64,000 nucleotides of DNA from a virus (taxonomy: Duplodnaviria > Heunggongvirae > Uroviricota > Caudoviricetes): positions 13,160-77,159 of the IMG/VR virus record IMGVR_UViG_3300035502_000924. The stretch is one strand, 5' to 3'. The position numbers were made by a program, and so were the translations under genes. Of this stretch, positions 1 to 64,000 are shown in pieces. A model generated the notes under the pieces. The model was not told the origin of the DNA and ran no database searches. It saw only the letters and a list, made by a program, of their open reading frames with translations. Within the stretch, counting starts at the first letter, position 1. The number at the start of each line of letters is the position of its first letter.

Positions 1-1
1 T

Positions 2-244
2 TGGATGACAGTAACAGCTTTTCATAATTACACACAAGAAGAATTTGAAATAAGAGAAAAAGCAAGAGAGCAAATTTTTCTTGAAGAAAATTATAAAATC
101 ATTAGAATTATTTGTAAAAACGATAAACTTCCATCTGATGAAACTATTCTTTCTACTATTGATGATATAAAAAATATTTTTAATAAGGAAAATAAAAGAA
201 TTGCAAGATGGAATACACAGGATAATACAATCATTTATGAGTAA
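2..244 (+). CDS. hypothetical protein, 5'-truncated at window edge
   Basis: The ORF is open to the left edge in frame 2. Translation is K/E-rich and AT-biased like its neighbours. No recognisable motifs. Confidence 0.4.
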   Translation, partial: WMTVTAFHNYTQEEFEIREKAREQIFLEENYKIIRIICKNDKLPSDETILSTIDDIKNIFNKENKRIARWNTQDNTIIYE

Positions 245-255
245 GGTGAATATAA

Positions 256-777
256 GTGTTAAATAAAACTAAATTAGAAGATATTATAAAATTTAATCAA
301 ATATTAAATTCTTACGAATATATAATTCCTAATAATGGCAATTCTATTGTTGAAATTAAAAAAGAAGATTTTTATAATTATTATAAAATGCTCACACCGC
401 AGGAATTTTTTAAATATAAAGGTGGTGTATGTTGGGATTATGTTTGTTATGAATCTTATTATTTTGAAAAGTATTTTTCTGATATAGCTTATAAGGCGTT
501 TTATTGTCTTAGTATTGATGTTGATAAAGATACACCAACGCATACATTTATTATTTTTAAATGTGATAATAAATATTATTGGTTTGAATCTTCTTGGAAA
601 ATAAAAAGAGGTGTGTATGAATTTAAATCAGAAAATGAAGCCTTAAATCATATTATATATAATTTAAATAAATTTGCAGAAAGTAAAATTGAAAAGAATT
701 ATTTATTACAATATAACGCTTTAGATAATAATTTATATGGTATGAATTGCAAAGAATATATGGGATTATATGAATGA
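256..777 (+). CDS. hypothetical protein, possible papain-fold or transglutaminase-like Cys/His protein
   Basis: 173-aa ORF. A GGVCWDYVCY ... THTFIIF arrangement resembles the Cys...His core of transglutaminase-like peptidases. Its stop overlaps the next start (ATGAATGA), suggesting translational coupling. Confidence 0.45.
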   Translation: MLNKTKLEDIIKFNQILNSYEYIIPNNGNSIVEIKKEDFYNYYKMLTPQEFFKYKGGVCWDYVCYESYYFEKYFSDIAYKAFYCLSIDVDKDTPTHTFIIFKCDNKYYWFESSWKIKRGVYEFKSENEALNHIIYNLNKFAESKIEKNYLLQYNALDNNLYGMNCKEYMGLYE

Positions 778-1297
778 AAAAATAAATAATAATAATTTAT
801 TTAATAACCAAAAAAATATAAAGCCTAATAAAGTGTTTGATAATAAATCACCATATGTACCTGTTGATTTAAATAAATATAAAAAACTTATTATTGATGA
901 AAAAGTAATTAGTTTATATAAAAACAAAATTAAACCTTTAAAACATATAAGAGCTAATATAAATACTAAAGGATATTTGTTTTTAAACTCTGAGGATGAA
1001 TTTGTTGGTTTAATTAATATAGAAAAGAAAAATGATGGTATATGGATTCAAGCATTAGAAGCAAATAGTAATATGCAGAATAGCGGTATTGGTACACAAT
1101 TATTAAAAATAGCTACTAATGAATTAAGTACAATAAAATTATCAGTAAGGAAGAATAATATAAAAGCTATAAAATTATATAGAAATAATAATTGGGAAGA
1201 ATACGCTCAAACAGAAAATATGATATTTATGAAATATAATAAATTGTCAAATAATGAATTAAATAGTCTATTAAATAAAGATTTTTGGTCTTTATAA
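770..1297 (+). CDS. GNAT-family N-acetyltransferase
   Basis: The motif-A-like segment QNSGIGTQLLKIA followed by NIKAIKLYRNNNWEE is a typical acetyl-CoA binding block of GNAT proteins. Confidence 0.55.
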   Translation: MNEKINNNNLFNNQKNIKPNKVFDNKSPYVPVDLNKYKKLIIDEKVISLYKNKIKPLKHIRANINTKGYLFLNSEDEFVGLINIEKKNDGIWIQALEANSNMQNSGIGTQLLKIATNELSTIKLSVRKNNIKAIKLYRNNNWEEYAQTENMIFMKYNKLSNNELNSLLNKDFWSL

Positions 1298-1300
1298 TTA

Positions 1301-1328
1301 AAGAGAGGTTTTATACCTCTTTTTTTTA
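1301..1328 (+). terminator. rho-independent terminator
   Basis: Hairpin aagagaggt-ttat-acctctt followed by a T8 run. Confidence 0.7.
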
Positions 1329-1361
1329 TTTTAAAAATTTTAAAAAAATCAAAAAAAGTTC

Positions 1362-1390
1362 TTGACAAAATATAAAAAACGTAGTATAAT
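1362..1390 (+). promoter_or_regulatory. consensus sigma-70/SigA-type promoter (TTGACA-17-TATAAT), cassette copy 1
   Basis: TTGACA at 1362-1367, a 17-nt spacer, and TATAAT at 1385-1390. The sequence ttgacaaaatataaaaaacgtagtataat is nearly identical to the copy at 45288. Confidence 0.7.
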
Positions 1391-1441
1391 ATAACCATAA
1401 GATAACAAAACACATATAGAAAATCTTAGGAGGACACGATT

Positions 1442-2341
1442 ATGAAGAACAAATTTTATGAAACAAGAGAAGACCTTAGAAATATTAAGGACGTAGACAC
1501 ATTACTTAAAAAGACAGGACTTGATTGGGGAGTAGAAACATTTACGCCTACATTTCCAAATGGAGAAGAAATTCCTAATGCACAGTTTATTGTAAAAACT
1601 ATTGATAATGAACCTGTATATACTGATTATCTTGGTTTTGTATCTGATAAATATAAAGTACTTTCTAATAAAGAAGCATTTGAATTTCTTAATAGTCTTA
1701 TCAAAAAGATTACTTTTGAAAATGCTATTGAAATTAATAATGGAAAACAAATATATATATCAACAGATATTGGAGATAGATATGTTGATTGTATTGATGA
1801 AACAGTACATTGTAAAATGTTTTTAATACATTCTTATAATGGAAGTACAGCTTTTACAATAAGCATTGTTCCAATTGTAAATGGTGTTCCACTTAATCTT
1901 CCATTAACTTCTGTTAAAAGAAGTAGGTCGCTTAATCATACAGTAAATATTAGCGAACGAATGATTATTTTAAAAGACACTCTTTCTTTTGCTGATAATT
2001 ATTTTACAGCATTTATAAATGAAAGTAAGAAATTAAAAAAAATAAGTATCAATAGAGAACAAATTGAAAGGTTTGCGGAATTGGCTTATCCAATGCCTGA
2101 TAAAATGAAAGTAACAGAACAAAAAATAAACAATGTAAAAGAAAGAAGAAGTGACCTTTTAAATTGTGTTATTGGCGAAACAGAACCCAAAAATGCAATG
2201 GATTTTATATTAGGAGTTTCAGAATATATAGCAACTCTTAATCCAAAGAGAAAAACAAAAACATTTGAACAAAATAAATTTGCACAAATTGTTGCAGGTC
2301 ACAAAATATTAGATATGGCATATAAATATGTAATGGGTTAA
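1442..2341 (+). CDS. DUF932-like (phage/plasmid-related) protein
   Basis: HSYNGSTAFTISIVPIVNGV resembles the NSHDGSSA...VCsNG signature of DUF932/TIGR03299. RBS aggagga lies 7 nt upstream. The gene is bracketed by a terminator and promoter upstream and a terminator downstream. Confidence 0.5.
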   Translation: MKNKFYETREDLRNIKDVDTLLKKTGLDWGVETFTPTFPNGEEIPNAQFIVKTIDNEPVYTDYLGFVSDKYKVLSNKEAFEFLNSLIKKITFENAIEINNGKQIYISTDIGDRYVDCIDETVHCKMFLIHSYNGSTAFTISIVPIVNGVPLNLPLTSVKRSRSLNHTVNISERMIILKDTLSFADNYFTAFINESKKLKKISINREQIERFAELAYPMPDKMKVTEQKINNVKERRSDLLNCVIGETEPKNAMDFILGVSEYIATLNPKRKTKTFEQNKFAQIVAGHKILDMAYKYVMG

Positions 2342-2347
2342 TAATAC

Positions 2348-2376
2348 AGGGAGATGTTTAATATCTCCCTTTTTTC
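2348..2376 (+). terminator. rho-independent terminator
   Basis: agggagat-gtttaat-atctccct followed by a T-run. Confidence 0.75.
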
Positions 2377-2441
2377 TTTAAAAATATAATTGAGTAGAAT
2401 GTTTATATACTATATGAATTTGATAAAAGGTGGTATAAAAA

Positions 2442-2945
2442 ATGAGAAAGATTTCAAGGTTAGTTAAATCAGAAGATATAGAACAAAAGCGTTATGAAGT
2501 AATTGAAAAATTTAATAATTATATAGATAATTTAGGTGAAAAATTATTAGGAAAATATTTTGAAAACTGTTGTTCCTCAGAAATGATTCATTTTAATGAT
2601 GAAAAAGACTTTCCATATGATTATAAATATATGTTTTTTGATGGATATATAAGTATATTAGAAGCTTCAAGAATTTTAGGCATATCTTTAACAGAGGATG
2701 AAATAGATTTGCTTGAAAATAAATTAGGAAAATATTCTATTGACGATGGTGCAATATATTTAGATTGTACAAAAAATAATGTAAGTGCTGAAATCGATGA
2801 TTGGGCAGAAGATATAACTCAAACAAATAATAACAATTTTAGTAAAAAGATTAATAATATTTTAAATGGTATGGAAAAGAATTTAAAAATATTTGTTGAT
2901 GAAGTAGATAAAAAAGTACTTGAATTACAAAAAGATATTTTATAA
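2442..2945 (+). CDS. hypothetical protein
   Basis: 167-aa ORF with RBS aaaggtgg. No recognisable domain. It is flanked by terminators on both sides, which is moron-like. Confidence 0.5.
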   Translation: MRKISRLVKSEDIEQKRYEVIEKFNNYIDNLGEKLLGKYFENCCSSEMIHFNDEKDFPYDYKYMFFDGYISILEASRILGISLTEDEIDLLENKLGKYSIDDGAIYLDCTKNNVSAEIDDWAEDITQTNNNNFSKKINNILNGMEKNLKIFVDEVDKKVLELQKDIL

Positions 2946-2946
2946 T

Positions 2947-2972
2947 GAGGAGATTTAATATCTCCTTTTTTA
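2947..2972 (+). terminator. rho-independent terminator
   Basis: aggagat-ttaat-atctcct followed by T6. The hairpin core is nearly the same as the terminator at 2348. Confidence 0.7.
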
Positions 2973-3121
2973 TTGTAAAAATTTATCAACTACTATATGA
3001 TGTTTTCACTAATTAAAGATGTAATGGCTTCTTACTAAAAAATATTAAAATATAGTATATTTTTATTTACTCAATATATTTTACAAATAAAAGATTTTCA
3101 TAGTAAAGGAGACATATATAT

Positions 3122-3478
3122 ATGAGAAAAGAACTTGAACAATTAATATTTAGTGGTATATTAACTGATACAGTAGAAATTGCAGGCAAGCTGTGGACTA
3201 TACAAACAATTTCTATTACAGAACATACAGATGTTGTAGCAAAGTTGAAAGGTGATAATAATACACTTAATTTGCTTGCTCTTAAGACAAATTTAGTTAT
3301 TAAGAGTTTAAAGAGTATTGATGATATAGTATTAGATGATGAAAAAGAAAAGACCGAGTTTGTTAAGAAGTTACCACTTCCAATCATTGATAAGTTGTTT
3401 ACAACTTATGATGCTTTAGTGGATAAGTTAAACAAAGAATTAACAAACGAGGATTTAGAAGAAATAAAAAACTCCTAA
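3122..3478 (+). CDS. tail assembly chaperone (gpG-like), upstream partner of a frameshifted pair
   Basis: 118-aa acidic protein immediately upstream of the tape measure gene. It ends just after an A_AAA_AAC slippery heptamer. Strong RBS aaaggagac. Confidence 0.6.
   Translation: MRKELEQLIFSGILTDTVEIAGKLWTIQTISITEHTDVVAKLKGDNNTLNLLALKTNLVIKSLKSIDDIVLDDEKEKTEFVKKLPLPIIDKLFTTYDALVDKLNKELTNEDLEEIKNS
3466..3472 (+). other. -1 programmed ribosomal frameshift slippery site A_AAA_AAC
   Basis: The zero-frame codons are ata-aaa-aac, 4 nt before the stop at 3476. The -1 frame starting at 3472 stays open (ctc cta aac gac agt ...) into the 3511 ORF with no intervening stop. Confidence 0.6.
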
Positions 3479-4377
3479 ACGACAGTTTTAGCAATATAAA
3501 GTTTACCGTCATGGAAGCCACTGGTGCATTACCCACTGAGAAAAGAGTTAGGGAAATGAATAACTACCAGTGGCTTTGGTATTATATGAATATTATTGAA
3601 TCTAAAAAGAGAAGAAATGAAGAAAGAGATAATATCATTCAATATATGTCATATTTCTGGAATTATGACATGGCTAAATCTGTCGCAGAGCAAAAGGAAG
3701 CAGAAAAACGTAAAAAAGAAAGAGAAGAAGCAAAGAAGAATAACACAGAAGTTCAATATAATCCGTATGAAGAAAGGAATGTATTAGCAGAGGGTGAAGT
3801 ATATAATGATACATTTGATGATGAAATTGAATCAATATTAGCAAATGAAAGACAAATAGAGTTACCTGGTAGTGGTAATAAAGTTTCTTCTGAATCAAAA
3901 GAAGAATTTATGGAAAGAGCATTTAACATTGAAAAATTATTACAAGAAAGTCCTAATATAAAAGAACTTCAATACATAGAACCAGAAGTAAAGAAAATAA
4001 AAAGGCAACAAAGAGAAGAAATGATGAGAACGGAAAATACAGTAGTAAGGAATAGAGGAGAAAGACCATTATTAGTAAATCCTAAAAAGGCAAAAAAGCC
4101 ATCTACGCACCCAACTACACTTGATAGTGGAAATAGAAAAAATACTTCAAACGAACATACTATTGAGAATGAAAGAACTAATATTGTAAGAAATAATGTT
4201 GTAAGAAATAACAAAAATCATAAAAGTTCTAAAAAACCTGTATTAAAAAATAATAATGAAATAGTTGGATTTAAAAAGAGTAATGAAGTGGAAGATTTAT
4301 TAAGTTTTGATAAATTTAAGAGTAGTGCAAATAATGATGATTTAGATATAATTACAAGTCCTACAAATGAAAAATGA
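3472..4377 (+). CDS. gpT-like extension of the tail assembly chaperone, expressed as a G-T fusion via the -1 frameshift
   Basis: The ORF is open from the slippery site. It is K/E/R-rich, and the frameshift position upstream of the tape measure gene is the conserved one. Confidence 0.5.
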   Translation, partial: LLNDSFSNIKFTVMEATGALPTEKRVREMNNYQWLWYYMNIIESKKRRNEERDNIIQYMSYFWNYDMAKSVAEQKEAEKRKKEREEAKKNNTEVQYNPYEERNVLAEGEVYNDTFDDEIESILANERQIELPGSGNKVSSESKEEFMERAFNIEKLLQESPNIKELQYIEPEVKKIKRQQREEMMRTENTVVRNRGERPLLVNPKKAKKPSTHPTTLDSGNRKNTSNEHTIENERTNIVRNNVVRNNKNHKSSKKPVLKNNNEIVGFKKSNEVEDLLSFDKFKSSANNDDLDIITSPTNEK

Positions 4378-4402
4378 CATATAAAAGAGGTGAAAATAAA
4401 TA

Positions 4403-7400
4403 ATGAATAATAATGTAAATAGCCCATTGACAGATATGCTTAAAAATAGTAGTGAATGGGGAGCGAGTTATCAAAACGCTACTAATGTTAATGAGGAAGA
4501 AAGCAACACAAAAAGAATTATTGATGTTGTTGTTAATGATGAAGATGCTAGAAAACGAATAAAAGAACTTTCTGATGAATATGCAAAATCATTAGAATTA
4601 AAAATAGAAACTAAGTTAGATAAACACGAAGATGTTTTAAAAGAACTCAAAGAAGTAAGAGATTTCATTGAAAGTGCGAACTCAGATTTTAGAATAAATG
4701 TTGAAGTAGATGGTTTATCTGCATTTAATGCAGTAAGTAAAGATTTAGACCAAATGCAATCTAAGATAGCATCTGTACAACAAAATGTACTTAAATTTTC
4801 AGATAGTTTTAATGAGTTGGATGCTTCAAAAATATCAACATATAATTCACAAATAGAATCAGCAATAGGTATTTCAAAGGATGCTAAAAAAGAAGCACAA
4901 GATTTAGTAAATTCTCTTAATGCAGATATTCAAACGAAAAACTTTGCCGATTTAACAGAAAAATTAATAGATTTACAAAGCATTATGGCTACTGCTGGTA
5001 TGGGCGGTAAGGAATTTAATGATATAATTTCAAGTATTGGTGGAGAAAAATTAGCGGCAGAATTTGAAAGCTCTAGTGCTGCATTAAAACAATTAAAAGA
5101 AAATATATCTACTACTGTCACTGAATTTAATAATTTTTCAAAAGTAAAAGAACCTCTTGAAAATATTGTAAGTACATTAAGTAAGCAAGCTGAACAAATG
5201 GATAAAAACCTTGAAAAGGCAAAGGAAATAAATCAAACAAAAATACAATGGAAAATAGATGGAGATGGTAATGCTACAAAATTAGCAAACGCACTTGATT
5301 TATCTTCTGAAATTGAAATGTTTAAAAAACAAAAAAAAGAAATAGAAAAAATACAAGAAGAACTTAATGGTGCTGCAAAAAAAGGCAATTTTATAGAAAC
5401 TGCTCTTGGTGGTAAAGACACAGGAAGTGGTGTAAATAGACAATATTTGGATAGAAATAAACAAATGTCAAAACATATAAACGGTACAGTATTTAATACC
5501 AGTAATTATCTTATTGACACGGAAGATGATTCTACTACAATAACAGATAATCTAAGTAAAATAAGTGAAAAGTATGGTATTTACAACAAAACACTTGCAG
5601 ACAGGCATAAGAGTTTTGTTACAATGCTTAATGAGGAATTAAATGTATTACAACAGAATGAAAATAAAATAAAAGAACAATCAGAAGAAGGTCTTATCTC
5701 TAGTGATGAAGCTGAAAAGGCAATAGAAGAAATTAAAAAGCAAAGAAAAGCATTAAATGAACAGTTAAATGAAAGTCAAAAACAAACAGTTGAGGATATA
5801 AATAAACTTGCAGAAGGAAATGCAAGGCTTATTGCTGCGGCAGGTGAAAATGCTGTCGGAAATTACTCTATGATGAATTATGGAGATACGTTTAAATCAG
5901 ATAATAAGAAAATGCTTGATACAAGTGTTGGTAATATTAAGACATTAAGTAATATTGAGAGAAGAATGGAAGGTCCTAAGTCCTTCAAAGGATTAATGAC
6001 AGGTAAAAATGTTATTAAAAACTTGGGAACGCAATTAGCGTTAGAAACACAAGGTGTAAATGTTTCTGATATTAAAAACATAGCAAGAAGTAACGCAGGT
6101 AAAGCAGACTTTGTAAATAAAAACTTCGACAATATTGCTGGTGGACTTAACACAGCATTAAGTACTAACAATAAAGAAGATATTGATATGTATAAAGGAC
6201 AATTAGGTGGATTGTCAAGTCAATTTGGCGATAAGAAAGATATAAAATCTCTTTCAAAAGCTGCAAAAATGGACACAAAAGGTGATAAAAACTTAGAAGG
6301 TCTTAAAAAAGCAGCACAAGACCAAATAGCAGTAGAAAAGCAATCAATATCTAGTTTGCTTATGCTTTATCAACAATTAGATGAAAACGGACAACTTTCT
6401 GATGACCAACAAGAAGAAATGGAAAGACTTAAAGAAGCTATGAACGACTTAGAGGAAGCAACAGAAGAAAACTCAGATAAACAAGAGAAAAGTTCTAGTA
6501 GCTCAGGAAATTTAGGTTCTACTATTAGTAGTTTTTTACAGGGATTTGAAAAATTATTAAGTAATGCTGGGGCTTTATTATCCACACCTTTAGCTTCCAG
6601 AGCTATGAGTATGTTTGAAGATACTTCTCTTGGTAAGGGCATTAGTAGTTTTATGGAAGATAAACTTGGACTTACTGGCGGTCTTGATAATATTCCAACT
6701 GGTAAAGCATTAGAAATAGCTTTAGACCCATATAAAGCATACAACTACATAGGTTTATCTAATTTTAATGCAGATGGTTATAGAGAAAGGTCAATTGAAT
6801 TAAACAAGCAATTTGAACAGCAACATTTTAATGTTGCACAGACAAATGCTAAATATGGATTATCTGGTAATTATGACTTAGCAGAAGATAAAGCAAAAGA
6901 ACTTTATAGGGCAACTAATGGTGTTGTTGGTTTTGAGGATTTATCTCAAAACTATGATGCTGTTGCAAAAACAGGTATACAAGATAGTAAAACAGCAGGA
7001 CAATGGGCTGAATATGCTACATTAATGGATAAAGTAGGTGCTATGGACTCAAGTGAAGTTATTAGTACTTTAAAGAATCTTTATACCAATATGGATTTGA
7101 CAGCTGAAAAATCAGTTCAAATGGTAAACAGAATCGCTTCTGCTGCTAAAAATTCAAAAGTATCAGTTAGCGATTATGCACAAGCTGTTACAAGTATAGC
7201 AGACGGTTATAGACGAGTTGGTCTTGATGCGGATGATGCTTTAAATGTAATGGGTAACTTAATGGATGCTGGATATTCATTTAAAGATGCTCAGGAAATG
7301 GCTTCAACGTTTGGTAATTCTTTAAGTACATTCAGTAATAACAATTCTGATGTAATTTTGTCAGGTTTGATGAGTGGCGGTACAGACCCTTATAAAATGC

Positions 7401-10400
7401 TTGCTGATGCACAAGATGTAACAGACCCTAATTGGGGCAAGAATATGGCTTCTGGTATGCAAAGCATACTTGATATGAAAGAAAGTATGTTTGGTAAAGG
7501 TTCAAATCTTGCAAAATATGAAGTAATGAAAACAATGCAGACAGACTTTGGTTTTAGCCAAAAACAATCTGCTGAAATGTATCATAAATTGCAAGATGGT
7601 GATATTGGAAGTCTTGAAGATTTACTTGATGAAATTGCAAATGAAGATAGTGGAGAAAGCATTGAAGAAATAAATTCAAAACTTCTTGATGAAACTGTTA
7701 AACTCGGTGGAGAAGTTGGCGGCATACAAGAGATGGTTGCCAAATTCGACTATTCTGCTGCAAAAGATGGTGTAGAAGAAATAAAAAAATTAGAGTCAAC
7801 ATTATCTGGCTTTGTAGACAGTAATATAAACGATATGCAAGAAAAGCTTGAAATTGATTATTCTGAAATGACAGAATATTTGGATAGTAAAGCTGGACAA
7901 TGGACACAAAGTCATGCAGAACTTATGAATGAACTTTCAGGTTCTTTTAAAACAATAATTGGTATACTTTGTGGACTTTTAACTTCATCAATATTTAGTA
8001 ATCTTTTTAGCGGACTTTCTAGTTTATTAAGTGGTGGCAGTTCTCTTCTTGGTTCTGCTGCTGTTGGTTCTGCTGCTACAATTGCTGCTGGTGGTGCAAT
8101 GATTGCAGCAGGTGCTGCTTGGGGTGTACACGATGCTAACAAAGCATTAGAATATGCACAAGAAAATGGTGGAGCAGAAGGAGCAGCTATGAGAGAAGGC
8201 TTTTGGAGTGGTTCTCATAGAAACGAACAAGGTTTGCACGATGGCACGAATATGGCTGCAAACGCAGGAAAATTTGCTCTTATTGGTGCAGGTATTGGTA
8301 CTTTTATTCCTGGTGTAGGTACAGTCGTTGGTGGTGCAATTGGTGCAGGTGTTGGTGCTGTCTTAGGCAGTGAAGTCTACGATACTTATGTAAATGGTAA
8401 TTCACGAGAATATAATAGAATTAGGTCTGGATATAATGAAAACAAAAATGCTTTAACTGAAAAATACATTAGTGCTGGGTACTCAGAAGAAGTTGCCCAA
8501 ACTATGTCAGATGGTTTATATAAGTTTAGTAGTGAATTAAAAGGACAAAATTCTACAACAATGGATGCTTTTGCAAGATATTATGCAGAAGCAATTGCTT
8601 CTGGAAAAACACCAGAACAAGCTATAAGTGATTTCACATCAAATATTGATGACAATGTAGATAAAATTATAACACAAATGAAAGAAGAAGGTGTAGAGGT
8701 AACTGATGAAAACGGTATTGTTACAGAAAATGGTGATACAACACAAAATCTTGTAACTGATATGAGTTCAGAACAAAACGCTCTTTTTGACAAATGGGCT
8801 GGTGCAGCAAACAAAGAAGTAGTAATGAAGGGTGGAGAATCCCTTACTTTAAAAGAAGTTGTAGAAAGTATATCAAAAGACGAATCTACGGCAGAAAAAG
8901 CAGGAACAAATGATGTAAGAAAATGGATTTTAGGAAAAGATAATCAGGCATTAGCCTCACTTAATAAGTATGGTGGAGATTATGATAAAATATTAGAAGC
9001 TGCCACAACTGGCGATAAAGGAGCAGCAAAAGGATTACAACTTGTTCAAGATGCGTTGTTTACAAGTGTAGCATTCCATTCTGCTAGTGCAAAAAAAGAT
9101 GAAAGTGATGCTTATGAGAGTTTAGTAGCTGGTGATAGAACTTTAACTGCTGTAAGAACTGGAGATATTACCAATTATGAAAGACAATATGTGACACAAG
9201 GAGAACAACAAATATCAAAAGATATTCAAGACTTAAAAAATAAAACTGTTGGTAGTACTGATTTTAACAATACTTGGAATAAATATAAGGGTGTTATTGA
9301 ACAAAACCCACTTTATAAACAAGAGTATCAAAATGCCTTAAAGAATGGTTCTACTGCTGAAGAAGCCGCAAAAAAAGCACAAGAAGCAATTCAAGAAGCA
9401 ATAAAAGATAAAGTATCTACTGAAGACCCACAAGCTTTAAGTGATATGATTGGAATTAGTGTTGCAGATGCTATGGCGGCAATAGATGACAATAACAATC
9501 CAACTCCTACAAGCACAGAACAATCTGATATGAATAAAATTTATGACCTTTGGGCAGGAATATATTCTAATGGTGGTAATTTGGAATTCGTATCTGATAA
9601 AGGAGATTATACTGCTAATGCTAATATTAGTGATATTTTTAAGGGGTTTACACAAACTTTTGATGAAAACGACACAACACTTGTAGGTAGTATTGTAAAT
9701 AGAAATAGAGACGATATTGATTATGCTTTAGAAAAAGCAGGTAGTAATACTACTACTTCCGAAGTGTTAAGTAAATATATGAAAGATGGGAATTTTGATA
9801 CAGTTTCTTTTTTAGAAAATGCAAAAAATAATGCTAATAGTGATGAAGGGATAATTTTAAAAACGTTTACAAATAATATGTTGCCAGCAGATACTAACGA
9901 TTTAACTAAGTATCGTGATTTTAAAGGTATGGGAACTGGCGAAAAAGACGGCGTAACTTTTACAGGAACTTCTGAGACTTTATCTTTAAAGCGAACACAA
10001 GACATGACAAATCTTGTAACAAATAAAAACGATAATTACGTAAGTACGGTGGACTTAAGGTCACCATTAAACACAAAAGAAGACGGTAAAAAACTTCTGG
10101 AATTATTAGGTAGTAAGATACAAGATAAAAATGGAAATGGTAATTATGATGAATTGATAGATATTCTTGAGGATGATACTGGTGAGCAATTACAAGAACT
10201 TATTAATGGAAATTTAGATATATTTACCAGTAACGAAGATTTAAAAAAGATATTAGATGACGATGGTACAATTAGCCAAAATAATTCAAAATCTATTTTA
10301 TCTTTTTTAAAAAGTATTATTGATAGTGGTATTAAGATAAAAAATATTACTAACGGGAATAACAACAATGATGGTTCAAGTGATGGTTCGGATGGTGGTA

Positions 10401-11863
10401 GTGGCAGTAGTAGTGGTGGTACAGGAGCAACAGTAGAATTTAAAGGCAATTTAGATGAATATACTAAAAAATACTTTGCAACACCAGGTTCAACTGTTGA
10501 TTTTTGGAATACGCTTTTAGGTGATATGGGGTATTCAAATGGATTTGCATCCTTTACTCCTGATGTATGGGCAGAGAATGCTTATAATAACACAAATTAT
10601 TCAACAGCTGGTACTAAGACCATAGATACAAAAACACAAGGAACTAAGTATGTTACTTATGAATTAACTACGCCAGTATCTAATAAACATTGGTGGACAA
10701 GTGCCAATTATGAGATACCAAATACTAATAACCAAAAATATTATTTAGAACAAGCCATAAAACAAGCCCCTAATTCGACTACTGCTGGCATAATTAACAA
10801 CATGATTAAAGGTACTACAGATTATATATCAAACAGTGAACTCTTAGCTATAAACCAATTGTTAGCTAAAGCTGGAACAGGTGTACAACTTTCAGTATCA
10901 GCAGGTGCAAGTGATAAGCTAAAAGCAGCTTCAAACAAACCTGTTAGAAATTTGGTAATGACAAAAGCTGTAAAAGAAGAAACTACTACACAACAACAAG
11001 TTACTGATGAAAATAATAGAACATTTAATGCATCAGAATTAGTAAAAAGTTTGATAGCAGGACATATATACTCACTTAACAATTATACAGTAGGTACTAA
11101 CAAAAACGGTGAAATAGAATCCACTAGTTTGAGAATTCTCAGAACTGGTGATGATTCATTTATGATTGGTTCATATAAATATTCAGACAGTGCAGGTACT
11201 CAAATTGTAACAAATAGAACAGATATGGATACTGCTACTTTGGTAAGAACAATACAAAGTGGATATGCTGATACGACAAATAAAGATATTGCAACATTGA
11301 CTGATTTGACAGGAGATATTTCTTCGAAACTTTCAGAAGTAACAAGAGAAACAACTCCTACTACCACTCCCGAAGAAACAACAGACCCTGAAGAAGAACA
11401 ACGAAAGAAAGAAGATAGCAAAAATATGGCAGAAACGGCTAAAAATACAGGTGATGCTGTTGATGCTCTTAATGGTACAGGCTATTTAGGTGCAGGTCAG
11501 TTGTTATTTACAGCTCAAACATTTGGTTCTAATTCATCATTGTCAGGACAATCATTAGCAACAACTGATTGGGAAGGATATTCAACCAGTTTGACAGAGG
11601 CAGGCGGTGGATTGGTTGCCCCTGATGCACAGATACTTTCTTATGCACTTGCAACTAGCAGTGAAATTAATAGTTATGCAACATTAAATAAAAATTTACA
11701 AGAGAATGGTTCAAATCAAACTGTAAATATTAACGTTAAAGCTGATATAACTGGATTAGATACAAACGTAGAAGAAATGAGTAAAAATGTTTCAGAAGCT
11801 ATAACTTATCAAGTTTTAGATGATACTGGTGTTACTGCTGTTGTTAATACAACTATTTCATAA
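4403..11863 (+). CDS. tail tape measure protein (2486 aa)
   Basis: Very long alpha-helical, coiled-coil-like N-terminal half. It has a glycine- and hydrophobic-rich membrane-like segment (IIGILCGLL...AAGGAMIAAGAAWGV). It sits immediately after the chaperone frameshift pair. Strong RBS aagaggtga. Confidence 0.85.
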   Translation: MNNNVNSPLTDMLKNSSEWGASYQNATNVNEEESNTKRIIDVVVNDEDARKRIKELSDEYAKSLELKIETKLDKHEDVLKELKEVRDFIESANSDFRINVEVDGLSAFNAVSKDLDQMQSKIASVQQNVLKFSDSFNELDASKISTYNSQIESAIGISKDAKKEAQDLVNSLNADIQTKNFADLTEKLIDLQSIMATAGMGGKEFNDIISSIGGEKLAAEFESSSAALKQLKENISTTVTEFNNFSKVKEPLENIVSTLSKQAEQMDKNLEKAKEINQTKIQWKIDGDGNATKLANALDLSSEIEMFKKQKKEIEKIQEELNGAAKKGNFIETALGGKDTGSGVNRQYLDRNKQMSKHINGTVFNTSNYLIDTEDDSTTITDNLSKISEKYGIYNKTLADRHKSFVTMLNEELNVLQQNENKIKEQSEEGLISSDEAEKAIEEIKKQRKALNEQLNESQKQTVEDINKLAEGNARLIAAAGENAVGNYSMMNYGDTFKSDNKKMLDTSVGNIKTLSNIERRMEGPKSFKGLMTGKNVIKNLGTQLALETQGVNVSDIKNIARSNAGKADFVNKNFDNIAGGLNTALSTNNKEDIDMYKGQLGGLSSQFGDKKDIKSLSKAAKMDTKGDKNLEGLKKAAQDQIAVEKQSISSLLMLYQQLDENGQLSDDQQEEMERLKEAMNDLEEATEENSDKQEKSSSSSGNLGSTISSFLQGFEKLLSNAGALLSTPLASRAMSMFEDTSLGKGISSFMEDKLGLTGGLDNIPTGKALEIALDPYKAYNYIGLSNFNADGYRERSIELNKQFEQQHFNVAQTNAKYGLSGNYDLAEDKAKELYRATNGVVGFEDLSQNYDAVAKTGIQDSKTAGQWAEYATLMDKVGAMDSSEVISTLKNLYTNMDLTAEKSVQMVNRIASAAKNSKVSVSDYAQAVTSIADGYRRVGLDADDALNVMGNLMDAGYSFKDAQEMASTFGNSLSTFSNNNSDVILSGLMSGGTDPYKMLADAQDVTDPNWGKNMASGMQSILDMKESMFGKGSNLAKYEVMKTMQTDFGFSQKQSAEMYHKLQDGDIGSLEDLLDEIANEDSGESIEEINSKLLDETVKLGGEVGGIQEMVAKFDYSAAKDGVEEIKKLESTLSGFVDSNINDMQEKLEIDYSEMTEYLDSKAGQWTQSHAELMNELSGSFKTIIGILCGLLTSSIFSNLFSGLSSLLSGGSSLLGSAAVGSAATIAAGGAMIAAGAAWGVHDANKALEYAQENGGAEGAAMREGFWSGSHRNEQGLHDGTNMAANAGKFALIGAGIGTFIPGVGTVVGGAIGAGVGAVLGSEVYDTYVNGNSREYNRIRSGYNENKNALTEKYISAGYSEEVAQTMSDGLYKFSSELKGQNSTTMDAFARYYAEAIASGKTPEQAISDFTSNIDDNVDKIITQMKEEGVEVTDENGIVTENGDTTQNLVTDMSSEQNALFDKWAGAANKEVVMKGGESLTLKEVVESISKDESTAEKAGTNDVRKWILGKDNQALASLNKYGGDYDKILEAATTGDKGAAKGLQLVQDALFTSVAFHSASAKKDESDAYESLVAGDRTLTAVRTGDITNYERQYVTQGEQQISKDIQDLKNKTVGSTDFNNTWNKYKGVIEQNPLYKQEYQNALKNGSTAEEAAKKAQEAIQEAIKDKVSTEDPQALSDMIGISVADAMAAIDDNNNPTPTSTEQSDMNKIYDLWAGIYSNGGNLEFVSDKGDYTANANISDIFKGFTQTFDENDTTLVGSIVNRNRDDIDYALEKAGSNTTTSEVLSKYMKDGNFDTVSFLENAKNNANSDEGIILKTFTNNMLPADTNDLTKYRDFKGMGTGEKDGVTFTGTSETLSLKRTQDMTNLVTNKNDNYVSTVDLRSPLNTKEDGKKLLELLGSKIQDKNGNGNYDELIDILEDDTGEQLQELINGNLDIFTSNEDLKKILDDDGTISQNNSKSILSFLKSIIDSGIKIKNITNGNNNNDGSSDGSDGGSGSSSGGTGATVEFKGNLDEYTKKYFATPGSTVDFWNTLLGDMGYSNGFASFTPDVWAENAYNNTNYSTAGTKTIDTKTQGTKYVTYELTTPVSNKHWWTSANYEIPNTNNQKYYLEQAIKQAPNSTTAGIINNMIKGTTDYISNSELLAINQLLAKAGTGVQLSVSAGASDKLKAASNKPVRNLVMTKAVKEETTTQQQVTDENNRTFNASELVKSLIAGHIYSLNNYTVGTNKNGEIESTSLRILRTGDDSFMIGSYKYSDSAGTQIVTNRTDMDTATLVRTIQSGYADTTNKDIATLTDLTGDISSKLSEVTRETTPTTTPEETTDPEEEQRKKEDSKNMAETAKNTGDAVDALNGTGYLGAGQLLFTAQTFGSNSSLSGQSLATTDWEGYSTSLTEAGGGLVAPDAQILSYALATSSEINSYATLNKNLQENGSNQTVNINVKADITGLDTNVEEMSKNVSEAITYQVLDDTGVTAVVNTTIS

Positions 11864-11868
11864 AATTT

Positions 11869-11900
11869 AAAAGACCTTTTTTACAAAAGGTCTTTTTTTA
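11869..11900 (+). terminator. rho-independent terminator
   Basis: aaaagacctttt-ttac-aaaaggtctttt followed by a T-run. Confidence 0.75.
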
Positions 11901-11941
11901 TTTTAATAATTTCCTATTTTAATAAAAAGGAAGTGAAATAA

Positions 11942-14900
11942 ATGAGCGGTTCTCCAAGTGGAGTATTTAAATTAAAAAGTCAAGAAGGAAAATTAGGCTG
12001 TGGAATTCGTAGTGGAACTACTGATGCTAGTGTAGGCAATTTGCCTGTTTGGACTTGTGCAGGCTGGGACCTTTGCAATCAGTCATCATGTTGTACTACA
12101 ATGATATTAGCAATAATGTGTACAGATATATCTGGAAAATATATTACCCCAGATGAAATTTCACAAATATCTGCATATACTGCTGGTGAATATGCTGGTC
12201 GTACTATTCTTGATAAAGTTACAATGGCAAATATGGTAAATTCTGCATCAAGTTATTTTACTGCACAAGCAGCGGATGGTATAGATGAAAATAAAGTTAT
12301 TACAACTCTTAGCAATAATGGTAGAATTGGTTTTTGTATTCAAACATTACCTTCAACTAATGGAAAAAATTATTGGGATGGAAGTAAAGAAGGTACTGGA
12401 CACTGGTTGGCTATTTATAAAAGAGATACTAATGGAAATTATTATTGTTATGATGGTGGTGGTAATAGTACACTTGCAGGCGGTGATATCGCCACAAGAG
12501 CAACATTTCCAATATCTTTTTCAGCAATAAAACAAGCGATTGCAAATAGAAGTAATCAAGTATTATATATAAATCCTGCAAGTGGTAAAGGTGCTAACTT
12601 ATCAGGCGGTGGTTCTGCAAGTTCAGGAAGTGGTTCTTCTAGTTCAAGCGGTGGTTCAGGTATTACTGTAAGTTCAACAAGCTATTTTTCTGACATATCA
12701 GACTCAGACCAATCTAAGATTAAAGCACAAATAGATGCAATGATTGCAGCAGGTGCCGCACAAGGAATAAATATGGCAGTAGAAGGAGATTCTCTTGTTG
12801 TAGATTATTCTTCACATTTAAAGGATTATGTAAAATATGCAAATGTAAAAATGTTAAAAGGATTACAATATCATCCTAATTCGTTAGGTAGATTTAACTT
12901 TAAACAAGATTACATTGTAATTATAAGGAAAAAATTATATTTCGCCGCAACAATGGCAAGTAATGAAAATTTCCTACGATTATATCAAGTTAATAATTTT
13001 TCTGCAATAACAGTAAAAACTAGTGTTGCAGGTGAAGCCACTTGTAATATTTCATTAAAAGGTGGAGAAAAAGTAGTTTGTATAAATAGAAACGATGAAG
13101 AAGATAAAAATTGGCAAAGTTACGAAGAATTATTAAATGGTTTGACTAATATTGATGATGAAGCTACTACTGGTGATAGTAAATGGAGAATTGGTAGTAG
13201 TGATTGGGATAGTCCAACTTCATTAGGAGTGGATTATAAAAATTTAATGAAGGCGAGAGAAGCAAAATATGGTTGGAGAATTGCAGAAAAATGTGATTGG
13301 CAACCAATGGACGAAATAACTGTTTACTCTCAATCAAGAACAAAAAGAAATGCAAGTGGACAATTTACATTTGAAAAAATATTTTTTGGATATATAGATT
13401 CAATAAAGAAACAATTTGATAGTCAAGGTCCAATTATAACTATACAAGCAACAGACCAATTAAAATTATTAAAAAATAGTTATGTAAATAAATCTCCAAG
13501 TTTTCAACCTGGTAGATTTAATAATGGGTATTTGGATATAAGTTTTGCAACAAGTGAAACAGGATTAATAAAAATAACAGAACCATTCCAAGCAATATTT
13601 TCGGCAGGTGAAACTTCTGAGGAAGCAATAGCACGAATAAAAACACAAAGTACATTTAGTGAAATTTTTTCAGGATTATTTCCTGATTTGATTATTGCAC
13701 AAGGTTGTCTTGCTGCTGGTATTCCTGCTTCTTATTTAGTAACAAGAATAGAGCCTGTAAAAGTTATTCCTTATATTTTCAAATTAACTGATGGTGTAAA
13801 TTATCAATCATCAGAATTTAAATCAAGATTAGACTATTGTCAAGAGATAGCAGAATTATGTCTTATGGAATTTTTCCAAGATGAAGAAGGAAATATTGTG
13901 TTTAAAATACCAAGTTATGTTTTAGGAGCTAACAATTTAACAGCTAACAATATGGGGTATGAATTAAACGTAGAAGTTTTAAGAGAAAATAATTTTGCAC
14001 CATTTGATAAAAGTTATGCAATATCTTTAGAAAGAATACAAGAAGGATTAAAATATTGTAAGATGTTAGTATATACTTGTGAAAACAATGAAACATTAAG
14101 AACTATTTCATTAGCCTTATATGGTAGTGATTTGTATTCAAGTGAAATAAAATATCTAAATGTTGGTACTTGTCAAGGATATGGAATAAATGATACGTTA
14201 CCTAGTGGTACACAATTATTGTTAATAAAATACGATATATCAGACAAAGAGGCAAGAGATGAATATTTAGAAACAATATCAAATACAAGGGTTATGTCTT
14301 ATGCAACTGCATTATATAATCAACAATCAGGAATAAGTAGTATGGATAATTATTCAGGATTAACAATGTCTATGATGACTGATGCTTTAATTCCTGAAAC
14401 TCCACCAGAGGAAATAGTAAGTTTTACATTATCTGATACTGATAAAGAAGTTTATAATAGTATTGAAGTAAATGGTATAACATATATGGGTGTGTATGAA
14501 GGTGATGAAAAAACTGCAATAAAAAGAACAGTTCCAGATTATGAAAGTATAATGAGATTTGGCGTAAGAGTTGCACCAAGCGTAACGTCACCATTGATAT
14601 ATAGAGATGATAATTGTGAATTATTTGGTCACTGTTTATTAGCGAAATCAGCAGCAGGCAGATTCACTGCAACAGTATCAATGATAGAAAATCCTGATAT
14701 AAGGATAGGAAATCCTATTAGATTGTTTACTTATGATGAACATCCTAATATGGAAACTGGTATATGGAGTACAGAAACATATCCTGCACAAAGTGTTTAT
14801 TATATAAACTCTATAAGTAGAAGTATTAAAACTGATGGAGTTTCTACAATGACATTAGATTTAGTTGCTGGTAGAGTAATGGGAGAAGAAAGTATATATG

Positions 14901-15619
14901 ATAAACTATTTGTTGCGTATAGAGGATTTTATGAAGAACCAAATATAACAGACCCTGAAATTCTTGCTTATGCTAAAAGTAAATATCAATCAAGTTGGGA
15001 TGAAATACAATCAGGCTATGGTAGTGTTTCTATAAATAATGATAGTAGTGATAGCGGTAGTAGTGATAGTGATGATGATATTGGTGACGGTAGCTTCCCA
15101 GCTGATGGTCCAATTGCATTTAGTGGTTCAACTAACGAGGTAACAGGTAAAACAATCCAAGTTCCTAACGATGGATATATTGGTAGTCAAATGGTAATTG
15201 AAAAATATAGTAGCGTAAATGCTTTGGAACATAGTACACGTCAATGGAAAATATTAGAAGCGTCTGGTAGACATTTTGATAGCGATGGCTTCCTCAGAGT
15301 AGATGGGCGTTATGCTTTAGCGTTAAGTTGTAAATTTGGAAGACCTGGTGATAAAGTTAAAGTTGAGTTTCGTAATGGTCAAACTTTCTTAGGATTGTTT
15401 GTTGATTCGAAAAACAATCCTAGTGAAGTTGAATATAAAAACACTTGGGGACACCTGGATGGAAAACAAACATTGGAGTTTATTGTAAAAGATAGTGAAT
15501 TTATAATATCAGAAGGCGTATATAAAAAAGATGTTGCACAATGTCATCCTGAATGGGCAAATACAACAGTTAAGCAAATTACAAATCAAGGTCCATGGAG
15601 TTATACGCCTAAATCTTAA
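11942..15619 (+). CDS. tail or baseplate-associated lysin paralog 1: N-terminal papain-fold (C39-like) cysteine peptidase, then the shared LysM-containing core, then a C-terminal domain of unknown function
   Basis: Candidate Cys and His residues are in the N-terminal CAGWDLCNQSSCC...GTGHWLAIY segment. The ~700-aa core from LKDYVKYANV to GRVMGEESIYDK is shared with the ORFs at 23914 and 28085. A LysM-like segment is YTCENNETLRTISLALYGSDLYSSEIKYLNVG. Gly/Ser linkers are present. Confidence 0.7.
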   Translation: MSGSPSGVFKLKSQEGKLGCGIRSGTTDASVGNLPVWTCAGWDLCNQSSCCTTMILAIMCTDISGKYITPDEISQISAYTAGEYAGRTILDKVTMANMVNSASSYFTAQAADGIDENKVITTLSNNGRIGFCIQTLPSTNGKNYWDGSKEGTGHWLAIYKRDTNGNYYCYDGGGNSTLAGGDIATRATFPISFSAIKQAIANRSNQVLYINPASGKGANLSGGGSASSGSGSSSSSGGSGITVSSTSYFSDISDSDQSKIKAQIDAMIAAGAAQGINMAVEGDSLVVDYSSHLKDYVKYANVKMLKGLQYHPNSLGRFNFKQDYIVIIRKKLYFAATMASNENFLRLYQVNNFSAITVKTSVAGEATCNISLKGGEKVVCINRNDEEDKNWQSYEELLNGLTNIDDEATTGDSKWRIGSSDWDSPTSLGVDYKNLMKAREAKYGWRIAEKCDWQPMDEITVYSQSRTKRNASGQFTFEKIFFGYIDSIKKQFDSQGPIITIQATDQLKLLKNSYVNKSPSFQPGRFNNGYLDISFATSETGLIKITEPFQAIFSAGETSEEAIARIKTQSTFSEIFSGLFPDLIIAQGCLAAGIPASYLVTRIEPVKVIPYIFKLTDGVNYQSSEFKSRLDYCQEIAELCLMEFFQDEEGNIVFKIPSYVLGANNLTANNMGYELNVEVLRENNFAPFDKSYAISLERIQEGLKYCKMLVYTCENNETLRTISLALYGSDLYSSEIKYLNVGTCQGYGINDTLPSGTQLLLIKYDISDKEARDEYLETISNTRVMSYATALYNQQSGISSMDNYSGLTMSMMTDALIPETPPEEIVSFTLSDTDKEVYNSIEVNGITYMGVYEGDEKTAIKRTVPDYESIMRFGVRVAPSVTSPLIYRDDNCELFGHCLLAKSAAGRFTATVSMIENPDIRIGNPIRLFTYDEHPNMETGIWSTETYPAQSVYYINSISRSIKTDGVSTMTLDLVAGRVMGEESIYDKLFVAYRGFYEEPNITDPEILAYAKSKYQSSWDEIQSGYGSVSINNDSSDSGSSDSDDDIGDGSFPADGPIAFSGSTNEVTGKTIQVPNDGYIGSQMVIEKYSSVNALEHSTRQWKILEASGRHFDSDGFLRVDGRYALALSCKFGRPGDKVKVEFRNGQTFLGLFVDSKNNPSEVEYKNTWGHLDGKQTLEFIVKDSEFIISEGVYKKDVAQCHPEWANTTVKQITNQGPWSYTPKS
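12800..14905 (+). repeat. ~2.1-kb direct repeat copy 1, the shared core of the lysin paralogs
   Basis: Protein-level identity to the copies at 25115 and 29340 is clear by eye, for example QYHPNSLGRFN(F/Y)KQDY(I/V)VIIRKKLYFA and EFFQDEEGNIVFKIPSYV. Confidence 0.8.
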
Positions 15620-15632
15620 ATAAATAGTTTAA

Positions 15633-15672
15633 ATAAGGGGAAGATTAAATATTTTTCCCTTATTTTATTTTA
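15633..15672 (+). terminator. rho-independent terminator
   Basis: ataaggg-17 nt loop-cccttat followed by a T-rich tail. Confidence 0.5.
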
Positions 15673-15736
15673 AAAACATAGTATATTCCTATTGTTAAAG
15701 AAAAAAGAAAATATATAATTATTAGAAAATAAAATA

Positions 15737-18700
15737 ATGATTAAAAGAAATGGAGGTGTAATTGGTTTGGATGGAACAATACTTGCTAATTTGCAAGAAG
15801 CTATAACAAGTAATGATTTTCTTACTTCTCAAAAAAAATTAGTTGATGATACTTATAAAAATGATATATCATACTTATCTTCTGCACAAGAAGCTTCTGA
15901 TGCGTATATGGCAATGAAACAAAGAATACCTATGGTATTAGAGTATTATGTAACACCGTATGAAATTCATACAGTTGAAATGTACATAAATCCTAATAAG
16001 ATAAATATGAAACATCAAAAGATTACGTCTAAAACAGTTACTCGTGGTGGTATATTCTTTCATCATTATGGTGAAGATATTCCTGTTATGACTATTTCAG
16101 GTAATACTGGTTTATCAGGTATGAGTGGTATTGCAGAATTAGAGAAAATATTTAATTATTCAGGTACGCTTTTAAGATATCAAAATGTAGGTATAAATAA
16201 AATATATAATGGCGATAGCGAACCTTTACAAATATTATATTTAGATGATGCTGTTGAGTATTATGATAAAATAGTTGCTTCAAGTACTTCACTTGAAGAT
16301 ATACAAAATGCAAGTAATCAACTTACAGGTTTGTTAAGTTCAAGTTCAGAAAGAACAACTTTAACAACAGAAAAAGCTGCTGAGTTAGTAAATCTTGAAC
16401 TTTCTTCTTTATATTCAACTTTAAGTTTAAATCTTGCCTGTACAACAATACAAACTATTATTGCAAAGGTTAATGATGAAATAGCAACTATGTTAAGTAA
16501 AAATCAACAAGTAACATTTGCTACTGTATATAAATTAACTCAAACACAAGTTAAAAATTCTTCATTATCAAATGGTAAAATGCTGACAGCTTCAATACCA
16601 TTTCCATCAAGTTCAGAATGGTCAACTAATAAAGCAGAAGTTTTAGAAGAAATTTCAGAATATTTAGATGATATTAAGGATGCTTATGATGTGGATGACA
16701 CTGATGATATTACATATACTATGGTTAGTAATTATTTAAGTACATATCAAGAAACTGAAACTTATGATGTTTCTGAAATTGCATTTCAAATAGCAATAGA
16801 AATTTATAATTCTAACGTTGAATCATTAAATGGCACAGCTACTACGACAGAAACAGAAGATACAACAACATCTGCTACTGTTGAAAATGGTTTTGACAAG
16901 GATTTATATGTATGTGTAAGTGAAAGTGCTTATTTATATTCTGAACCTAAATTTACTGCTACTAAAATAGCACAATTATATCGTGGTGGTGAAGTAACAG
17001 TAAATCACGTAGATTCACCAGGAGCTTGGGGAATGGTTTCATATTACGAGGGTGGATATATAGCACTTGAAAATGGTGCAGAAGAAGATATCAACCAATA
17101 TACTATTACAGAAGAAGGAATACAAATGTATCGCTGGAATGGAATTGGTGATATGGATAAAATAACACAAGAGATAATGGAAAAAACTGCCGAAGGTAAA
17201 ACATATTCAGAAATAACAAATCCATCAACTGATGATAGTTCAAATAACAATAATAATAACAATACAACATCTTCAACATATTCACTATTAGGTTTTGGAA
17301 TGAATAAAAGTAGTAGTTCTACTTCTGTAAAAACAGTGAGTTCTTCTTCCATATTAGAGTTTAACAATATAAAATATGATACAGATTATTATGTATATCT
17401 TGCAATAAATCCTACTACAAATATTAATAACGTAAATTTGGATTTTATATCTTATAGTACGTCAAAAGAAGTATACGGTAAGGATTTAACTAAAAAAAGT
17501 GATGGAGTGTATACAGTTAAAGTAAGTTTTAAAGATAAGTCATCTTCAAAAAACTATGGTTCGATTTATGGTATTCAATTATATATAAATGGGGAACTTG
17601 TAAAATCAATAAATAGTTTTTATACAGGGAATAAAGAAGATAAAATATTTGCAAAAATTAATTTTGATACAGATACAGCTAGTTCTATATCTTATAATTC
17701 TTATGACCCAAGTATGGCAAAATCTATAAATAAAACAAGAAACATTTCTTTAAATAATGAAGAAAATAACGATGAAGATGTAACTATTAACTATGACAAT
17801 ATAATTGATGAAAACAATATTGAAGCTTTTTCATCAGAAGATATTGCAAATATGCCAGTAATGTCAACTTCAAATGTAACAGTAGAAGGTTTATCTACTA
17901 ATGCAGATTGTATTTATTATTCATTTAATAGTTATAAAATGTCAAATAATATAGAATATAGTTCTGCTGATGCTGACTGGTTTGCTGGATTTAAGGGTAT
18001 AACTAGCGAGTCTGAATATCGTATTCTTACCGATGGTTATGATGTAGAATTTTATATATATGTTAATGATATTGCAGAGAGTAATCTTACTGGTCTTTGT
18101 GTTGTTAAAGTCTATAAAGGATTAAGTGATACTTCTAATAAATCAAAATATGTATATGAAATAAAAGATATATTAACTACTAAATCAGATATCATAGATG
18201 ATAGTTATTTTGATTATACATATAGTCACAATGATGTATCATCAGTATATGGTAGTTGTGAAGAATTAATTATTTATCCTATAATAAATAATGTTATTAA
18301 ACCAGACCAAGGTGCGGTTAGTGTTCAATTTACAACAACAGCAAAATCTAGTTTAAGTATTAGCAAAATAATTAAGAACGCATATTTTGTCAATGAATCA
18401 GGCGATACTTCAAAAAGTATTACTGCAATAAGAAATAAATATGGTAATTCCGATACTACTTATACAATAACTGTTGAAACGTTAGTAAATGTAAGTAAGA
18501 TAGAGTTATCTACAAATTTTGATAATACTAGTGTAAATTCACAATCAATGAACGCTTCAAAAGCTGTTTGGTATAGAAGTAATTCCACCAGTTCCAATCC
18601 TTTAAGTTGCCCTTATTATAGATTTAGTGGTATTAAATATAAATTCAATGACCCAACAACAGGTAGTAGAACATTACATATTAAAGCAACATTAGAAAAT

Positions 18701-21700
18701 GGTAAAGAAATAACTGATACTTATGATAATTTATCTGTTTATTTAACTAATAAATCAGGTACTACATCAGATAATGCAGACGATTATATTACAAGTTTTG
18801 AGTTTTATGACGATAGCGATTATGATACTGTATTAAGTTATTCTCGTATAAAATATGGCGAATATTTATACATAAAAGTAATAACAACAAGTGATGTTAC
18901 AAAAATTAGATTTAAATCTGATACTATTTCAAGTATTAATAATCAAACTGTTACAAGTTATAAAACGACAACAGGGTCTAAAAGGTATTTTACATATAAA
19001 ATTAAGCTTACTTGTAGTACGGGTGTTACCCATACAATAAAAGTACAACCATATATAGACGATGAAGAAGCTTGGGTAAGCGATTATCTTTCAAATTGTA
19101 TAAAAGTAACAGCTTCGTCTACTGATGATGACGATGATGATGACGATGATGATACTAGTTATATAACATCTTCTGATTACATTATTTCTACAAGTGTAAC
19201 AAAAAATACCACTAAGAAAATTACCGCTACAATAAAAACCACTGATGATATAACAAAAGTACTTTTATATACTTATGCTGCTGGCGATTCCGATATAGTA
19301 GATGAAGTATATAGTTCAACAAGTAGTTATAATACATTTAAAGTTAGTTATACAATGAAAAAAACAGGATATTTATTCTTAAAATATTATGTTTCTGGTA
19401 GTGGTTGGAGACCTAGTAGTAAATACTATCGAATAGGTAAGGTAAGTTGTTCATCTTCAAGTAGTTCATCTGATGATGACGATGATGACGATAGTATTAG
19501 TTCAACTGAAAGTAATACTTATATAAAAAGTGTCACATTTAATAAAAGCAAGGTAACAAAAAACAGTTCTTTTACTTCTACTATTGTAACAACAGACGAG
19601 GTTACAAAAGTAAGAGTCCGTATGGCTGATTCAAGTGATTCAACAACAAAATCTACTACTTATTCTTCAACAAGTACAAGAAATACTTTTAAGGTAAATT
19701 ATACTGCTTCAAAAACAGGCTATGTATATATTAAGTTTTATATTGACGGTGAAGGTTGGTATGATAAATATTATAAAGCAGGAAAAATAACTGTTAGTTC
19801 TTCAAGTAGTAGTTCTAGTTCATCAAGTTCATCAAATAGTAGTTATATTGATTATGATAGTGTTGATGATTATATTGAAGAAATTACTGTTAGTGGTATG
19901 GTTAGTGGAAAAATAAAAACAGGAAGTACTCCAACCATAACTGTTACAACAACAGATGAAGTAGATAAAATTAGAATATCTAAAAGTTGGGATAGTAAAA
20001 CTAAAGTTATTTCAAGTTATGAAGAAGATGATGATACAAGAATATTTTCAAAAGCTTATCCAGAAATGTCAGAATCAGGCACGCAATATATATATGTTGA
20101 ATTATATGTTGATGGTGAATGGTTGGATGATACAGCTATTATAAAAGCATATGTAAATAAAAATGTTGTTAGTACTTCTGATATAACAGCAAGCGATGAA
20201 TTATTAAGTGTAAAATTAAGTCCTACAACAACTCTTATTGGTGAAAAGGTTACAATATCATTTAAAGCACAGCCAGAAGTAACTAAAATAAAAATAACAG
20301 ATAAAACAACAGGAACAGATATAACAACACTAAAACAATCTTCTAATGGTACATTGGCAAGTACTGGTGTATATACATATAGTACAACTACATCATTTTC
20401 AAAAATAGGAACACATCGAATAGCATTAACTCCTTATGTTGATGATGGGTTCTTATCAACTTCAATTACCAAAGAGGTTTTAATTACTGATGTATCTAGT
20501 AGTACAACAACAGATACTAGTACTTCTACTACTGAAACAACAACGTCAGAAATGAAGTTTACAAAAGCAGGAGTTACTTCAAAAGGCACATTTACATCTT
20601 GTTGGTATAAAATAGATGGAGATTATTATATATTTAGACATTACAACCCTACTGAATCAAGTAGCGATAATGTTTTTGTTGCAGTTAAAAGTGGACAATG
20701 GAAAATGGCTGAAAATGCTTCAAATAAAATGAACCAATTGACACACTGGTATGCAAAAGATAGAATACCTGTTTATTGTACTGTAAATTATACATCAGAT
20801 ACTATTGATAGTAAAAGTGATTTAGTTTCTGTTAATACATACATTGAAAAAGGTGACACTTTTGTTACAAATAATCATGTTACATTATCTGACGATACAA
20901 TACATAATAGTAATAACACACAAATATGGTATAGAGTGTACTTTACCGATAATACTAGTTTTACTTCAAGCACCTATTCTTCATTTGGTACAGGTACTAC
21001 AACTGCACAATTTAGTAGTGATGACACTTCAACAAAATATAAAGGTAGTACAACTACAACAGAAGATACTTCTTCTGATACAACAACTGAAACAACAACA
21101 TCTTCAAATTCAAACTCAACTACCACCTCAGAAACTACTACCGATGGAGATACTACTACTGCTCCAACAGCAGATGATATGAAGAATTATTATGAACTTA
21201 ATCTTTCTTCAAGTTCAACTCTTGATACAACAGGAGAATATTTGCAACGTTCAACAAGTTATTGGATTCCTATGTATAAAACAGACGGTTCAAAATATAT
21301 GTCAGATTCAGAAGTATATAATACATTAGTAAAGGATTATGTAAAATTATATACAGTTGTAAGCGAAGTAGCATATTTATATTTTGGACCTGATGAAAAA
21401 TATGGTAAGGTTTCCAGTACTCCATTAACAGTAAATAGTAAATTTACCTGTTGTGAATTAAGTAATGATAGACTTTGGGCAAAACAGGTTATTGCCACTT
21501 CAAAAATAGATGATACTGATTATTTAAAAGAAAATGGTTATGCAGAATATCCAGGTTGGACTAAAGTAGAATGGTTGGAAGAAGGCTATACAGGACCAAT
21601 TTCAATATTAGAATCTGAATTGAATAGTGAAAATGATGAAAATTCTTTGACCAATTTAATAACAAATAACAACATTACAACAGCTATTTCTGATACAAAC

Positions 21701-23788
21701 ATTGAAGCTGCTACGGATTTGGAAAAAGCATTAATAGGTATACGAGAATGGAATAAAGCAAGTGTTGTAAAAAGATATGAAGTTGAAAGTGGCTTTGCTG
21801 ATATTGCCGATGAATTAACTGATGAATGGAGACCAAGACTTGTTTATATTTATTTTGAAGATAGAGTTTATTTAGGACATTTTGAGAGTTTTACTTATGA
21901 TAGAGTGGCTGAAACTGAAAATATCAGTTATACAATGGTATTTAATATTCATAGAATAGTTTCTGTTACATCAATTAGTCCTAATAGATTTGAACAACAA
22001 AAGCAATTGGGATTGTTTGGATTTACTCCTGATGAAGATAGTACATCAGATAGTGCAAGTGTAAGCGATTATCAAACAGAATTTGAAGCAGGAAATGATT
22101 TACCATTAAAAGTAGAAATATTAAGAACAAGATGTACTTATTATAGAGAGGCAAGAATGGCAGCGTATAATGGCATAGAAATGACAGAAGAAAGAAAAAC
22201 AGAAATACATAATTGGGCTGTTTCATTAAGAGCAGCAAGTATGTATGGTGGCATACAACAAATAACAGAGTCTACTCCTATATATGGCAATGTTGAAGGT
22301 TTTGATGGTACTTTTGATGGTTCTGATAGTTTTTATCCTATATATTTATATTTTATGCAATTGCAATATGCACAAGAAGAAACTATTAGTTCTGAAAAAT
22401 ATGTACTTCCATATGACAAGCCATTACCTTATTCTTGGACAACTGATGAAGGTTTTACTATGGCACAAACAGCATTAAATTTAACAACAAGAATAGATGG
22501 TACTCCTGTAACAAAAGCTATGCTACAACAAAATGAATCAGCTCCTTTTAACTTTTTAAATAAATATGATGAAATTTCTGAAATAGAATTATTAAGAGCA
22601 AGAGAAATTTGGGAAGCAGAACGTGGAACTTACGTAAAAATGAGAAAAGATGAAATATGTGGACACGCTGGCAGATTACTTTGTTCAACAGGTGCAAGGT
22701 TCTATATAAATGGTAACTATCAAAAACTTTTAGAGTATTATAGTTATCAAATGGAAAATGAAGGTATTGCTGGTAATTCTGCATTAGTAAGTGGAGATAT
22801 TGATTCTATTATAGTTGATGAAAATACATTAAGAGATATTTTTACAACAGAAGAATTTGTAACAATAAGAAGTGAATTAAAAGACTTTTTATTGAAACTT
22901 GAAAAAGATTCATCAGGTAATGCAATTACAGAAGATAATGTAGAAGATTATATTGGTCAAAATAGAACAGTATCAAGTTGTAAAGATTGGATGACAGCAG
23001 AACAATATGATAAGTTATATCAAACTTATTATAGACAATATCTTTGGAAAACATATTCTTCTTTATTAAAAGAAACTAGTGATAAAAAAGTAGGTACTTA
23101 TATATTTGTAAGTACATTGAAAAGTATTCTTACTGAAAGTGAACTTGAAACATTTAAGAAATGCACAAAAGAATATAGTGAAGAAATATATAATAATTGT
23201 TTTGGAAAAGATGCTAAAGATACAAACTCTTTAACATTTAATTGTATATATTATATTTTAATAAACAATACTGATATAACTACTAAGATATTAAAATATG
23301 GCAGTACTTATAATTATTCTACGGAAGAAGCGGCAGAAGTAGCAATGAATACTACAGCTGCTAATATGACAGCAAGCGGAAGTACTATGGCAAAAGAAAT
23401 ACTTGCTCTTAAAGAAGTATTACCTACACTTTCTTATTCTAAGAACACAACAACATCATCATTGCTTAAAGCACTTAATGCTCGTGATAGTAGTATCGCA
23501 CCTAATATAAAACTTACACAAATTATATTTACTGATAATTCAGAATATTATGAAGAAGATAACACTTATTGGTTTGCAGGTACTTTTAAATTTACATATG
23601 CAAATTATCAAGCAGAACAAAGTGCTGATTTCTCTGTTGGTGTATTAAAAGAAAAAACTACAACAGATGAAGATACCGATGATACAGATAGTGAAAACTC
23701 AGATTCAAACACAGACGATAAAGATAAGACAGATACAGATGATAAGAATAAAACCGATACAGATGATGGTTCAGAAAAGGGCGATTAA
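15737..23788 (+). CDS. giant repeat-rich tail or baseplate structural protein (2683 aa) with SH3b-like domains and tandem Ig-like modules
   Basis: Two SH3b-like segments: YVCVSESAYLYSEPKF...GGYIALENG and YTVVSEVAYLYFGPDEKYGKVSS. There are at least 3 tandem ~110-aa repeats (TKV/TKI..YSSTS..NTFKV.YT..KTGY..) separated by poly-Asp and poly-Ser/Thr linkers. A D/K/T-rich acidic tail is present. An alternative TTG start at 15767 has a stronger SD (ggaggtg). Confidence 0.75.
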   Translation: MIKRNGGVIGLDGTILANLQEAITSNDFLTSQKKLVDDTYKNDISYLSSAQEASDAYMAMKQRIPMVLEYYVTPYEIHTVEMYINPNKINMKHQKITSKTVTRGGIFFHHYGEDIPVMTISGNTGLSGMSGIAELEKIFNYSGTLLRYQNVGINKIYNGDSEPLQILYLDDAVEYYDKIVASSTSLEDIQNASNQLTGLLSSSSERTTLTTEKAAELVNLELSSLYSTLSLNLACTTIQTIIAKVNDEIATMLSKNQQVTFATVYKLTQTQVKNSSLSNGKMLTASIPFPSSSEWSTNKAEVLEEISEYLDDIKDAYDVDDTDDITYTMVSNYLSTYQETETYDVSEIAFQIAIEIYNSNVESLNGTATTTETEDTTTSATVENGFDKDLYVCVSESAYLYSEPKFTATKIAQLYRGGEVTVNHVDSPGAWGMVSYYEGGYIALENGAEEDINQYTITEEGIQMYRWNGIGDMDKITQEIMEKTAEGKTYSEITNPSTDDSSNNNNNNNTTSSTYSLLGFGMNKSSSSTSVKTVSSSSILEFNNIKYDTDYYVYLAINPTTNINNVNLDFISYSTSKEVYGKDLTKKSDGVYTVKVSFKDKSSSKNYGSIYGIQLYINGELVKSINSFYTGNKEDKIFAKINFDTDTASSISYNSYDPSMAKSINKTRNISLNNEENNDEDVTINYDNIIDENNIEAFSSEDIANMPVMSTSNVTVEGLSTNADCIYYSFNSYKMSNNIEYSSADADWFAGFKGITSESEYRILTDGYDVEFYIYVNDIAESNLTGLCVVKVYKGLSDTSNKSKYVYEIKDILTTKSDIIDDSYFDYTYSHNDVSSVYGSCEELIIYPIINNVIKPDQGAVSVQFTTTAKSSLSISKIIKNAYFVNESGDTSKSITAIRNKYGNSDTTYTITVETLVNVSKIELSTNFDNTSVNSQSMNASKAVWYRSNSTSSNPLSCPYYRFSGIKYKFNDPTTGSRTLHIKATLENGKEITDTYDNLSVYLTNKSGTTSDNADDYITSFEFYDDSDYDTVLSYSRIKYGEYLYIKVITTSDVTKIRFKSDTISSINNQTVTSYKTTTGSKRYFTYKIKLTCSTGVTHTIKVQPYIDDEEAWVSDYLSNCIKVTASSTDDDDDDDDDDTSYITSSDYIISTSVTKNTTKKITATIKTTDDITKVLLYTYAAGDSDIVDEVYSSTSSYNTFKVSYTMKKTGYLFLKYYVSGSGWRPSSKYYRIGKVSCSSSSSSSDDDDDDDSISSTESNTYIKSVTFNKSKVTKNSSFTSTIVTTDEVTKVRVRMADSSDSTTKSTTYSSTSTRNTFKVNYTASKTGYVYIKFYIDGEGWYDKYYKAGKITVSSSSSSSSSSSSSNSSYIDYDSVDDYIEEITVSGMVSGKIKTGSTPTITVTTTDEVDKIRISKSWDSKTKVISSYEEDDDTRIFSKAYPEMSESGTQYIYVELYVDGEWLDDTAIIKAYVNKNVVSTSDITASDELLSVKLSPTTTLIGEKVTISFKAQPEVTKIKITDKTTGTDITTLKQSSNGTLASTGVYTYSTTTSFSKIGTHRIALTPYVDDGFLSTSITKEVLITDVSSSTTTDTSTSTTETTTSEMKFTKAGVTSKGTFTSCWYKIDGDYYIFRHYNPTESSSDNVFVAVKSGQWKMAENASNKMNQLTHWYAKDRIPVYCTVNYTSDTIDSKSDLVSVNTYIEKGDTFVTNNHVTLSDDTIHNSNNTQIWYRVYFTDNTSFTSSTYSSFGTGTTTAQFSSDDTSTKYKGSTTTTEDTSSDTTTETTTSSNSNSTTTSETTTDGDTTTAPTADDMKNYYELNLSSSSTLDTTGEYLQRSTSYWIPMYKTDGSKYMSDSEVYNTLVKDYVKLYTVVSEVAYLYFGPDEKYGKVSSTPLTVNSKFTCCELSNDRLWAKQVIATSKIDDTDYLKENGYAEYPGWTKVEWLEEGYTGPISILESELNSENDENSLTNLITNNNITTAISDTNIEAATDLEKALIGIREWNKASVVKRYEVESGFADIADELTDEWRPRLVYIYFEDRVYLGHFESFTYDRVAETENISYTMVFNIHRIVSVTSISPNRFEQQKQLGLFGFTPDEDSTSDSASVSDYQTEFEAGNDLPLKVEILRTRCTYYREARMAAYNGIEMTEERKTEIHNWAVSLRAASMYGGIQQITESTPIYGNVEGFDGTFDGSDSFYPIYLYFMQLQYAQEETISSEKYVLPYDKPLPYSWTTDEGFTMAQTALNLTTRIDGTPVTKAMLQQNESAPFNFLNKYDEISEIELLRAREIWEAERGTYVKMRKDEICGHAGRLLCSTGARFYINGNYQKLLEYYSYQMENEGIAGNSALVSGDIDSIIVDENTLRDIFTTEEFVTIRSELKDFLLKLEKDSSGNAITEDNVEDYIGQNRTVSSCKDWMTAEQYDKLYQTYYRQYLWKTYSSLLKETSDKKVGTYIFVSTLKSILTESELETFKKCTKEYSEEIYNNCFGKDAKDTNSLTFNCIYYILINNTDITTKILKYGSTYNYSTEEAAEVAMNTTAANMTASGSTMAKEILALKEVLPTLSYSKNTTTSSLLKALNARDSSIAPNIKLTQIIFTDNSEYYEEDNTYWFAGTFKFTYANYQAEQSADFSVGVLKEKTTTDEDTDDTDSENSDSNTDDKDKTDTDDKNKTDTDDGSEKGD

Positions 23789-23812
23789 TATTTACTAATT
23801 TTTATGAAATAT

Positions 23813-23855
23813 AAACCCACAGACTATATTTGTTTTGTGGGTTTGTATTTTTTTT
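23813..23855 (+). terminator. rho-independent terminator
   Basis: aaacccaca...tgtgggttt 9-bp stem followed by T9. Confidence 0.75.
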
Positions 23856-23913
23856 ATGAAAAATTATTTGTTGTGTTTAAATAATATATAAAAACAAAGA
23901 AAGGAGATAAAAA

Positions 23914-26900
23914 ATGGCTACTGTATACGGAAGTGGTGATGACCCTAATGCAACAGCTCCTAATTTAGGAACAACTTGTTCTAAGATATCTGGTACGTCA
24001 TACAAGGCTGTGTTTACAGCTTATTATCCTGATAACAGCAAACAAGAGGGTGGATATTACGATTGTAATAGTAAAAAATTAAATACTTCCAAACAAACTT
24101 GTGCTGCTCCATCTGATATTCCATATGGTTCATATGTTTGGATAGAAAGTTGTACAGGTGGTGATGGAGTAGATTATAGTAAAAGGTTATATATTGTTAC
24201 AGATAGAGGACAGGATATTGTTAAAGATAGTAAAGGTTATTATCATATAGATTTACTCTTTAAAGATAAAGCTTCTTCTGATAAGTTTGGTAAGATTCAG
24301 GGTAGTGCTATTATTCAAAAGAAAAGTGCTCCTTATACTACTGGTGTTTCTTCGGGTGGTACAAGTGGCAGCAAAAACCCTATAACTACATTCGTTTGGA
24401 TAGGACATTCAAGAGTTGTTTTTTTAAAAAACACTTCTGTCGTACAAAGTGACGATAAGTTGTACTGTGAAGGTAGTATCGGTTATGACAAAGTAGTAGG
24501 ATATATGAATCAAGCAGAAAACGAGGGTGCTGTCAAAAGTGGTGCTGCTACAATTATTTGGGCAGGTATAAACGACCTTAGAAATGTTGATAGATACGTT
24601 TCAGGTCTTAATGAATATGGAAAACAATGGAAAAATAAAGGAGCTGCCTGTTATGTTATGTCAGAAACTCCAATGGTTGACGAAATATATAAAAAACAAT
24701 ACCCAAGTTGGGCAACCTCTACTAATAATAAAGCAATACAAGATTTCAATTCAAAAATTAAATCTGGTGTTACAGAGATGACATACATAGATGTATGGAG
24801 TCAAATAGTAAATGATGTTAATGCTAACACTGTTGACACTATGGGTGTTCATTATACAACAAAAGAACTTAATAAAAAGATACACGATTATGTTAGAAAT
24901 TTTATCACTAATTCATCAAACAATACCAGTCTTTCATCAGGGGATGAATCTAATAGTGGTATTGAAGTTACAGGTTCATCTTATGACCCAACAATTTCTG
25001 CTGATGTAAAAAATTCTATATTTCAAGAATATTTAAGACAAAAAGAAGAATTAGCAAAACAAGGTATAGATATGTACGTAGAAGATAGCAACTTTGTTTT
25101 TGATTATTCTATTGCATTAGTTGATTATATTAAATATACTAACGTACATAAATTAAAAGGAATACAATGGCATCCCAACCAAATGAAAAAACAAGATTTT
25201 AAACAAGATTATATGGTTGTAATAAGAAAAAAATTGTATTTTGCTGCTTGTATGACAAGTGATGAATTGTTTTTACGTTTATATCAAATAAACAACTTTT
25301 CTGCAATACAAACAAATATTTCAACTTCATCAATAGGTAGTTGTAGTATTTCTCTTAAAGGCGGCGAAAGAGTAGTTTGTATAGAAAAGAAATCAGAAGA
25401 AAATCAAGGTTGGCAAAGTTACGAGGAGTTATTAAACGGTTTAACTAATATTGATGACGAAGGTGATAATTCTGGCGTAAAATGGCGTATGGGTGTTTTA
25501 GGTTGGGAAGACCCAAGTTCAGCAGGTGTGGATTATAAAAATCTAATGAAAGCAAGAGAAGCTAAATATGGATGGCGATATGCTGAGAAGTGCGATTGGC
25601 AACCAATGGATGAAATAATTGTATATTCTAAATCGAGAACTAAAAAAGATTCATCAGGGAAATATGCTTTTGAAAAAATATTTTTTGGTTACATACATTC
25701 AATAAAAAAAGATTTTAATAGCCAAGGACCAACTATAACTATACAAGCAAGTGACCAAACTGAATTATTATCATATAGTTTTCAAAATAATTTACCATCA
25801 TATTATCCTGGTAGATATAACCAAGGTTATTTAGATACAAGTTTTAATGTTGATGAATTTGGTTTGTTAAAAATACAAGACCCATTAGTTTATGGATATA
25901 TTTATAATGAACAGTCAGATGAAACCGCTAAAAAAACTTTAAATATGAGAATGTCACAAACAGATGTTTTTGCAGGAATATTCCCAGGAACTATTATTAA
26001 GTATTGTTGCTTATGTGCTGGTATTCCTTGGAAATATTTAAATACAAGAATAGAACCTGTTGAAATTATCCCTTATGTAGTTCAAATAAGAGGTAGTGTT
26101 AATTATGAAACTTCCTCAGAATTTAAGTCAAGATATGAATATTGTCAACAAGTAGCTGAAAGAAGTTTTATGGAATTTTTCCAAGATGAAGAAGGTAATA
26201 TTGTATTTAAAATTCCTAATTATGTAATAGGTTGTAATACATTAGACACTAATAATTGTGGACTCACAATAACTGATGAGTTTAGAGACTTAATTGGCAA
26301 AGAGTTAAAACCAGAAGCAACAAGACTTATGACAATGAGTAAATTACAAGAAATATGTCAAGATGTTACTCCAATGTTATATACAACAGTAGAGGGCGAT
26401 ACAGTTAAATCAATATCAACAGGATTATATGGTTCAACATTATATGCAACAGAAATAAGAAACTTAAATTTAGCACAATTACAAAAATATAGTATAAATG
26501 ATAAGCTAAAAGCAGGAATACAATTATTAGTATTTAAATATGATGTAACAGATGTTATCGCAAGGTCAGAATATGTTGATTTAATAAATAATTCAAGAGT
26601 AACTGCTTTTGCAAATCAATTATATACAAGTAGCTATTCTGATATAAAAGCATTTGATTTATTAAGAGTTGGCGATGTTACAATGTCAATGCTAACAGAT
26701 AGTTTTATACAAGTAATTCCACAAGAAGATTTAATAGGATTTACATTAACAGATTCTGATGAAAATGTATACACAACCGTAGATATAAATGGTATGACAT
26801 TTGGTGGTGAAAATGTTGCTACAAGCGTAAAAATAAAAAGAACAGTACCTAATATGGAAGCTATATTAAAGTTTGGCGTAAGACCAATGCAATCATTAGA

Positions 26901-27981
26901 AACAGGATTAGTATGTACAGAAGCAAGAGCAGAATTATATGGTGCATTATTATTGTCAAGGTCAATATCACAAAGATACACAGCAACGGTAAAAATGGTT
27001 GAAAATCCTGATATAAAAGTGGGAAATCCTGTTAGATTTTTGAGTTATGATGAGCATCCAAATCCTGAAACAGGTGAATATTCAGAAGATACTCCTCAAA
27101 GTGTTTATTATGTAGAAGCAGTAAGTAGAAATATTTCTTGTGAAGGTGTTTCCACAATGACTTTAACTTTATCATCAGGTAGAGTTATGGGTGAAGCAAG
27201 CATATATGATAAAATGTACCCAATGTATAAAACTTTTTATAAATTAGATATGTCAGATTTAGACCAAAAAACACAAGAAGCTATTGAAATGTTTCAGAAG
27301 ATGTATGATTCTGCTGTAAACAATTCAGATTCAGATGTTAGTATAAATGGTACAGATGGAGATAGTAGCGATAATAGTGATAGCACATCTGGAAGTTCTG
27401 GTAGTGGTGGTACTACTGGTATAAAATTTCCATTACCTTCTGGTAGTTGGCACGCAAGTTCAGGTATGTGGAGAAATTCAGGTACTGTATTTGACAATAA
27501 GGGAGAATTTCACGGCGGTATTGACCTTGGAGCTAACGAGGGTACAGCTATTTATGCCGCATATGCAGGTACTGTGTATGGTACAAATAGTTCTGGACCA
27601 AATACAGGTAGTCATGATTATGGATATTGGGTATGTATACAGAGTACGATTGGTGGTAAAAGTTTTTTACATTTATATGGACATATGTGTGAAGAACCAA
27701 TGGTAAAAGCAGGAGATAAAGTTACTGCTGGACAACAAATTGGAAAAGTTGGCAATACAGGCGATAGTAACGGCAATCATTTGCATTTTGAAATGACAGC
27801 AACGACTACATTGTTTGATAAAACAAAAAGAGTATGTGGATGGAACTTTTTACAAGGATATTCACCATTTGATTTAACTGCAATTGGTGCAAAAGGAGTT
27901 ATTGCATCACAGGGTGTTGATTATGATAGTTCTACTGGAAAAATAAAATACTTTAACGAAGAAAAAAAGAGCGGATATTAA
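23914..27981 (+). CDS. tail or baseplate-associated lysin paralog 2: 3D (MltA/YuiC-like) domain, then SGNH/GDSL hydrolase, then the shared LysM core, then a C-terminal M23 (LytM) metallopeptidase
   Basis: 3D domain: FTAYYPDN...CAAPSDIPYGSYVWIE...YIVTDRGQDI...HIDLLF. SGNH blocks: IGHSR, WAGINDL (GxND) and DTMGVHYT (DxxH). M23 motifs: HGGIDL and GNTGDSNGNHLHFE. The core is homologous to the ORFs at 11942 and 28085. Confidence 0.75.
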   Translation: MATVYGSGDDPNATAPNLGTTCSKISGTSYKAVFTAYYPDNSKQEGGYYDCNSKKLNTSKQTCAAPSDIPYGSYVWIESCTGGDGVDYSKRLYIVTDRGQDIVKDSKGYYHIDLLFKDKASSDKFGKIQGSAIIQKKSAPYTTGVSSGGTSGSKNPITTFVWIGHSRVVFLKNTSVVQSDDKLYCEGSIGYDKVVGYMNQAENEGAVKSGAATIIWAGINDLRNVDRYVSGLNEYGKQWKNKGAACYVMSETPMVDEIYKKQYPSWATSTNNKAIQDFNSKIKSGVTEMTYIDVWSQIVNDVNANTVDTMGVHYTTKELNKKIHDYVRNFITNSSNNTSLSSGDESNSGIEVTGSSYDPTISADVKNSIFQEYLRQKEELAKQGIDMYVEDSNFVFDYSIALVDYIKYTNVHKLKGIQWHPNQMKKQDFKQDYMVVIRKKLYFAACMTSDELFLRLYQINNFSAIQTNISTSSIGSCSISLKGGERVVCIEKKSEENQGWQSYEELLNGLTNIDDEGDNSGVKWRMGVLGWEDPSSAGVDYKNLMKAREAKYGWRYAEKCDWQPMDEIIVYSKSRTKKDSSGKYAFEKIFFGYIHSIKKDFNSQGPTITIQASDQTELLSYSFQNNLPSYYPGRYNQGYLDTSFNVDEFGLLKIQDPLVYGYIYNEQSDETAKKTLNMRMSQTDVFAGIFPGTIIKYCCLCAGIPWKYLNTRIEPVEIIPYVVQIRGSVNYETSSEFKSRYEYCQQVAERSFMEFFQDEEGNIVFKIPNYVIGCNTLDTNNCGLTITDEFRDLIGKELKPEATRLMTMSKLQEICQDVTPMLYTTVEGDTVKSISTGLYGSTLYATEIRNLNLAQLQKYSINDKLKAGIQLLVFKYDVTDVIARSEYVDLINNSRVTAFANQLYTSSYSDIKAFDLLRVGDVTMSMLTDSFIQVIPQEDLIGFTLTDSDENVYTTVDINGMTFGGENVATSVKIKRTVPNMEAILKFGVRPMQSLETGLVCTEARAELYGALLLSRSISQRYTATVKMVENPDIKVGNPVRFLSYDEHPNPETGEYSEDTPQSVYYVEAVSRNISCEGVSTMTLTLSSGRVMGEASIYDKMYPMYKTFYKLDMSDLDQKTQEAIEMFQKMYDSAVNNSDSDVSINGTDGDSSDNSDSTSGSSGSGGTTGIKFPLPSGSWHASSGMWRNSGTVFDNKGEFHGGIDLGANEGTAIYAAYAGTVYGTNSSGPNTGSHDYGYWVCIQSTIGGKSFLHLYGHMCEEPMVKAGDKVTAGQQIGKVGNTGDSNGNHLHFEMTATTTLFDKTKRVCGWNFLQGYSPFDLTAIGAKGVIASQGVDYDSSTGKIKYFNEEKKSGY
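25115..27215 (+). repeat. ~2.1-kb direct repeat copy 2, more diverged
   Basis: Same conserved blocks (IQWHPNQMKKQDFKQDYMVVIRKKLYFAA and FMEFFQDEEGNIVFKIPNYV). Confidence 0.75.
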
Positions 27982-27999
27982 ATAAAAATAATGTTTTTT

Positions 28000-28046
28000 A
28001 ATTGGTTATGAGTTTTAATTTCATAACCAATTTTTTATTTTTTTAT
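28000..28046 (+). terminator. rho-independent terminator
   Basis: aattggttatga...cataaccaatt followed by a T-run. Confidence 0.7.
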
Positions 28047-28084
28047 TAAACGATTCAATGTACAATAGAAAGGTAGTGATATAA

Positions 28085-31000
28085 ATGGCACAATCAATTC
28101 CTGAATGTTATACAAGTTGGGCAGAAGAAATAGCAAAAAATTCTAGTCATGGTTATAGTCAGCTTGATGAAAAAAGATGGGGTCCTGATTATGACTGTTC
28201 AAGTTTGGTAATTTCTGCGATTGAACAAGCAGGTATAGAATTAAGAAGTAAAGGTGCAGATGATACAAGTAATTCATTACAGCCCTTATTAGATAGTGGA
28301 TTTGAAGATATTTTAGCAAACGGCACTGTTAAGAGCAGTTCAACCGAAAATATGAAACGAGGAGATATCTTATTAAGAAGCAAGGCTGCTGCTTCTGCTA
28401 AAGGTGGTCATATGGCTATCTATTGTGGTAATAATAAGATAGTTGAAGCCAGTGGCGATGAAAATGGTGGTGATGGTAAGAGTTCTGATATAGACTCAGG
28501 AGACCAGGTACAGCAAGGAACAAAATATCGAAGCAAAGAAGAAATTGGTATTAATCCATATCAAAATGGCAATTGGACTAATATTTTAAGATATACAGGA
28601 ACTGAAACTGCAAAAAGTAGTGGAACTGTTTCAGCACCTTCGATAGATAAAACAACTTATAGATTGGGAAGTGGAAGTGAACACGGAGCACAAACGCCAC
28701 AATATGTAGTTATGCACTGGGCAATTAATACTACTTGTCAAGGCATTTACAACCAGTTTAAATCGAATCAAACCACAAGTGATAGTAGTAAAAAAGGTGT
28801 TGCTGCTCATTACGCTATTGGTAATGATGGTTCAATATTTCAAATGGTAGATGACAATATACAATGCTGGCATTCAAAAAGTCATCATAATAAATATTCC
28901 ATTGGTATAGAATCTTGCACTAAAAGCATTACAACGGGAGAATATACTGAAGCAGGATATAACGCTAATGTTCATTTAGCCGCATATCTTTGTAAAACTT
29001 ATAATATTAATCCTTCTACAAATTTATTAAGACATTATGATTGCTCAGGAAAAGCTTGTCCACGTTGGTTTGCACCTAATCCAGACTATACTGATAGTGG
29101 TGTTCTTTATCCTAAAAATTCGAATTGCGATACAGATTGGGCAAAATTTAAATCAGATGTTGCAAATAAAATGAACGGATTAGGTAGCAGTAGCGGTTTA
29201 AGTGTTGAAGCAAGTTATTTTTCAGGAGTTCCTACTGATACATCTGATATGTCAGCTTCTGCTATGAAACAAATAGAACAATTAAAAGCAATGGGATTAG
29301 ATGCTTATGCAAGTGGCTCTGATATCATGATTAATTATTCTATCCTTTTAAAGGATTACATAAAATATGCAAATGTTAGATTGTTAAAAGGATTGCAATA
29401 TCATCCAAATTCATTGGGTAGATTTAATTATAAACAAGATTATGTTGTAATTATTAGAAAGAAATTATATTTTGCTGGTACAGTAACAAGTGAAGAAAAT
29501 TATTTAAGATTATATCAATTAAATAATTTTTCTGCTATTACAGTAAGTACATCTGTTGCTGCTGAAGGTACTGCAAGTGTTTCAATAAAGGGTGCAGAAA
29601 GAGTTGTATGTATAGATAGAGCTGATGAAACCAATAAAAATTGGCAAAGTTGGGATGAAATGCTGAATGGTTTAACTAACATTGACAACGAAGCAGAAAC
29701 AAATGGTACTAGATGGAGAATTGGTAATAGTGAATGGAATGACCCAAATTCTTCTGGCATAGATTATAAAAATTTAATGAAAGCAAGAGAAGCAAAATAT
29801 GGTTGGAAATTTGCCGAAAAATGCGATTTTGAACCAATGGATGAAATAATAATATTTTCACAATCAAGGTCGGAAAGAAATTCAAGTGGTCAATTTACAT
29901 TTAAAAAAATATTCTTTGGATATATAAATTCAGTCCAAAAAGATTATTCAACAAAAGGATTGACGATGACTATACAAGCTTCTGACCAATTAAAATTATT
30001 AAGAAATAGCTATGTAAATAAATCTGCGAGTTACCAACCAGGTATTTATAATAATGGTTATTTGGATATAAGTTTTGCTACTGATAAATTTGGTATGATA
30101 AAATTAAAAGAACCTTATTCAGCATTAATGGCAGCACAAGGTGAAGAAACATCACAAGATTCAATAAATGAAGTATCACAAAGAACTGTCTGGTCAGAAA
30201 TCTTTTGCGGATTGTTCCCTGATATCATTATAGCAAATGCTTGTATGGATGCTGGCATTCCAGCAAGATATTTAGTAACAAGAATAGAACCTGTAAAGGT
30301 TATTCCTTATATTTTTAAAGATTTTACAGCTACACCTGATTATTTCTCTACTGAATTTAAATCAAGATTACAATATTGTCAAGAAATAGCAGAAATTTGT
30401 TTTATGGAATTTTTTCAAGATGAAGATGGTAATATTGTGTTTAAAATACCAAGTTATGTATTAGGTTGTAATAACTTAACAAGTAACAATATGGGATATG
30501 AATTGGATTTAAGTTTTAGAGAGAATATAGGTGCAAAATTAGATAAATCTGATGTTGCAACATTAGCTAAAATACAGGCATTGTGTGAATATTGTCAAGC
30601 AATAATTTATACCACTGTTGAAGGAGATACTTTAGCAAATATTTCTGTTGATTTATATGGAACTTCTATTTATGCAAGTGAAATAAAATATTTAAATGTT
30701 GGTACATTACAAAAATATTCGGCAAATGATTTAATAGATGTAGGTACAAAAATTTTAGTATTTAGTTATGATGTAAAAGATAGTAAAGCAAGAGAAGAAT
30801 ATACTGATTTATTAACAAATTCATTTGTTTCTACATTGGCAACTACTTTATATAATGAACAAACAGGTATAATAGACGTTGTAAATATGATTGGTGTTAC
30901 AAATTCAATGCTTACAGACCCTCTTATACCTCAAGTATTGCCTAATGAAATAATTAGTTTTGTTTTATCCGATTGTGATTCAGGTATTTATAATTCAATA

Positions 31001-32050
31001 GATATGAACTCAGAAACATTTATGAATGTTTATGATAATTCAGGTGCAGATTTAAAAATGAAAAGAACTGTTCCTGAGATAGATTCAATAATACATTTTG
31101 GAGTTAGAGTAGCACCAAGTACGACAACACCACTTATAAACGCAGGTTACAACTTAGAGTTGTTAGGACACTTAATATTAGCTAAATCTGCTGCTAGTAG
31201 ATTTACTGCAACATTGTCAATGGTTGAAAATCCTGATATAAGAGTAGGTAATCCTATTAGGTTATTTACTTATGACGAACATCCTCAAATGGAAACAGGA
31301 TTATGGAGCACTGATACATATCCTGAGCAAAGTGTTTATTATATAAATTCTATAAGTAGAAGTATTAAGGCTGATGGTGTTTCCACTATGTCGATAGATT
31401 TAGTTGGCGGTAGAATGATGGGAGAGGAAAGTATATATGATAAAATGTCAGTATTGTATTTAGGTTTTTATGTAATGCCTAATATGAATGATGCAACAAG
31501 AGCTTTAGCTGAACAATATTATAGTGAAAACTGGGGTAAAATTACTTCATCTTCTGAGGTTTCACTTAGTACAAATAGTGATGGTTCAGGTGGTACTGAT
31601 GATGGTATAACGGCTGATAATTCAAATGCAGTAGGATATTGTTTCAATACTCTTAAAAATAGACTTGGAATTAATACGGCAGCGATTTGTGGGGTATTAG
31701 GCAATTTATGGGTTGAGAGTAAATTTAACCCTGCCGCTAGTAATAAAGGTTCTCATTTAGGTCTTGCACAATGGGATAGTGTAACTAGATACCCACGAAT
31801 GAAAAAATATTGTTCTGAAAATGGGTATGATTATAAAACGGTTAAAGGTCAAATAGAATATGTTTGTTATGAAATGAAAAATTCATATGTAAATACATAT
31901 AATTATTTAAAAGGGCTATCTAATACAGAAAGTAGCGTAACAGATGCAGCCGATTATGTAAGACTTCATTATGAGGTATGTGATGAACAAGGAGCACCGC
32001 AAAGACGGTCGCAAGCACTAAATTACTGGAAAACATATAAAGAAAGTTAA
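28085..32050 (+). CDS. tail or baseplate-associated lysin paralog 3: NlpC/P60 peptidase, then Amidase_2 (PGRP-type N-acetylmuramoyl-L-alanine amidase), then the shared LysM core, then a C-terminal SLT/GH23-like lytic transglycosylase
   Basis: NlpC/P60: GPDYDCSSLV...GGHMAIY. Amidase_2: HYAIGNDGSIFQMV...CWHSK...SIGIES. SLT-like: GNLWVESKFNPAASNKGSHLGLAQW (the ES...GLxQ catalytic block). The core is ~70% identical to paralog 1. Confidence 0.75.
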   Translation: MAQSIPECYTSWAEEIAKNSSHGYSQLDEKRWGPDYDCSSLVISAIEQAGIELRSKGADDTSNSLQPLLDSGFEDILANGTVKSSSTENMKRGDILLRSKAAASAKGGHMAIYCGNNKIVEASGDENGGDGKSSDIDSGDQVQQGTKYRSKEEIGINPYQNGNWTNILRYTGTETAKSSGTVSAPSIDKTTYRLGSGSEHGAQTPQYVVMHWAINTTCQGIYNQFKSNQTTSDSSKKGVAAHYAIGNDGSIFQMVDDNIQCWHSKSHHNKYSIGIESCTKSITTGEYTEAGYNANVHLAAYLCKTYNINPSTNLLRHYDCSGKACPRWFAPNPDYTDSGVLYPKNSNCDTDWAKFKSDVANKMNGLGSSSGLSVEASYFSGVPTDTSDMSASAMKQIEQLKAMGLDAYASGSDIMINYSILLKDYIKYANVRLLKGLQYHPNSLGRFNYKQDYVVIIRKKLYFAGTVTSEENYLRLYQLNNFSAITVSTSVAAEGTASVSIKGAERVVCIDRADETNKNWQSWDEMLNGLTNIDNEAETNGTRWRIGNSEWNDPNSSGIDYKNLMKAREAKYGWKFAEKCDFEPMDEIIIFSQSRSERNSSGQFTFKKIFFGYINSVQKDYSTKGLTMTIQASDQLKLLRNSYVNKSASYQPGIYNNGYLDISFATDKFGMIKLKEPYSALMAAQGEETSQDSINEVSQRTVWSEIFCGLFPDIIIANACMDAGIPARYLVTRIEPVKVIPYIFKDFTATPDYFSTEFKSRLQYCQEIAEICFMEFFQDEDGNIVFKIPSYVLGCNNLTSNNMGYELDLSFRENIGAKLDKSDVATLAKIQALCEYCQAIIYTTVEGDTLANISVDLYGTSIYASEIKYLNVGTLQKYSANDLIDVGTKILVFSYDVKDSKAREEYTDLLTNSFVSTLATTLYNEQTGIIDVVNMIGVTNSMLTDPLIPQVLPNEIISFVLSDCDSGIYNSIDMNSETFMNVYDNSGADLKMKRTVPEIDSIIHFGVRVAPSTTTPLINAGYNLELLGHLILAKSAASRFTATLSMVENPDIRVGNPIRLFTYDEHPQMETGLWSTDTYPEQSVYYINSISRSIKADGVSTMSIDLVGGRMMGEESIYDKMSVLYLGFYVMPNMNDATRALAEQYYSENWGKITSSSEVSLSTNSDGSGGTDDGITADNSNAVGYCFNTLKNRLGINTAAICGVLGNLWVESKFNPAASNKGSHLGLAQWDSVTRYPRMKKYCSENGYDYKTVKGQIEYVCYEMKNSYVNTYNYLKGLSNTESSVTDAADYVRLHYEVCDEQGAPQRRSQALNYWKTYKES
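29340..31445 (+). repeat. ~2.1-kb direct repeat copy 3
   Basis: Same conserved blocks; this copy is closest to copy 1. Confidence 0.8.
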
Positions 32051-32067
32051 AAAAGAGGTGAAGTTAT

Positions 32068-34059
32068 ATGGCAACAAATAGTACGCCAAGTCTATATTTA
32101 ACAAATGGAACAATTGTACAGCATAATTGTAATAATGAAATGTACGCTGCTGCCCGTGAGAGAATATCAAATACTTATGTTAAAGGGCAAAGTAATCCTG
32201 ATTTAAGATTAAGATATTGTACAATTTCTAATTATAGAGACCAAAATGATAATTTACCAGAAGAACCAACAAGTGATGATTTAACTGATTTTTTCTTAGA
32301 TATGAAAGGTATATATAGGGGTGATACCCATTGTGTTATTACCTCTTGGCTTTCAGGTAATGAAGGTGGTGTTTCTGGACCAACTTACTTTGGTGCAGAT
32401 TGGAATTTGGAAGAAAATCAAAGTTATGAATTAAATGATAGAAAGCAACAATATAGTACAAATTCAGCACTTCCTTGTGTTAATTTATCAAGTCCTTTTA
32501 TTTGGACAGGAAATGGTAGACATTGTGGTATTGATTTTGTACCACCTAAAAATAGTTTAATTATAACAGGTAAAGTTGATACAGGACAACAAGTTATATT
32601 GGGATATACAGCGACTAATCCAGAAGTAATTACTCCTGTTTTAAAACCTGGTGAAGTTTCAATTTCAGGATATGGCAATAATTATATTTATTGGGGACAA
32701 TCTGACAAGATAAATATTTATTGTAAAGCAGAAAAAGATGAAAAAGATTTAGATGACCCTGATTATATGAATGATAGAGAAAATTGTAAATATAATTCTA
32801 GTGATTGTGAATTGCAAATAAATATAAATGCAAATGATAGATTTATAGAAATTCTTGCAACAGAAGATAATGTAGAAGAAACAGAGGAAGAAGATACAAA
32901 TTACGCAAAACATAATAAATATCCACGTAAACCTGATGGTAGATGCCAAACATTAATAGTAATAACGCCACAAGATGTTACTGTCACTTGTAGCGATGAG
33001 TTTGGTTGTATTTCAAAATATAAACAAGATTCAGAATCTATATATAAAACTGTTACTACTAATGATGGCTATTTAACAGAAGAGGAAATGACTTCTGAAT
33101 ATATAAAAAGAAATGTTGATATTGAAGAAATAAAAATTGAAGAAGAACTGTCTGAAATAGGTATATTAAGAAAAGTATATGTTCCTAATAGTGAAGATTA
33201 TGTTCAAGAAGAAATAACTCCTGATAAAATAACTAAAACTGTATATAAAGACGAAGAAAATCGTTATACAAAGCACGAAATGGACTCAGAAACAATAGTT
33301 AAAACGGTATATACAGACGAAGGAGACCATTATACTAAAGAATCAATATCAAGAGATGAAATAATTAAAGAAATGTATAGTGGTAATGAAGAAGATGGTG
33401 CTTATACAAGAGAAAGATTGACAACAGATAGTATTAAACGAGAAGTATTTGTTGATGAAAATAATAATTCATTATTGGAAATGACAAATGAAAGTATGAG
33501 TAAAAAAGTTGTTAAAGGTACAGAAGTTGTTGAAGAAAATATTTATTATGGTGACGATGAAGATGCAGGTAAAATTGAAGATTATGACACAATCGATGAA
33601 GCAAAAACAACATTAAGAATACATAGAAAAGTTTATGATAAAAATGACGATAAAGATAAATTGATTACAATAGAAGATGTTCAAAATGATGTAATAAGAT
33701 TTAAAACAGGTTTCTTTAAAGTAGATGCTGATAAGATTGACCTTGCTGGTCTTACATTTGGTCAAGCTTCTGATGAACCATTAAAGATTGAAGCAGATGA
33801 TATTTTAATTCACGCTAGTCATAACCTTGTTATTTCAGGTGAAAATAGAATTAGTATTTATAGTACTGAATTTAAAGAACCTGATGAGGGCGGTACTGTT
33901 GCTGATGAAAGTATTGAATATGGTGGTCTTGGAGCAAAAGGTGGATTTGGTGATAATACAGGTCAATATGAACCAGCAGATTGTGAAAATGAACATAGAA
34001 TCGATATTGTTACAAATTATCTTACAAAGAGCTTTCCACTGGGTGAATTAACAAGTTAA
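32068..34059 (+). CDS. putative baseplate central spike or hub-associated protein with a beta-helix-like C-terminus
   Basis: Tightly coupled to the preceding lysin paralog. The C-terminal LKIEADDILIHASHNLVISGENRISIYS resembles beta-helical spike repeats. Internal ~30-aa repeats (YTKHEMDSETIVKTVY...) are present. The assignment rests on gene position and weak motif evidence. Confidence 0.4.
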   Translation: MATNSTPSLYLTNGTIVQHNCNNEMYAAARERISNTYVKGQSNPDLRLRYCTISNYRDQNDNLPEEPTSDDLTDFFLDMKGIYRGDTHCVITSWLSGNEGGVSGPTYFGADWNLEENQSYELNDRKQQYSTNSALPCVNLSSPFIWTGNGRHCGIDFVPPKNSLIITGKVDTGQQVILGYTATNPEVITPVLKPGEVSISGYGNNYIYWGQSDKINIYCKAEKDEKDLDDPDYMNDRENCKYNSSDCELQININANDRFIEILATEDNVEETEEEDTNYAKHNKYPRKPDGRCQTLIVITPQDVTVTCSDEFGCISKYKQDSESIYKTVTTNDGYLTEEEMTSEYIKRNVDIEEIKIEEELSEIGILRKVYVPNSEDYVQEEITPDKITKTVYKDEENRYTKHEMDSETIVKTVYTDEGDHYTKESISRDEIIKEMYSGNEEDGAYTRERLTTDSIKREVFVDENNNSLLEMTNESMSKKVVKGTEVVEENIYYGDDEDAGKIEDYDTIDEAKTTLRIHRKVYDKNDDKDKLITIEDVQNDVIRFKTGFFKVDADKIDLAGLTFGQASDEPLKIEADDILIHASHNLVISGENRISIYSTEFKEPDEGGTVADESIEYGGLGAKGGFGDNTGQYEPADCENEHRIDIVTNYLTKSFPLGELTS

Positions 34060-34080
34060 TATATTATTAAATTATTCAAT

Positions 34081-34115
34081 ATCCCTTATTTCATTTAATA
34101 AGGGATATTTTTATT
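34081..34115 (+). terminator. rho-independent terminator
   Basis: atcccttatt-tcattt-aataagggat followed by a T-run. Confidence 0.75.
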
Positions 34116-34186
34116 AAATTAAAATCACAAGTAATAGTTTTTTTATTTAATATATAAAAGAAAAATAATAAAAGGGTGGTTGCAAA

Positions 34187-34675
34187 ATGAGTTATGATAT
34201 TAAAGGGTTTAATGCTTGTAATCATACTGTAAATAATAAAATTTACGATTATCAACTTTGTCCTAAATGTTATGGTAAGGGATATTATTTTGATGTGTAT
34301 TTTGATAAAGAAGGAAAAATAGCTACAACAACTGATGAAGCCAAATTGCAACAAGAAATGTTAAAGGTTATAATAGACCATAAATATGACAATTTATTTC
34401 ATCAAGATTGGGGTAGTCAGTTACATTCATTAATTGGTAGTAAAAACGATACAATAACAAAAAACAAAATAAAAATGTTAGCAAGACAAGCAGAAGAATA
34501 TTTACAAAAAGTTCAAGTTGTAGAATTTAATGAAAATAATACATTAGAAGCAACAGAAATAATACAAGATATTGTATCTGTAAACGTAAAAGAAGTAGGC
34601 CCAACAGCTTATTTAATTTCAATAATTGTTTCTAATACGGTTGGAGATGTAATGTCACAGACATTAGAAATTTAA
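34187..34675 (+). CDS. baseplate wedge protein, gp25/GPW-like (XkdS-like), with an N-terminal Cys-rich zinc-ribbon-like tag
   Basis: 162 aa. DWGSQLHSLIGSKNDT...IKMLARQAEEYLQKVQVVEF fits the gp25/GPW pattern (fG..l..l.g ... EPRi-like). The N-terminus has CNH...CPKC. It sits directly upstream of the baseplate-J-like gene. Confidence 0.5.
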   Translation: MSYDIKGFNACNHTVNNKIYDYQLCPKCYGKGYYFDVYFDKEGKIATTTDEAKLQQEMLKVIIDHKYDNLFHQDWGSQLHSLIGSKNDTITKNKIKMLARQAEEYLQKVQVVEFNENNTLEATEIIQDIVSVNVKEVGPTAYLISIIVSNTVGDVMSQTLEI

Positions 34676-34696
34676 AATTATAGGAGGTGAAATGAT

Positions 34697-37600
34697 TTGA
34701 TAACTTTAAAAACATTAAACGAAGTTGTACAGGGAATGATAGACAATATACACGATAAAGTACCTAAGGCAGATACCAAGGAAGGTACTTTTTTAAGAGA
34801 TGTTTTTATTGACCCTGTTGCAGATGAAGTTGTTGGTTTAAACTTTGATATGAAAATTATGGAAACAAACCAATCAATATTAACTGCTACTGATGAAGAT
34901 TTGGATAGATTGGCTTCAAATTATGGTATAACAAGAAATGAAGCAACAAAATCTTCTGGTTTTATAAGGTTTTATTTTAAATCAACAGATGTTGATACTG
35001 TTATATATGCTAGTACGGTTGTACAAACAGTTCCAACATATGCAACAGCATCTAAATCATTTACTACAACTAATACAAAAGATATTTATTATGTAAGTGA
35101 TAATACTACATTAGACCGTGAACAATATGAGTATTATCAAATAATAAATCTTTCAAATTTAACATTAGGAGATAGTGGATATTACTACTACGATGTAGAA
35201 GCATTATCTTCTGATACAGGAAGTGCTTATAATGTTAGTGCGAATACAATAATAAGAAAAAGTTCTACACTAGATACCAATATATTAACATTTGGTAATA
35301 CCATTGCTTTTACAGGTGGTTCTGATAATGAAACGGATATTTCATTAAGAATGAGAATTAGACTTGCATTATTAGGTGCTAACATTGGTACAAAATATGG
35401 TTATTTATCTTATGTTTATAATTCAGATTATGTAGAAGATGTAAATGTTGTTTCTGCTGGTGATGCTGATATGCTAAGAGATTTAAATGATAGCTATGAA
35501 CATTCAGGCGGTATGGTTGATATATATGTTAAAGGTAAAAAAGCAGATACAGCAACATTTACTTCAAAAATAAGTCTTAACAATCTTGGGTATACAGATA
35601 GTTACGCATATACCCCATTGGTTATTAATTCAAAAAGAAAACCAATTATAGATATAAATTCAATTACATATAATAGAGTTTTAAGTGACGGTACAACAAC
35701 GACAAGATATTTAAGAAATGCTTCTAATTATGATTATGAAGCCACTTATACTAATTTAACTGAATTAGGCTCTACAATGTTGTTTGAAGATGCCGATATT
35801 GAAGTTACAAGACTTTCACAAATGAGTAAAATAATAGACGAACTTGAAGAAAAGATAAATGACCCACAACAAAATTTTTATGATTTTTTATATTTAGATT
35901 CAGAAAATTCTGCTGGCTATATAGGTGCAGATGGCTCTAATTTAAATGGATATGAACCTGAATATAATGGTTCTAATAAGAATTTTAATGTTTATAGTAA
36001 TTTTTTATATTGTTTACCAGATACAGATATAAAAGCTCCATTTACATATGCAATGTATTATAGATATCTTTATACAGAAAATGGAGATATTACAGAAGAC
36101 CAAAAAAGATATTTTGCCATTAAATTTTCTTTTGGTGTTGGTGCTGGTGAAACTGTAACTAATAGTATAGTAAGAGATGAAAATGGTGTAACATTATACT
36201 ACTGTAATAAATCTATTGAAAATGTCGAAGATTTTTCAGAAGAATTAAAAAGATTAGAAGATGAAAATGGTAAGGAAATAAAATTGACTGGTCCAGTTTT
36301 TGATGATAATGGATATGTAGTTACAGAAGGTACAAAGTTTTATACACCTGATTATTCATATAACAACGAAGATGATTGTTATTATTATTCTGTCGATTCA
36401 AGTACTATACAAGACTTTATTGATAAATCTACATTAAGTGGTACAGAAGATTTAGAACAAGGCAATTATTTCTTTTATGTAAAATTTAGTGATGATATTT
36501 ATAGCGGTAATATTATGGGTGATAATTTTACAAGTTATACATCTTATGAATATTATACTATAAAGCAAGAATACATCCTTTATAAGGACGATTTAGGCGA
36601 ATGGACTTTTTATACTATAAATGATGACGATTTTGTTTCAGGTGCAAGTATTGATGATAGAATGAAACAAATTATGTATAATATTTGTACTTCAAATATA
36701 TCTAATAATATTGTTACAAAATTAACAACAGTTGATAAGTCTATTGATATAGACCAAGAAACTTATGTTGCAGACGTTCATGGTTATATAAAAGAATATT
36801 ATGGTGATGGCGAGACAACTAATGATTATTATGAATATTACAATCTTAATTATGAGGGTAATCAAAAACTCCCATATAAATTTACAGTTCATAGAAATAT
36901 ATATAATGAAATTATTGCTATTGATTTTGTTTTCGCTGTTGAAGATATGGTAAATACTGATGCAGAAGCAGATGCTTTTTACTATTTTCCTAATTATGAA
37001 TATACAATTATTAGATGTTTAGATACTAAAACAAAATTGTATATTTATGAAAAACTAGAAACTCCTAATAAAAATTATTTTAAAGATACAAAATTAACTT
37101 ATTCTAATTTCTTTACTACTTCAAGTACATTATTAACTGAAACAGTAGAACCTTTAGTAAATCAAGGAGTAACAAGTTCTTCCGTGGCTGTTGTTATTCT
37201 TTCTGATTATATTACTGAAACAACTATGCAGAATAATATACTTTTACAATTGAGTAATTATAAAGATAAAATGTTTAATTATAAGTCAGATATTGATTTT
37301 GGTAATGAAACAACAAATACAATAAAAGTTTATAACAAACCATATGTATATGTACAATTAGAATTAACCAATGATGAAAAAATAGTAAATGTAAAAGTAT
37401 ATGTTAGTTCAATTCCCAATGTTGGTATTGTTAGTTGTCATTTGATTATATATAATACTAATTATGACGATAATGTTGTTGGTTTTATTGATGAAGAAGC
37501 AATTTATTCCACAGATAATAGTGATGCTGACATAAATAATGGAGAGTATTTAGAAAATTATACAATGGTAGACGGTATTATTGATATTACTATTAGTTCA

Positions 37601-38536
37601 GATGCTTCTATTTATTATAGAGAGGATAAAGATACTTGTATCTTTGAAAGGAATTTCTATAGAAAAAGTTATGAAAAAGATGGTGAAACTTGTTATTCGA
37701 CCATGGATTTAAATTTCTCACTCAGCAATATAAATATTTATAGTGTTGATGAAATTTTAATGAGTTATGAAGCAAAAGATGCGGATATTGTATTTGGTGG
37801 ACTTGAATATCCATCAACAGTTCAATTTGCTGCTGAAAATGCAGTTATTGTTATGTTCTCTATTACAGAACATATCGTAAACAGTAAAATTTATAAAATT
37901 GATATGACATTTCCACTTTCTTATTTGGATGTAGATTATCCTTTGGATGTTACATTTGTGAAAAAAGCTGATGAATTTTATGTAAGAAATTATACTGTAC
38001 CTGATTTTGCATTAATGGAAACGAATTCTAGTTTATATAGTGGCAGCATAATGTCAAATTATAGAATCAAGTGGTTTAATCCGTATAATATTCTTGATGA
38101 TACAAATACTATTGGAACAAATTGTTATATAACAGTAAGTTATAATTATAATTCTTTAATTTATACATTACAACAAAAAATAGCTTCTGTTAAGTGTTTA
38201 ACAGCAGATGTTTTAATAAAATCAGCAGAAGAATATCCATTAGAAATCTTATTAAGTGTTCAATTTGATGATACACAAGAAATTAGTGATACTAAAACAA
38301 ATATCATTGATACATTAACAGAACAAATAAATGATAATTCTCAGTTAGGTACAACACTTAAAAAATCAGATATTATAGCAACAGTTCAAAGAATGGACGG
38401 CGTTTATTATGTGGAATCTTCTGAAACTGAAATAAGAAAAATGCACGGAGAAGCTCAAAAAATAATTAAATTAAAAGGTAATCAATATTTTTATTTAAGA
38501 AATATTGCCATTACAACTATTGAAGATACAGAATAA
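34697..38536 (+). CDS. baseplate J-like protein (gpJ/gp6/XkdT family), unusually large at 1279 aa
   Basis: TTG start with a strong RBS aggaggtga. The N-terminal DEDLDRLASNYGITRNEATKSSGFIRFYF matches the Baseplate_J signature (l..lA...G..R..A..A.G.v.F). It follows a gp25-like gene in the conserved order. Confidence 0.6.
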   Translation: MITLKTLNEVVQGMIDNIHDKVPKADTKEGTFLRDVFIDPVADEVVGLNFDMKIMETNQSILTATDEDLDRLASNYGITRNEATKSSGFIRFYFKSTDVDTVIYASTVVQTVPTYATASKSFTTTNTKDIYYVSDNTTLDREQYEYYQIINLSNLTLGDSGYYYYDVEALSSDTGSAYNVSANTIIRKSSTLDTNILTFGNTIAFTGGSDNETDISLRMRIRLALLGANIGTKYGYLSYVYNSDYVEDVNVVSAGDADMLRDLNDSYEHSGGMVDIYVKGKKADTATFTSKISLNNLGYTDSYAYTPLVINSKRKPIIDINSITYNRVLSDGTTTTRYLRNASNYDYEATYTNLTELGSTMLFEDADIEVTRLSQMSKIIDELEEKINDPQQNFYDFLYLDSENSAGYIGADGSNLNGYEPEYNGSNKNFNVYSNFLYCLPDTDIKAPFTYAMYYRYLYTENGDITEDQKRYFAIKFSFGVGAGETVTNSIVRDENGVTLYYCNKSIENVEDFSEELKRLEDENGKEIKLTGPVFDDNGYVVTEGTKFYTPDYSYNNEDDCYYYSVDSSTIQDFIDKSTLSGTEDLEQGNYFFYVKFSDDIYSGNIMGDNFTSYTSYEYYTIKQEYILYKDDLGEWTFYTINDDDFVSGASIDDRMKQIMYNICTSNISNNIVTKLTTVDKSIDIDQETYVADVHGYIKEYYGDGETTNDYYEYYNLNYEGNQKLPYKFTVHRNIYNEIIAIDFVFAVEDMVNTDAEADAFYYFPNYEYTIIRCLDTKTKLYIYEKLETPNKNYFKDTKLTYSNFFTTSSTLLTETVEPLVNQGVTSSSVAVVILSDYITETTMQNNILLQLSNYKDKMFNYKSDIDFGNETTNTIKVYNKPYVYVQLELTNDEKIVNVKVYVSSIPNVGIVSCHLIIYNTNYDDNVVGFIDEEAIYSTDNSDADINNGEYLENYTMVDGIIDITISSDASIYYREDKDTCIFERNFYRKSYEKDGETCYSTMDLNFSLSNINIYSVDEILMSYEAKDADIVFGGLEYPSTVQFAAENAVIVMFSITEHIVNSKIYKIDMTFPLSYLDVDYPLDVTFVKKADEFYVRNYTVPDFALMETNSSLYSGSIMSNYRIKWFNPYNILDDTNTIGTNCYITVSYNYNSLIYTLQQKIASVKCLTADVLIKSAEEYPLEILLSVQFDDTQEISDTKTNIIDTLTEQINDNSQLGTTLKKSDIIATVQRMDGVYYVESSETEIRKMHGEAQKIIKLKGNQYFYLRNIAITTIEDTE

Positions 38537-38550
38537 GAGGTGATGTTGTT

Positions 38551-41500
38551 TTGAATAATGGTATAAGATTAAATAGTTTTGATTATGGCATTAATAATAC
38601 ATTAAGAAATAATATCACTTCTTCAACTGAACCTGTAACCGCATATAAAGCTTTATTTGAAGCACAATTTGATATAATTTTTGGTAATAGTGTTTCATTA
38701 GTTGATGGTTCTTTTTCAGGAACATTAAAAGGTATTCCTTTTAAAAATATTATTGATAGATTAAATTTTGTTTATTGTGTTTTTAAACAAGAAGGTTCTC
38801 AAACTGGCATAATGTCTGTTTCTAATGGAATGAAATTTTGTTATGATTTAAGTATTTTTGATAGCGAACACGTTAATAGTAATAGAACCATACCATTTTA
38901 TATGGAGAACAGAAAAACAAAAGAAGTAGATGAAATATTAAATGAATTACAAGAACAAAATTCTTATTTTGATACTATAATGAGTGAATACATTAGCTCA
39001 TATTCTCAAAGAAATACCTTTGCAGATGTAAAAAGAGTATTATTTATGGAAGTTGATTTTTATATTCTTGTTATTAATCAAAATGGTTCAGAATATACTG
39101 ATTGTAAATTATATAATCTTTTTGAATATTTAAAGGAATGTGCTAAAAATACTTATAGTGAAAGTACAGAAGAAGAATTTAAACAATATGAATTGGATAT
39201 AAGAAATACAGACAATACTCTTGAATTATTTAACAGCGATAATTATTATTACAAATTAAATTATCCTAATCAAGAAATATTTGATGGAGATATATTAAGT
39301 AGTATAGTTTCCAAAATGGAAAATTTATATTCAACATATTCTACAAATAGTATTACCTCTATTAAATACTGGTTGCCTTTTGTATCTCCTGATAGATTTA
39401 GTACTTATGTGAATGATGTTTATTCAAAAATAGAAGCTGATGGTAGAAAATTTTCTCATTATCCAAATGTAGTTGAATATTATTATTGCATTTTAATAAG
39501 TAGAATTACAGGGTATTTATTAACAGGTAATACTTTGTTAAGTGCTGATTTACGTTTGGGCGGTCCTAATGTAATGGATATTGAAAGTACATGGGCGAGA
39601 TATATATTATTTCATTATAAATATGATAACTCAGAATTAACTGGTGGCATAAGACAATATTTTGCTTTTTATACTTTTTATAATGATAATTATTATTCAG
39701 CAAAAGATACTTCAAACATATATATAGATAATAAATTTCATTATGAAGATATAAAGTATTTAACAGAAGGTAATTTACTTTATGACTTAAAAAATGATGC
39801 TGAAAAAAATATAGTTTTTACTAATGAATGTAATTATTTTAAAGTATATTCTGAATATGAATCTTTAGAAGAAGGTGTATCAACTCAAAAAAATAGTAAT
39901 GCTTATGATGAAATACAAAATATGCTTTACTTATTAAAAGTAGATACATGGTCTTTTAAAAACAAATTATTTAGTGCTGATGAAGATACAAGTGGTTTAG
40001 TTGTTTTTAAAAGTAATATAAAAGATAGTCCTAGTAATTTTATTAAAAAACCTGATTATTATTTATATAGTCGTTTAGGTAATTATTCAATAGATTTTAA
40101 TTACTTAAAAGACGATGAAGATGTAGGTGACGGTGGATATAGTCAGATAAGTTTTTATGATAGTGAAGAATCCCAAACAGATAAATTATTTATTTTATGG
40201 AATTGTACAACTTCAAGAAGATTGTTGTATTCTCATTATACAAGAAGTTATTATAAATTTGTAATACCAAACGATAGTTTAGGTTATCTCACTTATTCAG
40301 CTGCCACAGAAGAAGAAACAAAATTAACAGGTAATCTTTATATTTACTTTGATGATGATTTAGGTATTGTTTATATTAAAGAGCATAATGATTTATCTGC
40401 CACTACATTAAAATTCTTAACTAATAAATATACTTCAATAAATAGTTATTTTCAAACAACAATAAAACATTTATTAAATATGTTGCCATTGTCATATAAT
40501 ACAGAAATTATTGATACTAACTTTTATAAAATATTACGAACTGCGGCTATTCAACTTGCAGAAACAAAATATGGATTACAAAAAGTAAAACGTGGTATGT
40601 GGCTTAACGCTTTGGATGACGATGGAATAGAACAATGTGATGATGATTTACTATATAACAACTTTGGTAGTATGATAGATTTGCCTAAAAAAGCAAAATG
40701 GAGTTACGACCAATATAGAGCTATGATTAGTGCTGTATATGAGGTTCTTATAAAAGGACCAAATAAAGAAAGTATGCAGAACGCTATAAAGAAATTCACA
40801 GGTTATGAAAACTATTTATATGAGTTATATAAAAATGACGAATATATCTTTTCTAATTTAACAGTAGATAAACAATTTAGATTTGCTGTGCAAATATTAA
40901 AAGATTTAGATACTTATGATGATAGTGCTGAAATGATGGAAAATGTAAAATTTTTATTGGATATGATAAAACCTGCTCACACATTATACTTAATATATGT
41001 TGGTTTATCTTCAAGTGAAACAATAGATGTTACTAATAATTTTACAGACACAGATTTTTTTGAAAATGAAATGCTTTTAAGAGAAGCTACATTTGGTGCT
41101 GATGTTGATAGTGCTTTTCAATTATTCCCAAGTGAAAATACATTAAGTAGATTATTATTAAATGAAGATTATTGGAAAAATGTAAATGGTTGGGATAGTA
41201 CATATAATGGAACAACACAATATATGTGGTTGCAATATGTACAAGAAAAATTAAATGAAAAAAATGCACCCTATCGTAGATTGGCTGTTAATCAAAGTAA
41301 AGTTGAAGCTATATTTGCACAAGATATGTATGCTGATTTAAAAGAAATATATACAGATATAAGAAATAATACATATAATACTCTTAAAGAAGATTTTGAA
41401 GCATTAATTACACCTCAAACTAGTGGAGAATATTATAGTTTACAATATGTAACGGAAGATTATCATTGCGAAAACACACTTGGATATGAAACTCATTTAA

Positions 41501-42231
41501 AAGTAGATACTGATGTAAATGGATTCCAAAAATATATTGATTTAGACCCCGAACGTGATAAAATTACTGAAATAGCTAGTATACATAACGAAGAAAAATT
41601 AAAAATGGAATTAAACAAATATAATAAAAATAGCATAAAAAGAATGAATGTAGAGGGTACTAAACTTATATATTTTGAAAATAATGAATTTGTTGATATA
41701 AAAGACAAAGAAACAATTACAGTATATCAAAATGGTGTTTCAGTTACTTATAATGCTTTTGATTTTCTTGAATTAAATGATGAATATGCTTATGGTATAA
41801 TATTAAATAACAATCTTATTACTTATGAAACTTCTGATATTTTTACTATTTTATATGTACCTGTTGGTCAATATGATAGTTTAAACGATAAAGAAATAAA
41901 AGAAGATTTTAATCAAGCTACAATATTTATGAGATTAGAAGATGCAAGGATAACAGACCCATTTAAATTAGCTTCAAATAATATGGGTTATACCACAGAA
42001 GAAAAAATAGAAAAACTATGTTATGGTAAGTTAATTGGTGCAAAGAAAAACTTTAGAACTGCAAATAATATTGGTTATACAATGTTAGGTACATTAAGAA
42101 CAAAATTAAATTCAATTATGACTATTGATATGTCAAGTAGAAATAACAAACCTTTAACGGAAGAAGAATTAAAATGGATAGATATAATGAACGAATATCA
42201 AGAATTAAAAGTTAATATAATAAACGAATAA
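38551..42231 (+). CDS. large baseplate or tail-fibre-associated structural protein (1226 aa)
   Basis: TTG start 7 nt after RBS aagaggtga. It follows the baseplate J gene, as gpI/XkdU-like proteins do. No catalytic motifs recognised. Confidence 0.45.
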   Translation: MNNGIRLNSFDYGINNTLRNNITSSTEPVTAYKALFEAQFDIIFGNSVSLVDGSFSGTLKGIPFKNIIDRLNFVYCVFKQEGSQTGIMSVSNGMKFCYDLSIFDSEHVNSNRTIPFYMENRKTKEVDEILNELQEQNSYFDTIMSEYISSYSQRNTFADVKRVLFMEVDFYILVINQNGSEYTDCKLYNLFEYLKECAKNTYSESTEEEFKQYELDIRNTDNTLELFNSDNYYYKLNYPNQEIFDGDILSSIVSKMENLYSTYSTNSITSIKYWLPFVSPDRFSTYVNDVYSKIEADGRKFSHYPNVVEYYYCILISRITGYLLTGNTLLSADLRLGGPNVMDIESTWARYILFHYKYDNSELTGGIRQYFAFYTFYNDNYYSAKDTSNIYIDNKFHYEDIKYLTEGNLLYDLKNDAEKNIVFTNECNYFKVYSEYESLEEGVSTQKNSNAYDEIQNMLYLLKVDTWSFKNKLFSADEDTSGLVVFKSNIKDSPSNFIKKPDYYLYSRLGNYSIDFNYLKDDEDVGDGGYSQISFYDSEESQTDKLFILWNCTTSRRLLYSHYTRSYYKFVIPNDSLGYLTYSAATEEETKLTGNLYIYFDDDLGIVYIKEHNDLSATTLKFLTNKYTSINSYFQTTIKHLLNMLPLSYNTEIIDTNFYKILRTAAIQLAETKYGLQKVKRGMWLNALDDDGIEQCDDDLLYNNFGSMIDLPKKAKWSYDQYRAMISAVYEVLIKGPNKESMQNAIKKFTGYENYLYELYKNDEYIFSNLTVDKQFRFAVQILKDLDTYDDSAEMMENVKFLLDMIKPAHTLYLIYVGLSSSETIDVTNNFTDTDFFENEMLLREATFGADVDSAFQLFPSENTLSRLLLNEDYWKNVNGWDSTYNGTTQYMWLQYVQEKLNEKNAPYRRLAVNQSKVEAIFAQDMYADLKEIYTDIRNNTYNTLKEDFEALITPQTSGEYYSLQYVTEDYHCENTLGYETHLKVDTDVNGFQKYIDLDPERDKITEIASIHNEEKLKMELNKYNKNSIKRMNVEGTKLIYFENNEFVDIKDKETITVYQNGVSVTYNAFDFLELNDEYAYGIILNNNLITYETSDIFTILYVPVGQYDSLNDKEIKEDFNQATIFMRLEDARITDPFKLASNNMGYTTEEKIEKLCYGKLIGAKKNFRTANNIGYTMLGTLRTKLNSIMTIDMSSRNNKPLTEEELKWIDIMNEYQELKVNIINE

Positions 42232-42389
42232 TTAAATGATTCTTTTTTTAGAATAAATGATTTAATGGTGGGTTTTATAGGAAAACTATCTAATAAAACT
42301 CACCATTTTATTTATATTTAAATTAAGGTATTAAGTACAAATTTCTAATATATATAAAATTAATAAAATAAAGAAGGGGGGAAATAAAT

Positions 42390-44354
42390 ATGGCTTACGA
42401 CCCAAGTTTTACAAGACCTGCTATTGGTAAGTATAGTGATGATAACGCATTTGTTTCTATTGTTGGCGGCTCTGATGCTTATTTATTAGAAGATGAAGTC
42501 AATGAAATGCAGTGGATTCAATTCAACAAAAAAAGAGAAATGATGAAACAAATGAATACCAATGGTATGATAGTTGATAAAATTAAGCAAAGAAATAGTA
42601 GTACGCCCTCATATACAATATATAAAAATAGTGAATATGCTACAAATTCTAATACATTCTTTGTTAAGAATTTTGATTATATTATAGATGGTTTGACAGC
42701 TAATATTTATGGTGCTGCATTAGCAAATAGTAATATTGATACTATTACAAGGGAAGGATATAATGAAATTGTTCTGCCTGAACCTGAAACAACATCAGAA
42801 TATTATTATGACTTTGTTTATTTAGAAGTTTATTTAAAAATAATTGATTTTACTAATGAAGCAACATCAGTTAATATTCCTACATATGGTGGTGTTAATA
42901 ATAAAACCATTTCTTTTGATATGATAGACCCAAGAATATCATTAAGAACTTCAAAAAGAGTTCAATTACAGTGGAAAATTAGTTCTACAAGATTAACAAC
43001 AGAACCTACTGTAAATAACATTGGTTCTATTATGACAAGTATCACTTCTAGCATTTCAAAAAGTAATATTAAATATGATTCAGAAGAAGAATATTATTAT
43101 TCTGAATCAACAGATGCTTCTCATTTAATAGGTGAAAGTAATGAAAAGGCAAGGATATATGCAATGCCTATGTTCTCTGTTTTAAGAACAAATTCAGCAC
43201 TTATTGAGAAAGTTAATATAACAGATTTCAGAGATACTTCAAGAAGTAAAAATTGTATGAGTATTACTGATGAAGAACTTAATAATTATATTAATAGAAT
43301 TGAAAAACTTGAAGAAATATTAAATTATGTAGTTATTTCTACAAATAATGACCAAAAAGCTTATGGATTATCAATGAATAGACAAACAAGTAGTTTTGTT
43401 GGTTCTGATTCTGTTGAAGATGGTAAAACAATAGATATGTATACTGGTAGAGAAGTAAAGGTTACTAATTATGCAGAAGATGATAAAGATAATTATGTAT
43501 TTGCTATTGTTAATTTAGGTAATCATTATTGTGGTCAGGTGGGTGAAGTTTGGTGCTATCAAAAAATAGATACAACACCATCTGTATCAAATACTTATGG
43601 TACGTATTGTGTTTGCAATTCAGGTAATAGCAGTATTTTGTTTAATGCTTTTGATTTTAATAAAAACAACCAAGAAATCACCTGTGGTATTGCGACTTCA
43701 AATGGATTAAATGGTGTTGAAATTACCATACCAAGAACATTCTTAGAAACAAATAATATTGTATCTAGTAATGCTTTGGATAAATGTATTATATATGCAA
43801 TTCCTCTTTATGAAGAAGATAAAAAACCAACAGAAGAAATTCCAAGTGTAGGTGATATCTTCTACGATTATAATGATGCTGAAAAAATTACAACTACAAG
43901 TGATACCGTTCATTTCTATTTGTTTAACTCAGGTGCAACAGGAATTCCGTTGCAATGGTTTGTATTATATACAGGTAATTCAACAAACTTATCTATGGGT
44001 AATATTATATTTGATGGTACTTCAAAAGTTGATGATGCTTTTGGTTATCATTATTGTAAAAAAGTTACAACCAATGGTTTTGGTTCAATAAATGTTTTAT
44101 TAGGAACTCCAAGAAAAAAAGATTATATGAAATATTATAATCCTAATGATGTTGATGATGGTTATTCAATTGAAAGAGTTGAACAAATGCCCAAATTGGG
44201 TGAAATATATATAGAACAAAATGATGATGTATTTATGATAAATACAAGTGGTAGAGGTATTAATGGTGATGCCGATACACAAATAAGATATTTAATATTT
44301 AAAAATGCTTATCTTTTAGCATCAGATTCTGTTGATACAGTTACAGTAATTTAA
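42390..44354 (+). CDS. putative tail fibre or receptor-binding protein (654 aa)
   Basis: Strong RBS aaggggggaa. Sits at the distal end of the baseplate module. Ser/Thr/Asn-rich. Function inferred from position only. Confidence 0.35.
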   Translation: MAYDPSFTRPAIGKYSDDNAFVSIVGGSDAYLLEDEVNEMQWIQFNKKREMMKQMNTNGMIVDKIKQRNSSTPSYTIYKNSEYATNSNTFFVKNFDYIIDGLTANIYGAALANSNIDTITREGYNEIVLPEPETTSEYYYDFVYLEVYLKIIDFTNEATSVNIPTYGGVNNKTISFDMIDPRISLRTSKRVQLQWKISSTRLTTEPTVNNIGSIMTSITSSISKSNIKYDSEEEYYYSESTDASHLIGESNEKARIYAMPMFSVLRTNSALIEKVNITDFRDTSRSKNCMSITDEELNNYINRIEKLEEILNYVVISTNNDQKAYGLSMNRQTSSFVGSDSVEDGKTIDMYTGREVKVTNYAEDDKDNYVFAIVNLGNHYCGQVGEVWCYQKIDTTPSVSNTYGTYCVCNSGNSSILFNAFDFNKNNQEITCGIATSNGLNGVEITIPRTFLETNNIVSSNALDKCIIYAIPLYEEDKKPTEEIPSVGDIFYDYNDAEKITTTSDTVHFYLFNSGATGIPLQWFVLYTGNSTNLSMGNIIFDGTSKVDDAFGYHYCKKVTTNGFGSINVLLGTPRKKDYMKYYNPNDVDDGYSIERVEQMPKLGEIYIEQNDDVFMINTSGRGINGDADTQIRYLIFKNAYLLASDSVDTVTVI

Positions 44355-44375
44355 AAGTAAAGGGGTTAAAATATA

Positions 44376-45236
44376 ATGGATAATAAAGATACATTTAAGA
44401 CACCTACTGGTCAAATAAATATGACTTTATTTAAAGGTGATTACGATATTAAGACAGGTAAAATAACTGGTGAAATTTTACAAGAAAGTGAAGACCATAA
44501 TATTATTGTAAATATGGCTTCTGTACTTATGGCAAGTAGAATGTGCCCTAAAGGTTTAACAGAAACTTCTGATACTGTCGTTGCTATTCCTTGGGTTCAG
44601 ACAGATGGTTATACAATAACAAACGCTAACGGTGAACAACAATATGTTTCTAATACTAATTCAGGTTCATCAGATGGTATTGGTGTTGTTTCTGCTTCAA
44701 CAATTGGTACTGCTTCTGCTACATCTAATTATTCAGCAACACAAGCATCATACCCTTTTGGTTATGGTTTTCAATGCCTAGCTATTGGTAATGGTGATTA
44801 TGGTATTAATACAGGTTGGTCTGATACAGAAAAGGCTACTTATTTGTTTAATCCTGAAACCAATAATCAACCTGCTGACCAAAAATTAAAAACAGGTCTT
44901 ATTCATGAAATATTTAGAAAACAGATTACAAGTTGGTCTTTCTTAGATACAGAAGGTAATGTTTCTAATACAGAAACAAATATTTTAAAATTAACTACAT
45001 TATTTACAGCTGATGAAGCACCTGGTCAATATATTGTTGAAATGGGTTTGTTTGGTGGCGATGCTAATGTAGTTGATTATAATTCTATTACTAATGCTGT
45101 TCATATTGATGAGTATTGTAAAGAAGGTAATGCAAACGGCAATAGAAAAGGTCATATGTTCAATTATAAGATTTTTAAATCTTGGAATAAAATTGAAGGT
45201 AGTTCATTATTAGTAAATTGGATTATAACATTCTAA
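44376..45236 (+). CDS. hypothetical structural protein (286 aa), possibly a fibre tip or assembly factor
   Basis: RBS aaagggg. It is the last gene of the + strand structural operon before the terminator at 45247. Confidence 0.3.
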   Translation: MDNKDTFKTPTGQINMTLFKGDYDIKTGKITGEILQESEDHNIIVNMASVLMASRMCPKGLTETSDTVVAIPWVQTDGYTITNANGEQQYVSNTNSGSSDGIGVVSASTIGTASATSNYSATQASYPFGYGFQCLAIGNGDYGINTGWSDTEKATYLFNPETNNQPADQKLKTGLIHEIFRKQITSWSFLDTEGNVSNTETNILKLTTLFTADEAPGQYIVEMGLFGGDANVVDYNSITNAVHIDEYCKEGNANGNRKGHMFNYKIFKSWNKIEGSSLLVNWIITF

Positions 45237-45246
45237 AATAATAATT

Positions 45247-45278
45247 AAAGAGGTAGAAAAAATCTACCTCTTTTTTTA
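45247..45278 (+). terminator. rho-independent terminator
   Basis: aaagaggtag-aaaaaat-ctacctcttt followed by T7. Confidence 0.75.
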
Positions 45279-45287
45279 AAAAAAGTG

Positions 45288-45316
45288 TTGACAAAACATA
45301 AAAAAAGTAGTATAAT
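45288..45316 (+). promoter_or_regulatory. consensus sigma-70/SigA-type promoter (TTGACA-17-TATAAT), cassette copy 2
   Basis: ttgacaaaacataaaaaaagtagtataat. It differs from the copy at 1362 at only 3 positions. Confidence 0.7.
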
Positions 45317-45348
45317 GTAAATACATTAAGAGATAGGAGGAATAAAGA

Positions 45349-45690
45349 ATGACAACTTCAATAAAAGATAAAGATATTATAGAATCCGAGATATATTCAA
45401 TTTTGTATGGTTATGGTGCAACTGATGATTTTATTGAAAAAGTAATTGCAAGTGGTAAATGTTACTTGTGTGATAGTGTGGAAGATTTTTGTTTTGATGT
45501 TCTTAAAGAATTTCAGCCTGAATTGTATGATGCACTTTATAAAACAGATAAAACATTAGGTGTTGCACCAATAGATTATTTTGATATAGATAAATATTTT
45601 CTTTTAATAAAAGAGAAATTTGATGAATTTTTATTCTATTCAAATCATAGTGATAGGGTTTTATTTATTGACAAGTATAGAAAGTTTTAA
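45349..45690 (+). CDS. hypothetical protein (113 aa), moron-like
   Basis: RBS ataggagga. It is framed by a consensus promoter and a bidirectional terminator. Confidence 0.5.
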   Translation: MTTSIKDKDIIESEIYSILYGYGATDDFIEKVIASGKCYLCDSVEDFCFDVLKEFQPELYDALYKTDKTLGVAPIDYFDIDKYFLLIKEKFDEFLFYSNHSDRVLFIDKYRKF

Positions 45691-45691
45691 A

Positions 45692-45722
45692 AAAGAGGTG
45701 GCATTATTTACCACCTCTTTAA
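45692..45722. terminator. bidirectional rho-independent terminator
   Basis: aaagaggtgg-cattattta-ccacctcttt with A and T runs on both sides. It separates convergent + and - strand genes. Confidence 0.7.
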
Positions 45723-45782
45723 TTATTAGAACTTAATTATTAAAAACTATTTGTTAAAAAATAATTTATTAAAAAACGATTT

Positions 45783-46061
45783 TTAAAGAAATTCTTTAGC
45801 ATCATCAATAAAATTAACAAACTTATTAAAACATTCTTTAATATTATCTAAATCATTAAGTGCGTTAATAGGAATAATAAAACCATTCTTTGAAGCACCT
45901 GAATAACCACCCTCAGTTGTTGCAATCTTAAATTGTCTTGCATTTAACTGTAATGTTCCCTTTTGCTTGTTTTCTTCTAAAGAAAATTTCCATTCTTTAT
46001 CATCACTAACTTTATAACTTGTTGAAGCTAAAGTATTAAACTTTTCATTCCAATCAGCCAT
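45783..46061 (-). CDS. hypothetical protein (92 aa)
   Basis: Strong RBS aaggag 8 nt upstream of ATG on the minus strand. It is the last gene of the minus-strand operon. Confidence 0.5.
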   Translation of the reverse strand: MADWNEKFNTLASTSYKVSDDKEWKFSLEENKQKGTLQLNARQFKIATTEGGYSGASKNGFIIPINALNDLDNIKECFNKFVNFIDDAKEFL

Positions 46062-46122
46062 TTTATTTCAACTCCTTAATTTTTATTTAATTATTTATAT
46101 TTATTTTTTTATTTTTTGTAAA

Positions 46123-48630
46123 TTACTTTTTTAATAATCTCATATCAAACTTTTTAATTTCCCAAGCTTCTTCTGTTCTATATAATTTTTCTCTTGTTCT
46201 GGCGTGTCTACGAAGCATAGGTGTATAATCTTGAAAATCAAACACAATAGCTCTTTTCTTTTCTTTACCTGTTTCAGGATTTTTATATAGTCTTAATACT
46301 CTACCCACTCTTTGAAAAGCTCTTGTGGAACTACGACCACCACCTGCTAATATCAAAATCTCTAAGTTAGGTATGTCAAGTCCTTCATCTGCTATTGTAC
46401 TACCTATTAAGATTTCTACAAAACCATCTCTTACACCTTGAATAACAGCCTTTCTTCTTACAGCATCATCCTTACCTGATAAAAATTCTACATTAGCAAT
46501 TCTAACTAATTTATCTTTACCTGTCTTATCATCAGTTACTTGAACTGCTTTTTTTACTATTTCTATCTTTTTAGATAACATTTTTAATATTGTTTCTCCG
46601 TGTTCTACTTGTTGAATTAATATTAAGATAGGTGCGTGTTTTACTTCTCTCATTTTAACTGCTATACTAACAACAATTTGATTTCTTTCTATATTATTAG
46701 CAATAGCTTCTTTATAAACTTTATTATAAGATTTACCTTGAAAAACTCTTTTGTAAGGAATAAAGTAAATAGTACAAGGCACTAAATATCCCCATTCAAT
46801 AAGTTTGCTTGCTGAAATATCATTTTCTTCTTTTCTTCTATCTAGTGCTGCTTCTAATAATAAATCAGCACCATCTTCTCTCCACGGAGTGGCTGATACA
46901 CCAATTCTATAATAAGCATTTTTAGCCCATTTAGATATTTCTACAAATGTATTAGAACCTATATGATGACATTCATCAAATAAAATCATATTAGAATCTT
47001 TAATATCTTCTTCTGTTGTTGATTGAGCAGAATAAACAGTTATATCTCTTTTCTTGTTTATGCCACCACCAACAATACCTACTTCTTCCCCTAAAAACTT
47101 TCCAATTTCATCTTTTAGCTGTGTACATAAAGTTAATTTATCAGCAAAAATTGAAACAGGTCTAACATTAAACTTATCAATTAATCCTGCCATTATAAAT
47201 GTATTATGCGTTACTATAAAATCTTTACAAATAAATGTATGTAATGGACTATCTACTGCTATACACTTCATTTCAGACTTTGTAGGTAATGGAGTTATTG
47301 AAACAATTTTTAAAGCATTATAATGATGATTTTTGCCTATTCTTCTATTCTTAAATCTTTCAGTATGTTTTTTTGATGTAAATAATTTATCATCACAGCC
47401 ACGAACATGAATATACCACGTTTTGTTTCTATATCTATCACTATTAATTGTTCTTTTATCTAATACAATTTTCGCTCTATATCCAAGACTATTTAATAAA
47501 AATTGTACATCTTCTACTAATCGTTTGCTAACGGAACAATAAGTAATATGTCCTTTACTATTTACAGTACCATCTGTATCAAATAGTCCTTGTAAAAGTG
47601 CTATTCTGTCATTAACATCAGAAAATTTATATTCTTCGGGAATAAATTTATCTTCGCTTTTAATTCTTCCAAAAACCTTATGTATATAATCTCTTAAATT
47701 ATCTTTTTTTCCACCGCAACCATATGTGTATTGAATCCTGTCTTTATGTCCATTTTTAAATTCTCCACCAAATTGTCTTGCTAAATCTTTTACTTTATTA
47801 ATTACATCTTCCTCTGTATTTGTAAAAGTAATTTGTCTTTGAGAAAAGCCACCATCGCCTAATAATGCTCCCAATAAATATGGCGGTAAAAATAAATCTT
47901 TTTTCTCAAACTGAATTGGCTTACATACGGGAATGCTTAGAACTAAATTTCTTCCTGTTTTGATTTTATGATTGTTTAATATTTCTTCAACAGTTTTTAC
48001 TTGCCATTTATTTTTTGAAAGATTGTCTCTTGTTGCAAATTTCCATAAATGATTTTTACAACATTTAATAGTTGTACCATCGTTAAATACTATTTCATAT
48101 TCTTGTTGCTCACCTTGTGGATATTCTCCGATAACAGTTGTTTTATCTCCATTTTCATCAAAAACAATACTTCCTACGTGAATATCTTTTAATGGAACAA
48201 AACCATCAGGGGTTAGAATTGGCGTATCTAAGGGAATCGACTTGCCGCCGCCCGTACTGACCCTTACTATTTCCCTGTTTGAGGCGTTATCAATTATTTT
48301 TTGTTGATAATCTCTCGCTTTTAACTCTACTTTTGAACCATCAGGTAAAGTCAAATATTCTTGTAATGCAAAATTAGCATTTTGTTCGGGTACTACTCTT
48401 GTATCTGTTATTTTATATCCAATATTATTTTCTTCTAATATTTCATATACATAATTTAATAAACCAGTATAGGTCTTTTTTGTTTTTCTATTGTACAAAT
48501 GTCTTATTTGAATATATTCACAACCAAATTCTTTTACTTCAAAACTTAATTTTTCCCATATCTTTAATTCAATATCTTTTGAAAAACCAATCAACTTTGA
48601 ATATACATTATCAATTATAATTTCTGCCAT
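46123..48630 (-). CDS. SF2 DEAH-box DNA helicase (COG1061, UvsW/XPB-like) interrupted by an intein in the Walker A P-loop
   Basis: The extein carries these motifs: I TGGGK|T (split), II DECHH, III SAT, V GSTIADEGLDIP, VI QRVGRVLR. The precursor is 835 aa and the predicted mature protein is ~489 aa. Confidence 0.8.
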   Translation of the reverse strand: MAEIIIDNVYSKLIGFSKDIELKIWEKLSFEVKEFGCEYIQIRHLYNRKTKKTYTGLLNYVYEILEENNIGYKITDTRVVPEQNANFALQEYLTLPDGSKVELKARDYQQKIIDNASNREIVRVSTGGGKSIPLDTPILTPDGFVPLKDIHVGSIVFDENGDKTTVIGEYPQGEQQEYEIVFNDGTTIKCCKNHLWKFATRDNLSKNKWQVKTVEEILNNHKIKTGRNLVLSIPVCKPIQFEKKDLFLPPYLLGALLGDGGFSQRQITFTNTEEDVINKVKDLARQFGGEFKNGHKDRIQYTYGCGGKKDNLRDYIHKVFGRIKSEDKFIPEEYKFSDVNDRIALLQGLFDTDGTVNSKGHITYCSVSKRLVEDVQFLLNSLGYRAKIVLDKRTINSDRYRNKTWYIHVRGCDDKLFTSKKHTERFKNRRIGKNHHYNALKIVSITPLPTKSEMKCIAVDSPLHTFICKDFIVTHNTFIMAGLIDKFNVRPVSIFADKLTLCTQLKDEIGKFLGEEVGIVGGGINKKRDITVYSAQSTTEEDIKDSNMILFDECHHIGSNTFVEISKWAKNAYYRIGVSATPWREDGADLLLEAALDRRKEENDISASKLIEWGYLVPCTIYFIPYKRVFQGKSYNKVYKEAIANNIERNQIVVSIAVKMREVKHAPILILIQQVEHGETILKMLSKKIEIVKKAVQVTDDKTGKDKLVRIANVEFLSGKDDAVRRKAVIQGVRDGFVEILIGSTIADEGLDIPNLEILILAGGGRSSTRAFQRVGRVLRLYKNPETGKEKKRAIVFDFQDYTPMLRRHARTREKLYRTEEAWEIKKFDMRLLKK
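47203..48240 (-). mobile_element. intein (346 aa) with a LAGLIDADG homing endonuclease domain, inserted between Lys and Thr of the helicase P-loop
   Basis: It starts with Ser (SIPLDTPILTPDGF, block A) and ends ...FIVTHN followed by the +1 Thr. There are two LAGLIDADG motifs: YLLGALLGDGGF and ALLQGLFDTDGTV. Confidence 0.8.
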
Positions 48631-48652
48631 AACTTTTTCCTTTCCTTGTAAC

Positions 48653-49063
48653 TTAACTTAAACTTAGTATTATTAATGAAATTATTAAATATGTTTGAGA
48701 TATAATAAAACGAATAAAAGAATATTTGGGATTAAATATATAATCTTCTATTCTATAACTTGTCATAAGATTTCCAAATAACATATCGTAAATTAACATA
48801 CCGCAATACAAGTAGCCTAAACAGTCGATTATTACATTAGTTATTAAATAATTTACAAATAGAATTACTAATATAAACGCAACAATAGAAGAAACATAAA
48901 TATTTGTAATTATTTCATCACTATATTCACTACTTATCATTCTATCAATATGTTTTTTTACTGATTTATCAAAACTTTCTTTATCTATTGTGCTTTTAAC
49001 ATTCATACATTTATAGATAATAAGAAAAGCAAATAACATTTTAATTAAAAACATAAACATCAT
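48653..49063 (-). CDS. small membrane protein (136 aa; about 3-4 predicted TM segments)
   Basis: Hydrophobic segments MLFAFLIIY, IVAFILVILFVNYLI and LIISLIILSL. It starts 5 nt after the MerR-like gene stop. Confidence 0.5.
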   Translation of the reverse strand: MMFMFLIKMLFAFLIIYKCMNVKSTIDKESFDKSVKKHIDRMISSEYSDEIITNIYVSSIVAFILVILFVNYLITNVIIDCLGYLYCGMLIYDMLFGNLMTSYRIEDYIFNPKYSFIRFIISQTYLIISLIILSLS

Positions 49064-49068
49064 TCTTT

Positions 49069-49440
49069 CTATATTATAATTACTTCTATTTCATCTTCAT
49101 AATGAAGAACTGTTTCAATCATATCATCATAATCATCTTCTAACCTATAAGGATAATCTTTTAATTTAACAAAACCTCTGCAATATCTAATCATAAATTC
49201 TATATCAGCCATATTAACAGTAATTCTTTGCCAGTTATAATTAAATAAATGAGTTAATAAATCTTCTAAATCTCTGCGAGTATATAACTTCCACCCGTTT
49301 TTACTTTTTCTTTCCAATCGAGGAATTACATTTCTATCTTCCCATTTTCTTATAGCCTTTGTAGTTTTATTTAATAAATTAGCTACGTCTGTTATTGTAT
49401 ATGTTTCTTGTTTTAATATTTCTAACATTTTTCTTGTCAT
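49069..49440 (-). CDS. MerR/excisionase-like HTH DNA-binding protein
   Basis: YTITDVANLLNKTTKAIRKWEDRNVIP is an N-terminal MerR-type helix-turn-helix. RBS aggtga. Confidence 0.55.
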   Translation of the reverse strand: MTRKMLEILKQETYTITDVANLLNKTTKAIRKWEDRNVIPRLERKSKNGWKLYTRRDLEDLLTHLFNYNWQRITVNMADIEFMIRYCRGFVKLKDYPYRLEDDYDDMIETVLHYEDEIEVIII

Positions 49441-49563
49441 ATTTAATCACCTAATTTATATATTGATAATTAAATGAAAAATTAAATATAAGTTAAAAAA
49501 TAATTAAGAATAGATAGGCAATATATTTATTTAAAAATATGTTCTATTTTATAAATGAGGTGA

Positions 49564-50466
49564 TTGTATATGATAAATATAACAAAATGCACAAGTACAG
49601 CTAATACAACAGTTAAAAGTAATAGAAGTATTAAGTATATTGTTATTCATTACACAGCTGGCACAAGAAGTACTGCTGGTTCTGCTAAAGCAATTGCTCA
49701 ATATTTTGGCAGAAGTTCAACAGGTGCATCAGCAGATTTTATTGTAGATGATGCTACTATTGTTCAGTTTAATCCTGACCCCAAAAATCGTTATTGCTGG
49801 TCAGTAGGTGGTAGCAAATATTCAAATCCTGCCACTTCCGTGGGTGCTACTTATTATAACAAGTGTACTAATTCTAACAGTATCAGTATTGAGATGTGTA
49901 GTAGTAAAACTAATACATCAAGTTTACTTGCCAGTGACACGGACTGGTATATTACAGATGCTACAACAAATAATGCAGTAGAATTGACAAAGTATTTGAT
50001 GAACCTTTATAATATTCCTGCAAGCAATGTTATAATGCACCACCACGTTACAGGCAAGATTTGTCCTAATCCTTGGTGTGTGAATGAGAGCAGACTTAGC
50101 AAGTGGAATGCTTTCAAAGCAAAATTAACAGGTACTACTGTTGAAAAAGAAGAAGTAAAAGAAACTAAGAAATTTATTTTTGTTAAAGCAAATATTTTAG
50201 GCAAGAGCTGTGAAATTACAGGCTTTAATGAAAATGATGAAAATTGGGTAAAAATTACTTCTATTTTAGAAGCTTTAGGCTACACAACAAAGTGGAATAA
50301 TACAAAAAAGAGAGCTATTGCTGTTAAAGACGGTAAAGAAACTTTTTTGGATATTAGAACATATATATCTGTTGATAGTATTTCTTTTGCTCCTCTTAGG
50401 GAGTTGTGTGAATTCTTGGGATTCACAGTAACTTGGAGTAAAGAAGACGGCATAATTGTAAAATAA
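49564..50466 (+). CDS. endolysin: N-acetylmuramoyl-L-alanine amidase (Amidase_2/PGRP) with a C-terminal cell-wall-binding-like domain
   Basis: YIVIHYTAG...ADFIVDD...SISIEMCSS...HHHVTGKICPNPW matches Amidase_2. A C-terminal ~90-aa domain (AVKDGKETFLDIR...LGFTVTW) is present. RBS aaatgaggtga. Confidence 0.75.
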   Translation: MYMINITKCTSTANTTVKSNRSIKYIVIHYTAGTRSTAGSAKAIAQYFGRSSTGASADFIVDDATIVQFNPDPKNRYCWSVGGSKYSNPATSVGATYYNKCTNSNSISIEMCSSKTNTSSLLASDTDWYITDATTNNAVELTKYLMNLYNIPASNVIMHHHVTGKICPNPWCVNESRLSKWNAFKAKLTGTTVEKEEVKETKKFIFVKANILGKSCEITGFNENDENWVKITSILEALGYTTKWNNTKKRAIAVKDGKETFLDIRTYISVDSISFAPLRELCEFLGFTVTWSKEDGIIVK

Positions 50467-50496
50467 AATATACTAATTACTTCGATTGAAAAAAAG

Positions 50497-50530
50497 AAAA
50501 GGACTACATTTGTTTGTAGTCCTTTTTTAT
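50497..50530 (+). terminator. rho-independent terminator
   Basis: aaaaggactaca-tttgtt-tgtagtcctttt followed by a T-run. Confidence 0.8.
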
Positions 50531-50567
50531 ATATATGTAAAGTTTTTAATTTTTGATGATTTTTAAA

Positions 50568-51104
50568 ATTATTAGTATTAATACGAAATTATAATTGATA
50601 ATGTATATTCAAAGTTAATATTTACTTTCCAGTATATTAGTATTAATACTTTATTTTTTAATAATTCAAAAACAGGTTGGGGCATATTTACTTTCCAGTA
50701 TATTAGTATTAATACAATGCAGTGTTAGACGTTGCGACGGCTAAAGTCAAATTTACTTTCCAGTATATTAGTATTAATACTCAGTTACGTTGAAGCAAGG
50801 CAATAAGTCTTTTAATTTACTTTCCAGTATATTAGTATTAATACATTTTATATTAACCTCACTTGCAACAAGCCAATATAATTTACTTTCCAGTATATTA
50901 GTATTAATACTAAATTCACCTCTTGTTACTCCTCATCATTAGTATCATTTACTTTCCAGTATATTAGTATTAATACGAAGAAATAATGTAACTTACGATA
51001 AATCTACTTTATTTACTTTCCAGTATATTAGTATTAATACTTTTCAACTGGTGTAAATGCAATATTCACAGCATATTTACTTTCCAGTATATTAGTATTA
51101 ATAC
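50568..51104 (-). CRISPR. CRISPR array: 8 perfect 30-bp repeats plus a truncated terminal repeat, with 34-36-bp spacers
   Basis: + strand repeat ATTTACTTTCCAGTATATTAGTATTAATAC at 50620, 50686, 50751, 50815, 50881, 50947, 51011 and 51075. Its reverse complement GTATTAATACTAATATACTGGAAAGTAAAT ends in GTAAAT like clostridial type I-B repeats. A 17-bp partial repeat at 50568-50584 is exactly one 35-bp spacer from repeat 1, suggesting it is the leader-distal end when read on the minus strand. An AT-rich ~230-bp candidate leader lies at 51105-51340. Confidence 0.9.
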
Positions 51105-51343
51105 CCGTTCAGTGTACAGTAGTACATTTTATTAGTATTTGAAATACTAAATCTGTCGAACCCATTGAAAAGTTAATTCCAAATATTATTTTTTATTCAT
51201 TATTTACTTTATTCTCACAAAAACATAAGTAAATAAAGTGTTTTCAAACTTTCTGTCTATCTCTTAGTAATTTTACATTATTATACATCGACAGAATTAA
51301 AAAACTAAAAAAATAAAAAGTATTTATACTATAATATTGAATT

Positions 51344-51478
51344 TGGTGAGTGGTGGGCTTCTTAGGTCAAAGCGGTGCAAGTCTTAAAGTTCTATCGCAA
51401 GTATTGAACGATATGTGAAGTGAACTACCCTCACCTTTCGGACGGTAAATCGCCCGAAGTCACCAACTAAGGGTGCTT
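51344..51478. ncRNA. candidate structured RNA or GC-rich noncoding island (unclassified)
   Basis: ~135 bp at roughly 48% GC in a ~28% GC context. Stops in all six frames. Complementary GGTGAGTGG and CCCTCACC segments enclose ~70 nt, with a TTTCGG-12 nt-CCGAAG hairpin and a cttag/ctaag long-range pair. No known RNA family recognised. Confidence 0.3.
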
Positions 51479-51671
51479 ATAAAAAATAGTTTTAAAAACT
51501 TTACAATATTATAATATAATATTTTCCTTAATTTGTCAAGTGTTTTTTGTAAAAAATTGTATTGTTAAAACGTCTCAGAATCAATTTTAAGACCTATAAC
51601 GATTTATTGTGAATAAATATTAAGTAAACTATTTATACCCTCTTAAAATTGATTTTAAAACTATTTAAACA

Positions 51672-51710
51672 ATAAAAACGTTGAGTAGAGTTACCCAACG
51701 TTTTTTTTAT
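51672..51710. terminator. bidirectional rho-independent terminator
   Basis: aaaaacgttg-agtagagttacc-caacgtttttttt. It ends the minus-strand genes and any + strand transcript arriving from the left. Confidence 0.7.
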
Positions 51711-52039
51711 TGTTGAACTTCATTATCTGTTTCTTCTGCAATTTCTCCCATTTCAGCTTTAACTGCTTCTTTATATTTATTAAAAAACATAGTACAATAA
51801 CTACCAAAGTTTGAAAAATCCGTGCCCATGCTACAATTCGGATTGAAAGGATTGTTAGAATCATTTCCTGGAAAGCAACTATCTGAAATTGTAACATTGT
51901 TTTCATTTTCAAAACTTTTAATTGCAGTAGAAAAGTTATTCATTACTCTTATTAACTCATTTCTACATAAATCAAATTGACCTTCTAATTCTTGTGTATT
52001 AATCGCAGAAGTTTTCATCAATCTTTTCATTTTTAACAA
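51707..52039 (-). CDS. hypothetical small protein; the likely true start is the ATG at 52030 (107 aa)
   Basis: RBS agagagg 9 nt before the ATG at 52030. Cys-rich (CFPGNDSNNPFNPNCS) with an acidic C-terminus. Co-oriented with, and overlapping, the end of the upstream membrane protein gene. Confidence 0.45.
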   Translation of the reverse strand: MLKMKRLMKTSAINTQELEGQFDLCRNELIRVMNNFSTAIKSFENENNVTISDSCFPGNDSNNPFNPNCSMGTDFSNFGSYCTMFFNKYKEAVKAEMGEIAEETDNEVQQ

Positions 52040-52637
52040 CCTCTCTATTGATTATTTTATAAATAAATATACTACCTAACGAATTTCCCAAAGTTACAAA
52101 TAAAATAAATGATATAGAATAAATATTTATTTTATTTGCTAAAAATATATAAAACATATCAGCAACACAGTGTTCAGCACCAATTAAAATAAATACTGCT
52201 ATACATAATATTACTGCTACTATTTTCATTATTGCTTCATTACTTTTTTTATATACTTCAACTGCAATAAATATTAAAATACCGCATAAAAATGAAAAAA
52301 ATAAAATTTCAAAAATAGTATAATTTAATTTCAACTCAACTATTGTTTCTATATTAATGGCTTTTATTTTACAAGTATTTCTATAACACAATGCTGTAAT
52401 AAAACATCCAAGCAGATTTCCTATCCATATAATTAATAATTCTAAGGAATTTTCATTCTCAGTAATATAACCAATTTTCCCTGTATACAAATCTAATTTA
52501 AAAAAAAGTATTGTTAGTAATCCTATGGAAAATAAAAAACTGCCGATAATTTTGTCAGTGGATAAGAATACGATACTTGCAATACTAATCATAATTCCTG
52601 CTAGAAATGCAGATAAAAATAAATTAAGAAATTTCAA
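51999..52637 (-). CDS. FNT-family-like (formate/nitrite transporter-like) membrane protein, short form (212 aa)
   Basis: TTG start with a strong RBS aaggggag. Six hydrophobic segments. KLDLYTGK and GAEHCVADMFY resemble the two FNT signature loops (ELFTGN and FEHSIANM). Confidence 0.45.
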   Translation of the reverse strand: MKFLNLFLSAFLAGIMISIASIVFLSTDKIIGSFLFSIGLLTILFFKLDLYTGKIGYITENENSLELLIIWIGNLLGCFITALCYRNTCKIKAINIETIVELKLNYTIFEILFFSFLCGILIFIAVEVYKKSNEAIMKIVAVILCIAVFILIGAEHCVADMFYIFLANKINIYSISFILFVTLGNSLGSIFIYKIINREVVKNEKIDENFCD

Positions 52638-52639
52638 AA

Positions 52640-53300
52640 TAATCTCCCCTTGCTAAAATTATATCTTAATTTTTATATAAAATAATTTTCAAGTTTTATA
52701 GCAAGAAAAAATAGCTAAAATGACTTCTCTATCTATATTTAAAACTTAGTTTAATTTATCAAACTTTATTTTTATTTGGACATAGTTGAAGTTTTATCTG
52801 GACACTAAATAGATAAGTAATAAATTACTTATCATCTAAATAATTTTTTATATATTAATGAAATTAATTATAAAGTAATATTAATTATAATTATATTAAA
52901 AATTTATAATATACAATAATTAATATTAGATGTAATAATTATTAGTATAAGATATACAATTTTTAATATTAAACAAAATTATAAAAAATAATTCATTAAA
53001 AAATTTATAAGATTTCAGTTTTAAAAAATATAAAGTTTTTTTATTTTTAGAAAAGATAGCAAAAAAGAAAGAACAGGAAGCGGAGAATGCTTCGCATTGC
53101 TCCGCTTAGTCACTTCGTGACTGAAATAACACTGATTTGTTTTGTTGCTTTCTTTCAAAAATAAGAATTGTTGTAATTTTACAATTTATTTAATTTACAA
53201 CCACATTTGTAATATTTTTAGTTTCCATTGAAAAAATTTTCACAAATTCATTATAATACAATCAAAAGCAAAAAAAACATAAGAAAGGTTGGTGTGAAAA
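52640..53300. promoter_or_regulatory. extremely AT-rich intergenic region with an embedded GC-rich hairpin; candidate replication origin and promoter region for the initiator gene
   Basis: About 90% A+T over 52850-53040. A GC hairpin ggaagcggag...ctccgcttag plus gtcacttcgtgac is flanked by the imperfect inverted repeat aagaaagaac/gctttctttc at 53055-53150. A TTGAAA-18-TATAAT-like promoter sits at ~53228-53262. Confidence 0.4.
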
Positions 53301-53301
53301 T

Positions 53302-55215
53302 ATGAATTATAAAAGAGATTGCAAAAGAAAGAATATATCTTATATATCAATGTCAAAGTATTTGTATTCTCTTGTATTACCAAAATGTAATATTGTTTTG
53401 GGTTCATATTTTACATCTATCTATTTTCAAATATATTTAAATGTTTGTCATGATAAAACATTAGAGTTATGGAAACATAATAAATGTTGGATAGGACAAG
53501 ATACAATTTCTAAAATATTAAATTGTTCAAGACAAACAGTAAGTAAAACAATAAATTATTTACTTCAACTTAAACTTATTAGTAAAAGCAAAAGGGGATT
53601 ACATAATGTTTATCAACTTGAAAATGATAACATTGAAGAAGAAATAAATTTAGATAAGTTTAATTCTTTTATTGAAACAGAATTATTAAAACTTGCAAAG
53701 GATTTAAAAAAAGATACTTTAAAAATTACAGAGAAATTTAATATTTTAAATTCAGAAGTAGCATATCATAAAGATGGTTTAAAGAAATTTCTTACTAAAA
53801 AGAAGTTTTATGATACAAATAAGATAAGAAAAGAAATAGCAGAAATTGAAAAAGACAATCAAGGTATAACTATATTTTATTTGAATGATGTTTTAACAAT
53901 AAACAATCATAAACAAAAATATAGAGCTATTAGAAATGGTATTAGTCAAAGTTCTATTAGTAAATATATAACTTATTGTGAAAAGCGAGGATTATTAAAT
54001 ACTATGAATGAGAAAGTAGAAAAGAAAAAAGAATTTGAATGTCCTATTTGTAAAAATTCTTTTGATACAAATAGAAGTTTATGTATGCACATTTCAAAGA
54101 CTAAAGAAAATAATCACATATTATTAAATAAACTTCGTCAAGTAGATAAAACAAAAACTATTTTAGAAGTTTATCTTAATAATAAATCACAGTTTACAGA
54201 AATGGAAGTTTCTTATAAAAATATTGAATGTGAAAATTGTTCAGGTAATTGTAGATTGTGTTACAAAGAATTCAAAGATGAGTTTAAAACTTGTTCACAA
54301 GATAGGAAAAAAGCTTTTGTTAAACAAGAACAAATGTATATTGTTTCTATTGATAAAAAAGAAAAAGCAAAAGTAGCAAAAGCTAAACAAAAGAAGAAAG
54401 ATGATATCAATAGTGTTGGTAATTTGATGAAGTATTTTTATGATAAAACGCAAACATTATCACCAAGTTTTTCTAAGGAATGTGGTCAAATAAAAATTTT
54501 ATTAAATAAAGGCTATACTGGCGATGAAATAAGAATTACTATGGATTATTTGATAGATAGAAAAAATGTAGATTTACGTTTTATTAATCGTTCTATTGAA
54601 GATGCTTTAGTAGAGCAAAAATATAAGAATGAATTAAATATGTTAAATACAGCTCCGTATTTAGTAAATCTTTTTCATACTAAGTTAGGGGTTAAATTAA
54701 ATTTATTCAATTTAGTTAAAGAAAGTAATAAGATACAACAAGTATTAGATGCAGGTTATTCAGCTTTAGATATTAAAAAAACAATTAAGTATATGCAATA
54801 TAAGGATATTAAAGTACTTAATTATATTCCTAATATGATTGAAGAAGCAATAGATTTTTATGCAGATAAATCATCTGAAAATAATGATAATAAGAAAATT
54901 GAAGATATTGTTAGTGAATTAAGGTTTAGTATGACTTCAATAGAAAATATTGAAGAAAAGTATAAAGAAACGGCATTAAAATGTGCAGAGAAAATCTTTA
55001 TAGATAAATCATACTTTAAAAAAGATTTAACTAAGTTTGAATGGGCTTATACTATTAAATTAAGGTTGACAAAAGATTTAATAAAAGATGGTATTAATGA
55101 AAAGAATAATAAAAAATGGTTATGTGAAACAAATAATTGTAATTATTCTAAAGAAGATTTTATTAGTTGGCTTAAAACTCAATTTGAAAAAAATAATATA
55201 GATTATATTTTATAA
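53302..55215 (+). CDS. replication initiation or replisome organizer protein: wHTH, C2H2 zinc-finger and C-terminal DnaD-like repeats
   Basis: HTH: ISKILNCSRQTVSKTINYL. Zn-finger: CPICKNSFDTNRSLCMHISKTKENNH (C2H2). Two C-terminal repeats (LMKYFYDKTQTLSPSF...KILLNKGYTGDEI and QQVLDAGYSALDIKKTIKYM) resemble DnaD/DnaB_2 domains. Its position is upstream of the loader and helicase genes. Confidence 0.5.
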   Translation: MNYKRDCKRKNISYISMSKYLYSLVLPKCNIVLGSYFTSIYFQIYLNVCHDKTLELWKHNKCWIGQDTISKILNCSRQTVSKTINYLLQLKLISKSKRGLHNVYQLENDNIEEEINLDKFNSFIETELLKLAKDLKKDTLKITEKFNILNSEVAYHKDGLKKFLTKKKFYDTNKIRKEIAEIEKDNQGITIFYLNDVLTINNHKQKYRAIRNGISQSSISKYITYCEKRGLLNTMNEKVEKKKEFECPICKNSFDTNRSLCMHISKTKENNHILLNKLRQVDKTKTILEVYLNNKSQFTEMEVSYKNIECENCSGNCRLCYKEFKDEFKTCSQDRKKAFVKQEQMYIVSIDKKEKAKVAKAKQKKKDDINSVGNLMKYFYDKTQTLSPSFSKECGQIKILLNKGYTGDEIRITMDYLIDRKNVDLRFINRSIEDALVEQKYKNELNMLNTAPYLVNLFHTKLGVKLNLFNLVKESNKIQQVLDAGYSALDIKKTIKYMQYKDIKVLNYIPNMIEEAIDFYADKSSENNDNKKIEDIVSELRFSMTSIENIEEKYKETALKCAEKIFIDKSYFKKDLTKFEWAYTIKLRLTKDLIKDGINEKNNKKWLCETNNCNYSKEDFISWLKTQFEKNNIDYIL

Positions 55216-55238
55216 AGAACAAGAAAGGAAGAATTATT

Positions 55239-55949
55239 ATGCTGTTTTATAATAAAGAAGAAAAAGAAAAATTAAAATCTAAGTGGAATAATGTCTTTGT
55301 TATAAATTGTACAAAATGTGAGGGTACAGGTTTTTATAATGAAGATGGTAAGACAAAACAATGTTCTTGTATGAAAAAAGCTATTAAATGTTATAACTTA
55401 GAATTATCTAATATTCCAGTAGTTAATTTTAATGTTTCTAAAGATTCTGTTACTAAGAAAGTTAATTATAATTTTAATGATTACTTTGAAATTATACAGA
55501 ATGAGGTTTTTAAAACTAAAAATCTGTATTTATATAATATTTCATTTACTCTTAATAGTGAAATTGTAGCATATATAGCAAGGACTTTAATTGATAAAGA
55601 AAATAAATTATCTAAGAAACAATTAAAGATACAATATGTTGTATATGAAGATTTAGTACAATTATCTTTAAAACAAAATTCGGATAAAGAAGCAAAAGAT
55701 AGATTAAATGATTTATTCCGCAAGCCTGATGTTTTATTTATAGATAACGTGGGAGCTGAAACAGGTTTTGGTAATACAAGTAAGCATAATATTAAATTAC
55801 TACAATTAATTCTTAAAACAAGATATAATGATGTTAAATCTACAATCATATCTTCAAAATTAAATTATTCAGACGTTGAAAAGTTTTACAGCGAAGATGT
55901 AATTGAAATGATTTCGACATATGATTTTGTAAAAGAAGTAGAATTATAA
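55239..55949 (+). CDS. DnaC/DnaI-like helicase loader with an N-terminal Cys cluster and no recognisable Walker A
   Basis: The C-terminal half VLFIDNVGAE...NIKLLQLILKTRYNDVKSTIISSKLN matches the DnaC/IstB Walker B and sensor region. N-terminal CTKCEGTGF...CSC. No GxxGxGK[ST] found. Confidence 0.5.
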   Translation: MLFYNKEEKEKLKSKWNNVFVINCTKCEGTGFYNEDGKTKQCSCMKKAIKCYNLELSNIPVVNFNVSKDSVTKKVNYNFNDYFEIIQNEVFKTKNLYLYNISFTLNSEIVAYIARTLIDKENKLSKKQLKIQYVVYEDLVQLSLKQNSDKEAKDRLNDLFRKPDVLFIDNVGAETGFGNTSKHNIKLLQLILKTRYNDVKSTIISSKLNYSDVEKFYSEDVIEMISTYDFVKEVEL

Positions 55950-55977
55950 AAATAAATCATAATTTTAAGGTGATAAT

Positions 55978-57324
55978 ATGGACAATGTAATAGAGAAAAA
56001 GTTTTTAGCATACTTAATGTATGATAAAAAGTATATTTCTAAAGCAATAAATACAATAGAAATAACACCCAAGCATTTACAAACAACATATGCAGTATAT
56101 AGTTTAATAAGAAAATATTTTGTAAAATATGGTGTTATTATTTCTGATGATGCAATAAATAGTTCTTTTAAAAAGAATAAAATTGATGATAAGACGATAA
56201 TAACGTATAAATCAATTTTTTCAGATATAAAATATTTTAATACTGATGAATTTTCAGATGGTGAATTTGAATCTATTTGTGATGAATTAGAAGATAATTA
56301 TAAAAGATTCGAAGTATTAGAATTAGCTGAATCAATTATTACTAAAGGAAGTAATTGTAGTGAAAAATCTTTCGATGAATTAAAAACTCAAATAAGTAAA
56401 TTGTCTGTTCGTTTGAATACAGATAAAAGTAATGTAAAGGAAGAGGGTTCAATCCAAGAAAGAATAAAAGCAAGAAAAGAAAGATATGAGGAAATAAAGA
56501 ACAATCCTAGTATGATTGTTACTTATCCCACTGGATTTAGTAGAATTGATGATGAAAGCGGTGGATTTGCACCAAGTGAACTTATTTACATAATAGGTAG
56601 AAAAGGTGATGGTAAATCTGTTTTAATGCTTAACTTAGCACACAATATGTGGATAAAAGGATTAAATGTTATATTATTTAGTTTGGAAGTTCCACAAGAA
56701 GCTTATGAAAGAAGATTTGATGCAAGAGCTGCTGGTATTTCAAGTAATGGATTAAAATTTGGCAAGTTATCAGAAGATGAAGAAGAAGTATATAATGATT
56801 ATTTGCAAAAATTAAGTGAAGGCTTATCTATCAATGGAGATAAAGTTGGTACAATGTATATTATTGACGTACCACGTATGTGTACTCCATCTTTTTTAGC
56901 CGAGAAAGTAAAAGAAGTAGAATTAAAAATGGGAATAACATTTCATGTAGTTATTTCTGACTATGCAGGTATTATGCAACCAGATATGAAATTTGGTGAA
57001 TTAAGATTAGACCAAGCAGAAATAGCATTGGAATTAAAACAATATGCAAGAACAACAGATAAGGTAGTAATAACCGCCGCACAGATGAACAGAATAGGTA
57101 AAAATCAAAAGAAAACAGAAACAGATGCTATTGCTGAGTCTGATGCTATTGCAGACCATATAGATTGGGGTATTGCTATAAAAAAAGTTAGTGAACAAAT
57201 TGGCATAATAGAATCATTTAAAACAAGAGATGCTGCTCCTTTTGAGTTTCATTTTAATAGAAAGTTTAGTAAAATGTTAATTGAAGAATTAGATGATGAT
57301 ATTAGTAACTGGGATAAAATGTAA
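55978..57324 (+). CDS. DnaB-like replicative DNA helicase
   Basis: Walker A IIGRKGDGKS, Walker B VVISDYAGIM, and a SQLNR-like ITAAQMNR motif. An N-terminal DnaB-N-like domain is present. RBS aaggtga. Confidence 0.7.
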   Translation: MDNVIEKKFLAYLMYDKKYISKAINTIEITPKHLQTTYAVYSLIRKYFVKYGVIISDDAINSSFKKNKIDDKTIITYKSIFSDIKYFNTDEFSDGEFESICDELEDNYKRFEVLELAESIITKGSNCSEKSFDELKTQISKLSVRLNTDKSNVKEEGSIQERIKARKERYEEIKNNPSMIVTYPTGFSRIDDESGGFAPSELIYIIGRKGDGKSVLMLNLAHNMWIKGLNVILFSLEVPQEAYERRFDARAAGISSNGLKFGKLSEDEEEVYNDYLQKLSEGLSINGDKVGTMYIIDVPRMCTPSFLAEKVKEVELKMGITFHVVISDYAGIMQPDMKFGELRLDQAEIALELKQYARTTDKVVITAAQMNRIGKNQKKTETDAIAESDAIADHIDWGIAIKKVSEQIGIIESFKTRDAAPFEFHFNRKFSKMLIEELDDDISNWDKM

Positions 57325-57347
57325 TTTACAAAAAAGGAACGGTAAGA

Positions 57348-57926
57348 ATGGAATTTAAAAACAAAAAGTATTTATATGATTATGTAAAATCAGAAATAAA
57401 TAATATGGCTTATATACAACAATTTGTACCTTTAAAGAAAACAGGATTAGTATTTAAAGGTAAATGTCCTTTTCATACAGAAAAGACTGCTTCTTTTACT
57501 GTTTATCCAACTGGTTATACAACTAAGAAAGGTGTTCAAAATTATACAAGCTTCTATTGCTTTGGTTGCGGAGCAGCAGGAGATATAATTAAATTTAAAC
57601 AGTTAAAAGATAATATTGATTCATATTCAGAAGCTGCCTTACAATTAGCAGAAGAATATGGATTAAATGTTGTTGATGAACAAGATGTAAAAATGAATTA
57701 TTTAAAAAATAAATTGTCTTTAGGTGATAATGAAAAACTTTTAAGTTTTGAAGATATCAATTTAACTTGCAGTATGATTATTCATAACTATTTAAAACAC
57801 CATCCTAATGATATGAGTAAAGTAAATGATATATTTATTTATTTAGATAATGAATTAAATGAAAGAAATACTATTGAAGCACAAAGTCTAATTCAAGAAA
57901 TTGATGATAAAGTAAATAATCTTTAA
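57348..57926 (+). CDS. DNA primase zinc-binding domain (zf-CHC2) protein lacking a TOPRIM domain
   Basis: GKCPFHTEKTASFTV...FYCFGCGAAGDIIKF is the canonical CHC2 primase zinc finger. At 192 aa it has no room for the catalytic TOPRIM domain. Confidence 0.65.
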   Translation: MEFKNKKYLYDYVKSEINNMAYIQQFVPLKKTGLVFKGKCPFHTEKTASFTVYPTGYTTKKGVQNYTSFYCFGCGAAGDIIKFKQLKDNIDSYSEAALQLAEEYGLNVVDEQDVKMNYLKNKLSLGDNEKLLSFEDINLTCSMIIHNYLKHHPNDMSKVNDIFIYLDNELNERNTIEAQSLIQEIDDKVNNL

Positions 57927-57994
57927 ATAGTTTTGTAAATATAATATATTATCATATAGGCTCTTTTATTTGTTAAATAAAGGGCTTAAATTGT

Positions 57995-58384
57995 ATGGAG
58001 GGGTTAATATCTGTGTATAGTATTGATGAAACTGCTGAACGACTTGAAAATCTCATTCACGAAGATGCTATTGTTAGAAATGAAATAAGAAGAATAGTTC
58101 ATGGTTATTTTATAAATAATGTTGAGAAAGCTAAGAATAGTATTATATATGAAGAAAAAGACGGTACTTTTTATTTGAAGAAAAATTATAAAGATATTAT
58201 TTTAGAAGAAATTAAAAACAACGAAGAATTTTTAAATTTGGTTTCTAAAAGATATGAAAGATTATATGCTCCACCTATTTCTTTAAGTGAAATAAAGAAT
58301 AAAATGAATATATTCAAAAGAAGTATATGTGATTTTAGTTTTGAAAAATCTAGTTTCTTAGCTTTCAAAAAATGTATTTGTTAA
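57995..58384 (+). CDS. hypothetical protein; an alternative GTG start at 58013 has the better RBS
   Basis: The ORF is open from 57995, but ggagggg lies 9 nt upstream of the GTG at 58013. No domains recognised. Confidence 0.4.
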   Translation: MEGLISVYSIDETAERLENLIHEDAIVRNEIRRIVHGYFINNVEKAKNSIIYEEKDGTFYLKKNYKDIILEEIKNNEEFLNLVSKRYERLYAPPISLSEIKNKMNIFKRSICDFSFEKSSFLAFKKCIC

Positions 58385-58488
58385 TTGTTATATTCCTTAA
58401 TTTTATTTATTTTTTATAAAAGCTGTTAAAATAACAGCTTTTTTTGTTTATAAGATTATAAATATTTTTTAGAAAGAAGGTAATACAC

Positions 58489-60744
58489 TTGATAATCAAG
58501 ACTTTACATTTAAAAGGTTTCACTTCATATATTGATTCTGAAATGACTTTTGATACAAATGATAAGTTTATTGCAACTATTACAGCTCCAAACGGTTCTG
58601 GTAAATCTTCTATACTTGAAGCTATTACTACTGCTTTATTTTATAGAGCAAGAGGTGTAGATAGTAGAGGTACAGGTATGGATGACCTAATAAACAATGA
58701 ATGTGATTCTTTTGAAATTACATTAGAGTTTATTATGGATAATAATGATTATAAAATAATTAGAAAGAAAACAAGAGGTGGAAAACATGAATTAGAGTTT
58801 TTTGTCAATAATGTATCTCAAACAGAAAAGATAAATGACACACAAGATAAGATAAATAAAGTTATTAAAATGAACTATGATACATTTTTAGATACTGTTT
58901 GTATTGGACAGGGTAAGTCTGATAACTTTATGAAGAAAAAGCCTAATGAGAGAAAAGATGTATTTGTTGAAATTCTTAATTTAAATCAATTTGAAGTATT
59001 AGAAAAACATACTAAGGATTTAAAGAAAGAGTTATCTACACAACTTATTGAAAAAGAAAATACTTTATATTTGTTGCAGGACAGTGTAAGTAAAGAAGAT
59101 GAATATAATTCCTTAATTACTCAATATTCTTCTTATGCTAAAGATTTTAATAATAAAATATTAGATAAGGAAATAGAATTAAAGAAAGTAAGAGAAGAAA
59201 AAGCTCAATATGATTTAATTATTAAACAGAACGAACAACTTTTAAATCATAAAAAGAATATTTATTCTTCTATCAACAATACAAAGAATAAAATATCTAC
59301 TACTGAAAATAAAGTTAATTCTTTTAATACTAAAATAAATAATTTAAAAGTTAAGTTTGTTAATAATAAGAAGAATATTGTTAATTATCAAGAGAATATA
59401 AAAGAATATGAGGAAGAATTAAATAGTATTGTTATTGAAGAAACAAATGATGATAAGACTTCAATAAATAATCAGATAGAAGAAATATTACAACATAAGA
59501 ATGATTTAGAAACAGAAAAGACACAGCACTTAACTAATATTAAATCATTTAAGAACCAAATTGCTGAATATAAAACACAGTATAATAATTTAAATGAATA
59601 TAATAAGGGTGAATGTGAATTTTGTGGTAATGAAATTACTGCTGAACATAAAGAAAAACATTTAAATGATTTAACTAAGAAGATAAATGCTCTTACTGAG
59701 AATATTGAAGAAAATAATAAACTTTGCGAAGATATTGTTGGTAAGGTTAATGAATTAAAAACTAAATATGTTTCTTATAAAAATGCTTTAAATGATATTG
59801 ATGAAAAAGTAAAAGAAATAAATAAATTAAAAATACGACAAGAGAAATTAAATTCTGCTATTTCTAATTATACGGATAAGATAACTTCTTTAAAAGAAGA
59901 AATGGCTGAAATTAAAGAACAAAAGACAGAGTATGATAATGAAATTATTTCTTTAAATAAAGAAATAGAAGATTTAAAAAATGAATTAATAGATTTTAAC
60001 AAGCAGTATGAAGAATGTAGTGTTGAAGAAATTGAAACTAAAACATTTAATGATGGTGAGTTAGAATTTGATATTTCTAATTTAAGAGATAAATTAGTAA
60101 AGGCTGAATCTAACAAAGCTGTTTATGAAGAAAAGATAGTGGAAATAAATAATAATAAACAGAAATTAAATGAAGTATTGAAAGAAATTGAAGATATAAC
60201 TACGCAAATATCTGACTATGAATCTTTAATTGAAGCTTTCGGTAAGAAAGGTATACAAGCTAATATTATTGCTAATGTATTACCTGATGTAGAGAATGAA
60301 ATAAATGAAGTATTAGATGTTTTATTTAATAATTCTACTACAATAGAATTTATTACGCAGAAAGACGATAAGAAAACAAAAGCTAAGAAAGAAATATCTT
60401 TAGAAACATTAGATATAGTTATTCACGATAAAGATAGAGATAGAAATTATGAAACTTATAGTGGTGGAGAAAAGTTCAGAATCGACTTTGCGTGTCATAT
60501 AGGTATGGCTAAATTCTTAGCTAAGAGAGCTAAAGCTAATATAGAGTTCTTTATGATTGATGAGGGATTAGGTAGTCAAGATGATGAAGGTAGAGAGAAT
60601 TTTATATTAACTGTAAATAAGTTAAGTGATATGTTTAAACAGATATTTATAATTACTCATATAGATGAAGTAAAGGATGCTTTTGATAAAAAGATAATTA
60701 TAAATAAAGATAATGTTTATGGCTCAAAAATTGAAGTACTTTAA
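58489..60744 (+). CDS. Rad50/SbcC-family ATPase with coiled-coil and zinc hook
   Basis: TTG start with RBS gaaagaagg. Walker A APNGSGKSS. A long coiled-coil with a CEFCGNE (CxxC) hook. ABC signature YSGGEKFR, Walker B FFMIDEGLGSQD, and H-loop IITHI. Confidence 0.75.
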   Translation: MIIKTLHLKGFTSYIDSEMTFDTNDKFIATITAPNGSGKSSILEAITTALFYRARGVDSRGTGMDDLINNECDSFEITLEFIMDNNDYKIIRKKTRGGKHELEFFVNNVSQTEKINDTQDKINKVIKMNYDTFLDTVCIGQGKSDNFMKKKPNERKDVFVEILNLNQFEVLEKHTKDLKKELSTQLIEKENTLYLLQDSVSKEDEYNSLITQYSSYAKDFNNKILDKEIELKKVREEKAQYDLIIKQNEQLLNHKKNIYSSINNTKNKISTTENKVNSFNTKINNLKVKFVNNKKNIVNYQENIKEYEEELNSIVIEETNDDKTSINNQIEEILQHKNDLETEKTQHLTNIKSFKNQIAEYKTQYNNLNEYNKGECEFCGNEITAEHKEKHLNDLTKKINALTENIEENNKLCEDIVGKVNELKTKYVSYKNALNDIDEKVKEINKLKIRQEKLNSAISNYTDKITSLKEEMAEIKEQKTEYDNEIISLNKEIEDLKNELIDFNKQYEECSVEEIETKTFNDGELEFDISNLRDKLVKAESNKAVYEEKIVEINNNKQKLNEVLKEIEDITTQISDYESLIEAFGKKGIQANIIANVLPDVENEINEVLDVLFNNSTTIEFITQKDDKKTKAKKEISLETLDIVIHDKDRDRNYETYSGGEKFRIDFACHIGMAKFLAKRAKANIEFFMIDEGLGSQDDEGRENFILTVNKLSDMFKQIFIITHIDEVKDAFDKKIIINKDNVYGSKIEVL

Positions 60745-60868
60745 TTAGATTTTGTAAATTATAAATATATGAAATTATAATTATAGAGTTTTTTTGTTTT
60801 TAAGTTATAGATATAAGGTCGTAAAAAATAAAAAAATGAAAAAAATAAACATTTTTTGTTAAAAACAC

Positions 60869-60898
60869 TTGACAAAAAATGTATATTGTAGTAGAATG
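60869..60898 (+). promoter_or_regulatory. sigma-70/SigA-type promoter (TTGACA-18-TAGAAT), related to the cassette promoters at 1362 and 45288
   Basis: ttgacaaaaaatgtatattgtagtagaat. It shares the TTGACAAAA...GTAGTA(T/G)AAT architecture of the other two copies. Confidence 0.6.
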
Positions 60899-60981
60899 AA
60901 GCTATCAAATAGAAAACAATGTTTGATAAAGCAATAAAAAATCATTATACAAAAAAATAAAAAAGAAAGGAAATTAAAAAA

Positions 60982-61269
60982 ATGACAAAGAAAGAATTTG
61001 CACAGAAGGTAGCAGAAAGACTTGACACAACACAGGCAAATGCAGCAAGAAGCATTGATGCAGTTTTTGACATTCTTGCAGAAACATTAGAGGCTAATGA
61101 TACATATAGCCAGCAGGGTTTTGGTACATTCAAGACTAAGAAGCAGGATGCCGCAACAAGAAGAAATCCTGCAACAGGTGAGGTTATGGAGTGTCCTGCA
61201 AAGTATGTTCCTAAGTTTTCTTATTCACCAAAGGTTAAGACTGCAATCGCAAGCATTACAGTTGAGTAA
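60982..61269 (+). CDS. hup: HU/IHF-family nucleoid-associated DNA-binding protein
   Basis: MTKKEF...AARSIDAVFDIL...GFGTF..K....R..RNP.TGE matches the HU family fingerprint. Local GC is about 40% versus ~28% in the surroundings, consistent with highly-expressed-gene codon usage. Confidence 0.85.
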   Translation: MTKKEFAQKVAERLDTTQANAARSIDAVFDILAETLEANDTYSQQGFGTFKTKKQDAATRRNPATGEVMECPAKYVPKFSYSPKVKTAIASITVE

Positions 61270-61309
61270 TTTGGTTATTAGCTATAAGTAAAAACCTTCT
61301 TTCAAGAGA

Positions 61310-61345
61310 AATGTAGATAAGTATTTTGCTTATCTACATTTTTTA
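61310..61345 (+). terminator. rho-independent terminator
   Basis: atgtagataag-tattttg-cttatctacat followed by T6. Confidence 0.8.
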
Positions 61346-61362
61346 TAACACAGAGGAATACT

Positions 61363-62109
61363 ATGAAAATATTAAAAAGATTATTACCAATTATATTTAT
61401 TTTAATATTATGGGGTATAGGTAGTTTATTTACAAAACCTTTATTTTTACCATCGCCGATAAAAGTATTTAATACATTTATCTCTTTATTACAAAATGGT
61501 ATGCTAGTAAAAGGGTTTGTATATTCATTTATTAGAATATCTATTGCAACATTATTATCAATGTCTATAAGTGTTATTTTATCTATTTTAATTATGAATA
61601 GTAAAGTAATTGATGATTTAATGACACCTATAACGAATTTTTTAAGATATTTACCTATTACAGCATTTTATCCATTGTTAATGATGTGGTGCGGAATAAA
61701 TGAAAGAATGAAAATAAGTTTTTTATTTTTAGCAACTTTTGTTTATTTTTTACCTACATTAGTTTTAACAATGAAAGATATAGACCAAAATCTAATAGAT
61801 ACGGCATTAACAATAGGAGTTAAAAAATATCAGTTAGTATATAGAATAATCTTACCTTATTGCTTACCTGTTATTTGTAAGACTTATTTAATGATGTATG
61901 GAATTGGTTGGACTTATATAGTGATTGCTGAAACAGTAAATGCTAAGTTTGGATTAGGGCATTTAATAAATGTTGCAACGTCAAGAGGTAGAACTGACCA
62001 AGTATTTGTTGTATTGATAATAATTATTTTATTTAGTTATTTATTTGATACATTATGCTCTTATGTAATTGAAAAAATATTTAAATGGAAATATACAGAA
62101 AGGAAGTAA
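61363..62109 (+). CDS. ABC transporter permease (binding-protein-dependent, NitT/TauT-like) with no adjacent ATPase or SBP in the window
   Basis: Six TM segments. The EAA-like loop is DTALTIGVKKYQLVYRIILPYCLP. Confidence 0.6.
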   Translation: MKILKRLLPIIFILILWGIGSLFTKPLFLPSPIKVFNTFISLLQNGMLVKGFVYSFIRISIATLLSMSISVILSILIMNSKVIDDLMTPITNFLRYLPITAFYPLLMMWCGINERMKISFLFLATFVYFLPTLVLTMKDIDQNLIDTALTIGVKKYQLVYRIILPYCLPVICKTYLMMYGIGWTYIVIAETVNAKFGLGHLINVATSRGRTDQVFVVLIIIILFSYLFDTLCSYVIEKIFKWKYTERK

Positions 62110-62113
62110 TATA

Positions 62114-62923
62114 ATGAATAATAAAAACAATAAAGATAAGTTTAATTTTTTAAAATCTATAATTATTATAGGTGTTATCGTTTTAATTTTAATTATATTG
62201 TTACTTTGTTCAATAAGAGTTGTTCCTGGCGGTTCAACAGGTGTAGTAGTTAGATTAGGTGCAATACAAGAAGATACTTTAAAAGAAGGTTCAAGCTTTG
62301 TTACACCATTTATTACAAAAGTTGTTAAAATAAATAATAAAGTAGTAAGAACTGATGTAACAGGTACTTCTGCTTCTAAAGATTTACAAACAGTAACATT
62401 TACTGTATCTGTTAATTATCAAGTAATTCCTGAAAAGTCTGCTTACATATATAGAACATTAGGTGAAGATTACGAAAATGTAGCATTAAGACCTGCTGTA
62501 CAAGAATGTGTAAAGTCTGTTGTATCTAAATATACAGCAGAAGAATGTATTACTAATAGACAAGAATTAAGTACTCAAATGAAAGAGGAATTAAATCATA
62601 AAGTCTATGAGTATGGTATTGTTGTAGCAGATATAAATGTAATAAATTTTGATTTCTCAGCTGAATTTAATGCTGCAATTGAACAAAAAACTACTGCACA
62701 GCAAAACGCTTTAAAGGCTGAACAAGATTTAGCAAGAATTAAAATAGAGGGAGAACAAAAGATTGCACAGGCAGAAGCTGAAGCAAAGGCAAATGAGATT
62801 AAAAATGCTCAAATTACCGATAATACTTTAAAAATGAAGTTCATTGAAAAATGGAATGGTGAACTTCCTGCTGTTGTTGGTTCAGAGGATAATTTATTTA
62901 GTGTAGATAATTTCATAAAATAA
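62114..62923 (+). CDS. SPFH/band-7 (prohibitin/HflK-like) membrane protein
   Basis: RBS aggaag 8 nt upstream of the ATG at 62114; the table ORF starts earlier at 62069 inside the permease gene. An N-terminal TM is followed by VVPGGSTGVVVRLGAIQ...VTPFITKVVKIN, the SPFH domain core, and a C-terminal coiled-coil. Confidence 0.65.
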   Translation: MNNKNNKDKFNFLKSIIIIGVIVLILIILLLCSIRVVPGGSTGVVVRLGAIQEDTLKEGSSFVTPFITKVVKINNKVVRTDVTGTSASKDLQTVTFTVSVNYQVIPEKSAYIYRTLGEDYENVALRPAVQECVKSVVSKYTAEECITNRQELSTQMKEELNHKVYEYGIVVADINVINFDFSAEFNAAIEQKTTAQQNALKAEQDLARIKIEGEQKIAQAEAEAKANEIKNAQITDNTLKMKFIEKWNGELPAVVGSEDNLFSVDNFIK

Positions 62924-62933
62924 TTTTTCAGAC

Positions 62934-62965
62934 AAGAGGACTTACTAAAAGTCCTCTTATTTTTA
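62934..62965 (+). terminator. rho-independent terminator
   Basis: aagaggac-ttactaaaa-gtcctctt followed by T-rich sequence. Confidence 0.7.
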
Positions 62966-63017
62966 TATTTTAAATATTTATTTTAATTATAAATAAATAT
63001 AAGGAGCGTTTTTGTTT

Positions 63018-64000
63018 ATGAAAAATAGAATTTTAAAAAGATTATCTGCAATTAATTTGACAGATAAGGAAGAAAATTTTTTATTTTTACTTGAAGATTT
63101 AGATTTTGGTAAGGCTACAATTAATGATATAAGAAAAGAATTGTCAAATGGTGAGAAAACAATAAATGATATTGCTAAAGAATTAAAACTTACTGATGAG
63201 AAATTAGATGGTTTTGATTTAGGTGAGGATGAAAAAGCTAATAAAGATTCATTTAGTGCAGGTACTACTAAAGCACTTAAAGATTTTATTAAAGATAATA
63301 GATTTCCAATAGAAGATTTAAAAGATATTGGTGATATGGTAAATAGTAGTAATACAGCTTTCTTTGAAAGTTTAGTAAAGGCTGATAGTAGAAAAGAATT
63401 TAGTGCTGATGTTTATATTAAAGCATTACAGTTAAATGACCAGTATAGTTCTGATAAGATGGATAAGCTTATTGTTTATCTTTCAAATGTTAAGAGAAAA
63501 GTAAGTTTAAATACTCTTGATTATTTTGAAAATATGTTTTTACCAGCAGATATTGAAAAACTTTCTGACGATAGATTTAAACATACTTTTATTGCAAGTG
63601 GTACACTTAATGCTGTTGCTTCTTTAGCAAAAGTTCCTAGGTCATCAGAATTAGTAAATGATATTATTACTGTAATGGTTGATTTTGACGTACATCACGC
63701 AATTGCTAATATGGTTTATTGTTATTTGAAGAATAAGAATAATATGGACTTAATGGAAGAATTTTGCGAGGAAGTTCCAAGAGCAGACAAGGGTACAGAA
63801 GATGATGCTGCTTGGAAAGTAATTAGAAGAATCCTTGCTGAAAATGATAGAAGTTTCGCAGAGTTTGTTTTGGATGATTTAGGTATTGTAAAGAAATTCT
63901 TAAATGATGATGAAGCAATGAAAGATATGGAAGATTTGTATGAGGAATACAAGGGCAATGCAACAAAGTTTAAGATTTTTAAAGATTGTCTTGCAGATGG
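63018..64000 (+). CDS. hypothetical protein, 3'-truncated at window edge
   Basis: The ATG at 63018 is preceded by aaggag at 63001. Frame 0 stays open for 327 codons to the window end. It is absent from the ORF table only because it has no stop in the window. Confidence 0.55.
   Translation, partial: MKNRILKRLSAINLTDKEENFLFLLEDLDFGKATINDIRKELSNGEKTINDIAKELKLTDEKLDGFDLGEDEKANKDSFSAGTTKALKDFIKDNRFPIEDLKDIGDMVNSSNTAFFESLVKADSRKEFSADVYIKALQLNDQYSSDKMDKLIVYLSNVKRKVSLNTLDYFENMFLPADIEKLSDDRFKHTFIASGTLNAVASLAKVPRSSELVNDIITVMVDFDVHHAIANMVYCYLKNKNNMDLMEEFCEEVPRADKGTEDDAAWKVIRRILAENDRSFAEFVLDDLGIVKKFLNDDEAMKDMEDLYEEYKGNATKFKIFKDCLAD

What the first reader, a model, noticed from the sequence alone, without database searches (positions are those of the whole stretch)
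11942..32050. Three paralogous hub or tip-like proteins share one LysM-containing core but carry at least seven different cell-wall hydrolase domains
The ORFs at 11942, 23914 and 28085 share a ~700-aa core that includes a LysM domain. In PBSX- and diffocin-like contractile tails, LysM (XkdP-like) and hub proteins follow the tape measure. Each paralog fuses a different set of enzymes to that core. Paralog 1 has a papain/C39-like Cys peptidase. Paralog 2 has 3D (MltA-like), SGNH esterase and M23 domains. Paralog 3 has NlpC/P60, Amidase_2 and SLT/GH23 domains. Together this is a near-complete peptidoglycan demolition kit inside the tail module. It could reflect three co-assembling subunits of one baseplate hub (a heterotrimer) or alternative tips. 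Each cassette has its own terminator. Paralog 1 and paralog 3 are ~70% identical, so the duplications look recent and suggest modular exchange.
Basis: partly seen in the sequence, partly recalled or inferred. Interest (0 to 1): 0.85.

Follow-up and report, generated by a model that had tools for sequence, protein, structure and literature searches.

The report
Three paralogous enzyme-armed tail hub proteins
A giant, uncultivated phage carries three diverged copies of the protein that normally forms the three-part plug at the tip of a contractile tail, and each copy is tethered to different cell-wall-cutting enzymes, so the tail tip may be built from three unlike subunits carrying eight different tools.

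Summary
ORFs 11942-15619 (P1), 23914-27981 (P2) and 28085-32050 (P3) share a ~780-800-aa core. Protein identity is 51-62% by BLASTP, and P1-P3 are 73% identical at the DNA level. An AlphaFold model of the core matches only gp27/Mu gp44/VgrG/Tal-type baseplate hubs, including the diffocin hub-hydrolase CD1368. A diverged LysM module sits inside the core, at the position where relatives have a significant Pfam LysM.

I find eight accessory domains, not seven:
- P2: MltA/3D-like transglycosylase, SGNH esterase (its Asp is replaced by Met) and M23.
- P3: NlpC/P60, Amidase_2 and phi29-gp13-type lysozyme.

Phage G and more than 20 related large-phage contigs have one hub gene at this position. Only this phage and a sibling phage have three. 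The duplications predate the split of those two phages, so they are not recent. Terminator-like hairpins follow nearly every gene here, but none follows P3.

Enzyme-carrying hubs are already known (diffocin, phage 812). The triplication is the new element. Whether the three copies form one mixed trimer, alternative tips or extra layers could not be tested.

The parts
11942..15619 (+). P1: hub-hydrolase paralog 1 (1225 aa). It lies between the tape measure gene and the gp184-family gene.
   Evidence: ORF list; BLASTP paralogy; phrog_14367 and phage G gp185 homology.
11942..12556 (+). P1 N-terminal papain/C39-like cysteine peptidase domain (aa 1-205). Putative triad: Cys51, His154, Asp171.
   Evidence: The domain is homologous to the N-termini of the single-copy hubs P0004/5/6/9/10. 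Cys, His and Asp are conserved in alignment A2. Pfam Peptidase_C39 (E 0.0026) and the C39-like DUF3335 (E 0.0052) each hit 2 of 6 family members, but not the window copy itself. Support is weak.
12659..15061 (+). P1 hub core (aa 240-1040), with a gp27/Mu gp44-type fold and large insertions.
   Evidence: AF2 model: pLDDT 78, pTM 0.77. Foldseek PDB hits: MuSo2 43-kDa protein 3cdd (TM 0.64 normalised to the target), Mu gp44 (1wru, 9ki1_G), T4 gp27 (1k28_D), VgrG, diffocin 8v3w_H, phi812 9euf_E and T5 pb3, with E 1e-13 to 1e-5.
14072..14224 (+). Diverged LysM module inside the P1 core (aa 711-761).
   Evidence: Maps to the Pfam-significant LysM of 7 homologues. The AF2 model has beta-alpha-alpha-beta here. 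The window copy has no Pfam hit of its own.
15149..15595 (+). P1 C-terminal double-psi beta-barrel domain (aa ~1070-1218) from a large unannotated family. Lys1157, His1171 and Glu1179 are invariant and Asp1155 is near-invariant.
15737..23788 (+). gp184-family protein (2683 aa). By position it corresponds to the tube-tail/initiator slot of diffocin. It separates P1 from P2.
   Evidence: Its N- and C-terminal parts are homologous to the 909- and 1046-aa proteins of relatives and to phage G gp184. No Pfam, PHROG or PDB match. The function is inferred from gene order only.
23914..27981 (+). P2: hub-hydrolase paralog 2 (1355 aa).
   Evidence: Identical to database protein P0007, which is seen on several contigs.
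23935..24315 (+). P2 MltA/3D-like lytic transglycosylase domain (aa 8-134). Asp97 and Asp113 are conserved.
   Evidence: phmmer hit to diffocin hub-hydrolase CD1368 residues 321-457, E 5.6e-12, with the alignment shown. That lobe is described as an MltA-like lytic transglycosylase in PMC10996793. Pfam 3D itself was not hit.
24391..24903 (+). P2 SGNH/GDSL-type esterase domain (aa ~160-330). It has Ser166 (GHS), Gly218/Asn220 (GIND) and His313. The usual triad Asp is Met310.
   Evidence: Profile A5 hits the solved SGNH esterases 6njc (E 1e-4), 7pzg, 3p94 and 4iyj. Motifs read from the alignment.
24961..27297 (+). P2 hub core (aa 350-1128), including a diverged LysM at aa 823-873 (nt 26380-26532).
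   Evidence: 51% identity to the P1 core over ~800 aa. LysM mapping.
27508..27807 (+). P2 C-terminal M23 metallopeptidase (aa 1199-1298). Motifs: His1200-x3-Asp1204 and His1289-x-His1291.
   Evidence: Pfam PF01551, E 1.2e-22, 80 bits against a cut-off of 28.7. PDB M23 hits. Motifs read from the sequence.
28085..32050 (+). P3: hub-hydrolase paralog 3 (1321 aa). It is followed after 17 nt by the gp186-like gene, the arrangement seen for single-copy hubs.
   Evidence: Identical to P0002.
28178..28456 (+). P3 NlpC/P60 endopeptidase (aa 32-124). Catalytic residues: Cys38, His109, Glu121.
   Evidence: Pfam PF00877, E 2e-9, 37.8 bits against a cut-off of 23. Residues read from the sequence.
28691..29065 (+). 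P3 Amidase_2, an N-acetylmuramoyl-L-alanine amidase (aa 203-327). Zinc ligands: His211, His317, Cys325.
   Evidence: Pfam PF01510, E 3.3e-24. Residues read from the sequence.
29213..31549 (+). P3 hub core (aa 377-1155), including a diverged LysM at aa 842-892 (nt 30608-30760).
   Evidence: 60-62% identity to the P1 core. LysM mapping.
31637..32035 (+). P3 C-terminal phage tail lysozyme (aa 1185-1317, phi29 gp13 N-domain type). Putative catalytic Glu1211.
   Evidence: Pfam PF18013, E 5.7e-25. PDB hits to phi29 gp13 (3csr, 3csq).
4403..11863 (+). Tape measure protein (2486 aa), the upstream boundary of the module.
   Evidence: Pfam PhageMin_Tail. Synteny with phage G gp183.
32068..34059 (+). gp186-family protein (663 aa) in the slot that holds the central spike in diffocin-type modules. 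Its function is not established.
   Evidence: Homologous to the 452- and 374-aa proteins of relatives and to phage G gp186. No Pfam, PHROG or PDB match.
34187..42231 (+). Baseplate genes downstream: a gp25-like sheath initiator (34187-34675), a Baseplate_J/gp6-like protein (34697-38536) and a gp189-family protein with a faint Mu gp48 match (38551-42231).
   Evidence: PHROG and Pfam hits. Synteny.

Best explanation
Shown (about 0.9 confidence): P1, P2 and P3 are three diverged paralogs of the gp27/Mu gp44-type central baseplate hub of a very large contractile-tailed phage related to Bacillus phage G. The window is ~28% G+C, the tape measure is 2486 aa, and two of the paralogs (P2, P3) match proteins recorded on contigs of up to 502,690 bp. 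Each paralog is a 'hub-hydrolase'. It consists of a ~800-aa hub core with an embedded, diverged LysM module. Two or three peptidoglycan-active domains are attached to its N- and C-termini by Gly/Ser- or Asp/Ser-rich linkers.

Together the paralogs carry eight different accessory domains:
- Glycan-strand cutters: an MltA/3D-like transglycosylase, a gp13-type lysozyme, and possibly the new double-psi beta-barrel domain.
- An amidase.
- Three peptidases: NlpC/P60, M23 and C39-like.
- An SGNH esterase. It sits directly next to the transglycosylase and may remove O-acetyl groups that block glycan cleavage.

[quoted passage not shown] Its tethered enzymes are held on the baseplate until contraction. 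They then digest a thick Gram-positive-type wall ahead of the tube.

Inferred (about 0.4): a hub is a single trimer and related phages have one hub gene. All three copies have been kept under purifying selection in two diverged phages. The three proteins therefore most likely co-assemble into one mixed trimer (P1:P2:P3), giving one copy of each enzyme per virion and a tip without three-fold symmetry.
For: - Paralogy.
- Hub fold: AF2 model of the core (pLDDT 78). Hubs, VgrG spikes and Tal proteins dominate the 50 best Foldseek PDB matches (the rest are chains of baseplate or tail-tip complexes); TM is 0.62-0.68 relative to Mu gp44-class hubs and E goes down to 9e-13.
- Position: the order tape measure, gp184-like, hub, gp186-like, gp25-like, J-like is the same as in phage G and two related contigs. 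It parallels the diffocin order of tape measure, tube tail, hub-hydrolase, spike, sheath initiator, triplex (PMC10996793).
- Enzyme domains and catalytic residues.
- LysM.
- All 39 family-invariant core residues are present in all three paralogs, because alignment A1 includes them.
- Orthologs of each paralog occur in a sibling phage in the same order. Bootstrap support is 100% for each ortholog pair. Core dN/dS is 0.12-0.27.
- There is a single hub copy within +-10 kb in phage G, L002, L004 and 19 other IMG/VR loci.
- Precedents for enzyme-bearing homotrimeric hubs: diffocin and phage 812 (PMC13433997).
- Precedents for paralogs co-assembling: phiKZ heterohexameric fibres (PMC13250141) and VgrG heterotrimers in Vibrio cholerae (my own knowledge; mentioned in PMC4453574).
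Against: - No direct evidence of stoichiometry or location. No multimer prediction, proteomics or map was available.
- P1 is not adjacent to P2/P3. It lies upstream of the 2683-aa gp184-family gene, which could mean a different assembly step or position.
- Monophyly of all three paralogs has only 50% bootstrap support, so P2 could have been acquired separately.
- In Serratia, paralogous VgrG1 and VgrG2 do not form heterotrimers and instead define alternative assemblies (PMC4924876).
- The core has no Pfam hub family hit, so hub identity rests on fold, synteny and homology to phage G gp185, which is itself uncharacterised.
- The C39-like and double-psi beta-barrel assignments are weak. The SGNH domain lacks the triad Asp.
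Confidence: 0.42

Rival explanations
1. Alternative tips. Each paralog forms its own homotrimeric hub, or the trimers mix at random. A burst then contains virions with different enzyme sets, which broadens the range of wall chemistries and hosts that can be penetrated.
For: - Single-copy relatives must form homotrimers, and the paralogs keep every family-invariant core residue, so self-assembly is plausible.
- Serratia VgrG1 and VgrG2 define distinct assemblies and do not mix (PMC4924876).
- The accessory domains are swapped freely among related phages, as expected for host-range determinants.
Against: - All three genes are on one strand in one late module, with no switch, invertible element or recombinase seen next to them.
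- A homotrimer of P1 would carry only two of the eight accessory domains (a weakly supported peptidase and the uncharacterised barrel) and no recognised glycan-cleaving enzyme or amidase.
- No evidence on particle populations.
Confidence: 0.25
2. One true hub plus two hub-derived accessory proteins. P3 (or P2) is the hub, being in the ancestral position and tightly coupled to the gp186-like gene. The other paralogs have been redeployed elsewhere in the oversized baseplate, for example as an extra trimeric ring stacked on the tube axis, or as wall-degrading modules docked on the wedges.
For: - P3 is followed after 17 nt by the gp186-like gene, as are the single-copy hubs (15 nt in L002).
- P1 is displaced to the other side of the gp184-family gene.
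- Neighbouring baseplate proteins are greatly enlarged compared with relatives: 2683 aa versus 484-1046 aa, and 1279 aa versus 619-963 aa. The baseplate may therefore have room for extra layers.
- Tube-like rings do stack in T4 and phiKZ (initiator, spacer, hub).
Against: - No known case of stacked gp27-type trimers.
- The whole core is conserved evenly in all three paralogs, including the segments most conserved across the family. That argues for retention of the same contacts rather than a new role.
Confidence: 0.2
3. The paralogs are not structural. They are soluble endolysins or decaying duplicates, or the tandem arrangement is a metagenome assembly artefact.
For: They carry endolysin-type domains. 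P1 itself was not found as an exact entry in the protein collection.
Against: - Intact long ORFs, with purifying selection on the cores.
- The same gene order occurs on independent contigs from other samples (L005, L030, L031).
- Hub fold and tail-module position.
- The paralogs are only 50-64% identical, far too diverged to be collapsed strain variants.
Confidence: 0.03

Closest known systems
Diffocin hub-hydrolase CD1368 (Clostridioides difficile R-type bacteriocin; PDB 8v3w chain H)
   Same: A gp27-like hub joined by a flexible linker to peptidoglycan hydrolases. It lies after the tape measure and before the spike, sheath initiator and triplex genes. The P2 N-terminal domain is directly homologous to its MltA-like lobe (E 5.6e-12). 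The core model matches its hub domain (Foldseek E 1.2e-9).
   Different: CD1368 is a single gene forming a homotrimer. Its hub is minimal (314 aa), has no LysM, and carries two enzymes at the C-terminus only. Here there are three paralogs, the core is ~800 aa with an internal LysM, and enzymes are attached at both ends (eight kinds in total).
Hub protein of Staphylococcus phage 812/K (channel domains I-IV, clamp, and a CHAP 'cleaver' domain; PDB 9euf chain E)
   Same: A large hub of a Gram-positive myophage with a tethered wall-degrading domain shown to be active by zymogram (PMC13433997). Structural match to the core (Foldseek E 4e-8).
   Different: One gene, a homotrimer, one enzyme domain whose active site is masked by a separate 'weld' protein. 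No sequence similarity was detected by phmmer.
Bacillus phage G gp185 (phrog_14367) and single-copy homologues on large uncultivated phage contigs
   Same: True sequence homologues of the core (33% identity over 700 aa, E 1e-103), with the same gene neighbourhood and a LysM at the same internal position.
   Different: Single copy per module. gp185 (840 aa) has little beyond the core. In phage G, lytic domains (glucosaminidase and M23) are reported on the tape measure instead (PMC8570332). No function has been assigned to gp185 in the literature I could search.
'Hyperplastic' gp27 homologue gp147 of Bacillus thuringiensis phage 0305phi8-36 (Hardies et al. 2007, PMC2147016)
   Same: A conserved hub domain embedded in a much larger protein whose N- and C-terminal domains are exchanged between relatives.
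   Different: Single gene, and enzyme content is not described. I did not test homology to the window proteins.
Specialised ('evolved') VgrG paralogs of type VI secretion systems
   Same: Several paralogous gp27-gp5-type subunits in one genome, each carrying a different effector domain, some of them peptidoglycan hydrolases. VgrG structures match the core model. Both heterotrimers (Vibrio cholerae; my own knowledge, mentioned in PMC4453574) and strictly separate assemblies (Serratia, PMC4924876) are documented.
   Different: This is a bacterial secretion apparatus, not a virion. VgrG includes the spike beta-helix, effectors are attached at the C-terminus only, and there is no LysM.
Tail-associated lysins (Tal) of siphophages and phi29 gp13
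   Same: A hub-fold N-terminal part with C-terminal lytic domains. The P3 C-terminal domain is the gp13-type lysozyme, and M23 is shared with gp13 and the NF5 Tal.
   Different: These belong to non-contractile or short tails, are single genes, and have a different architecture.

Membership tests
gp27 / Mu gp44 / P2 gpD-type central baseplate hub | Hub fold: two tube-like beta-barrel domains plus two further domains. | tested here: met
   AF2 model of the P1 core. All of the top 50 Foldseek PDB hits are hub, VgrG or Tal proteins, or chains of baseplate and tail-tip complexes. TM is 0.62-0.68 normalised to the Mu gp44-class targets, with probability 1.00.
gp27 / Mu gp44 / P2 gpD-type central baseplate hub | Gene position between the tape measure and the gp25-like and gp6/J-like baseplate genes. 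| tested here: met
   P2 and P3 are in the canonical slot. P1 lies one gene upstream.
gp27 / Mu gp44 / P2 gpD-type central baseplate hub | Match to a curated sequence family of hubs (for example Phage_GPD, YQBQ-like or the T4 gp27 families). | tested here: not met
   No Pfam hub family hit at E <= 10. Only phrog_14367 ('unknown function') and a marginal phrog_1887 'tail protein' were hit. Homology is visible at the fold level only.
gp27 / Mu gp44 / P2 gpD-type central baseplate hub | Forms a trimer that caps the tail tube and binds the tape measure and spike. | not testable with these tools
   No multimer prediction or experimental data available.
Hub-hydrolase (diffocin CD1368 / phage 812 hub type) | Hub domain covalently linked by a flexible linker to peptidoglycan-hydrolase domain(s) with intact catalytic residues. 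| tested here: met
   - Pfam domains.
- CD1368 lobe homology.
- Gly/Ser- and Asp/Ser-rich linkers, and these catalytic motifs read from the sequence: M23 H1200xxxD1204 and H1289xH1291; NlpC/P60 C38/H109/E121; Amidase_2 H211/H317/C325; lysozyme E1211.
Hub-hydrolase (diffocin CD1368 / phage 812 hub type) | Wall-degrading activity and presence in the particle. | not testable with these tools
   Requires zymograms and virion proteomics.
LysM (PF01476) | Significant match to the LysM profile. | tested here: not met
   No hit in P1, P2 or P3 at E <= 10.
LysM (PF01476) | Homologous position to a genuine LysM, and a beta-alpha-alpha-beta fold. | tested here: met
   Seven homologues with LysM at E 1e-7 to 5e-14 align column-for-column with P1 711-761, P2 823-873 and P3 842-892. 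The AF2 secondary structure is E482-487, H494-502, H505-514, E533-538 in core numbering.
Peptidase M23 (PF01551) | Profile match above the gathering score, with HxxxD and HxH zinc motifs. | tested here: met
   80.3 bits against a cut-off of 28.7. H1200GGID1204 and H1289LH1291.
NlpC/P60 (PF00877) | Profile match above the gathering score, with a Cys-His(-polar) triad. | tested here: met
   37.8 bits against a cut-off of 23. DC38SS...GGH109MAIY...IVE121AS. The correspondence to E. coli MepS C68/H119/H131 comes from my recollection of that sequence.
3D / MltA-like lytic transglycosylase (PF06725) | Match to the 3D profile. | tested here: not met
   No Pfam 3D hit at E <= 10.
3D / MltA-like lytic transglycosylase (PF06725) | Homology to a characterised MltA-like domain, with conserved Asp residues. 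| tested here: met
   P2 8-134 against CD1368 321-457, E 5.6e-12. The TD97RG and HID113 motifs are aligned. That lobe was compared with MltA in PMC10996793.
SGNH/GDSL hydrolase | Four conserved blocks with a Ser, Gly, Asn and His/Asp catalytic set. | tested here: inconclusive
   Profile A5 hits solved SGNH esterases (E 1e-4 to 6.5e-3). Ser166, Gly218, Asn220 and His313 are present. The Asp of DxxH is Met310 in the window copy, although it is Asp in the sibling ortholog and in two other relatives. No Pfam hit.
Peptidase C39 / papain-like | Profile match and a Cys...His...Asp order. | tested here: inconclusive
   The window copy has no Pfam hit. Two of six family members hit Peptidase_C39 (E 0.0026) and DUF3335 (E 0.0052), both below the gathering score. 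Cys51, His154 and Asp171 are conserved in 5 of 6 members. A profile search of the PDB found nothing. No structure was predicted.
SLT / GH23 (PF01464) | Match to the SLT profile. | tested here: not met
   Only PF18013 (Phage_lysozyme2, E 5.7e-25) is hit. This is a lysozyme-like family of the phi29 gp13 type, so the enzyme class is right but the named family is not.
Double-psi beta-barrel (RlpA / 3D / expansin / barwin-like) | DPBB fold. | tested here: inconclusive

The most novel reading that the evidence does not exclude
The three paralogs are obligate partners of a single heterotrimeric hub. This phage would then have a central tail tip without three-fold symmetry, presenting exactly one copy each of eight different wall-active domains. 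These include an esterase-transglycosylase pair and a previously unannotated double-psi beta-barrel enzyme family. It would be the first heteromeric gp27-type hub described in a virus, evolved by gene triplication followed by complete replacement of the terminal domains.
Probability: 0.35. Interest if true: 0.78.

Novelty: new variant of a known kind. Interest (0 to 1): 0.6.

Why it matters
Central hubs of contractile tails, tailocins and type VI systems are treated as homotrimers that set the 6-to-3-fold symmetry change at the tube tip. A phage that keeps three diverged hub genes raises a directly testable question: can a virion hub be heteromeric, as has been reported for some VgrG spikes?

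It also shows how far the hub-hydrolase principle recently seen in diffocin and phage 812 can be taken. Eight different wall-active modules sit on one scaffold, and the accessory domains are exchanged among related giant phages.

In practical terms:
- The locus is a compact catalogue of tail-associated lysins against a low-G+C, probably Gram-positive host.
- The P1 C-terminal domain defines a widespread family with no Pfam model. It has 315 cluster representatives and often sits on giant tape-measure-like proteins. It is a candidate new peptidoglycan-active domain.
- The adjacent SGNH esterase and lytic transglycosylase suggest a built-in answer to O-acetylated peptidoglycan. This functional link is my inference.

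Tried and rejected
- Word-indexed protein searches with the P1 N-terminal domain and the P2 SGNH region returned nothing.
- Sequence searches of the PDB found nothing useful for the core, the 663-aa protein, the 2683-aa protein, the C39-like profile or the P1 C-terminal profile.
- The AFDB50 fold library was not available.
- A weak BLAST match between P2 68-130 and residues 548-612 of the 2683-aa protein lacks the catalytic Asp. I rejected it as evidence for another transglycosylase.
- I looked for recent gene conversion between paralogs. Sliding-window identity is even and tracks family conservation, with no near-identical tracts.
- I looked for terminators specific to the paralog 'cassettes'. 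Hairpin plus T-run sites follow most genes in the window.
- Promoter-like hexamers are not enriched: 117 found against 128 expected.
- A scan of GTDB representative genomes found no relatives of the core, so no host could be inferred.
- Literature searches found no report of paralogous or heteromeric hubs in phages, within the library searched.
- Hetero- versus homotrimer formation could not be tested. There was no multimer prediction and no access to model coordinates.

Full report
**1. What is in the sequence**

The window has about 28% G+C with a constant strand bias over 1-46 kb. It carries a run of very long same-strand ORFs:
- a 2486-aa tape measure (4403-11863; Pfam PhageMin_Tail);
- P1 (11942-15619, 1225 aa);
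- a 2683-aa ORF (15737-23788);
- P2 (23914-27981, 1355 aa);
- P3 (28085-32050, 1321 aa);
- a 663-aa ORF;
- a 162-aa gp25-like baseplate protein;
- a 1279-aa Baseplate_J protein;
- a 1226-aa protein with a faint Mu gp48 match.

BLASTP shows that P1, P2 and P3 share one ~800-aa core:
- P1 228-1042 aligns with P3 364-1172 at 60% identity.
- P1 aligns with P2 at 51%.
- P2 aligns with P3 at 48-49%.

At the DNA level the identities are 73, 68 and 66%. The termini are unrelated between paralogs. P2 and P3 are identical to database proteins seen on several contigs of up to 502,690 bp. This is therefore a giant uncultivated phage, not an assembly artefact.

**2. What the core is**

The core belongs to phrog_14367 ('unknown function'). 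Its only relative among deposited phage genomes is gp185 of the 497-kb Bacillus phage G (33% identity over 700 aa, E 1e-103). In phage G the gene order is chaperones, tape measure gp183, gp184, gp185, gp186, gp187, then the gp6/J-like gp188 (PMC8570332).

Sequence searches of the PDB and Pfam gave nothing for the core. An AlphaFold2 model built on 35 homologues (pLDDT 78, pTM 0.77) was compared with the PDB by Foldseek. Hubs, VgrG spikes and Tal proteins dominate the 50 best matches, and the remaining entries are chains of baseplate or tail-tip complexes:
- contractile-injection-system hubs (7b5h, 7aef, 9gtr; E down to 9e-13);
- the MuSo2 43-kDa protein and Mu gp44 (TM 0.62-0.68 normalised to the target);
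- T4 gp27;
- VgrG spikes;
- diffocin CD1368;
- the phage 812 hub;
- T5 pb3 and other Tal proteins.

The core is about twice the size of a minimal hub, so it carries insertions.

One insertion is a LysM. Pfam does not detect it in the window copies. In seven homologues it is significant (E 1e-7 to 5e-14) and maps exactly to P1 711-761, P2 823-873 and P3 842-892. The model has a beta-alpha-alpha-beta unit there.

**3. The accessory domains**

Four domains pass Pfam's curated thresholds:
- M23 (P2 1199-1298);
- NlpC/P60 (P3 32-124);
- Amidase_2 (P3 203-327);
- Phage_lysozyme2 (P3 1185-1317), which is the phi29 gp13 type and not SLT proper.

Their catalytic residues can be read directly from the sequence:
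- M23: H1200xxxD1204 and H1289xH1291.
- NlpC/P60: C38, H109, E121.
- Amidase_2: H211, H317, C325.
- Lysozyme: E1211.

The second refutation test (missing M23 or NlpC/P60 catalytic residues) is therefore also passed.

P2 8-134 is homologous to residues 321-457 of the diffocin hub-hydrolase (E 5.6e-12). The TDRG and HID motifs align. The authors describe that lobe as an MltA-like lytic transglycosylase (PMC10996793).

For P2 ~160-330, I built a four-sequence profile from the window copy, the sibling ortholog and two fecal phage contigs. It hits solved SGNH esterases (6njc at E 1e-4, plus 7pzg, 3p94 and 4iyj). The window copy keeps Ser166, Gly218/Asn220 and His313, but has Met310 where its relatives have the triad Asp.

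P1 1-205 has homologues at the N-termini of single-copy hubs. Cys51, His154 and Asp171 are conserved. Two family members give sub-threshold Pfam hits to Peptidase_C39 and the C39-like DUF3335. The assignment is plausible but weak.

- An exhaustive HMMER search found 315 cluster representatives.
- Many of these are in 3000-7000-aa tape-measure-sized proteins, or lie next to CHAP, Amidase_2, LysM or a YQBQ-like hub.
- No Pfam model covers the domain.
- In BFVD it matches four uncharacterised phage proteins strongly, and then '3D domain' and 'RlpA-like' proteins weakly.
- Lys1157, His1171 and Glu1179 are invariant in 30 sequences, and Asp1155 is near-invariant.

The total is eight different accessory domains. 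They are joined to the core by Gly/Ser- or Asp/Ser-rich linkers.

**4. Comparative context**

Related contigs L002 (301 kb) and L004 (182 kb), and phage G, all show the same order: tape measure, gp184-like, one hub, gp186-like, gp25-like, J-like.

Among 22 IMG/VR loci with +-10 kb flanks, only the window's own lineage has more than one hub-core copy. A sibling phage, sampled on contigs L005 and L031 from other metagenomes, has the same arrangement: tape measure, P1-like, 2688-aa protein, P2-like, P3-like.

A neighbour-joining tree of 704 core columns gives the following:
- three ortholog pairs, each with 100% bootstrap support and 78-84% identity;
- P1 and P3 as sisters (100%);
- unresolved monophyly of all three paralogs (50%).

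The duplications therefore predate the split of the two phages and are not recent. P2 may have a separate origin.

Core dN/dS between orthologs is 0.12-0.27, while the accessory domains evolve faster (0.4-0.64). The P1 C-terminal domain is only 33% identical between the siblings. The same accessory domain families occur on single-copy hubs in other combinations and positions. For example, M23 is N-proximal in P0005/6/9/10 but C-terminal in P2. This supports modular exchange, a pattern already noted for the 'hyperplastic' hub of phage 0305phi8-36 (PMC2147016). There is no sign of recent gene conversion.

**5. Terminators**

Hairpin plus T-run sites lie after the tape measure (11869-11896), P1 (15631-15665) and P2 (28000-28032). 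By eye, further sites follow the 2683-aa gene, the 663-aa gene and many other genes.

P3 is followed after 17 nt by the next ORF. This matches the coupling seen between single-copy hubs and their downstream gene. The hairpins are a genome-wide feature and do not mark 'cassettes'.

**6. How it most likely works**

*Shown:* these are three paralogous hub-fold proteins in the hub slot of a contractile-tail module, each tethered to wall-active domains with largely intact catalytic sites.

*Inferred from diffocin and phage 812:* the hub caps the tube, its enzymes are parked on the baseplate, and they are released on contraction to digest a thick wall ahead of the tube. The enzyme set covers glycan strands, the MurNAc-L-Ala bond, stem peptides or cross-bridges, and probably O-acetyl groups. 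The esterase lies directly beside the transglycosylase, and that class of enzyme needs a free C6 hydroxyl on MurNAc (established biochemistry; the link made here is my inference).

*Stoichiometry* is the open point. I favour co-assembly into one mixed trimer (about 0.4) for three reasons:
- The hub is a single trimer.
- Relatives manage with one gene.
- All three copies keep every family-invariant residue and have been retained together.

Precedents point both ways. VgrG heterotrimers are reported in Vibrio (my own knowledge; mentioned in PMC4453574) and phiKZ fibres are heterohexamers of paralogs. On the other hand, Serratia VgrG1 and VgrG2 stay separate (PMC4924876). The rivals are alternative or randomly mixed tips (0.25) and one true hub plus redeployed copies in an enlarged baseplate (0.2).

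**7. Novelty and verdict**

Hubs that carry enzymes are established (T4 gp27-gp5, diffocin, phage 812, siphophage Tal), as are hubs with exchangeable termini. Three things are new:
- the conserved triplication of the hub gene within one tail module;
- the breadth of the enzyme set (eight kinds);
- as a by-product, a large unannotated beta-barrel domain family.

I found no report of paralogous or heteromeric virion hubs in the searchable literature. I rate this a new variant of a known kind, with interest 0.6. Interest would rise to about 0.78 if an obligate heterotrimer were demonstrated.

Noticed in passing
window 15149-15595 (P1 aa ~1070-1218): This domain belongs to a large family with no Pfam model. 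It has 315 cluster representatives and often sits near the C-terminus of 3000-7000-aa tape-measure-sized proteins, or next to CHAP, Amidase_2, LysM, a YQBQ-like hub or WXG100. The predicted fold is a double-psi beta-barrel only distantly related to 3D/RlpA/expansin. Lys, His and Glu are invariant. It is a candidate new peptidoglycan-active or peptidoglycan-binding domain.
   Followed up: partly
window 1362-1390 and 45288-45316 (+ strand): Two nearly identical, perfect-consensus sigma-70-type promoters (TTGACAAAAyATAAAAAAnGTAGTATAAT; 0 expected by chance). They stand in front of a DUF932 gene (1442-2341) and a 113-aa ORF (45349-45690), and so bracket the tail module. Each follows a hairpin terminator. 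They may be early or host-polymerase promoters for moron-like genes.
   Followed up: partly
window 15737-23788: The gp184-family protein is 2683 aa here and 2688 aa in the sibling phage. It is 484 aa in phage G and 909 and 1046 aa in two relatives. Only the N-terminal ~500 aa and residues ~1855-2343 are shared, so about 1350 aa of unknown sequence has been inserted. There is no Pfam, PHROG or PDB match. The J-like protein is likewise enlarged (1279 aa versus 619-963 aa).
   Followed up: partly
window 24841-24843 (P2 Met310): The SGNH domain of the window copy has Met where the sibling ortholog and two other relatives have the catalytic-triad Asp (DxxH). Ser, Gly, Asn and His are retained. The domain may act as a Ser-His dyad enzyme or be a binding module.
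   Followed up: partly
window intergenic regions, e.g. 11869-11896, 15631-15665, 23815-23860, 28000-28032, 34085-34115, 42270-42315: A G+C-poor hairpin followed by a T-run sits after almost every gene of the module (13 terminator-like sites in 20 kb against 4.6 expected). This suggests gene-by-gene transcription attenuation or RNA-end protection across the genome.
   Followed up: partly
window 4403-11863: The tape measure here has no recognisable lytic domain. The phage G tape measure is reported to carry glucosaminidase and M23 domains (PMC8570332). In this lineage the lytic load appears to have moved from the tape measure to the hub paralogs.
   Followed up: no
window 256-2341: A transglutaminase-like DUF553 protein, a GNAT acetyltransferase and a DUF932 protein lie immediately upstream of the tail genes. 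These are non-structural genes embedded at the edge of the structural module.
   Followed up: no
protein P0006 (single-copy hub on a 54-kb contig), N-terminal ~230 aa: In this relative the C39-like domain has lost both the Cys and the His of the putative triad. It appears to be a degenerate, probably non-catalytic copy retained on the hub.
   Followed up: no

What the first reader, a model, noticed from the sequence alone, without database searches (positions are those of the whole stretch)
47203..48240. Full-length LAGLIDADG intein splits the Walker A lysine-threonine of a phage SF2 helicase
The insertion lies between GGGK and T of the P-loop, with Ser at the intein +1 position, a C-terminal HN and an extein Thr. 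The intein retains both LAGLIDADG motifs, so it is probably an active homing endonuclease. The P-loop codons ggcggcggcaag are GC-rich in an AT-rich genome, consistent with a conserved homing site. Inteins mark essential and conserved genes, so this argues the helicase is a core replication gene rather than a defence gene.
Basis: partly seen in the sequence, partly recalled or inferred. Interest (0 to 1): 0.6.

Follow-up and report, generated by a model that had tools for sequence, protein, structure and literature searches.

The report
Class 3 intein in phage helicase
A self-splicing, mobile protein insert (an intein carrying its own DNA-cutting enzyme) sits exactly inside the ATP-binding loop of a giant-phage DNA helicase; it is real and probably recently mobile, but it belongs to a large, already described family.

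Summary
Window 47203-48240 (minus strand) encodes a 346-aa intein between Lys130 and Thr477 of an 835-aa SF2 helicase (ORF 46123-48630). A syntenic relative carries a 489-aa, 95%-identical helicase that lacks exactly these 1038 nt. The intein has blocks A, B, F and G, both LAGLIDADG motifs with their acidic residues, and a confident PI-SceI-like model.

1. This is a class 3 (Trp-Cys-Thr, WCT) intein: Trp66, Cys326, Thr344 and Thr+1. In about 250 relatives Cys F:4 is invariant, while residue 1 is mostly Ala. So Ser1 is probably not the initiating nucleophile; Cys326 is.
2. The GC-rich P-loop codons are not a conserved DNA homing site. The empty allele and other occupied alleles use AT-rich codons there. 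The patch lies at a sharp peak of divergence around the junction, which looks like a co-conversion scar.
3. The intein does not show that the helicase is a replication gene. Relatives of this intein sit at GK|T in PhoH, ClpX-like, DnaC-like, DnaB, RecA and terminase proteins.

Verdict: an ordinary new member of a known kind.

The parts
46123..48630 (-). Helicase precursor gene, 835 codons plus stop: N-extein, intein, C-extein.
   Evidence: An identical protein (P0001) is on 7-8 metagenome contigs, the longest 502,690 bp.
48241..48630 (-). N-extein, aa 1-130, ending in Walker A STGGGK (48241-48258).
47203..48240 (-). Intein, 346 aa (Ser1 to Asn346), made of a Hint splicing domain and a LAGLIDADG endonuclease domain.
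   Evidence: AlphaFold2 model with pLDDT 91 and pTM 0.91. Foldseek TM 0.74 to PI-SceI.
48202..48240 (-). Intein block A, SIPLDTPILTPDG (Ser1).
48037..48078 (-). Intein block B, GTTIKCCKNHLWKF: Cys61 (B:7), His64 (B:10), Trp66 (B:12, the W of WCT).
47845..47883 (-). First LAGLIDADG motif, PYLLGALLGDGGF (Asp129).
47563..47601 (-). Second LAGLIDADG motif, ALLQGLFDTDGTV (Asp223).
47227..47274 (-). Intein block F, EMKCIAVDSPLHTFIC. Cys326 is F:4, the predicted initiating nucleophile.
   Evidence: Cys326 aligns with the catalytic Cys118 of the M. smegmatis DnaBi1 intein, PDB 6bs8. It is invariant in 126/126 and 124/124 relatives.
47203..47226 (-). Intein block G, KDFIVTHN: Thr344 (G:5, the T of WCT), His345, Asn346.
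46123..47202 (-). C-extein, aa 477-835 plus stop. It starts with Thr+1 (47200-47202) and carries motif II DECH (within 46963-46983), motif III SAT (within 46879-46899) and motif VI QRVGRVLR (46291-46314).
48217..48288 (-). Patch of GC-rich third codon positions (codons 115-138) across the N-terminal splice junction. It overlaps the GC-richest 60-mer of the whole window (48203-48262, 57% GC).
48241..48330 (-). N-side flank with raised divergence from the intein-free allele; probable co-conversion tract.
47113..47202 (-). C-side flank with raised divergence from the intein-free allele; probable co-conversion tract.

Best explanation
The segment is a mobile class 3 intein with an embedded double-motif LAGLIDADG homing endonuclease. 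It is inserted at the classic P-loop site (GxGK|T) of an XPB/UvsW-like SF2 DNA helicase of a roughly 500-kb phage related to Bacillus phage G.

Shown here: the insertion is precise and in frame. It is absent from a 95%-identical syntenic orthologue. It has all the splicing blocks, the WCT triplet, both LAGLIDADG aspartates and a PI-SceI-like predicted fold.

Inferred mechanism: the 835-aa precursor cannot bind ATP properly because its Walker A loop is split. Cys326 (block F position 4), activated by His64 and Trp66, attacks the Lys130-Ser131 peptide bond and forms a branched thioester. The N-extein is then passed to the side chain of Thr+1. Asn346 cyclises and releases the intein. An O-to-N shift restores GGGK-T in a 489-aa helicase. 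Ser1 is probably dispensable.

The freed intein (or the precursor) cuts the uninterrupted P-loop coding sequence of intein-free helicase alleles during co-infection. Repair from the intein-bearing copy then copies in the intein together with short stretches of flanking extein, which would explain the divergence peak and the odd codon patch at the junction.
For: Precision of the insertion: P0002/L003 lacks exactly the 1038 nt in a syntenic context of amidase, MerR-like gene, small ORF and helicase.

Intein identity: LAGLIDADG_3 E = 1.6e-18. Sequence matches to solved inteins and endonucleases (gp41-1, PI-PfuI, DnaB inteins, I-DmoI). Model pLDDT 91 with Foldseek hits to PI-SceI (E = 3.7e-19, TM 0.74), Tli/Pho VMA inteins and PI-PfuI.

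Class 3: His64, Trp66, Cys326 and Thr344 align with His65, Trp67, Cys118 and the Thr of the THN ending of the experimentally proven class 3 Msm DnaBi1 intein (PMC5222942; PMC6195587). The block F spacing K-C-I-x-x-D-x-x-x-H-x-F equals Lys319 to Phe330 of the mycobacteriophage Bethlehem DnaB prototype (PMC2807308). Among 126 relatives, F:4 is Cys in 126, G:5 is Thr in 126, B:12 is Trp in 120, +1 is Thr in 111 and Ser in 15 (never Cys), and residue 1 is Ala 95, Cys 8, Glu 6, Ser 5. An independent set of 124 representatives of 50%-identity clusters gives Cys 124, Thr 122, Trp 122 and Ala1 95. Residue 1 toggles between Ala and Cys within one tight clade of 818-aa helicases.

Mobility: the nearest extein relative is empty, whereas 47-73%-identical exteins carry 57-74%-identical inteins. 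A DnaB protein carries a 53%-identical copy. Differences from the empty allele are 27 in 120 nt within 60 nt either side of the junction, against 89 in 1350 nt elsewhere (Fisher p = 1.2e-7). Both synonymous and non-synonymous changes are enriched there.

Endonuclease: Asp129 and Asp223 are kept here, but are lost in several orthologous copies whose endonuclease domains are degenerate or shortened.
Against: No biochemistry exists for this protein. This copy has Ser1, a competent class 1 nucleophile, which does not meet the original definition of class 3 as lacking an N-terminal nucleophile. A class 1 or mixed route therefore cannot be excluded from sequence.

Endonuclease activity is inferred only from motif retention and population pattern. 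The divergence peak could also come from precise intein loss in the L003 lineage by recombination with a foreign empty allele, or from adaptation of extein residues near the junction; non-synonymous changes are more enriched than synonymous ones.

The GC-rich third-position patch is not explained by a GC-rich donor, because the rest of the intein is 28.5% GC like its host.
Confidence: 0.8

Rival explanations
1. It is a canonical class 1 intein. Ser1 performs the initial N-to-O acyl shift and Cys326 only assists.
For: Ser1 is present here and in the closest relative, P0241 (74% identical). Eight of 126 relatives have Cys1 and five have Ser1. Three of the 37 WCT inteins in the original survey had Ser1 or Cys1 and were then of unknown class (PMC2807308).
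Against: Residue 1 is a non-nucleophile (Ala, Glu, Gly, Leu, Met, Pro or Gln) in about 90% of relatives, while Cys F:4 is invariant. Ala and Cys alternate within one near-identical clade. The +1 residue is always Thr or Ser, the class 3 pattern (PMC5222942). The literature states that an N-terminal Cys, Ser or Thr is not required in class 3.
Confidence: 0.1
2. The intein still splices but is now immobile. The endonuclease is inactive and the element is inherited only vertically; the empty allele in L003 reflects old loss or ancestral absence.
For: Intein and extein divergences are similar in most pairs (51-57% against 49-56%), as expected for co-inheritance. Several orthologous copies have visibly decayed endonuclease domains. 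No cleavage data exist.
Against: Both catalytic aspartates and a complete, confidently modelled LAGLIDADG domain are kept. There is a presence/absence difference between phages whose helicase genes are 92% identical at the nucleotide level, with a divergence peak centred on the site. In the P0122 pair the intein is better conserved than its extein (65% against 47%).
Confidence: 0.25
3. It is a dead insertion. The intein no longer splices and the helicase gene is a pseudogene, or works as an interrupted protein.
For: Non-splicing class 3-like inteins exist, for example Arth_1007 (PMC3196547).
Against: Every catalytic position is intact: His64, Trp66, Cys326, Thr344, His345, Asn346 and Thr+1. 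Arth_1007, by contrast, lacks Cys F:4. An 835-codon frame stays open in 28% GC DNA. The identical protein recurs on 7-8 contigs. All helicase motifs are conserved in the exteins.
Confidence: 0.03

Closest known systems
Mycobacteriophage Bethlehem DnaB intein (prototype of class 3; Tori et al. 2010, PMC2807308)
   Same: WCT triplet. Block F spacing K-C-I-x-x-D-x-x-x-H-x-F is identical. It ends in T-H-N followed by Thr+1. It is about 340 aa long and sits in a phage helicase.
   Different: The host protein is a DnaB-type (SF4) helicase, not SF2. Residue 1 is Pro and residue -1 is Gln, against Ser and Lys here. B:7 is Ser, against Cys here.
M. smegmatis DnaBi1 and M. chimaera DnaB1 class 3 mini-inteins (PDB 6bs8, 6rix, 6riy)
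   Same: They are inserted in the P-loop after GK (SVGK|Ala1 in Mch DnaB1). There is direct sequence similarity, with His65, Trp67 and Cys118 aligned to His64, Trp66 and Cys326. The class 3 mechanism is proven by mutagenesis.
   Different: They are bacterial and have no endonuclease domain. Residue 1 is Ala and +1 is Ser. DnaBi1 uses Cys48-Cys118 as a redox trap; no equivalent has been shown here.
Mycobacteriophage TerL1-a 'classic' P-loop inteins and P-loop inteins in general (Kelley et al. 2016, PMC5050341; Novikova et al. 2016, PMC4760082)
   Same: The insertion is exactly between the invariant Walker A Lys and the Thr. P-loop ATPases are a known hot spot for inteins.
   Different: The host protein is a terminase rather than an SF2 helicase, and the host phages are actinobacteriophages.
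Unannotated intein in Erwinia jumbo phage Rebecca gp251, 'putative RAD2/SF2 helicase' (MK514281)
   Same: It has the same architecture in an isolated jumbo phage: TGKGK|ATTLDT...EHLW...AQCITV...FIVTHN|TF, with two LAGLIDADG motifs, in an SF2 helicase P-loop.
   Different: It is about 33% identical. Residue 1 is Ala. The helicase is a different, RNA-polymerase-linked SF2 lineage.
PI-SceI (yeast VMA1 intein endonuclease; PDB 1vde, 1ef0, 1lws)
   Same: It shares the overall two-domain fold of a Hint domain plus a double LAGLIDADG domain. It is the best structural match: TM 0.74, E = 3.7e-19.
   Different: It is a class 1 intein (Cys1, Cys+1) with 15% identity, and it has an extra DNA-recognition region.

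Membership tests
Intein (Hint-domain protein-splicing element) | Precise in-frame insertion that is absent from orthologues, with the exteins joining into a conserved motif. | tested here: met
   P0002/L003 is 489 aa, 95% identical and aligns without a gap outside aa 131-476. The ResIII match becomes contiguous after removal.
Intein (Hint-domain protein-splicing element) | Splicing blocks A, B, F and G with His B:10, a C-terminal His-Asn and a +1 nucleophile. | tested here: met
   SIPLDTPILTPDG...CCKNHLW; EMKCIAVDSPLHTF; IVTHN|T. These positions are conserved across relatives.
Intein (Hint-domain protein-splicing element) | Hint fold. | tested here: met
   AlphaFold2 pLDDT 91. Foldseek hits to PI-SceI, VMA inteins, PI-PfuI and the gp41-1 and Prp8 inteins.
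Intein (Hint-domain protein-splicing element) | Demonstrated protein splicing. | not testable with these tools
   This needs expression of the precursor and detection of the ligated exteins.
Class 3 inteins | WCT triplet: Trp B:12, Cys F:4, Thr G:5. | tested here: met
   Trp66, Cys326 and Thr344. Cys326 aligns to Cys118 of Msm DnaBi1. Cys is invariant in 126/126 and 124/124 relatives. Definition taken from PMC2807308 and PMC5050341.
Class 3 inteins | No Ser, Thr or Cys at intein residue 1 (original definition). | tested here: not met
   This copy has Ser1. However, 95 of 126 and 95 of 124 relatives have Ala1. Later work states only that an N-terminal nucleophile is 'not required' in class 3 (PMC5222942), and WCT inteins with Ser1 or Cys1 were already noted in 2010. 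The 2011 paper that expanded the definition could not be read.
Class 3 inteins | Ser or Thr, rather than Cys, at +1. | tested here: met
   Thr477. In the family, Thr 111 and Ser 15, and Thr 93 and Ser 30, never Cys.
Class 3 inteins | Obligate Cys F:4 nucleophile and a block F branched thioester intermediate. | not testable with these tools
   This needs S1A, C326A, T+1A and N346A mutants and thiol-lability assays.
LAGLIDADG homing endonuclease (single-chain, two motifs) | Two LAGLIDADG helices, each ending in a catalytic acidic residue. | tested here: met
   LLGALLGDG (Asp129) and LLQGLFDTDG (Asp223). Pfam LAGLIDADG_3 gives two stretches, E = 1.6e-18.
LAGLIDADG homing endonuclease (single-chain, two motifs) | Pseudo-symmetric alpha/beta endonuclease fold. 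| tested here: met
   Foldseek matches to I-DmoI and I-Tsp061I over the central domain and to PI-SceI and PI-PfuI overall. Sequence hits to PI-PfuI and I-DmoI.
LAGLIDADG homing endonuclease (single-chain, two motifs) | Site-specific cleavage of the intein-free allele (homing). | tested here: inconclusive
   The evidence is indirect only: presence/absence between 92%-identical genes, and a divergence peak at the site (p = 1.2e-7). There is no cleavage assay.
SF2 helicase (ResIII + Helicase_C; XPB/Rad25 and UvsW-like) | Motifs I (GxGKT), II (DExH), III (SAT) and VI (QRxGRxxR) in two RecA-like domains. | tested here: met
   Spliced extein: ResIII E = 8e-19 and Helicase_C E = 7e-9. Best solved relatives are XPBII at 3e-27, Rad25 at 3e-24 and T4 UvsW at 2e-11. 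The motifs are invariant in alignment A1. No NCBIfam model reached its cut-off.
Replication-module ('core replication') helicase | Function in phage DNA replication rather than in repair, transcription or defence. | tested here: inconclusive
   The gene lies between the tail module and the endolysin, about 5 kb from the initiator, DnaC-like, DnaB, primase and SbcC genes. In L007 the orthologue is close to DnaB and primase. PADLOC hits are generic helicase-domain matches. Rad25-like helicases of some jumbo phages are linked to RNA polymerase (PMC7824862).

The most novel reading that the evidence does not exclude
This Ser1-plus-WCT intein and its 74%-identical sister P0241, which also has Ser1, could be a natural transitional form that can start splicing from either nucleophile, Ser1 by the class 1 route or Cys326 by the class 3 route. 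The family-typical Cys60-Cys61 pair in block B, next to His64, could form a redox trap with Cys326 that gates maturation of the helicase, as Cys48-Cys118 does in M. smegmatis DnaBi1. The private GC-rich recoded patch across the N-terminal junction would then be a second functional adaptation rather than a conversion scar.
Probability: 0.08. Interest if true: 0.5.

Novelty: new member of a known kind. Interest (0 to 1): 0.25.

Why it matters
The practical value is modest.

- It fixes the annotation of this gene: one helicase, with a 489-aa mature product and an ATPase that is inactive until splicing.
- It corrects the assumed chemistry, with Cys326 rather than Ser1 as the likely initiating nucleophile.
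- It provides a clean natural pair of occupied and empty alleles (window and L003), with an apparent co-conversion tract, which could be used to test homing by a class 3 P-loop intein.
- It illustrates that one intein lineage has colonised the GK|T site of many unrelated phage ATPases. About 13,000 50%-identity clusters match this intein at E <= 1e-10, although the weaker of those matches may be inteins or LAGLIDADG endonucleases in general. An intein at this site therefore says 'P-loop', not 'replication gene'.

Nothing here challenges current understanding.

Tried and rejected
- Megablast of the gene against 50,697 phage records found no match. The phage is known only from metagenomes.
- I asked whether the GC-rich junction patch is a repeat, a structured RNA or a shared mobile sequence. 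There is no second copy in the window. The RNA fold z-score is -0.13. There is no exact match in the viral contigs. All three ideas are rejected and the patch remains unexplained.
- I asked whether P-loop GC-richness as such marks a homing site. It is partly an effect of amino-acid composition: the last 45 nt of the N-extein are 42-56% GC in all alleles, including empty ones. Only the third-position excess is special to this allele.
- PADLOC and NCBIfam were scanned to decide between defence and replication roles. Only generic helicase-domain hits came back, all below the curated cut-offs, so this is uninformative.
- The papers by Tori and Perler (2011) and Brace et al. (2010), on WCT inteins with Ser1 or Cys1 and on Dra Snf2, are not held. 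What I say about MP-Catera gp206 and Dra Snf2 rests on citations in PMC3196547 and on memory.
- No tRNA and no Rfam family was found in the window.
Full report
**The observation.** The window contains an 835-codon ORF on the minus strand, 46123-48630. Its product reads ...REIVRVSTGGGK | SIPLDTPILTPDG ... KDFIVTHN | TFIMAGLIDKF... GGGK is aa 127-130. The inserted block is aa 131-476, 346 residues, and corresponds exactly to window 47203-48240. The codons acg ggc ggc ggc aag lie directly upstream of the insert. The only slip is terminology: Ser is intein residue 1, and '+1' is the extein Thr.

**It is a real, precise intein.**
- The insert alone matches Pfam LAGLIDADG_3 at E = 1.6e-18. In the unspliced protein the ResIII helicase model matches only from profile position 37. 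After aa 131-476 are removed it matches as one stretch, positions 2-162 of 164.
- A search of 5.8 billion proteins with the in-silico spliced extein returned the identical 835-aa protein (P0001, on 7-8 contigs of up to 502,690 bp). It also returned a 489-aa protein, 95% identical, of exactly the predicted spliced length (P0002).
- In the alignment P0002 has a single gap that coincides with Ser131 to Asn476.
- Its contig L003 is syntenic with the window: amidase, MerR-like gene, small ORF, helicase, then 92-aa and 112-aa ORFs. At the DNA level it lacks just the 1038 nt.
- Bacillus phage G, the best isolated relative at 57% identity, also has an intact P-loop, ATGAGKTFMM.
- An AlphaFold2 model of the intein with five flanking residues on each side has pLDDT 91 and pTM 0.91. 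Its best structural matches are the bifunctional intein endonucleases PI-SceI (TM 0.74, E = 3.7e-19), Tli and Pho VMA, and PI-PfuI. I-DmoI matches the central domain.

**The splicing class.** The intein has His64-Leu-Trp66 in block B, Lys-Cys326-Ile in block F and Thr344-His-Asn346 in block G, followed by Thr+1. This is the Trp-Cys-Thr (WCT) triplet at B:12, F:4 and G:5 that defines class 3 inteins (PMC2807308; PMC5050341).
- The phmmer alignment to the solved M. smegmatis DnaBi1 intein (6bs8) puts His64, Trp66 and Cys326 on His65, Trp67 and Cys118. Those are the residues shown by mutagenesis to be essential in that class 3 intein (PMC5222942; PMC6195587).
- The block F spacing K-C-I-x-x-D-x-x-x-H-x-F equals Lys319 to Phe330 of the mycobacteriophage Bethlehem DnaB prototype.
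- I read these positions in 126 relatives that cover the whole intein: Cys F:4 126/126; Thr G:5 126/126; His B:10 126/126; Trp B:12 120/126; Asn 125/126; +1 Thr 111 and Ser 15, never Cys; -1 Lys 112. Residue 1 is Ala 95, Cys 8, Glu 6, Ser 5, Gly 4, plus Met, Pro, Gln, Leu and Ile.
- An independent set of 124 representatives of 50%-identity clusters gives the same picture: Cys 124/124, Trp 122, Thr 122, Ala1 95, Ser1 6.
- Within one tight clade of 818-aa orthologous helicases, residue 1 flips between Ala and Cys.

A position that is usually a non-nucleophile and varies freely, next to an invariant internal Cys, is what the class 3 pathway predicts. In that pathway Cys F:4 attacks the N-terminal junction, the N-extein moves to Thr+1, Asn cyclises, and an acyl shift follows. 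This copy does have Ser1, as does its closest relative P0241 (74% identical). The original criterion of no N-terminal nucleophile is therefore not met, and a class 1 or mixed route cannot be excluded without mutants. I put class 3 at about 0.8.

**The endonuclease and mobility.** Both LAGLIDADG motifs keep their terminal Asp (Asp129, Asp223). Most relatives keep them too: 116 and 118 of 126. Several orthologous copies have degenerate or shortened endonuclease domains (P0078, P0086, P0095, P0118, P0129) or Asp-to-Asn changes (P0089, P0090), which is the usual decay phase of the homing cycle.

The distribution of the intein is decoupled from the host gene. The nearest extein relative (95%) is empty, while exteins only 47-73% identical carry inteins 57-74% identical. 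A DnaB (SF4) helicase carries a 53%-identical copy.

Comparison of the window with the empty L003 allele, codon by codon, gives 116 differences in 1470 nt. Of these, 27 fall in the 120 nt around the junction (22.5%) and 89 in the other 1350 nt (6.6%), Fisher p = 1.2e-7. Both synonymous changes (odds ratio 2.5, p = 0.02) and non-synonymous changes (odds ratio 7.4, p = 7e-5) are enriched there. That is the footprint expected if the intein arrived, or was lost, by double-strand-break repair with co-conversion of flanking extein from a more divergent allele. Adaptation of junction residues may contribute as well.

**The GC-rich codons.** Window 48203-48262 is the GC-richest 60-mer in the 64 kb, at 57% against a mean of 28%. 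Codons 115-138 have G or C at the third position in up to 9 of 12 codons, against a gene mean of 13%. The interpretation as a conserved homing site fails, however.
- The empty target in L003 reads ACT GGA AGT GGA AAA. Phage G reads ACT GGA GCG GGT AAA. Two other intein-bearing alleles read GGC GGA GGT AAA and GGA GCA GGG AAA.
- Part of the GC-richness is simply Gly, Ala, Thr and Arg codons, which every allele shares (42-56% GC in the last 45 nt). The third-position excess is private to this allele.
- The patch straddles the junction and runs about 8 codons into the intein, while the rest of the intein is 28.5% GC.
- It is not a repeat, not a stable RNA structure (z = -0.13), and is not found in the viral contigs.

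I regard it as an unexplained local mosaic, most simply a conversion patch.

**The host gene and its role.** The spliced extein belongs to PHROG 16, 'DNA helicase'. Its closest solved relatives are archaeal XPBII (3e-27), Rad25 (3e-24) and T4 UvsW (2e-11). No NCBIfam model reaches its cut-off, and the PADLOC hits are generic. The gene lies between a tail and baseplate module and the endolysin. The initiator, DnaC-like, DnaB, primase and SbcC genes lie 5-12 kb downstream.

The argument that inteins mark essential genes, and that this is therefore a core replication helicase, is weak. Relatives of this intein sit at GK|T in ClpX-like AAA proteins, PhoH, DnaC-like loaders, DnaB, RecA and terminases. 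Rad25-like helicases of some jumbo phages are linked to transcription (PMC7824862). A role in replication, recombination or repair is plausible but is not shown.

**Comparison with what is known.** Insertion between the Walker A Lys and Thr is called the 'classic' P-loop intein site (PMC5050341), and P-loop ATPases are the main intein hot spot (PMC4760082). Class 3 inteins were discovered in phage and prophage helicases. An isolated jumbo phage, Erwinia phage Rebecca, already carries the same architecture in an SF2 helicase (TGKGK|ATTLDT...FIVTHN|TF), although it is not annotated as an intein.

Among the 120 best helicase orthologues, 32 have the P-loop intein, 43 have a different class 1 mini-intein at motif II (DE|CHH), and 35 full-length ones have none.

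The finding is therefore a well-supported new member of a known kind. Interest is low to moderate.

Noticed in passing
L001 (Bacillus phage G, NC_023719) 2983-5615; proteins P0101, P0105, P0106, P0109, P0112, P0113, P0115: The phage G orthologue is annotated as three genes, gp221, gp222 and gp223. gp221 ends in an intein N-part that starts after motif II, FDE|CLSYDSKVLMPNG. gp223 carries ...ENTLVHN|CHH followed by the C-extein. Metagenomic homologues of about 325 aa begin with a C-terminal intein fragment of about 40 aa, directly followed by CHH. This looks like a naturally split ('fractured') helicase joined by a split intein. I found no paper that describes it.
   Followed up: partly
Helicase orthologues P0003-P0120; window motif II at 46963-46983 is uninterrupted: The helicase family has a second intein hot spot at motif II (DE|CHH). 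It is occupied by class 1 mini-inteins of about 150 aa (Cys1, Cys+1) in 43 of 120 orthologues. P0129 and P0241 carry the P-loop intein and the motif II intein together.
   Followed up: partly
window 48203-48288: This is the GC-richest spot of the whole 64-kb window, and it shows an extreme excess of G or C at third codon positions (codons 115-138) across the N-terminal splice junction. The excess is private to this allele. It is not a repeat, not a stable RNA fold, and is not found in the viral contigs. Its cause is unexplained.
   Followed up: yes
window 51380-51520, minus strand (GC-rich core 51417-51476): A GC-rich island (53%) lies in an ORF-poor stretch between the endolysin and ORF 51999-52637. 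On the minus strand it folds with MFE -33.3 kcal/mol and z = -3.07. On the plus strand z = -0.95. There is no Rfam or tRNA hit. It may be a small structured RNA.
   Followed up: partly
L002 (Clostridium phage phi8074-B1, NC_019924) 2234-3937, and many RefSeq phage records listed: RefSeq labels many intein-bearing ATPases 'DarB-like antirestriction', while the corresponding GenBank records call them helicase, primase or hypothetical. phi8074-B1 gp42 has an ATPase P-loop, TTGNGK|AQPLYS...FIVTHN|TAWST, carrying this intein family, and it resembles the DnaC-like loader P0130 (PF01695). The label is probably an annotation artefact driven by the intein.
   Followed up: partly
window 15737-23788 (+) and 4403-11863 (+): Two giant ORFs lie in the tail module. 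The 2683-aa product has no Pfam match at E <= 1e-4. The 2486-aa product matches only a minor-tail (tape-measure-like) domain. Neighbouring giant proteins carry M23 peptidase, NlpC/P60, amidase, tail-lysozyme and baseplate J domains.
   Followed up: no

Follow-up and report, generated by a model that had tools for sequence, protein, structure and literature searches.

A CRISPR array of eight identical 30-nt repeats and seven unique spacers, with no cas gene nearby, lies in the window, which is the whole 64,000-nt stretch of viral DNA analysed here. With a probability of roughly 0.6, it is a functional cas-less array on a phage-G-like megaphage of about 0.5 Mb from a low-GC Firmicute, probably one of the Clostridia, and uses Cas proteins supplied in trans against competitors. 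The array is notable because related phages hold entirely different spacers at a locus whose promoter and folded leader RNA are conserved. The coordinates of the locus are collected in Table 1.

Table 1. Features of the array locus and its two neighbouring genes (positions in the window)
Feature	Position	Strand	Remarks
Endolysin gene	49564..50466	+	Amidase_2 and Cu_amine_oxidN1 domains; left neighbour, outside the array
Terminator-like hairpin and T-run	50497..50526	-	12-pair stem; closely follows the array on the minus strand
Truncated terminal (trailer-end) repeat	50568..50587	-	AAATTATTAGTATTAATAC; also present in L075 and L076
Remnant spacer	50588..50619	-	32 nt, AT-rich; separates the truncated repeat from the last full one
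CRISPR array	50620..51104	-	minus-strand repeat GTATTAATACTAATATACTGGAAAGTAAAT, 8 identical copies; 7 spacers
Conserved AT-rich leader	51105..51316	-	about 87-90% identity, 4 lineages aligned
Structured RNA, about 190 nt	51317..51502	-	opens the predicted array transcript (5' end); core helices at 51345-51478
Predicted sigma-70-type promoter	51511..51539	-	TTGACA-17-TATTAT; 11/12 consensus positions
Formate/nitrite transporter family gene	51999..52637	-	right neighbour, outside the array

The initial annotation had described eight perfect 30-bp repeats with unique 34-36-bp spacers and a truncated terminal repeat, and each of these elements was recovered by counting and by comparison of the spacers. 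The repeat, ATTTACTTTCCAGTATATTAGTATTAATAC, was found eight times with 0 mismatches, starting at 50620, 50686, 50751, 50815, 50881, 50947, 51011 and 51075, while none was expected from 100 shuffles, and no further copy with up to 3 mismatches occurs elsewhere in the 64-kb window. The spacers measure 36, 35, 34, 36, 36, 34 and 34 nt and are all distinct; as in CRISPR arrays generally, at least three near-identical direct repeats of 23-47 nt are thus separated by unique sequences of similar length. The truncated repeat, which is kept in related phages, is cut back to the initial 15-19 nt of the repeat as read on the minus strand (GTATTAATACTAATAATTT), and the equivalent of the remnant spacer is 20-21 nt long in L075 and L076. 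The array had been drawn as far as 51147, but the repeat-like stretch at 51126-51147 is part of the conserved leader (about 90% identical in relatives) and no degraded array repeat. No ORF of at least 60 aa overlaps 50467-51690, and the spacers are unique, in agreement with the annotation's view that the periodicity has no coding origin. The GC content of spacer 2 is indeed raised (46%, against a mean of 32% for the 22 spacers of the family and about 27% for the element), but GC is a weak argument for a foreign target.

Read on the minus strand, the repeat resembles the clostridial type I-B kind, and the resemblance is seen in this orientation only. It ends in TGGAAAGTAAAT, compared with TGGAATGTAAAT in the CR11 repeat of C. 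difficile (reference repeat from PMC7064742); the last 12 nt are identical at 11 of 12 positions and the overall likeness is about 24/31. Alignment to the CR11 repeat gave a score of 14, which none of 5000 shuffles reached (-1.2 +/- 2.9), and the opposite strand scored 1, so that the type I-B style attributed earlier to the reverse complement of the repeat is upheld. A type I-B array of C. pasteurianum has 30-nt repeats, spacers of about 36 nt and the repeat end TAAAT (PMC4860712), and the present array matches it in all three features. Repeats of 29-30 nt ending in ...GGAAnGTAAAT or ...TAAAT, with spacers of about 34-37 nt, as found here, are those of clostridial I-B arrays. No Rfam CRISPR-DR family matched the repeats at E up to 10. 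The repeat starts with a perfect 10-bp palindrome, GTATTAATAC, and folds weakly on its own.

The minus-strand reading rests on three features: truncated or variant repeats at the left end in the window and its relatives, a conserved flank with an 11/12 promoter at the right, and a terminator after the array. In C. difficile, too, the leader-distal repeats are the variant ones (PMC4556805), and such a layout, an AT-rich leader with its promoter (here predicted) on one side of the array and a degenerate repeat on the opposite side, is usual for CRISPR. On the plus strand, the same terminator-like hairpin immediately follows the amidase gene.

The conserved right flank, 51105-51548, contains a near-consensus promoter and a structured RNA. 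The promoter, predicted from sequence, points into the RNA, the leader and the array; both of its hexamers are invariant in the window, L003, L075 and L076, and also in L072, and conservation stops about 20 nt past it. In the leader, a repeat-like palindrome, AGTATTTCAAATACT, at 51131-51145 begins 26 nt upstream of the first repeat and is preserved by paired changes in L075 and L076. The leader also holds GACAGA/TCTGTC motifs, together with a copy of AAGTAAAT, the motif at the 3' end of the repeat. A conserved 21-nt segment, without a second match in the window, separates the degenerate repeat of the leader from the first repeat, and this degenerate repeat shows AATAAAAT in place of AAGTAAAT and lacks the canonical 8-nt handle. 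A tracrRNA-like reading of the repeat-like element was discarded, as the element is oriented like the repeats themselves and the window shows no class 2 effector. Similarity of the leader to that of C. difficile CR11 was no higher than the shuffled background.

The RNA fold is far more pronounced on the minus strand (z = -5.2) than on the plus strand (z = -1.7), and its G-U pairs form on the minus strand only. The consensus structure comprises 51 pairs, five of them changed on both sides, with 98% of cells paired, and none of 500 shuffles reached its covariation score. Promoter, leader and RNA are conserved at least as well as the neighbouring coding DNA. No Rfam 15 family matched the leader RNA under gathering and E-value thresholds, and two scans of IMG/VR with its motifs returned L003 only, plus chance matches.

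By sequence, the carrier is a phage-G-like megaphage of about 0.5 Mb related to Bacillus phage G, so that the analogy to Clostridioides prophages drawn in the annotation does not fit it. Its DnaB shares 46% identity, and its baseplate wedge 35%, with the proteins of phage G, and the window also encodes a tape measure, baseplate J, a tail lysozyme and an M23 peptidase. Exact copies of both genes flanking the array are recorded on a 502,690-bp contig, known from that record only; together with the phage G homologies, this contig places the carrier among the huge phages (>200 kb). The array lies between the endolysin and the replication module, as had been noted: rightward of it follow a 110-aa ORF and the formate/nitrite-transporter-like gene, and then, about 2 kb from the array, the genes for a replication initiator, a DnaC-like loader, DnaB and primase. 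A MerR-like gene is found nearby. A type I toxin-antitoxin pair beside the array, in the style of C. difficile, was considered and rejected, since the small ORFs that lie between the RNA and the transporter gene are hydrophilic and correspond in relatives to fragments of one 110-aa ORF. Megablast of the locus against phages and plasmids gave no match. A more distant amidase homologue (P0002) belongs to an unrelated temperate phage that has no array.

Syntenic loci in related phages were anchored on the amidase and formate/nitrite transporter genes. L075 and L076 carry arrays at the same locus, with flanking DNA 86-88% identical to the window, and the repeats and right flank are conserved while the spacers are wholly replaced. 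There are seven spacers in the window and L072, five in L076 and L078, two in L075 and L086, and eight in L003, none in common between these arrays, all 34-37 nt long. Since arrays at the same locus combine conserved repeats with different spacers, the array is regarded as a real CRISPR; the tail, baseplate and replication genes of the window confirm that it is borne by a phage, as proposed initially. Furthermore, each array was unchanged across samples (L075 = L086, L076 = L078, window = L072). L003, a further viral contig, shares the leader and RNA module at about 90% identity, and the approximately 13 kb fetched around it showed no other similarity to the window.

Based on the finding that the module is about 90% identical across otherwise unrelated genome contexts, and that a recombination junction between strains of 99.8% identity falls at its outer edge, a further proposal can be put forward, doubtful though it is. 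The array, the leader of about 210 nt, the RNA of about 190 nt and the strong promoter might form a self-contained, transferable module, in which the RNA would be a new regulatory leader timing the expression of megaphage crRNAs, and the phage lineage would be the main home of the repeat family. Under this proposal, the RNA could for example act as an attenuator that responds to a ligand or protein, or as an element for stabilisation or loading.

In the favoured reading, that of a functional array served in trans, transcription would start on the minus strand from the conserved strong promoter and proceed through the structured RNA, the leader and the eight repeat-spacer units to end at the hairpin 50526-50497. 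Given a repeat like those of clostridial type I-B arrays, Cas6 and Cascade/Cas3 are expected in trans; they would cut the transcript into crRNAs with the 5' handle AAGUAAAU and employ these against any DNA that the spacers match. The host is the most probable source of this Cas set, with another part of the phage genome as the second possibility, and rival phages or further mobile elements sharing the cell would be the likeliest targets. New spacers may join at the leader (right-hand) end; alternatively, recombination may swap blocks of spacers between arrays.

The annotation had seen no cas genes nearby, and none was found by Pfam on 34 ORFs of the window, with PADLOC on 10 of them, a survey covering 64 kb of about 500 kb. 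The survey reached 50 kb to one side of the array and 13 kb to the other. No cas gene turned up either in the 9 kb that L072 adds or in the gene call beside the array of L003. A host or cas-linked array with the same repeat, which the annotation had looked to, did not turn up in species genomes, metagenomes or viral contigs. The exact repeat 30-mer had no match in IMG/VR, in GTDB species genomes (one genome for each of 185,579 species) or in JGI metagenomes. A relaxed pattern, ATTTACTTTCC-N(50-60)-ATTTACTTTCC, which places an exact 11-mer in two neighbouring repeats, gave 20 loci in the genomes and 48 in the metagenomes, all unrelated tandem repeats or unrelated arrays, and in IMG/VR gave L003 alone. 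Because an exact 11-mer pair is required, slightly different host repeats would escape this search. No cas6-cas8b-cas7-cas5-cas3 locus linked to the array or sharing its repeat was seen in the window or by the exact 30-mer and 11-mer-pair searches, which leave its absence unproven.

The spacer targets expected from BLAST did not appear either: the array and the 22 family spacers gave nothing significant against GenBank phages and PLSDB plasmids (blastn, E up to 5-10), the best match being a tail gene of a Staphylococcus phage with 30/35 positions (E = 0.7). The spacers had no significant match in the window or in any fetched related locus, and the exact 20-22-mer cores of three spacers had none in IMG/VR. 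Since no cas gene in the window, no host array and no protospacer was found, the use of trans-supplied Cas proteins against rival phages stands as the best inference.

An unlikely variant is that the Cas proteins are encoded elsewhere in the same 0.5-Mb genome, so that the system is split but owned by the phage and independent of host Cas. The repeat family, seen only on this phage lineage and absent from the species genomes and JGI metagenome contigs searched, would fit such an arrangement, as would the fraction of the genome covered, and huge phages do encode Cas effectors distant from orphan arrays (PMC7162821, PMC11160803). However, the effector usually adjoins the array in phage systems, while the neighbourhoods surveyed around these arrays contain no cas gene, and spacer turnover requires Cas1-Cas2, which are mostly missing in phage systems (PMC7162821).

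It is quite unlikely that the locus is instead an RNA-based anti-CRISPR of the Racr/Cracr type, whose RNAs would protect the phage by soaking up host Cas6/Cascade or by redirecting it to host cas or toxin promoters. Phage crRNA-like arrays that hijack host Cas have been described, including type I-B candidates (bioRxiv 10.1101/2024.10.29.618823), and here the degenerate repeat of the leader with the 21-nt segment before the first repeat resembles a crRNA-like unit, and a strong dedicated promoter is predicted. Yet Cracr spacers copy conserved host regulatory spacers, and the described arrays have 2-3 units. Such a locus should present 1-3 units with a conserved spacer copying a host regulatory crRNA-like RNA, whereas seven full-length spacers, none shared between lineages, were found. 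Moreover, nothing else in the window matches the 21-nt segment, and the upstream degenerate repeat lacks the canonical handle.

Less credence still is given to an inert passenger that recombination brought in from a host chromosome and that has fallen out of use, although the failure to find cas genes, a host match or protospacers would suit it. A relic is hard to reconcile with eight identical repeats, with a promoter, leader and RNA conserved no less than the coding DNA beside them, with compensatory changes maintaining the RNA helices and the leader palindrome, with spacer content turned over in every lineage, and with arrays that remain stable across samples. Finally, it is scarcely credible that the repeats are no CRISPR but iterons of a nearby replication origin or a tandem-repeat coding artefact, in spite of the adjacent replication genes and the palindrome that opens the repeat, since iterons call for regular phasing and conserved intervening DNA while here the period varies (64-66 nt), the intervening sequences are unrelated and replaced wholesale in relatives, the units number 3, 6, 8 or 9, no ORF spans the array, and the repeat significantly matches a I-B CRISPR repeat.

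Compared with known systems, the functional cas-less array proposed here differs from the type I-F CRISPR-Cas of Vibrio phage ICP1, whose cas operon is complete and includes Cas1 and a fused Cas2-3. Both would place a phage CRISPR in conflicts between mobile elements, but no cas operon exists in the present window. The viral Racr/Cracr arrays (bioRxiv 10.1101/2024.10.29.618823) likewise consist of repeat-spacer units with their own promoter on a phage without cas genes; unlike them, the array has more units and full-length spacers that are hypervariable between relatives. The Nostoc cyanophage N-1 (PMC4916379) is also a lytic-type phage with a cas-less array thought to rely on host Cas, and its array is expressed, but host group and repeat family are different and the N-1 repeat matched host arrays.

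The type I-B arrays of C. difficile prophages are also without cas genes (Hargreaves 2014, PMC4173771). Similar features include the repeat (11/12 at its 3' end), a long transcribed leader with a sigma-A-type promoter (both predicted here), a variant leader-distal repeat, and regulatory or DNA-binding genes nearby, here the MerR-like gene (PMC4173771; Boudry 2015, PMC4556805). Different are the carrier, a megaphage with no integrase in the window rather than a temperate phage of about 50 kb; the repeat, of 30 nt rather than 29 nt and found here in no sequenced bacterium; and the predicted leader, of about 400 nt rather than 170-200 nt and without similarity to the CR11 leader.

A close parallel is provided by huge phages, which carry compact arrays, many of them without cas genes (Al-Shayeb et al. 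2020, PMC7162821; landfill jumbo/megaphages, PMC11160803). In both cases the phage genome far exceeds 200 kb, the repeats are few (8 here, against a reported median of 6) and form a compact array, no acquisition or interference genes are near, and use of host Cas against other phages is proposed. In the published cases, links had been drawn to hosts whose repeats were similar and to spacer targets in other phages, neither of which was found here, whereas the present array belongs to a phage-G-like lineage, has a repeat of the clostridial I-B type and possesses a conserved structured leader RNA, for which no report was found among those arrays. Orphan arrays on huge phages are already known, and this one is a further documented example, not a new principle. 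Such arrays are thought to borrow the CRISPR machinery of the host against competitors, and well-resolved examples are few. In this case, four related phages with entirely different spacers at the same locus form a natural series; the orientation is clear, promoter and leader are conserved, and the phenomenon is extended to phage-G-like megaphages of low-GC Firmicutes. If the structured RNA, undescribed in Rfam 15, regulates crRNA output, it would represent a new control layer for phage-borne CRISPR.

The repetitive feature between the Amidase_2 endolysin gene and the formate/nitrite-transporter-family gene is a non-coding CRISPR array. Its 30-nt repeat, ATTTACTTTCCAGTATATTAGTATTAATAC, is present in 8 copies with 0 mismatches and a start-to-start period of 64-66 nt; chance would produce none, and at ≤3 mismatches no additional copy turns up elsewhere in the window. 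The seven spacers are 34-36 nt long and mutually unrelated, a truncated copy, AAATTATTAGTATTAATAC, precedes an AT-rich remnant of 32 nt, and no ORF of ≥60 codons overlaps the array region on either strand. The initial annotation had described the array in these terms (perfect repeats, unique spacers, truncated copy) with correct coordinates, except that the repeat-like stretch at 51126-51147, at the end of the annotated span, is no decayed array repeat and belongs to a flank conserved in related phages.

The exact repeat gave 0 matches in IMG/VR, in 185,579 species (one genome each) and in JGI metagenome contigs. A relaxed search of IMG/VR requiring the 11-nt repeat end in two adjacent units returned one viral contig, L003, and look-ups with the endolysin and transporter proteins located L072-L079, L085 and L086, which are syntenic loci in other samples. 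L072 matches the window at 99.8% identity over a shared 9.4 kb and carries the window's array with 7 spacers; L076/L078 (~86% identity, gene order kept) have 6 repeats and 5 spacers, L075/L086 (~87%, gene order kept) have 3 repeats and 2 spacers, and L003, with only the array module in common (repeats and 392 bp of flank, 90% identity), has 9 repeats and 8 spacers. Spacers have turned over between these related phages, with 0 common to any two of the four sets (window/L072, L076/L078, L075/L086, L003). Repeats differ between lineages at 1-5 positions, and on the minus strand all full repeats share their final 12 nt (TGGAAAGTAAAT), bar one change in the degenerate terminal repeat of L003. Because repeats and flank stay constant while spacers are wholly replaced and unit number varies, the pattern is, judged from these comparisons, the signature of a CRISPR array in use; the same features exclude replication iterons or a coding repeat.

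The L003 array mixes two repeat variants, one in units 2-7 and another in units 1, 8 and 9, and the inner variant is identical to the one found as terminal repeat in L075/L076, which hints that unit blocks are also exchanged between arrays by recombination. Six adjoining tandem ORFs of 335-443 aa share recurring motifs, seen by eye in the translations, that suggest paralogues, and the array is flanked on the opposite side by two ORFs, one GIY-YIG-like and one of 230 aa. The outer edge of the module is the point where L072 switches to another gene block; the module borders a variable region or recombination junction. Beyond it, six DNA methyltransferase genes, ClpP and ClpX replace the 110-aa ORF, transporter and replication genes in L072; L076/L075 have that hydrophilic ORF in two pieces of 54 aa and 40 aa, and it is possibly decaying.

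Repeat decay, the conserved flank, promoter and terminator, and repeat similarity agree that the array is probably read on the minus strand. Truncated or variant repeats occupy the left end in all lineages, and in C. difficile the variable repeats are the leader-distal ones (PMC4556805). Across the four lineages the right flank is conserved at 87-90%; the left flank past the truncated repeat is merely the endolysin gene end. The top promoter-like site of the region has both predicted hexamers invariant across all lineages, and a terminator-like hairpin with a T-run lies past the array. The minus-strand repeat, GTATTAATACTAATATACTGGAAAGTAAAT, is the sole strand resembling a known repeat: aligned to the C. 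difficile 630 CR11 consensus GTTTTAGATTAACTATATGGAATGTAAAT (PMC7064742) it scored 14 versus -1.2 ± 2.9 in 5000 shuffles, with the 3' 12-mers identical at 11/12 positions, and the plus-strand repeat scored 1. A C. pasteurianum I-B array likewise has 30-nt repeats, ~36-nt spacers and a TAAAT repeat end (PMC4860712). The earlier call of a type I-B-like repeat in reverse-complement orientation is thus supported, and repeat similarity and phage context can be taken as established at the sequence level. The unit would run from the promoter through a structured RNA, an AT-rich leader, 8 repeats with 7 spacers, the remnant spacer and the truncated repeat to the terminator, with transcription predicted to start ~400 nt upstream of the first repeat.

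Positions of the array, its flanking elements and other genes (window coordinates unless a related locus is named)
Feature	Position	Strand	Details
CRISPR array	50620-51104	minus	left end leader-distal
Truncated repeat	50568-50587
Terminator-like hairpin	50526-50497	minus
Conserved right flank	51105 to ~51548
Leader palindrome	51131-51145		15 nt
Structured RNA	51317-51502	minus	~190 nt; between conserved promoter and CRISPR leader
Predicted promoter	51539-51511	minus	TTGACA-17 nt-TATTAT; 11/12 consensus positions
Module outer edge	~51557
Stretch shared with L072	42205-51557
Gene-block switch in L072	from 9355 of L072
L003 array	11021-11573 of L003
Six tandem ORFs	1425-8756 of L003	minus
Very large virion proteins	4.4-45 kb
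Tape measure	within 4.4-45 kb		2486 aa
Baseplate-J protein	within 4.4-45 kb
Tail protein	within 4.4-45 kb		lysozyme + amidase + NlpC/P60 domains
M23-peptidase protein	within 4.4-45 kb
Exceptionally large virion genes	4403-32050		2486, 1225, 2683, 1355, 1321 aa
ResIII/Helicase_C helicase	46123-48630	minus	835 aa
Amidase_2 endolysin	49564-50466	plus
110-aa ORF	51707-52039	minus	between leader RNA and transporter gene
Formate/nitrite transporter family	51999-52637	minus
Candidate replication origin	52638-53301		665-nt gap, ~20% GC
HU	60982-61269
ABC-transporter permease	61363-62109
SPFH/band-7 protein	62069-62923

The GC-richer stretch between promoter and AT-rich leader folds on the minus strand well below shuffled controls (z = -5.2; plus strand z = -1.7). 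Across the four lineages, RNAalifold gives a consensus of eight helices and 51 pairs, with 98% of cells paired. Five pairs are changed on both sides with pairing kept, several G-U pairs are found on the minus strand only, 0/500 column shuffles reached as high a covariation score, and sliding the partners by 1-3 columns lowered pairing to 33-48%; together these four sequences are suggestive of a conserved RNA structure. No Rfam 15 family matched it at E ≤ 10, L003 was its sole occurrence in two motif scans of IMG/VR, and it is a candidate for a new motif of leader or regulatory RNA. Since no convincing intrinsic terminator lies between it and the array, it is read as the putative 5' part of the pre-crRNA. 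Within the leader, the palindrome AGTATTTCAAATACT, which begins 26 nt before the first repeat on the minus strand, resembles the repeat's palindromic start GTATTAATAC and becomes GATACTTGAAATATC in L075/L076 through paired substitutions that keep the symmetry, consistent with a putative protein-binding or integration-guiding site. No sequence similarity between the leader and that of C. difficile CR11 could be detected. Conservation of the predicted promoter, leader and RNA is established from the alignments.

The window has a GC content of 21-35%, typically ~27%, and no tRNA or Rfam match at gathering thresholds. Replication initiator, DnaC-like loader, DnaB, primase zinc-finger protein, SbcC-like ATPase and HU lie right of the array. 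Among 50,697 GenBank phage records, Bacillus phage G (497 kb) was the sole source of substantial matches (DnaB versus gp226, 46% identity; baseplate wedge versus gp188, 35%), and exact copies of both array-flanking genes are on record on 8 contigs, the longest 502,690 bp. Based on the virion and replication genes, the phage G matches and this contig, the carrier is a phage-G-like megaphage and not a Clostridioides-type prophage. The endolysin's nearest bacterial relatives are labeled Clostridiales or Eubacterium, which with base composition suggests a clostridial host.

Several further features of this phage were observed. Two of the five exceptionally large virion genes lack any family match, and the 1321-aa protein joins NlpC/P60, Amidase_2 and tail-lysozyme domains. 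The helicase is split by a LAGLIDADG homing-endonuclease (intein-like) insert, absent from the 489-aa homologue in L076/L077. Accessory genes of host type encode the transporter-family protein, HU, an ABC-transporter permease and an SPFH/band-7 protein, and the gap between the transporter gene and replication initiator is a candidate origin.

No Cas family was detected in the 34 window ORFs by Pfam or in the unannotated ones by PADLOC and PHROGs, a scan that covered 64 kb of a ~0.5-Mb genome, and the annotated lack of nearby cas genes holds for this window. The extra 9 kb of L072 (methyltransferases, ClpP, ClpX) contains nothing cas-like, and the surroundings of the L003 array nothing obviously so, judged from the gene call alone without a family-library scan. 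Best supported is that this is a functional array without cas genes, with a repeat of the clostridial I-B kind; it would be expressed from its own promoter and use Cas proteins provided in trans, most probably from the host. That cas genes lie elsewhere in the megaphage is unlikely; what speaks for it is that none of the sampled bacteria has the repeat. Applied to bacterial genomes and metagenomes, the relaxed pattern retrieved unrelated tandem repeats only and no host array; as it demands an exact 11-mer twice, it would pass over host repeats with a difference at those positions. The 22 spacers had no significant match in GenBank phages, PLSDB plasmids, the window or related loci, exact cores of three had none in IMG/VR, and none targets the window itself. 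Spacer 2 has 46% GC, which had been read as pointing to a foreign target; this says little, because spacer GC averages 32%, only slightly above the phage. An RNA anti-CRISPR array of the Cracr type (bioRxiv 10.1101/2024.10.29.618823) is improbable, the spacers being full-length and hypervariable, and an inert relic is very improbable given perfect repeats, conserved regulatory parts and spacer turnover. As a cas-less array served in trans, it would be transcribed and processed by Cas6, with spacers presumably directed at rival phages or mobile elements, and its likely benefit would be exclusion of these competitors.

An in-trans Cas arrangement has been suggested both for the prophage arrays of C. 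difficile (PMC4173771) and for many huge phages, which carry compact arrays, often without cas genes (PMC7162821; also PMC11160803); a like arrangement is proposed here. Several points set this case apart: a carrier that is a phage-G-like megaphage, a repeat family found to date on this phage lineage only, a natural series of four with completely replaced spacers, an undescribed structured RNA heading the predicted array transcript, and a module edge coinciding with the gene-block switch of L072.
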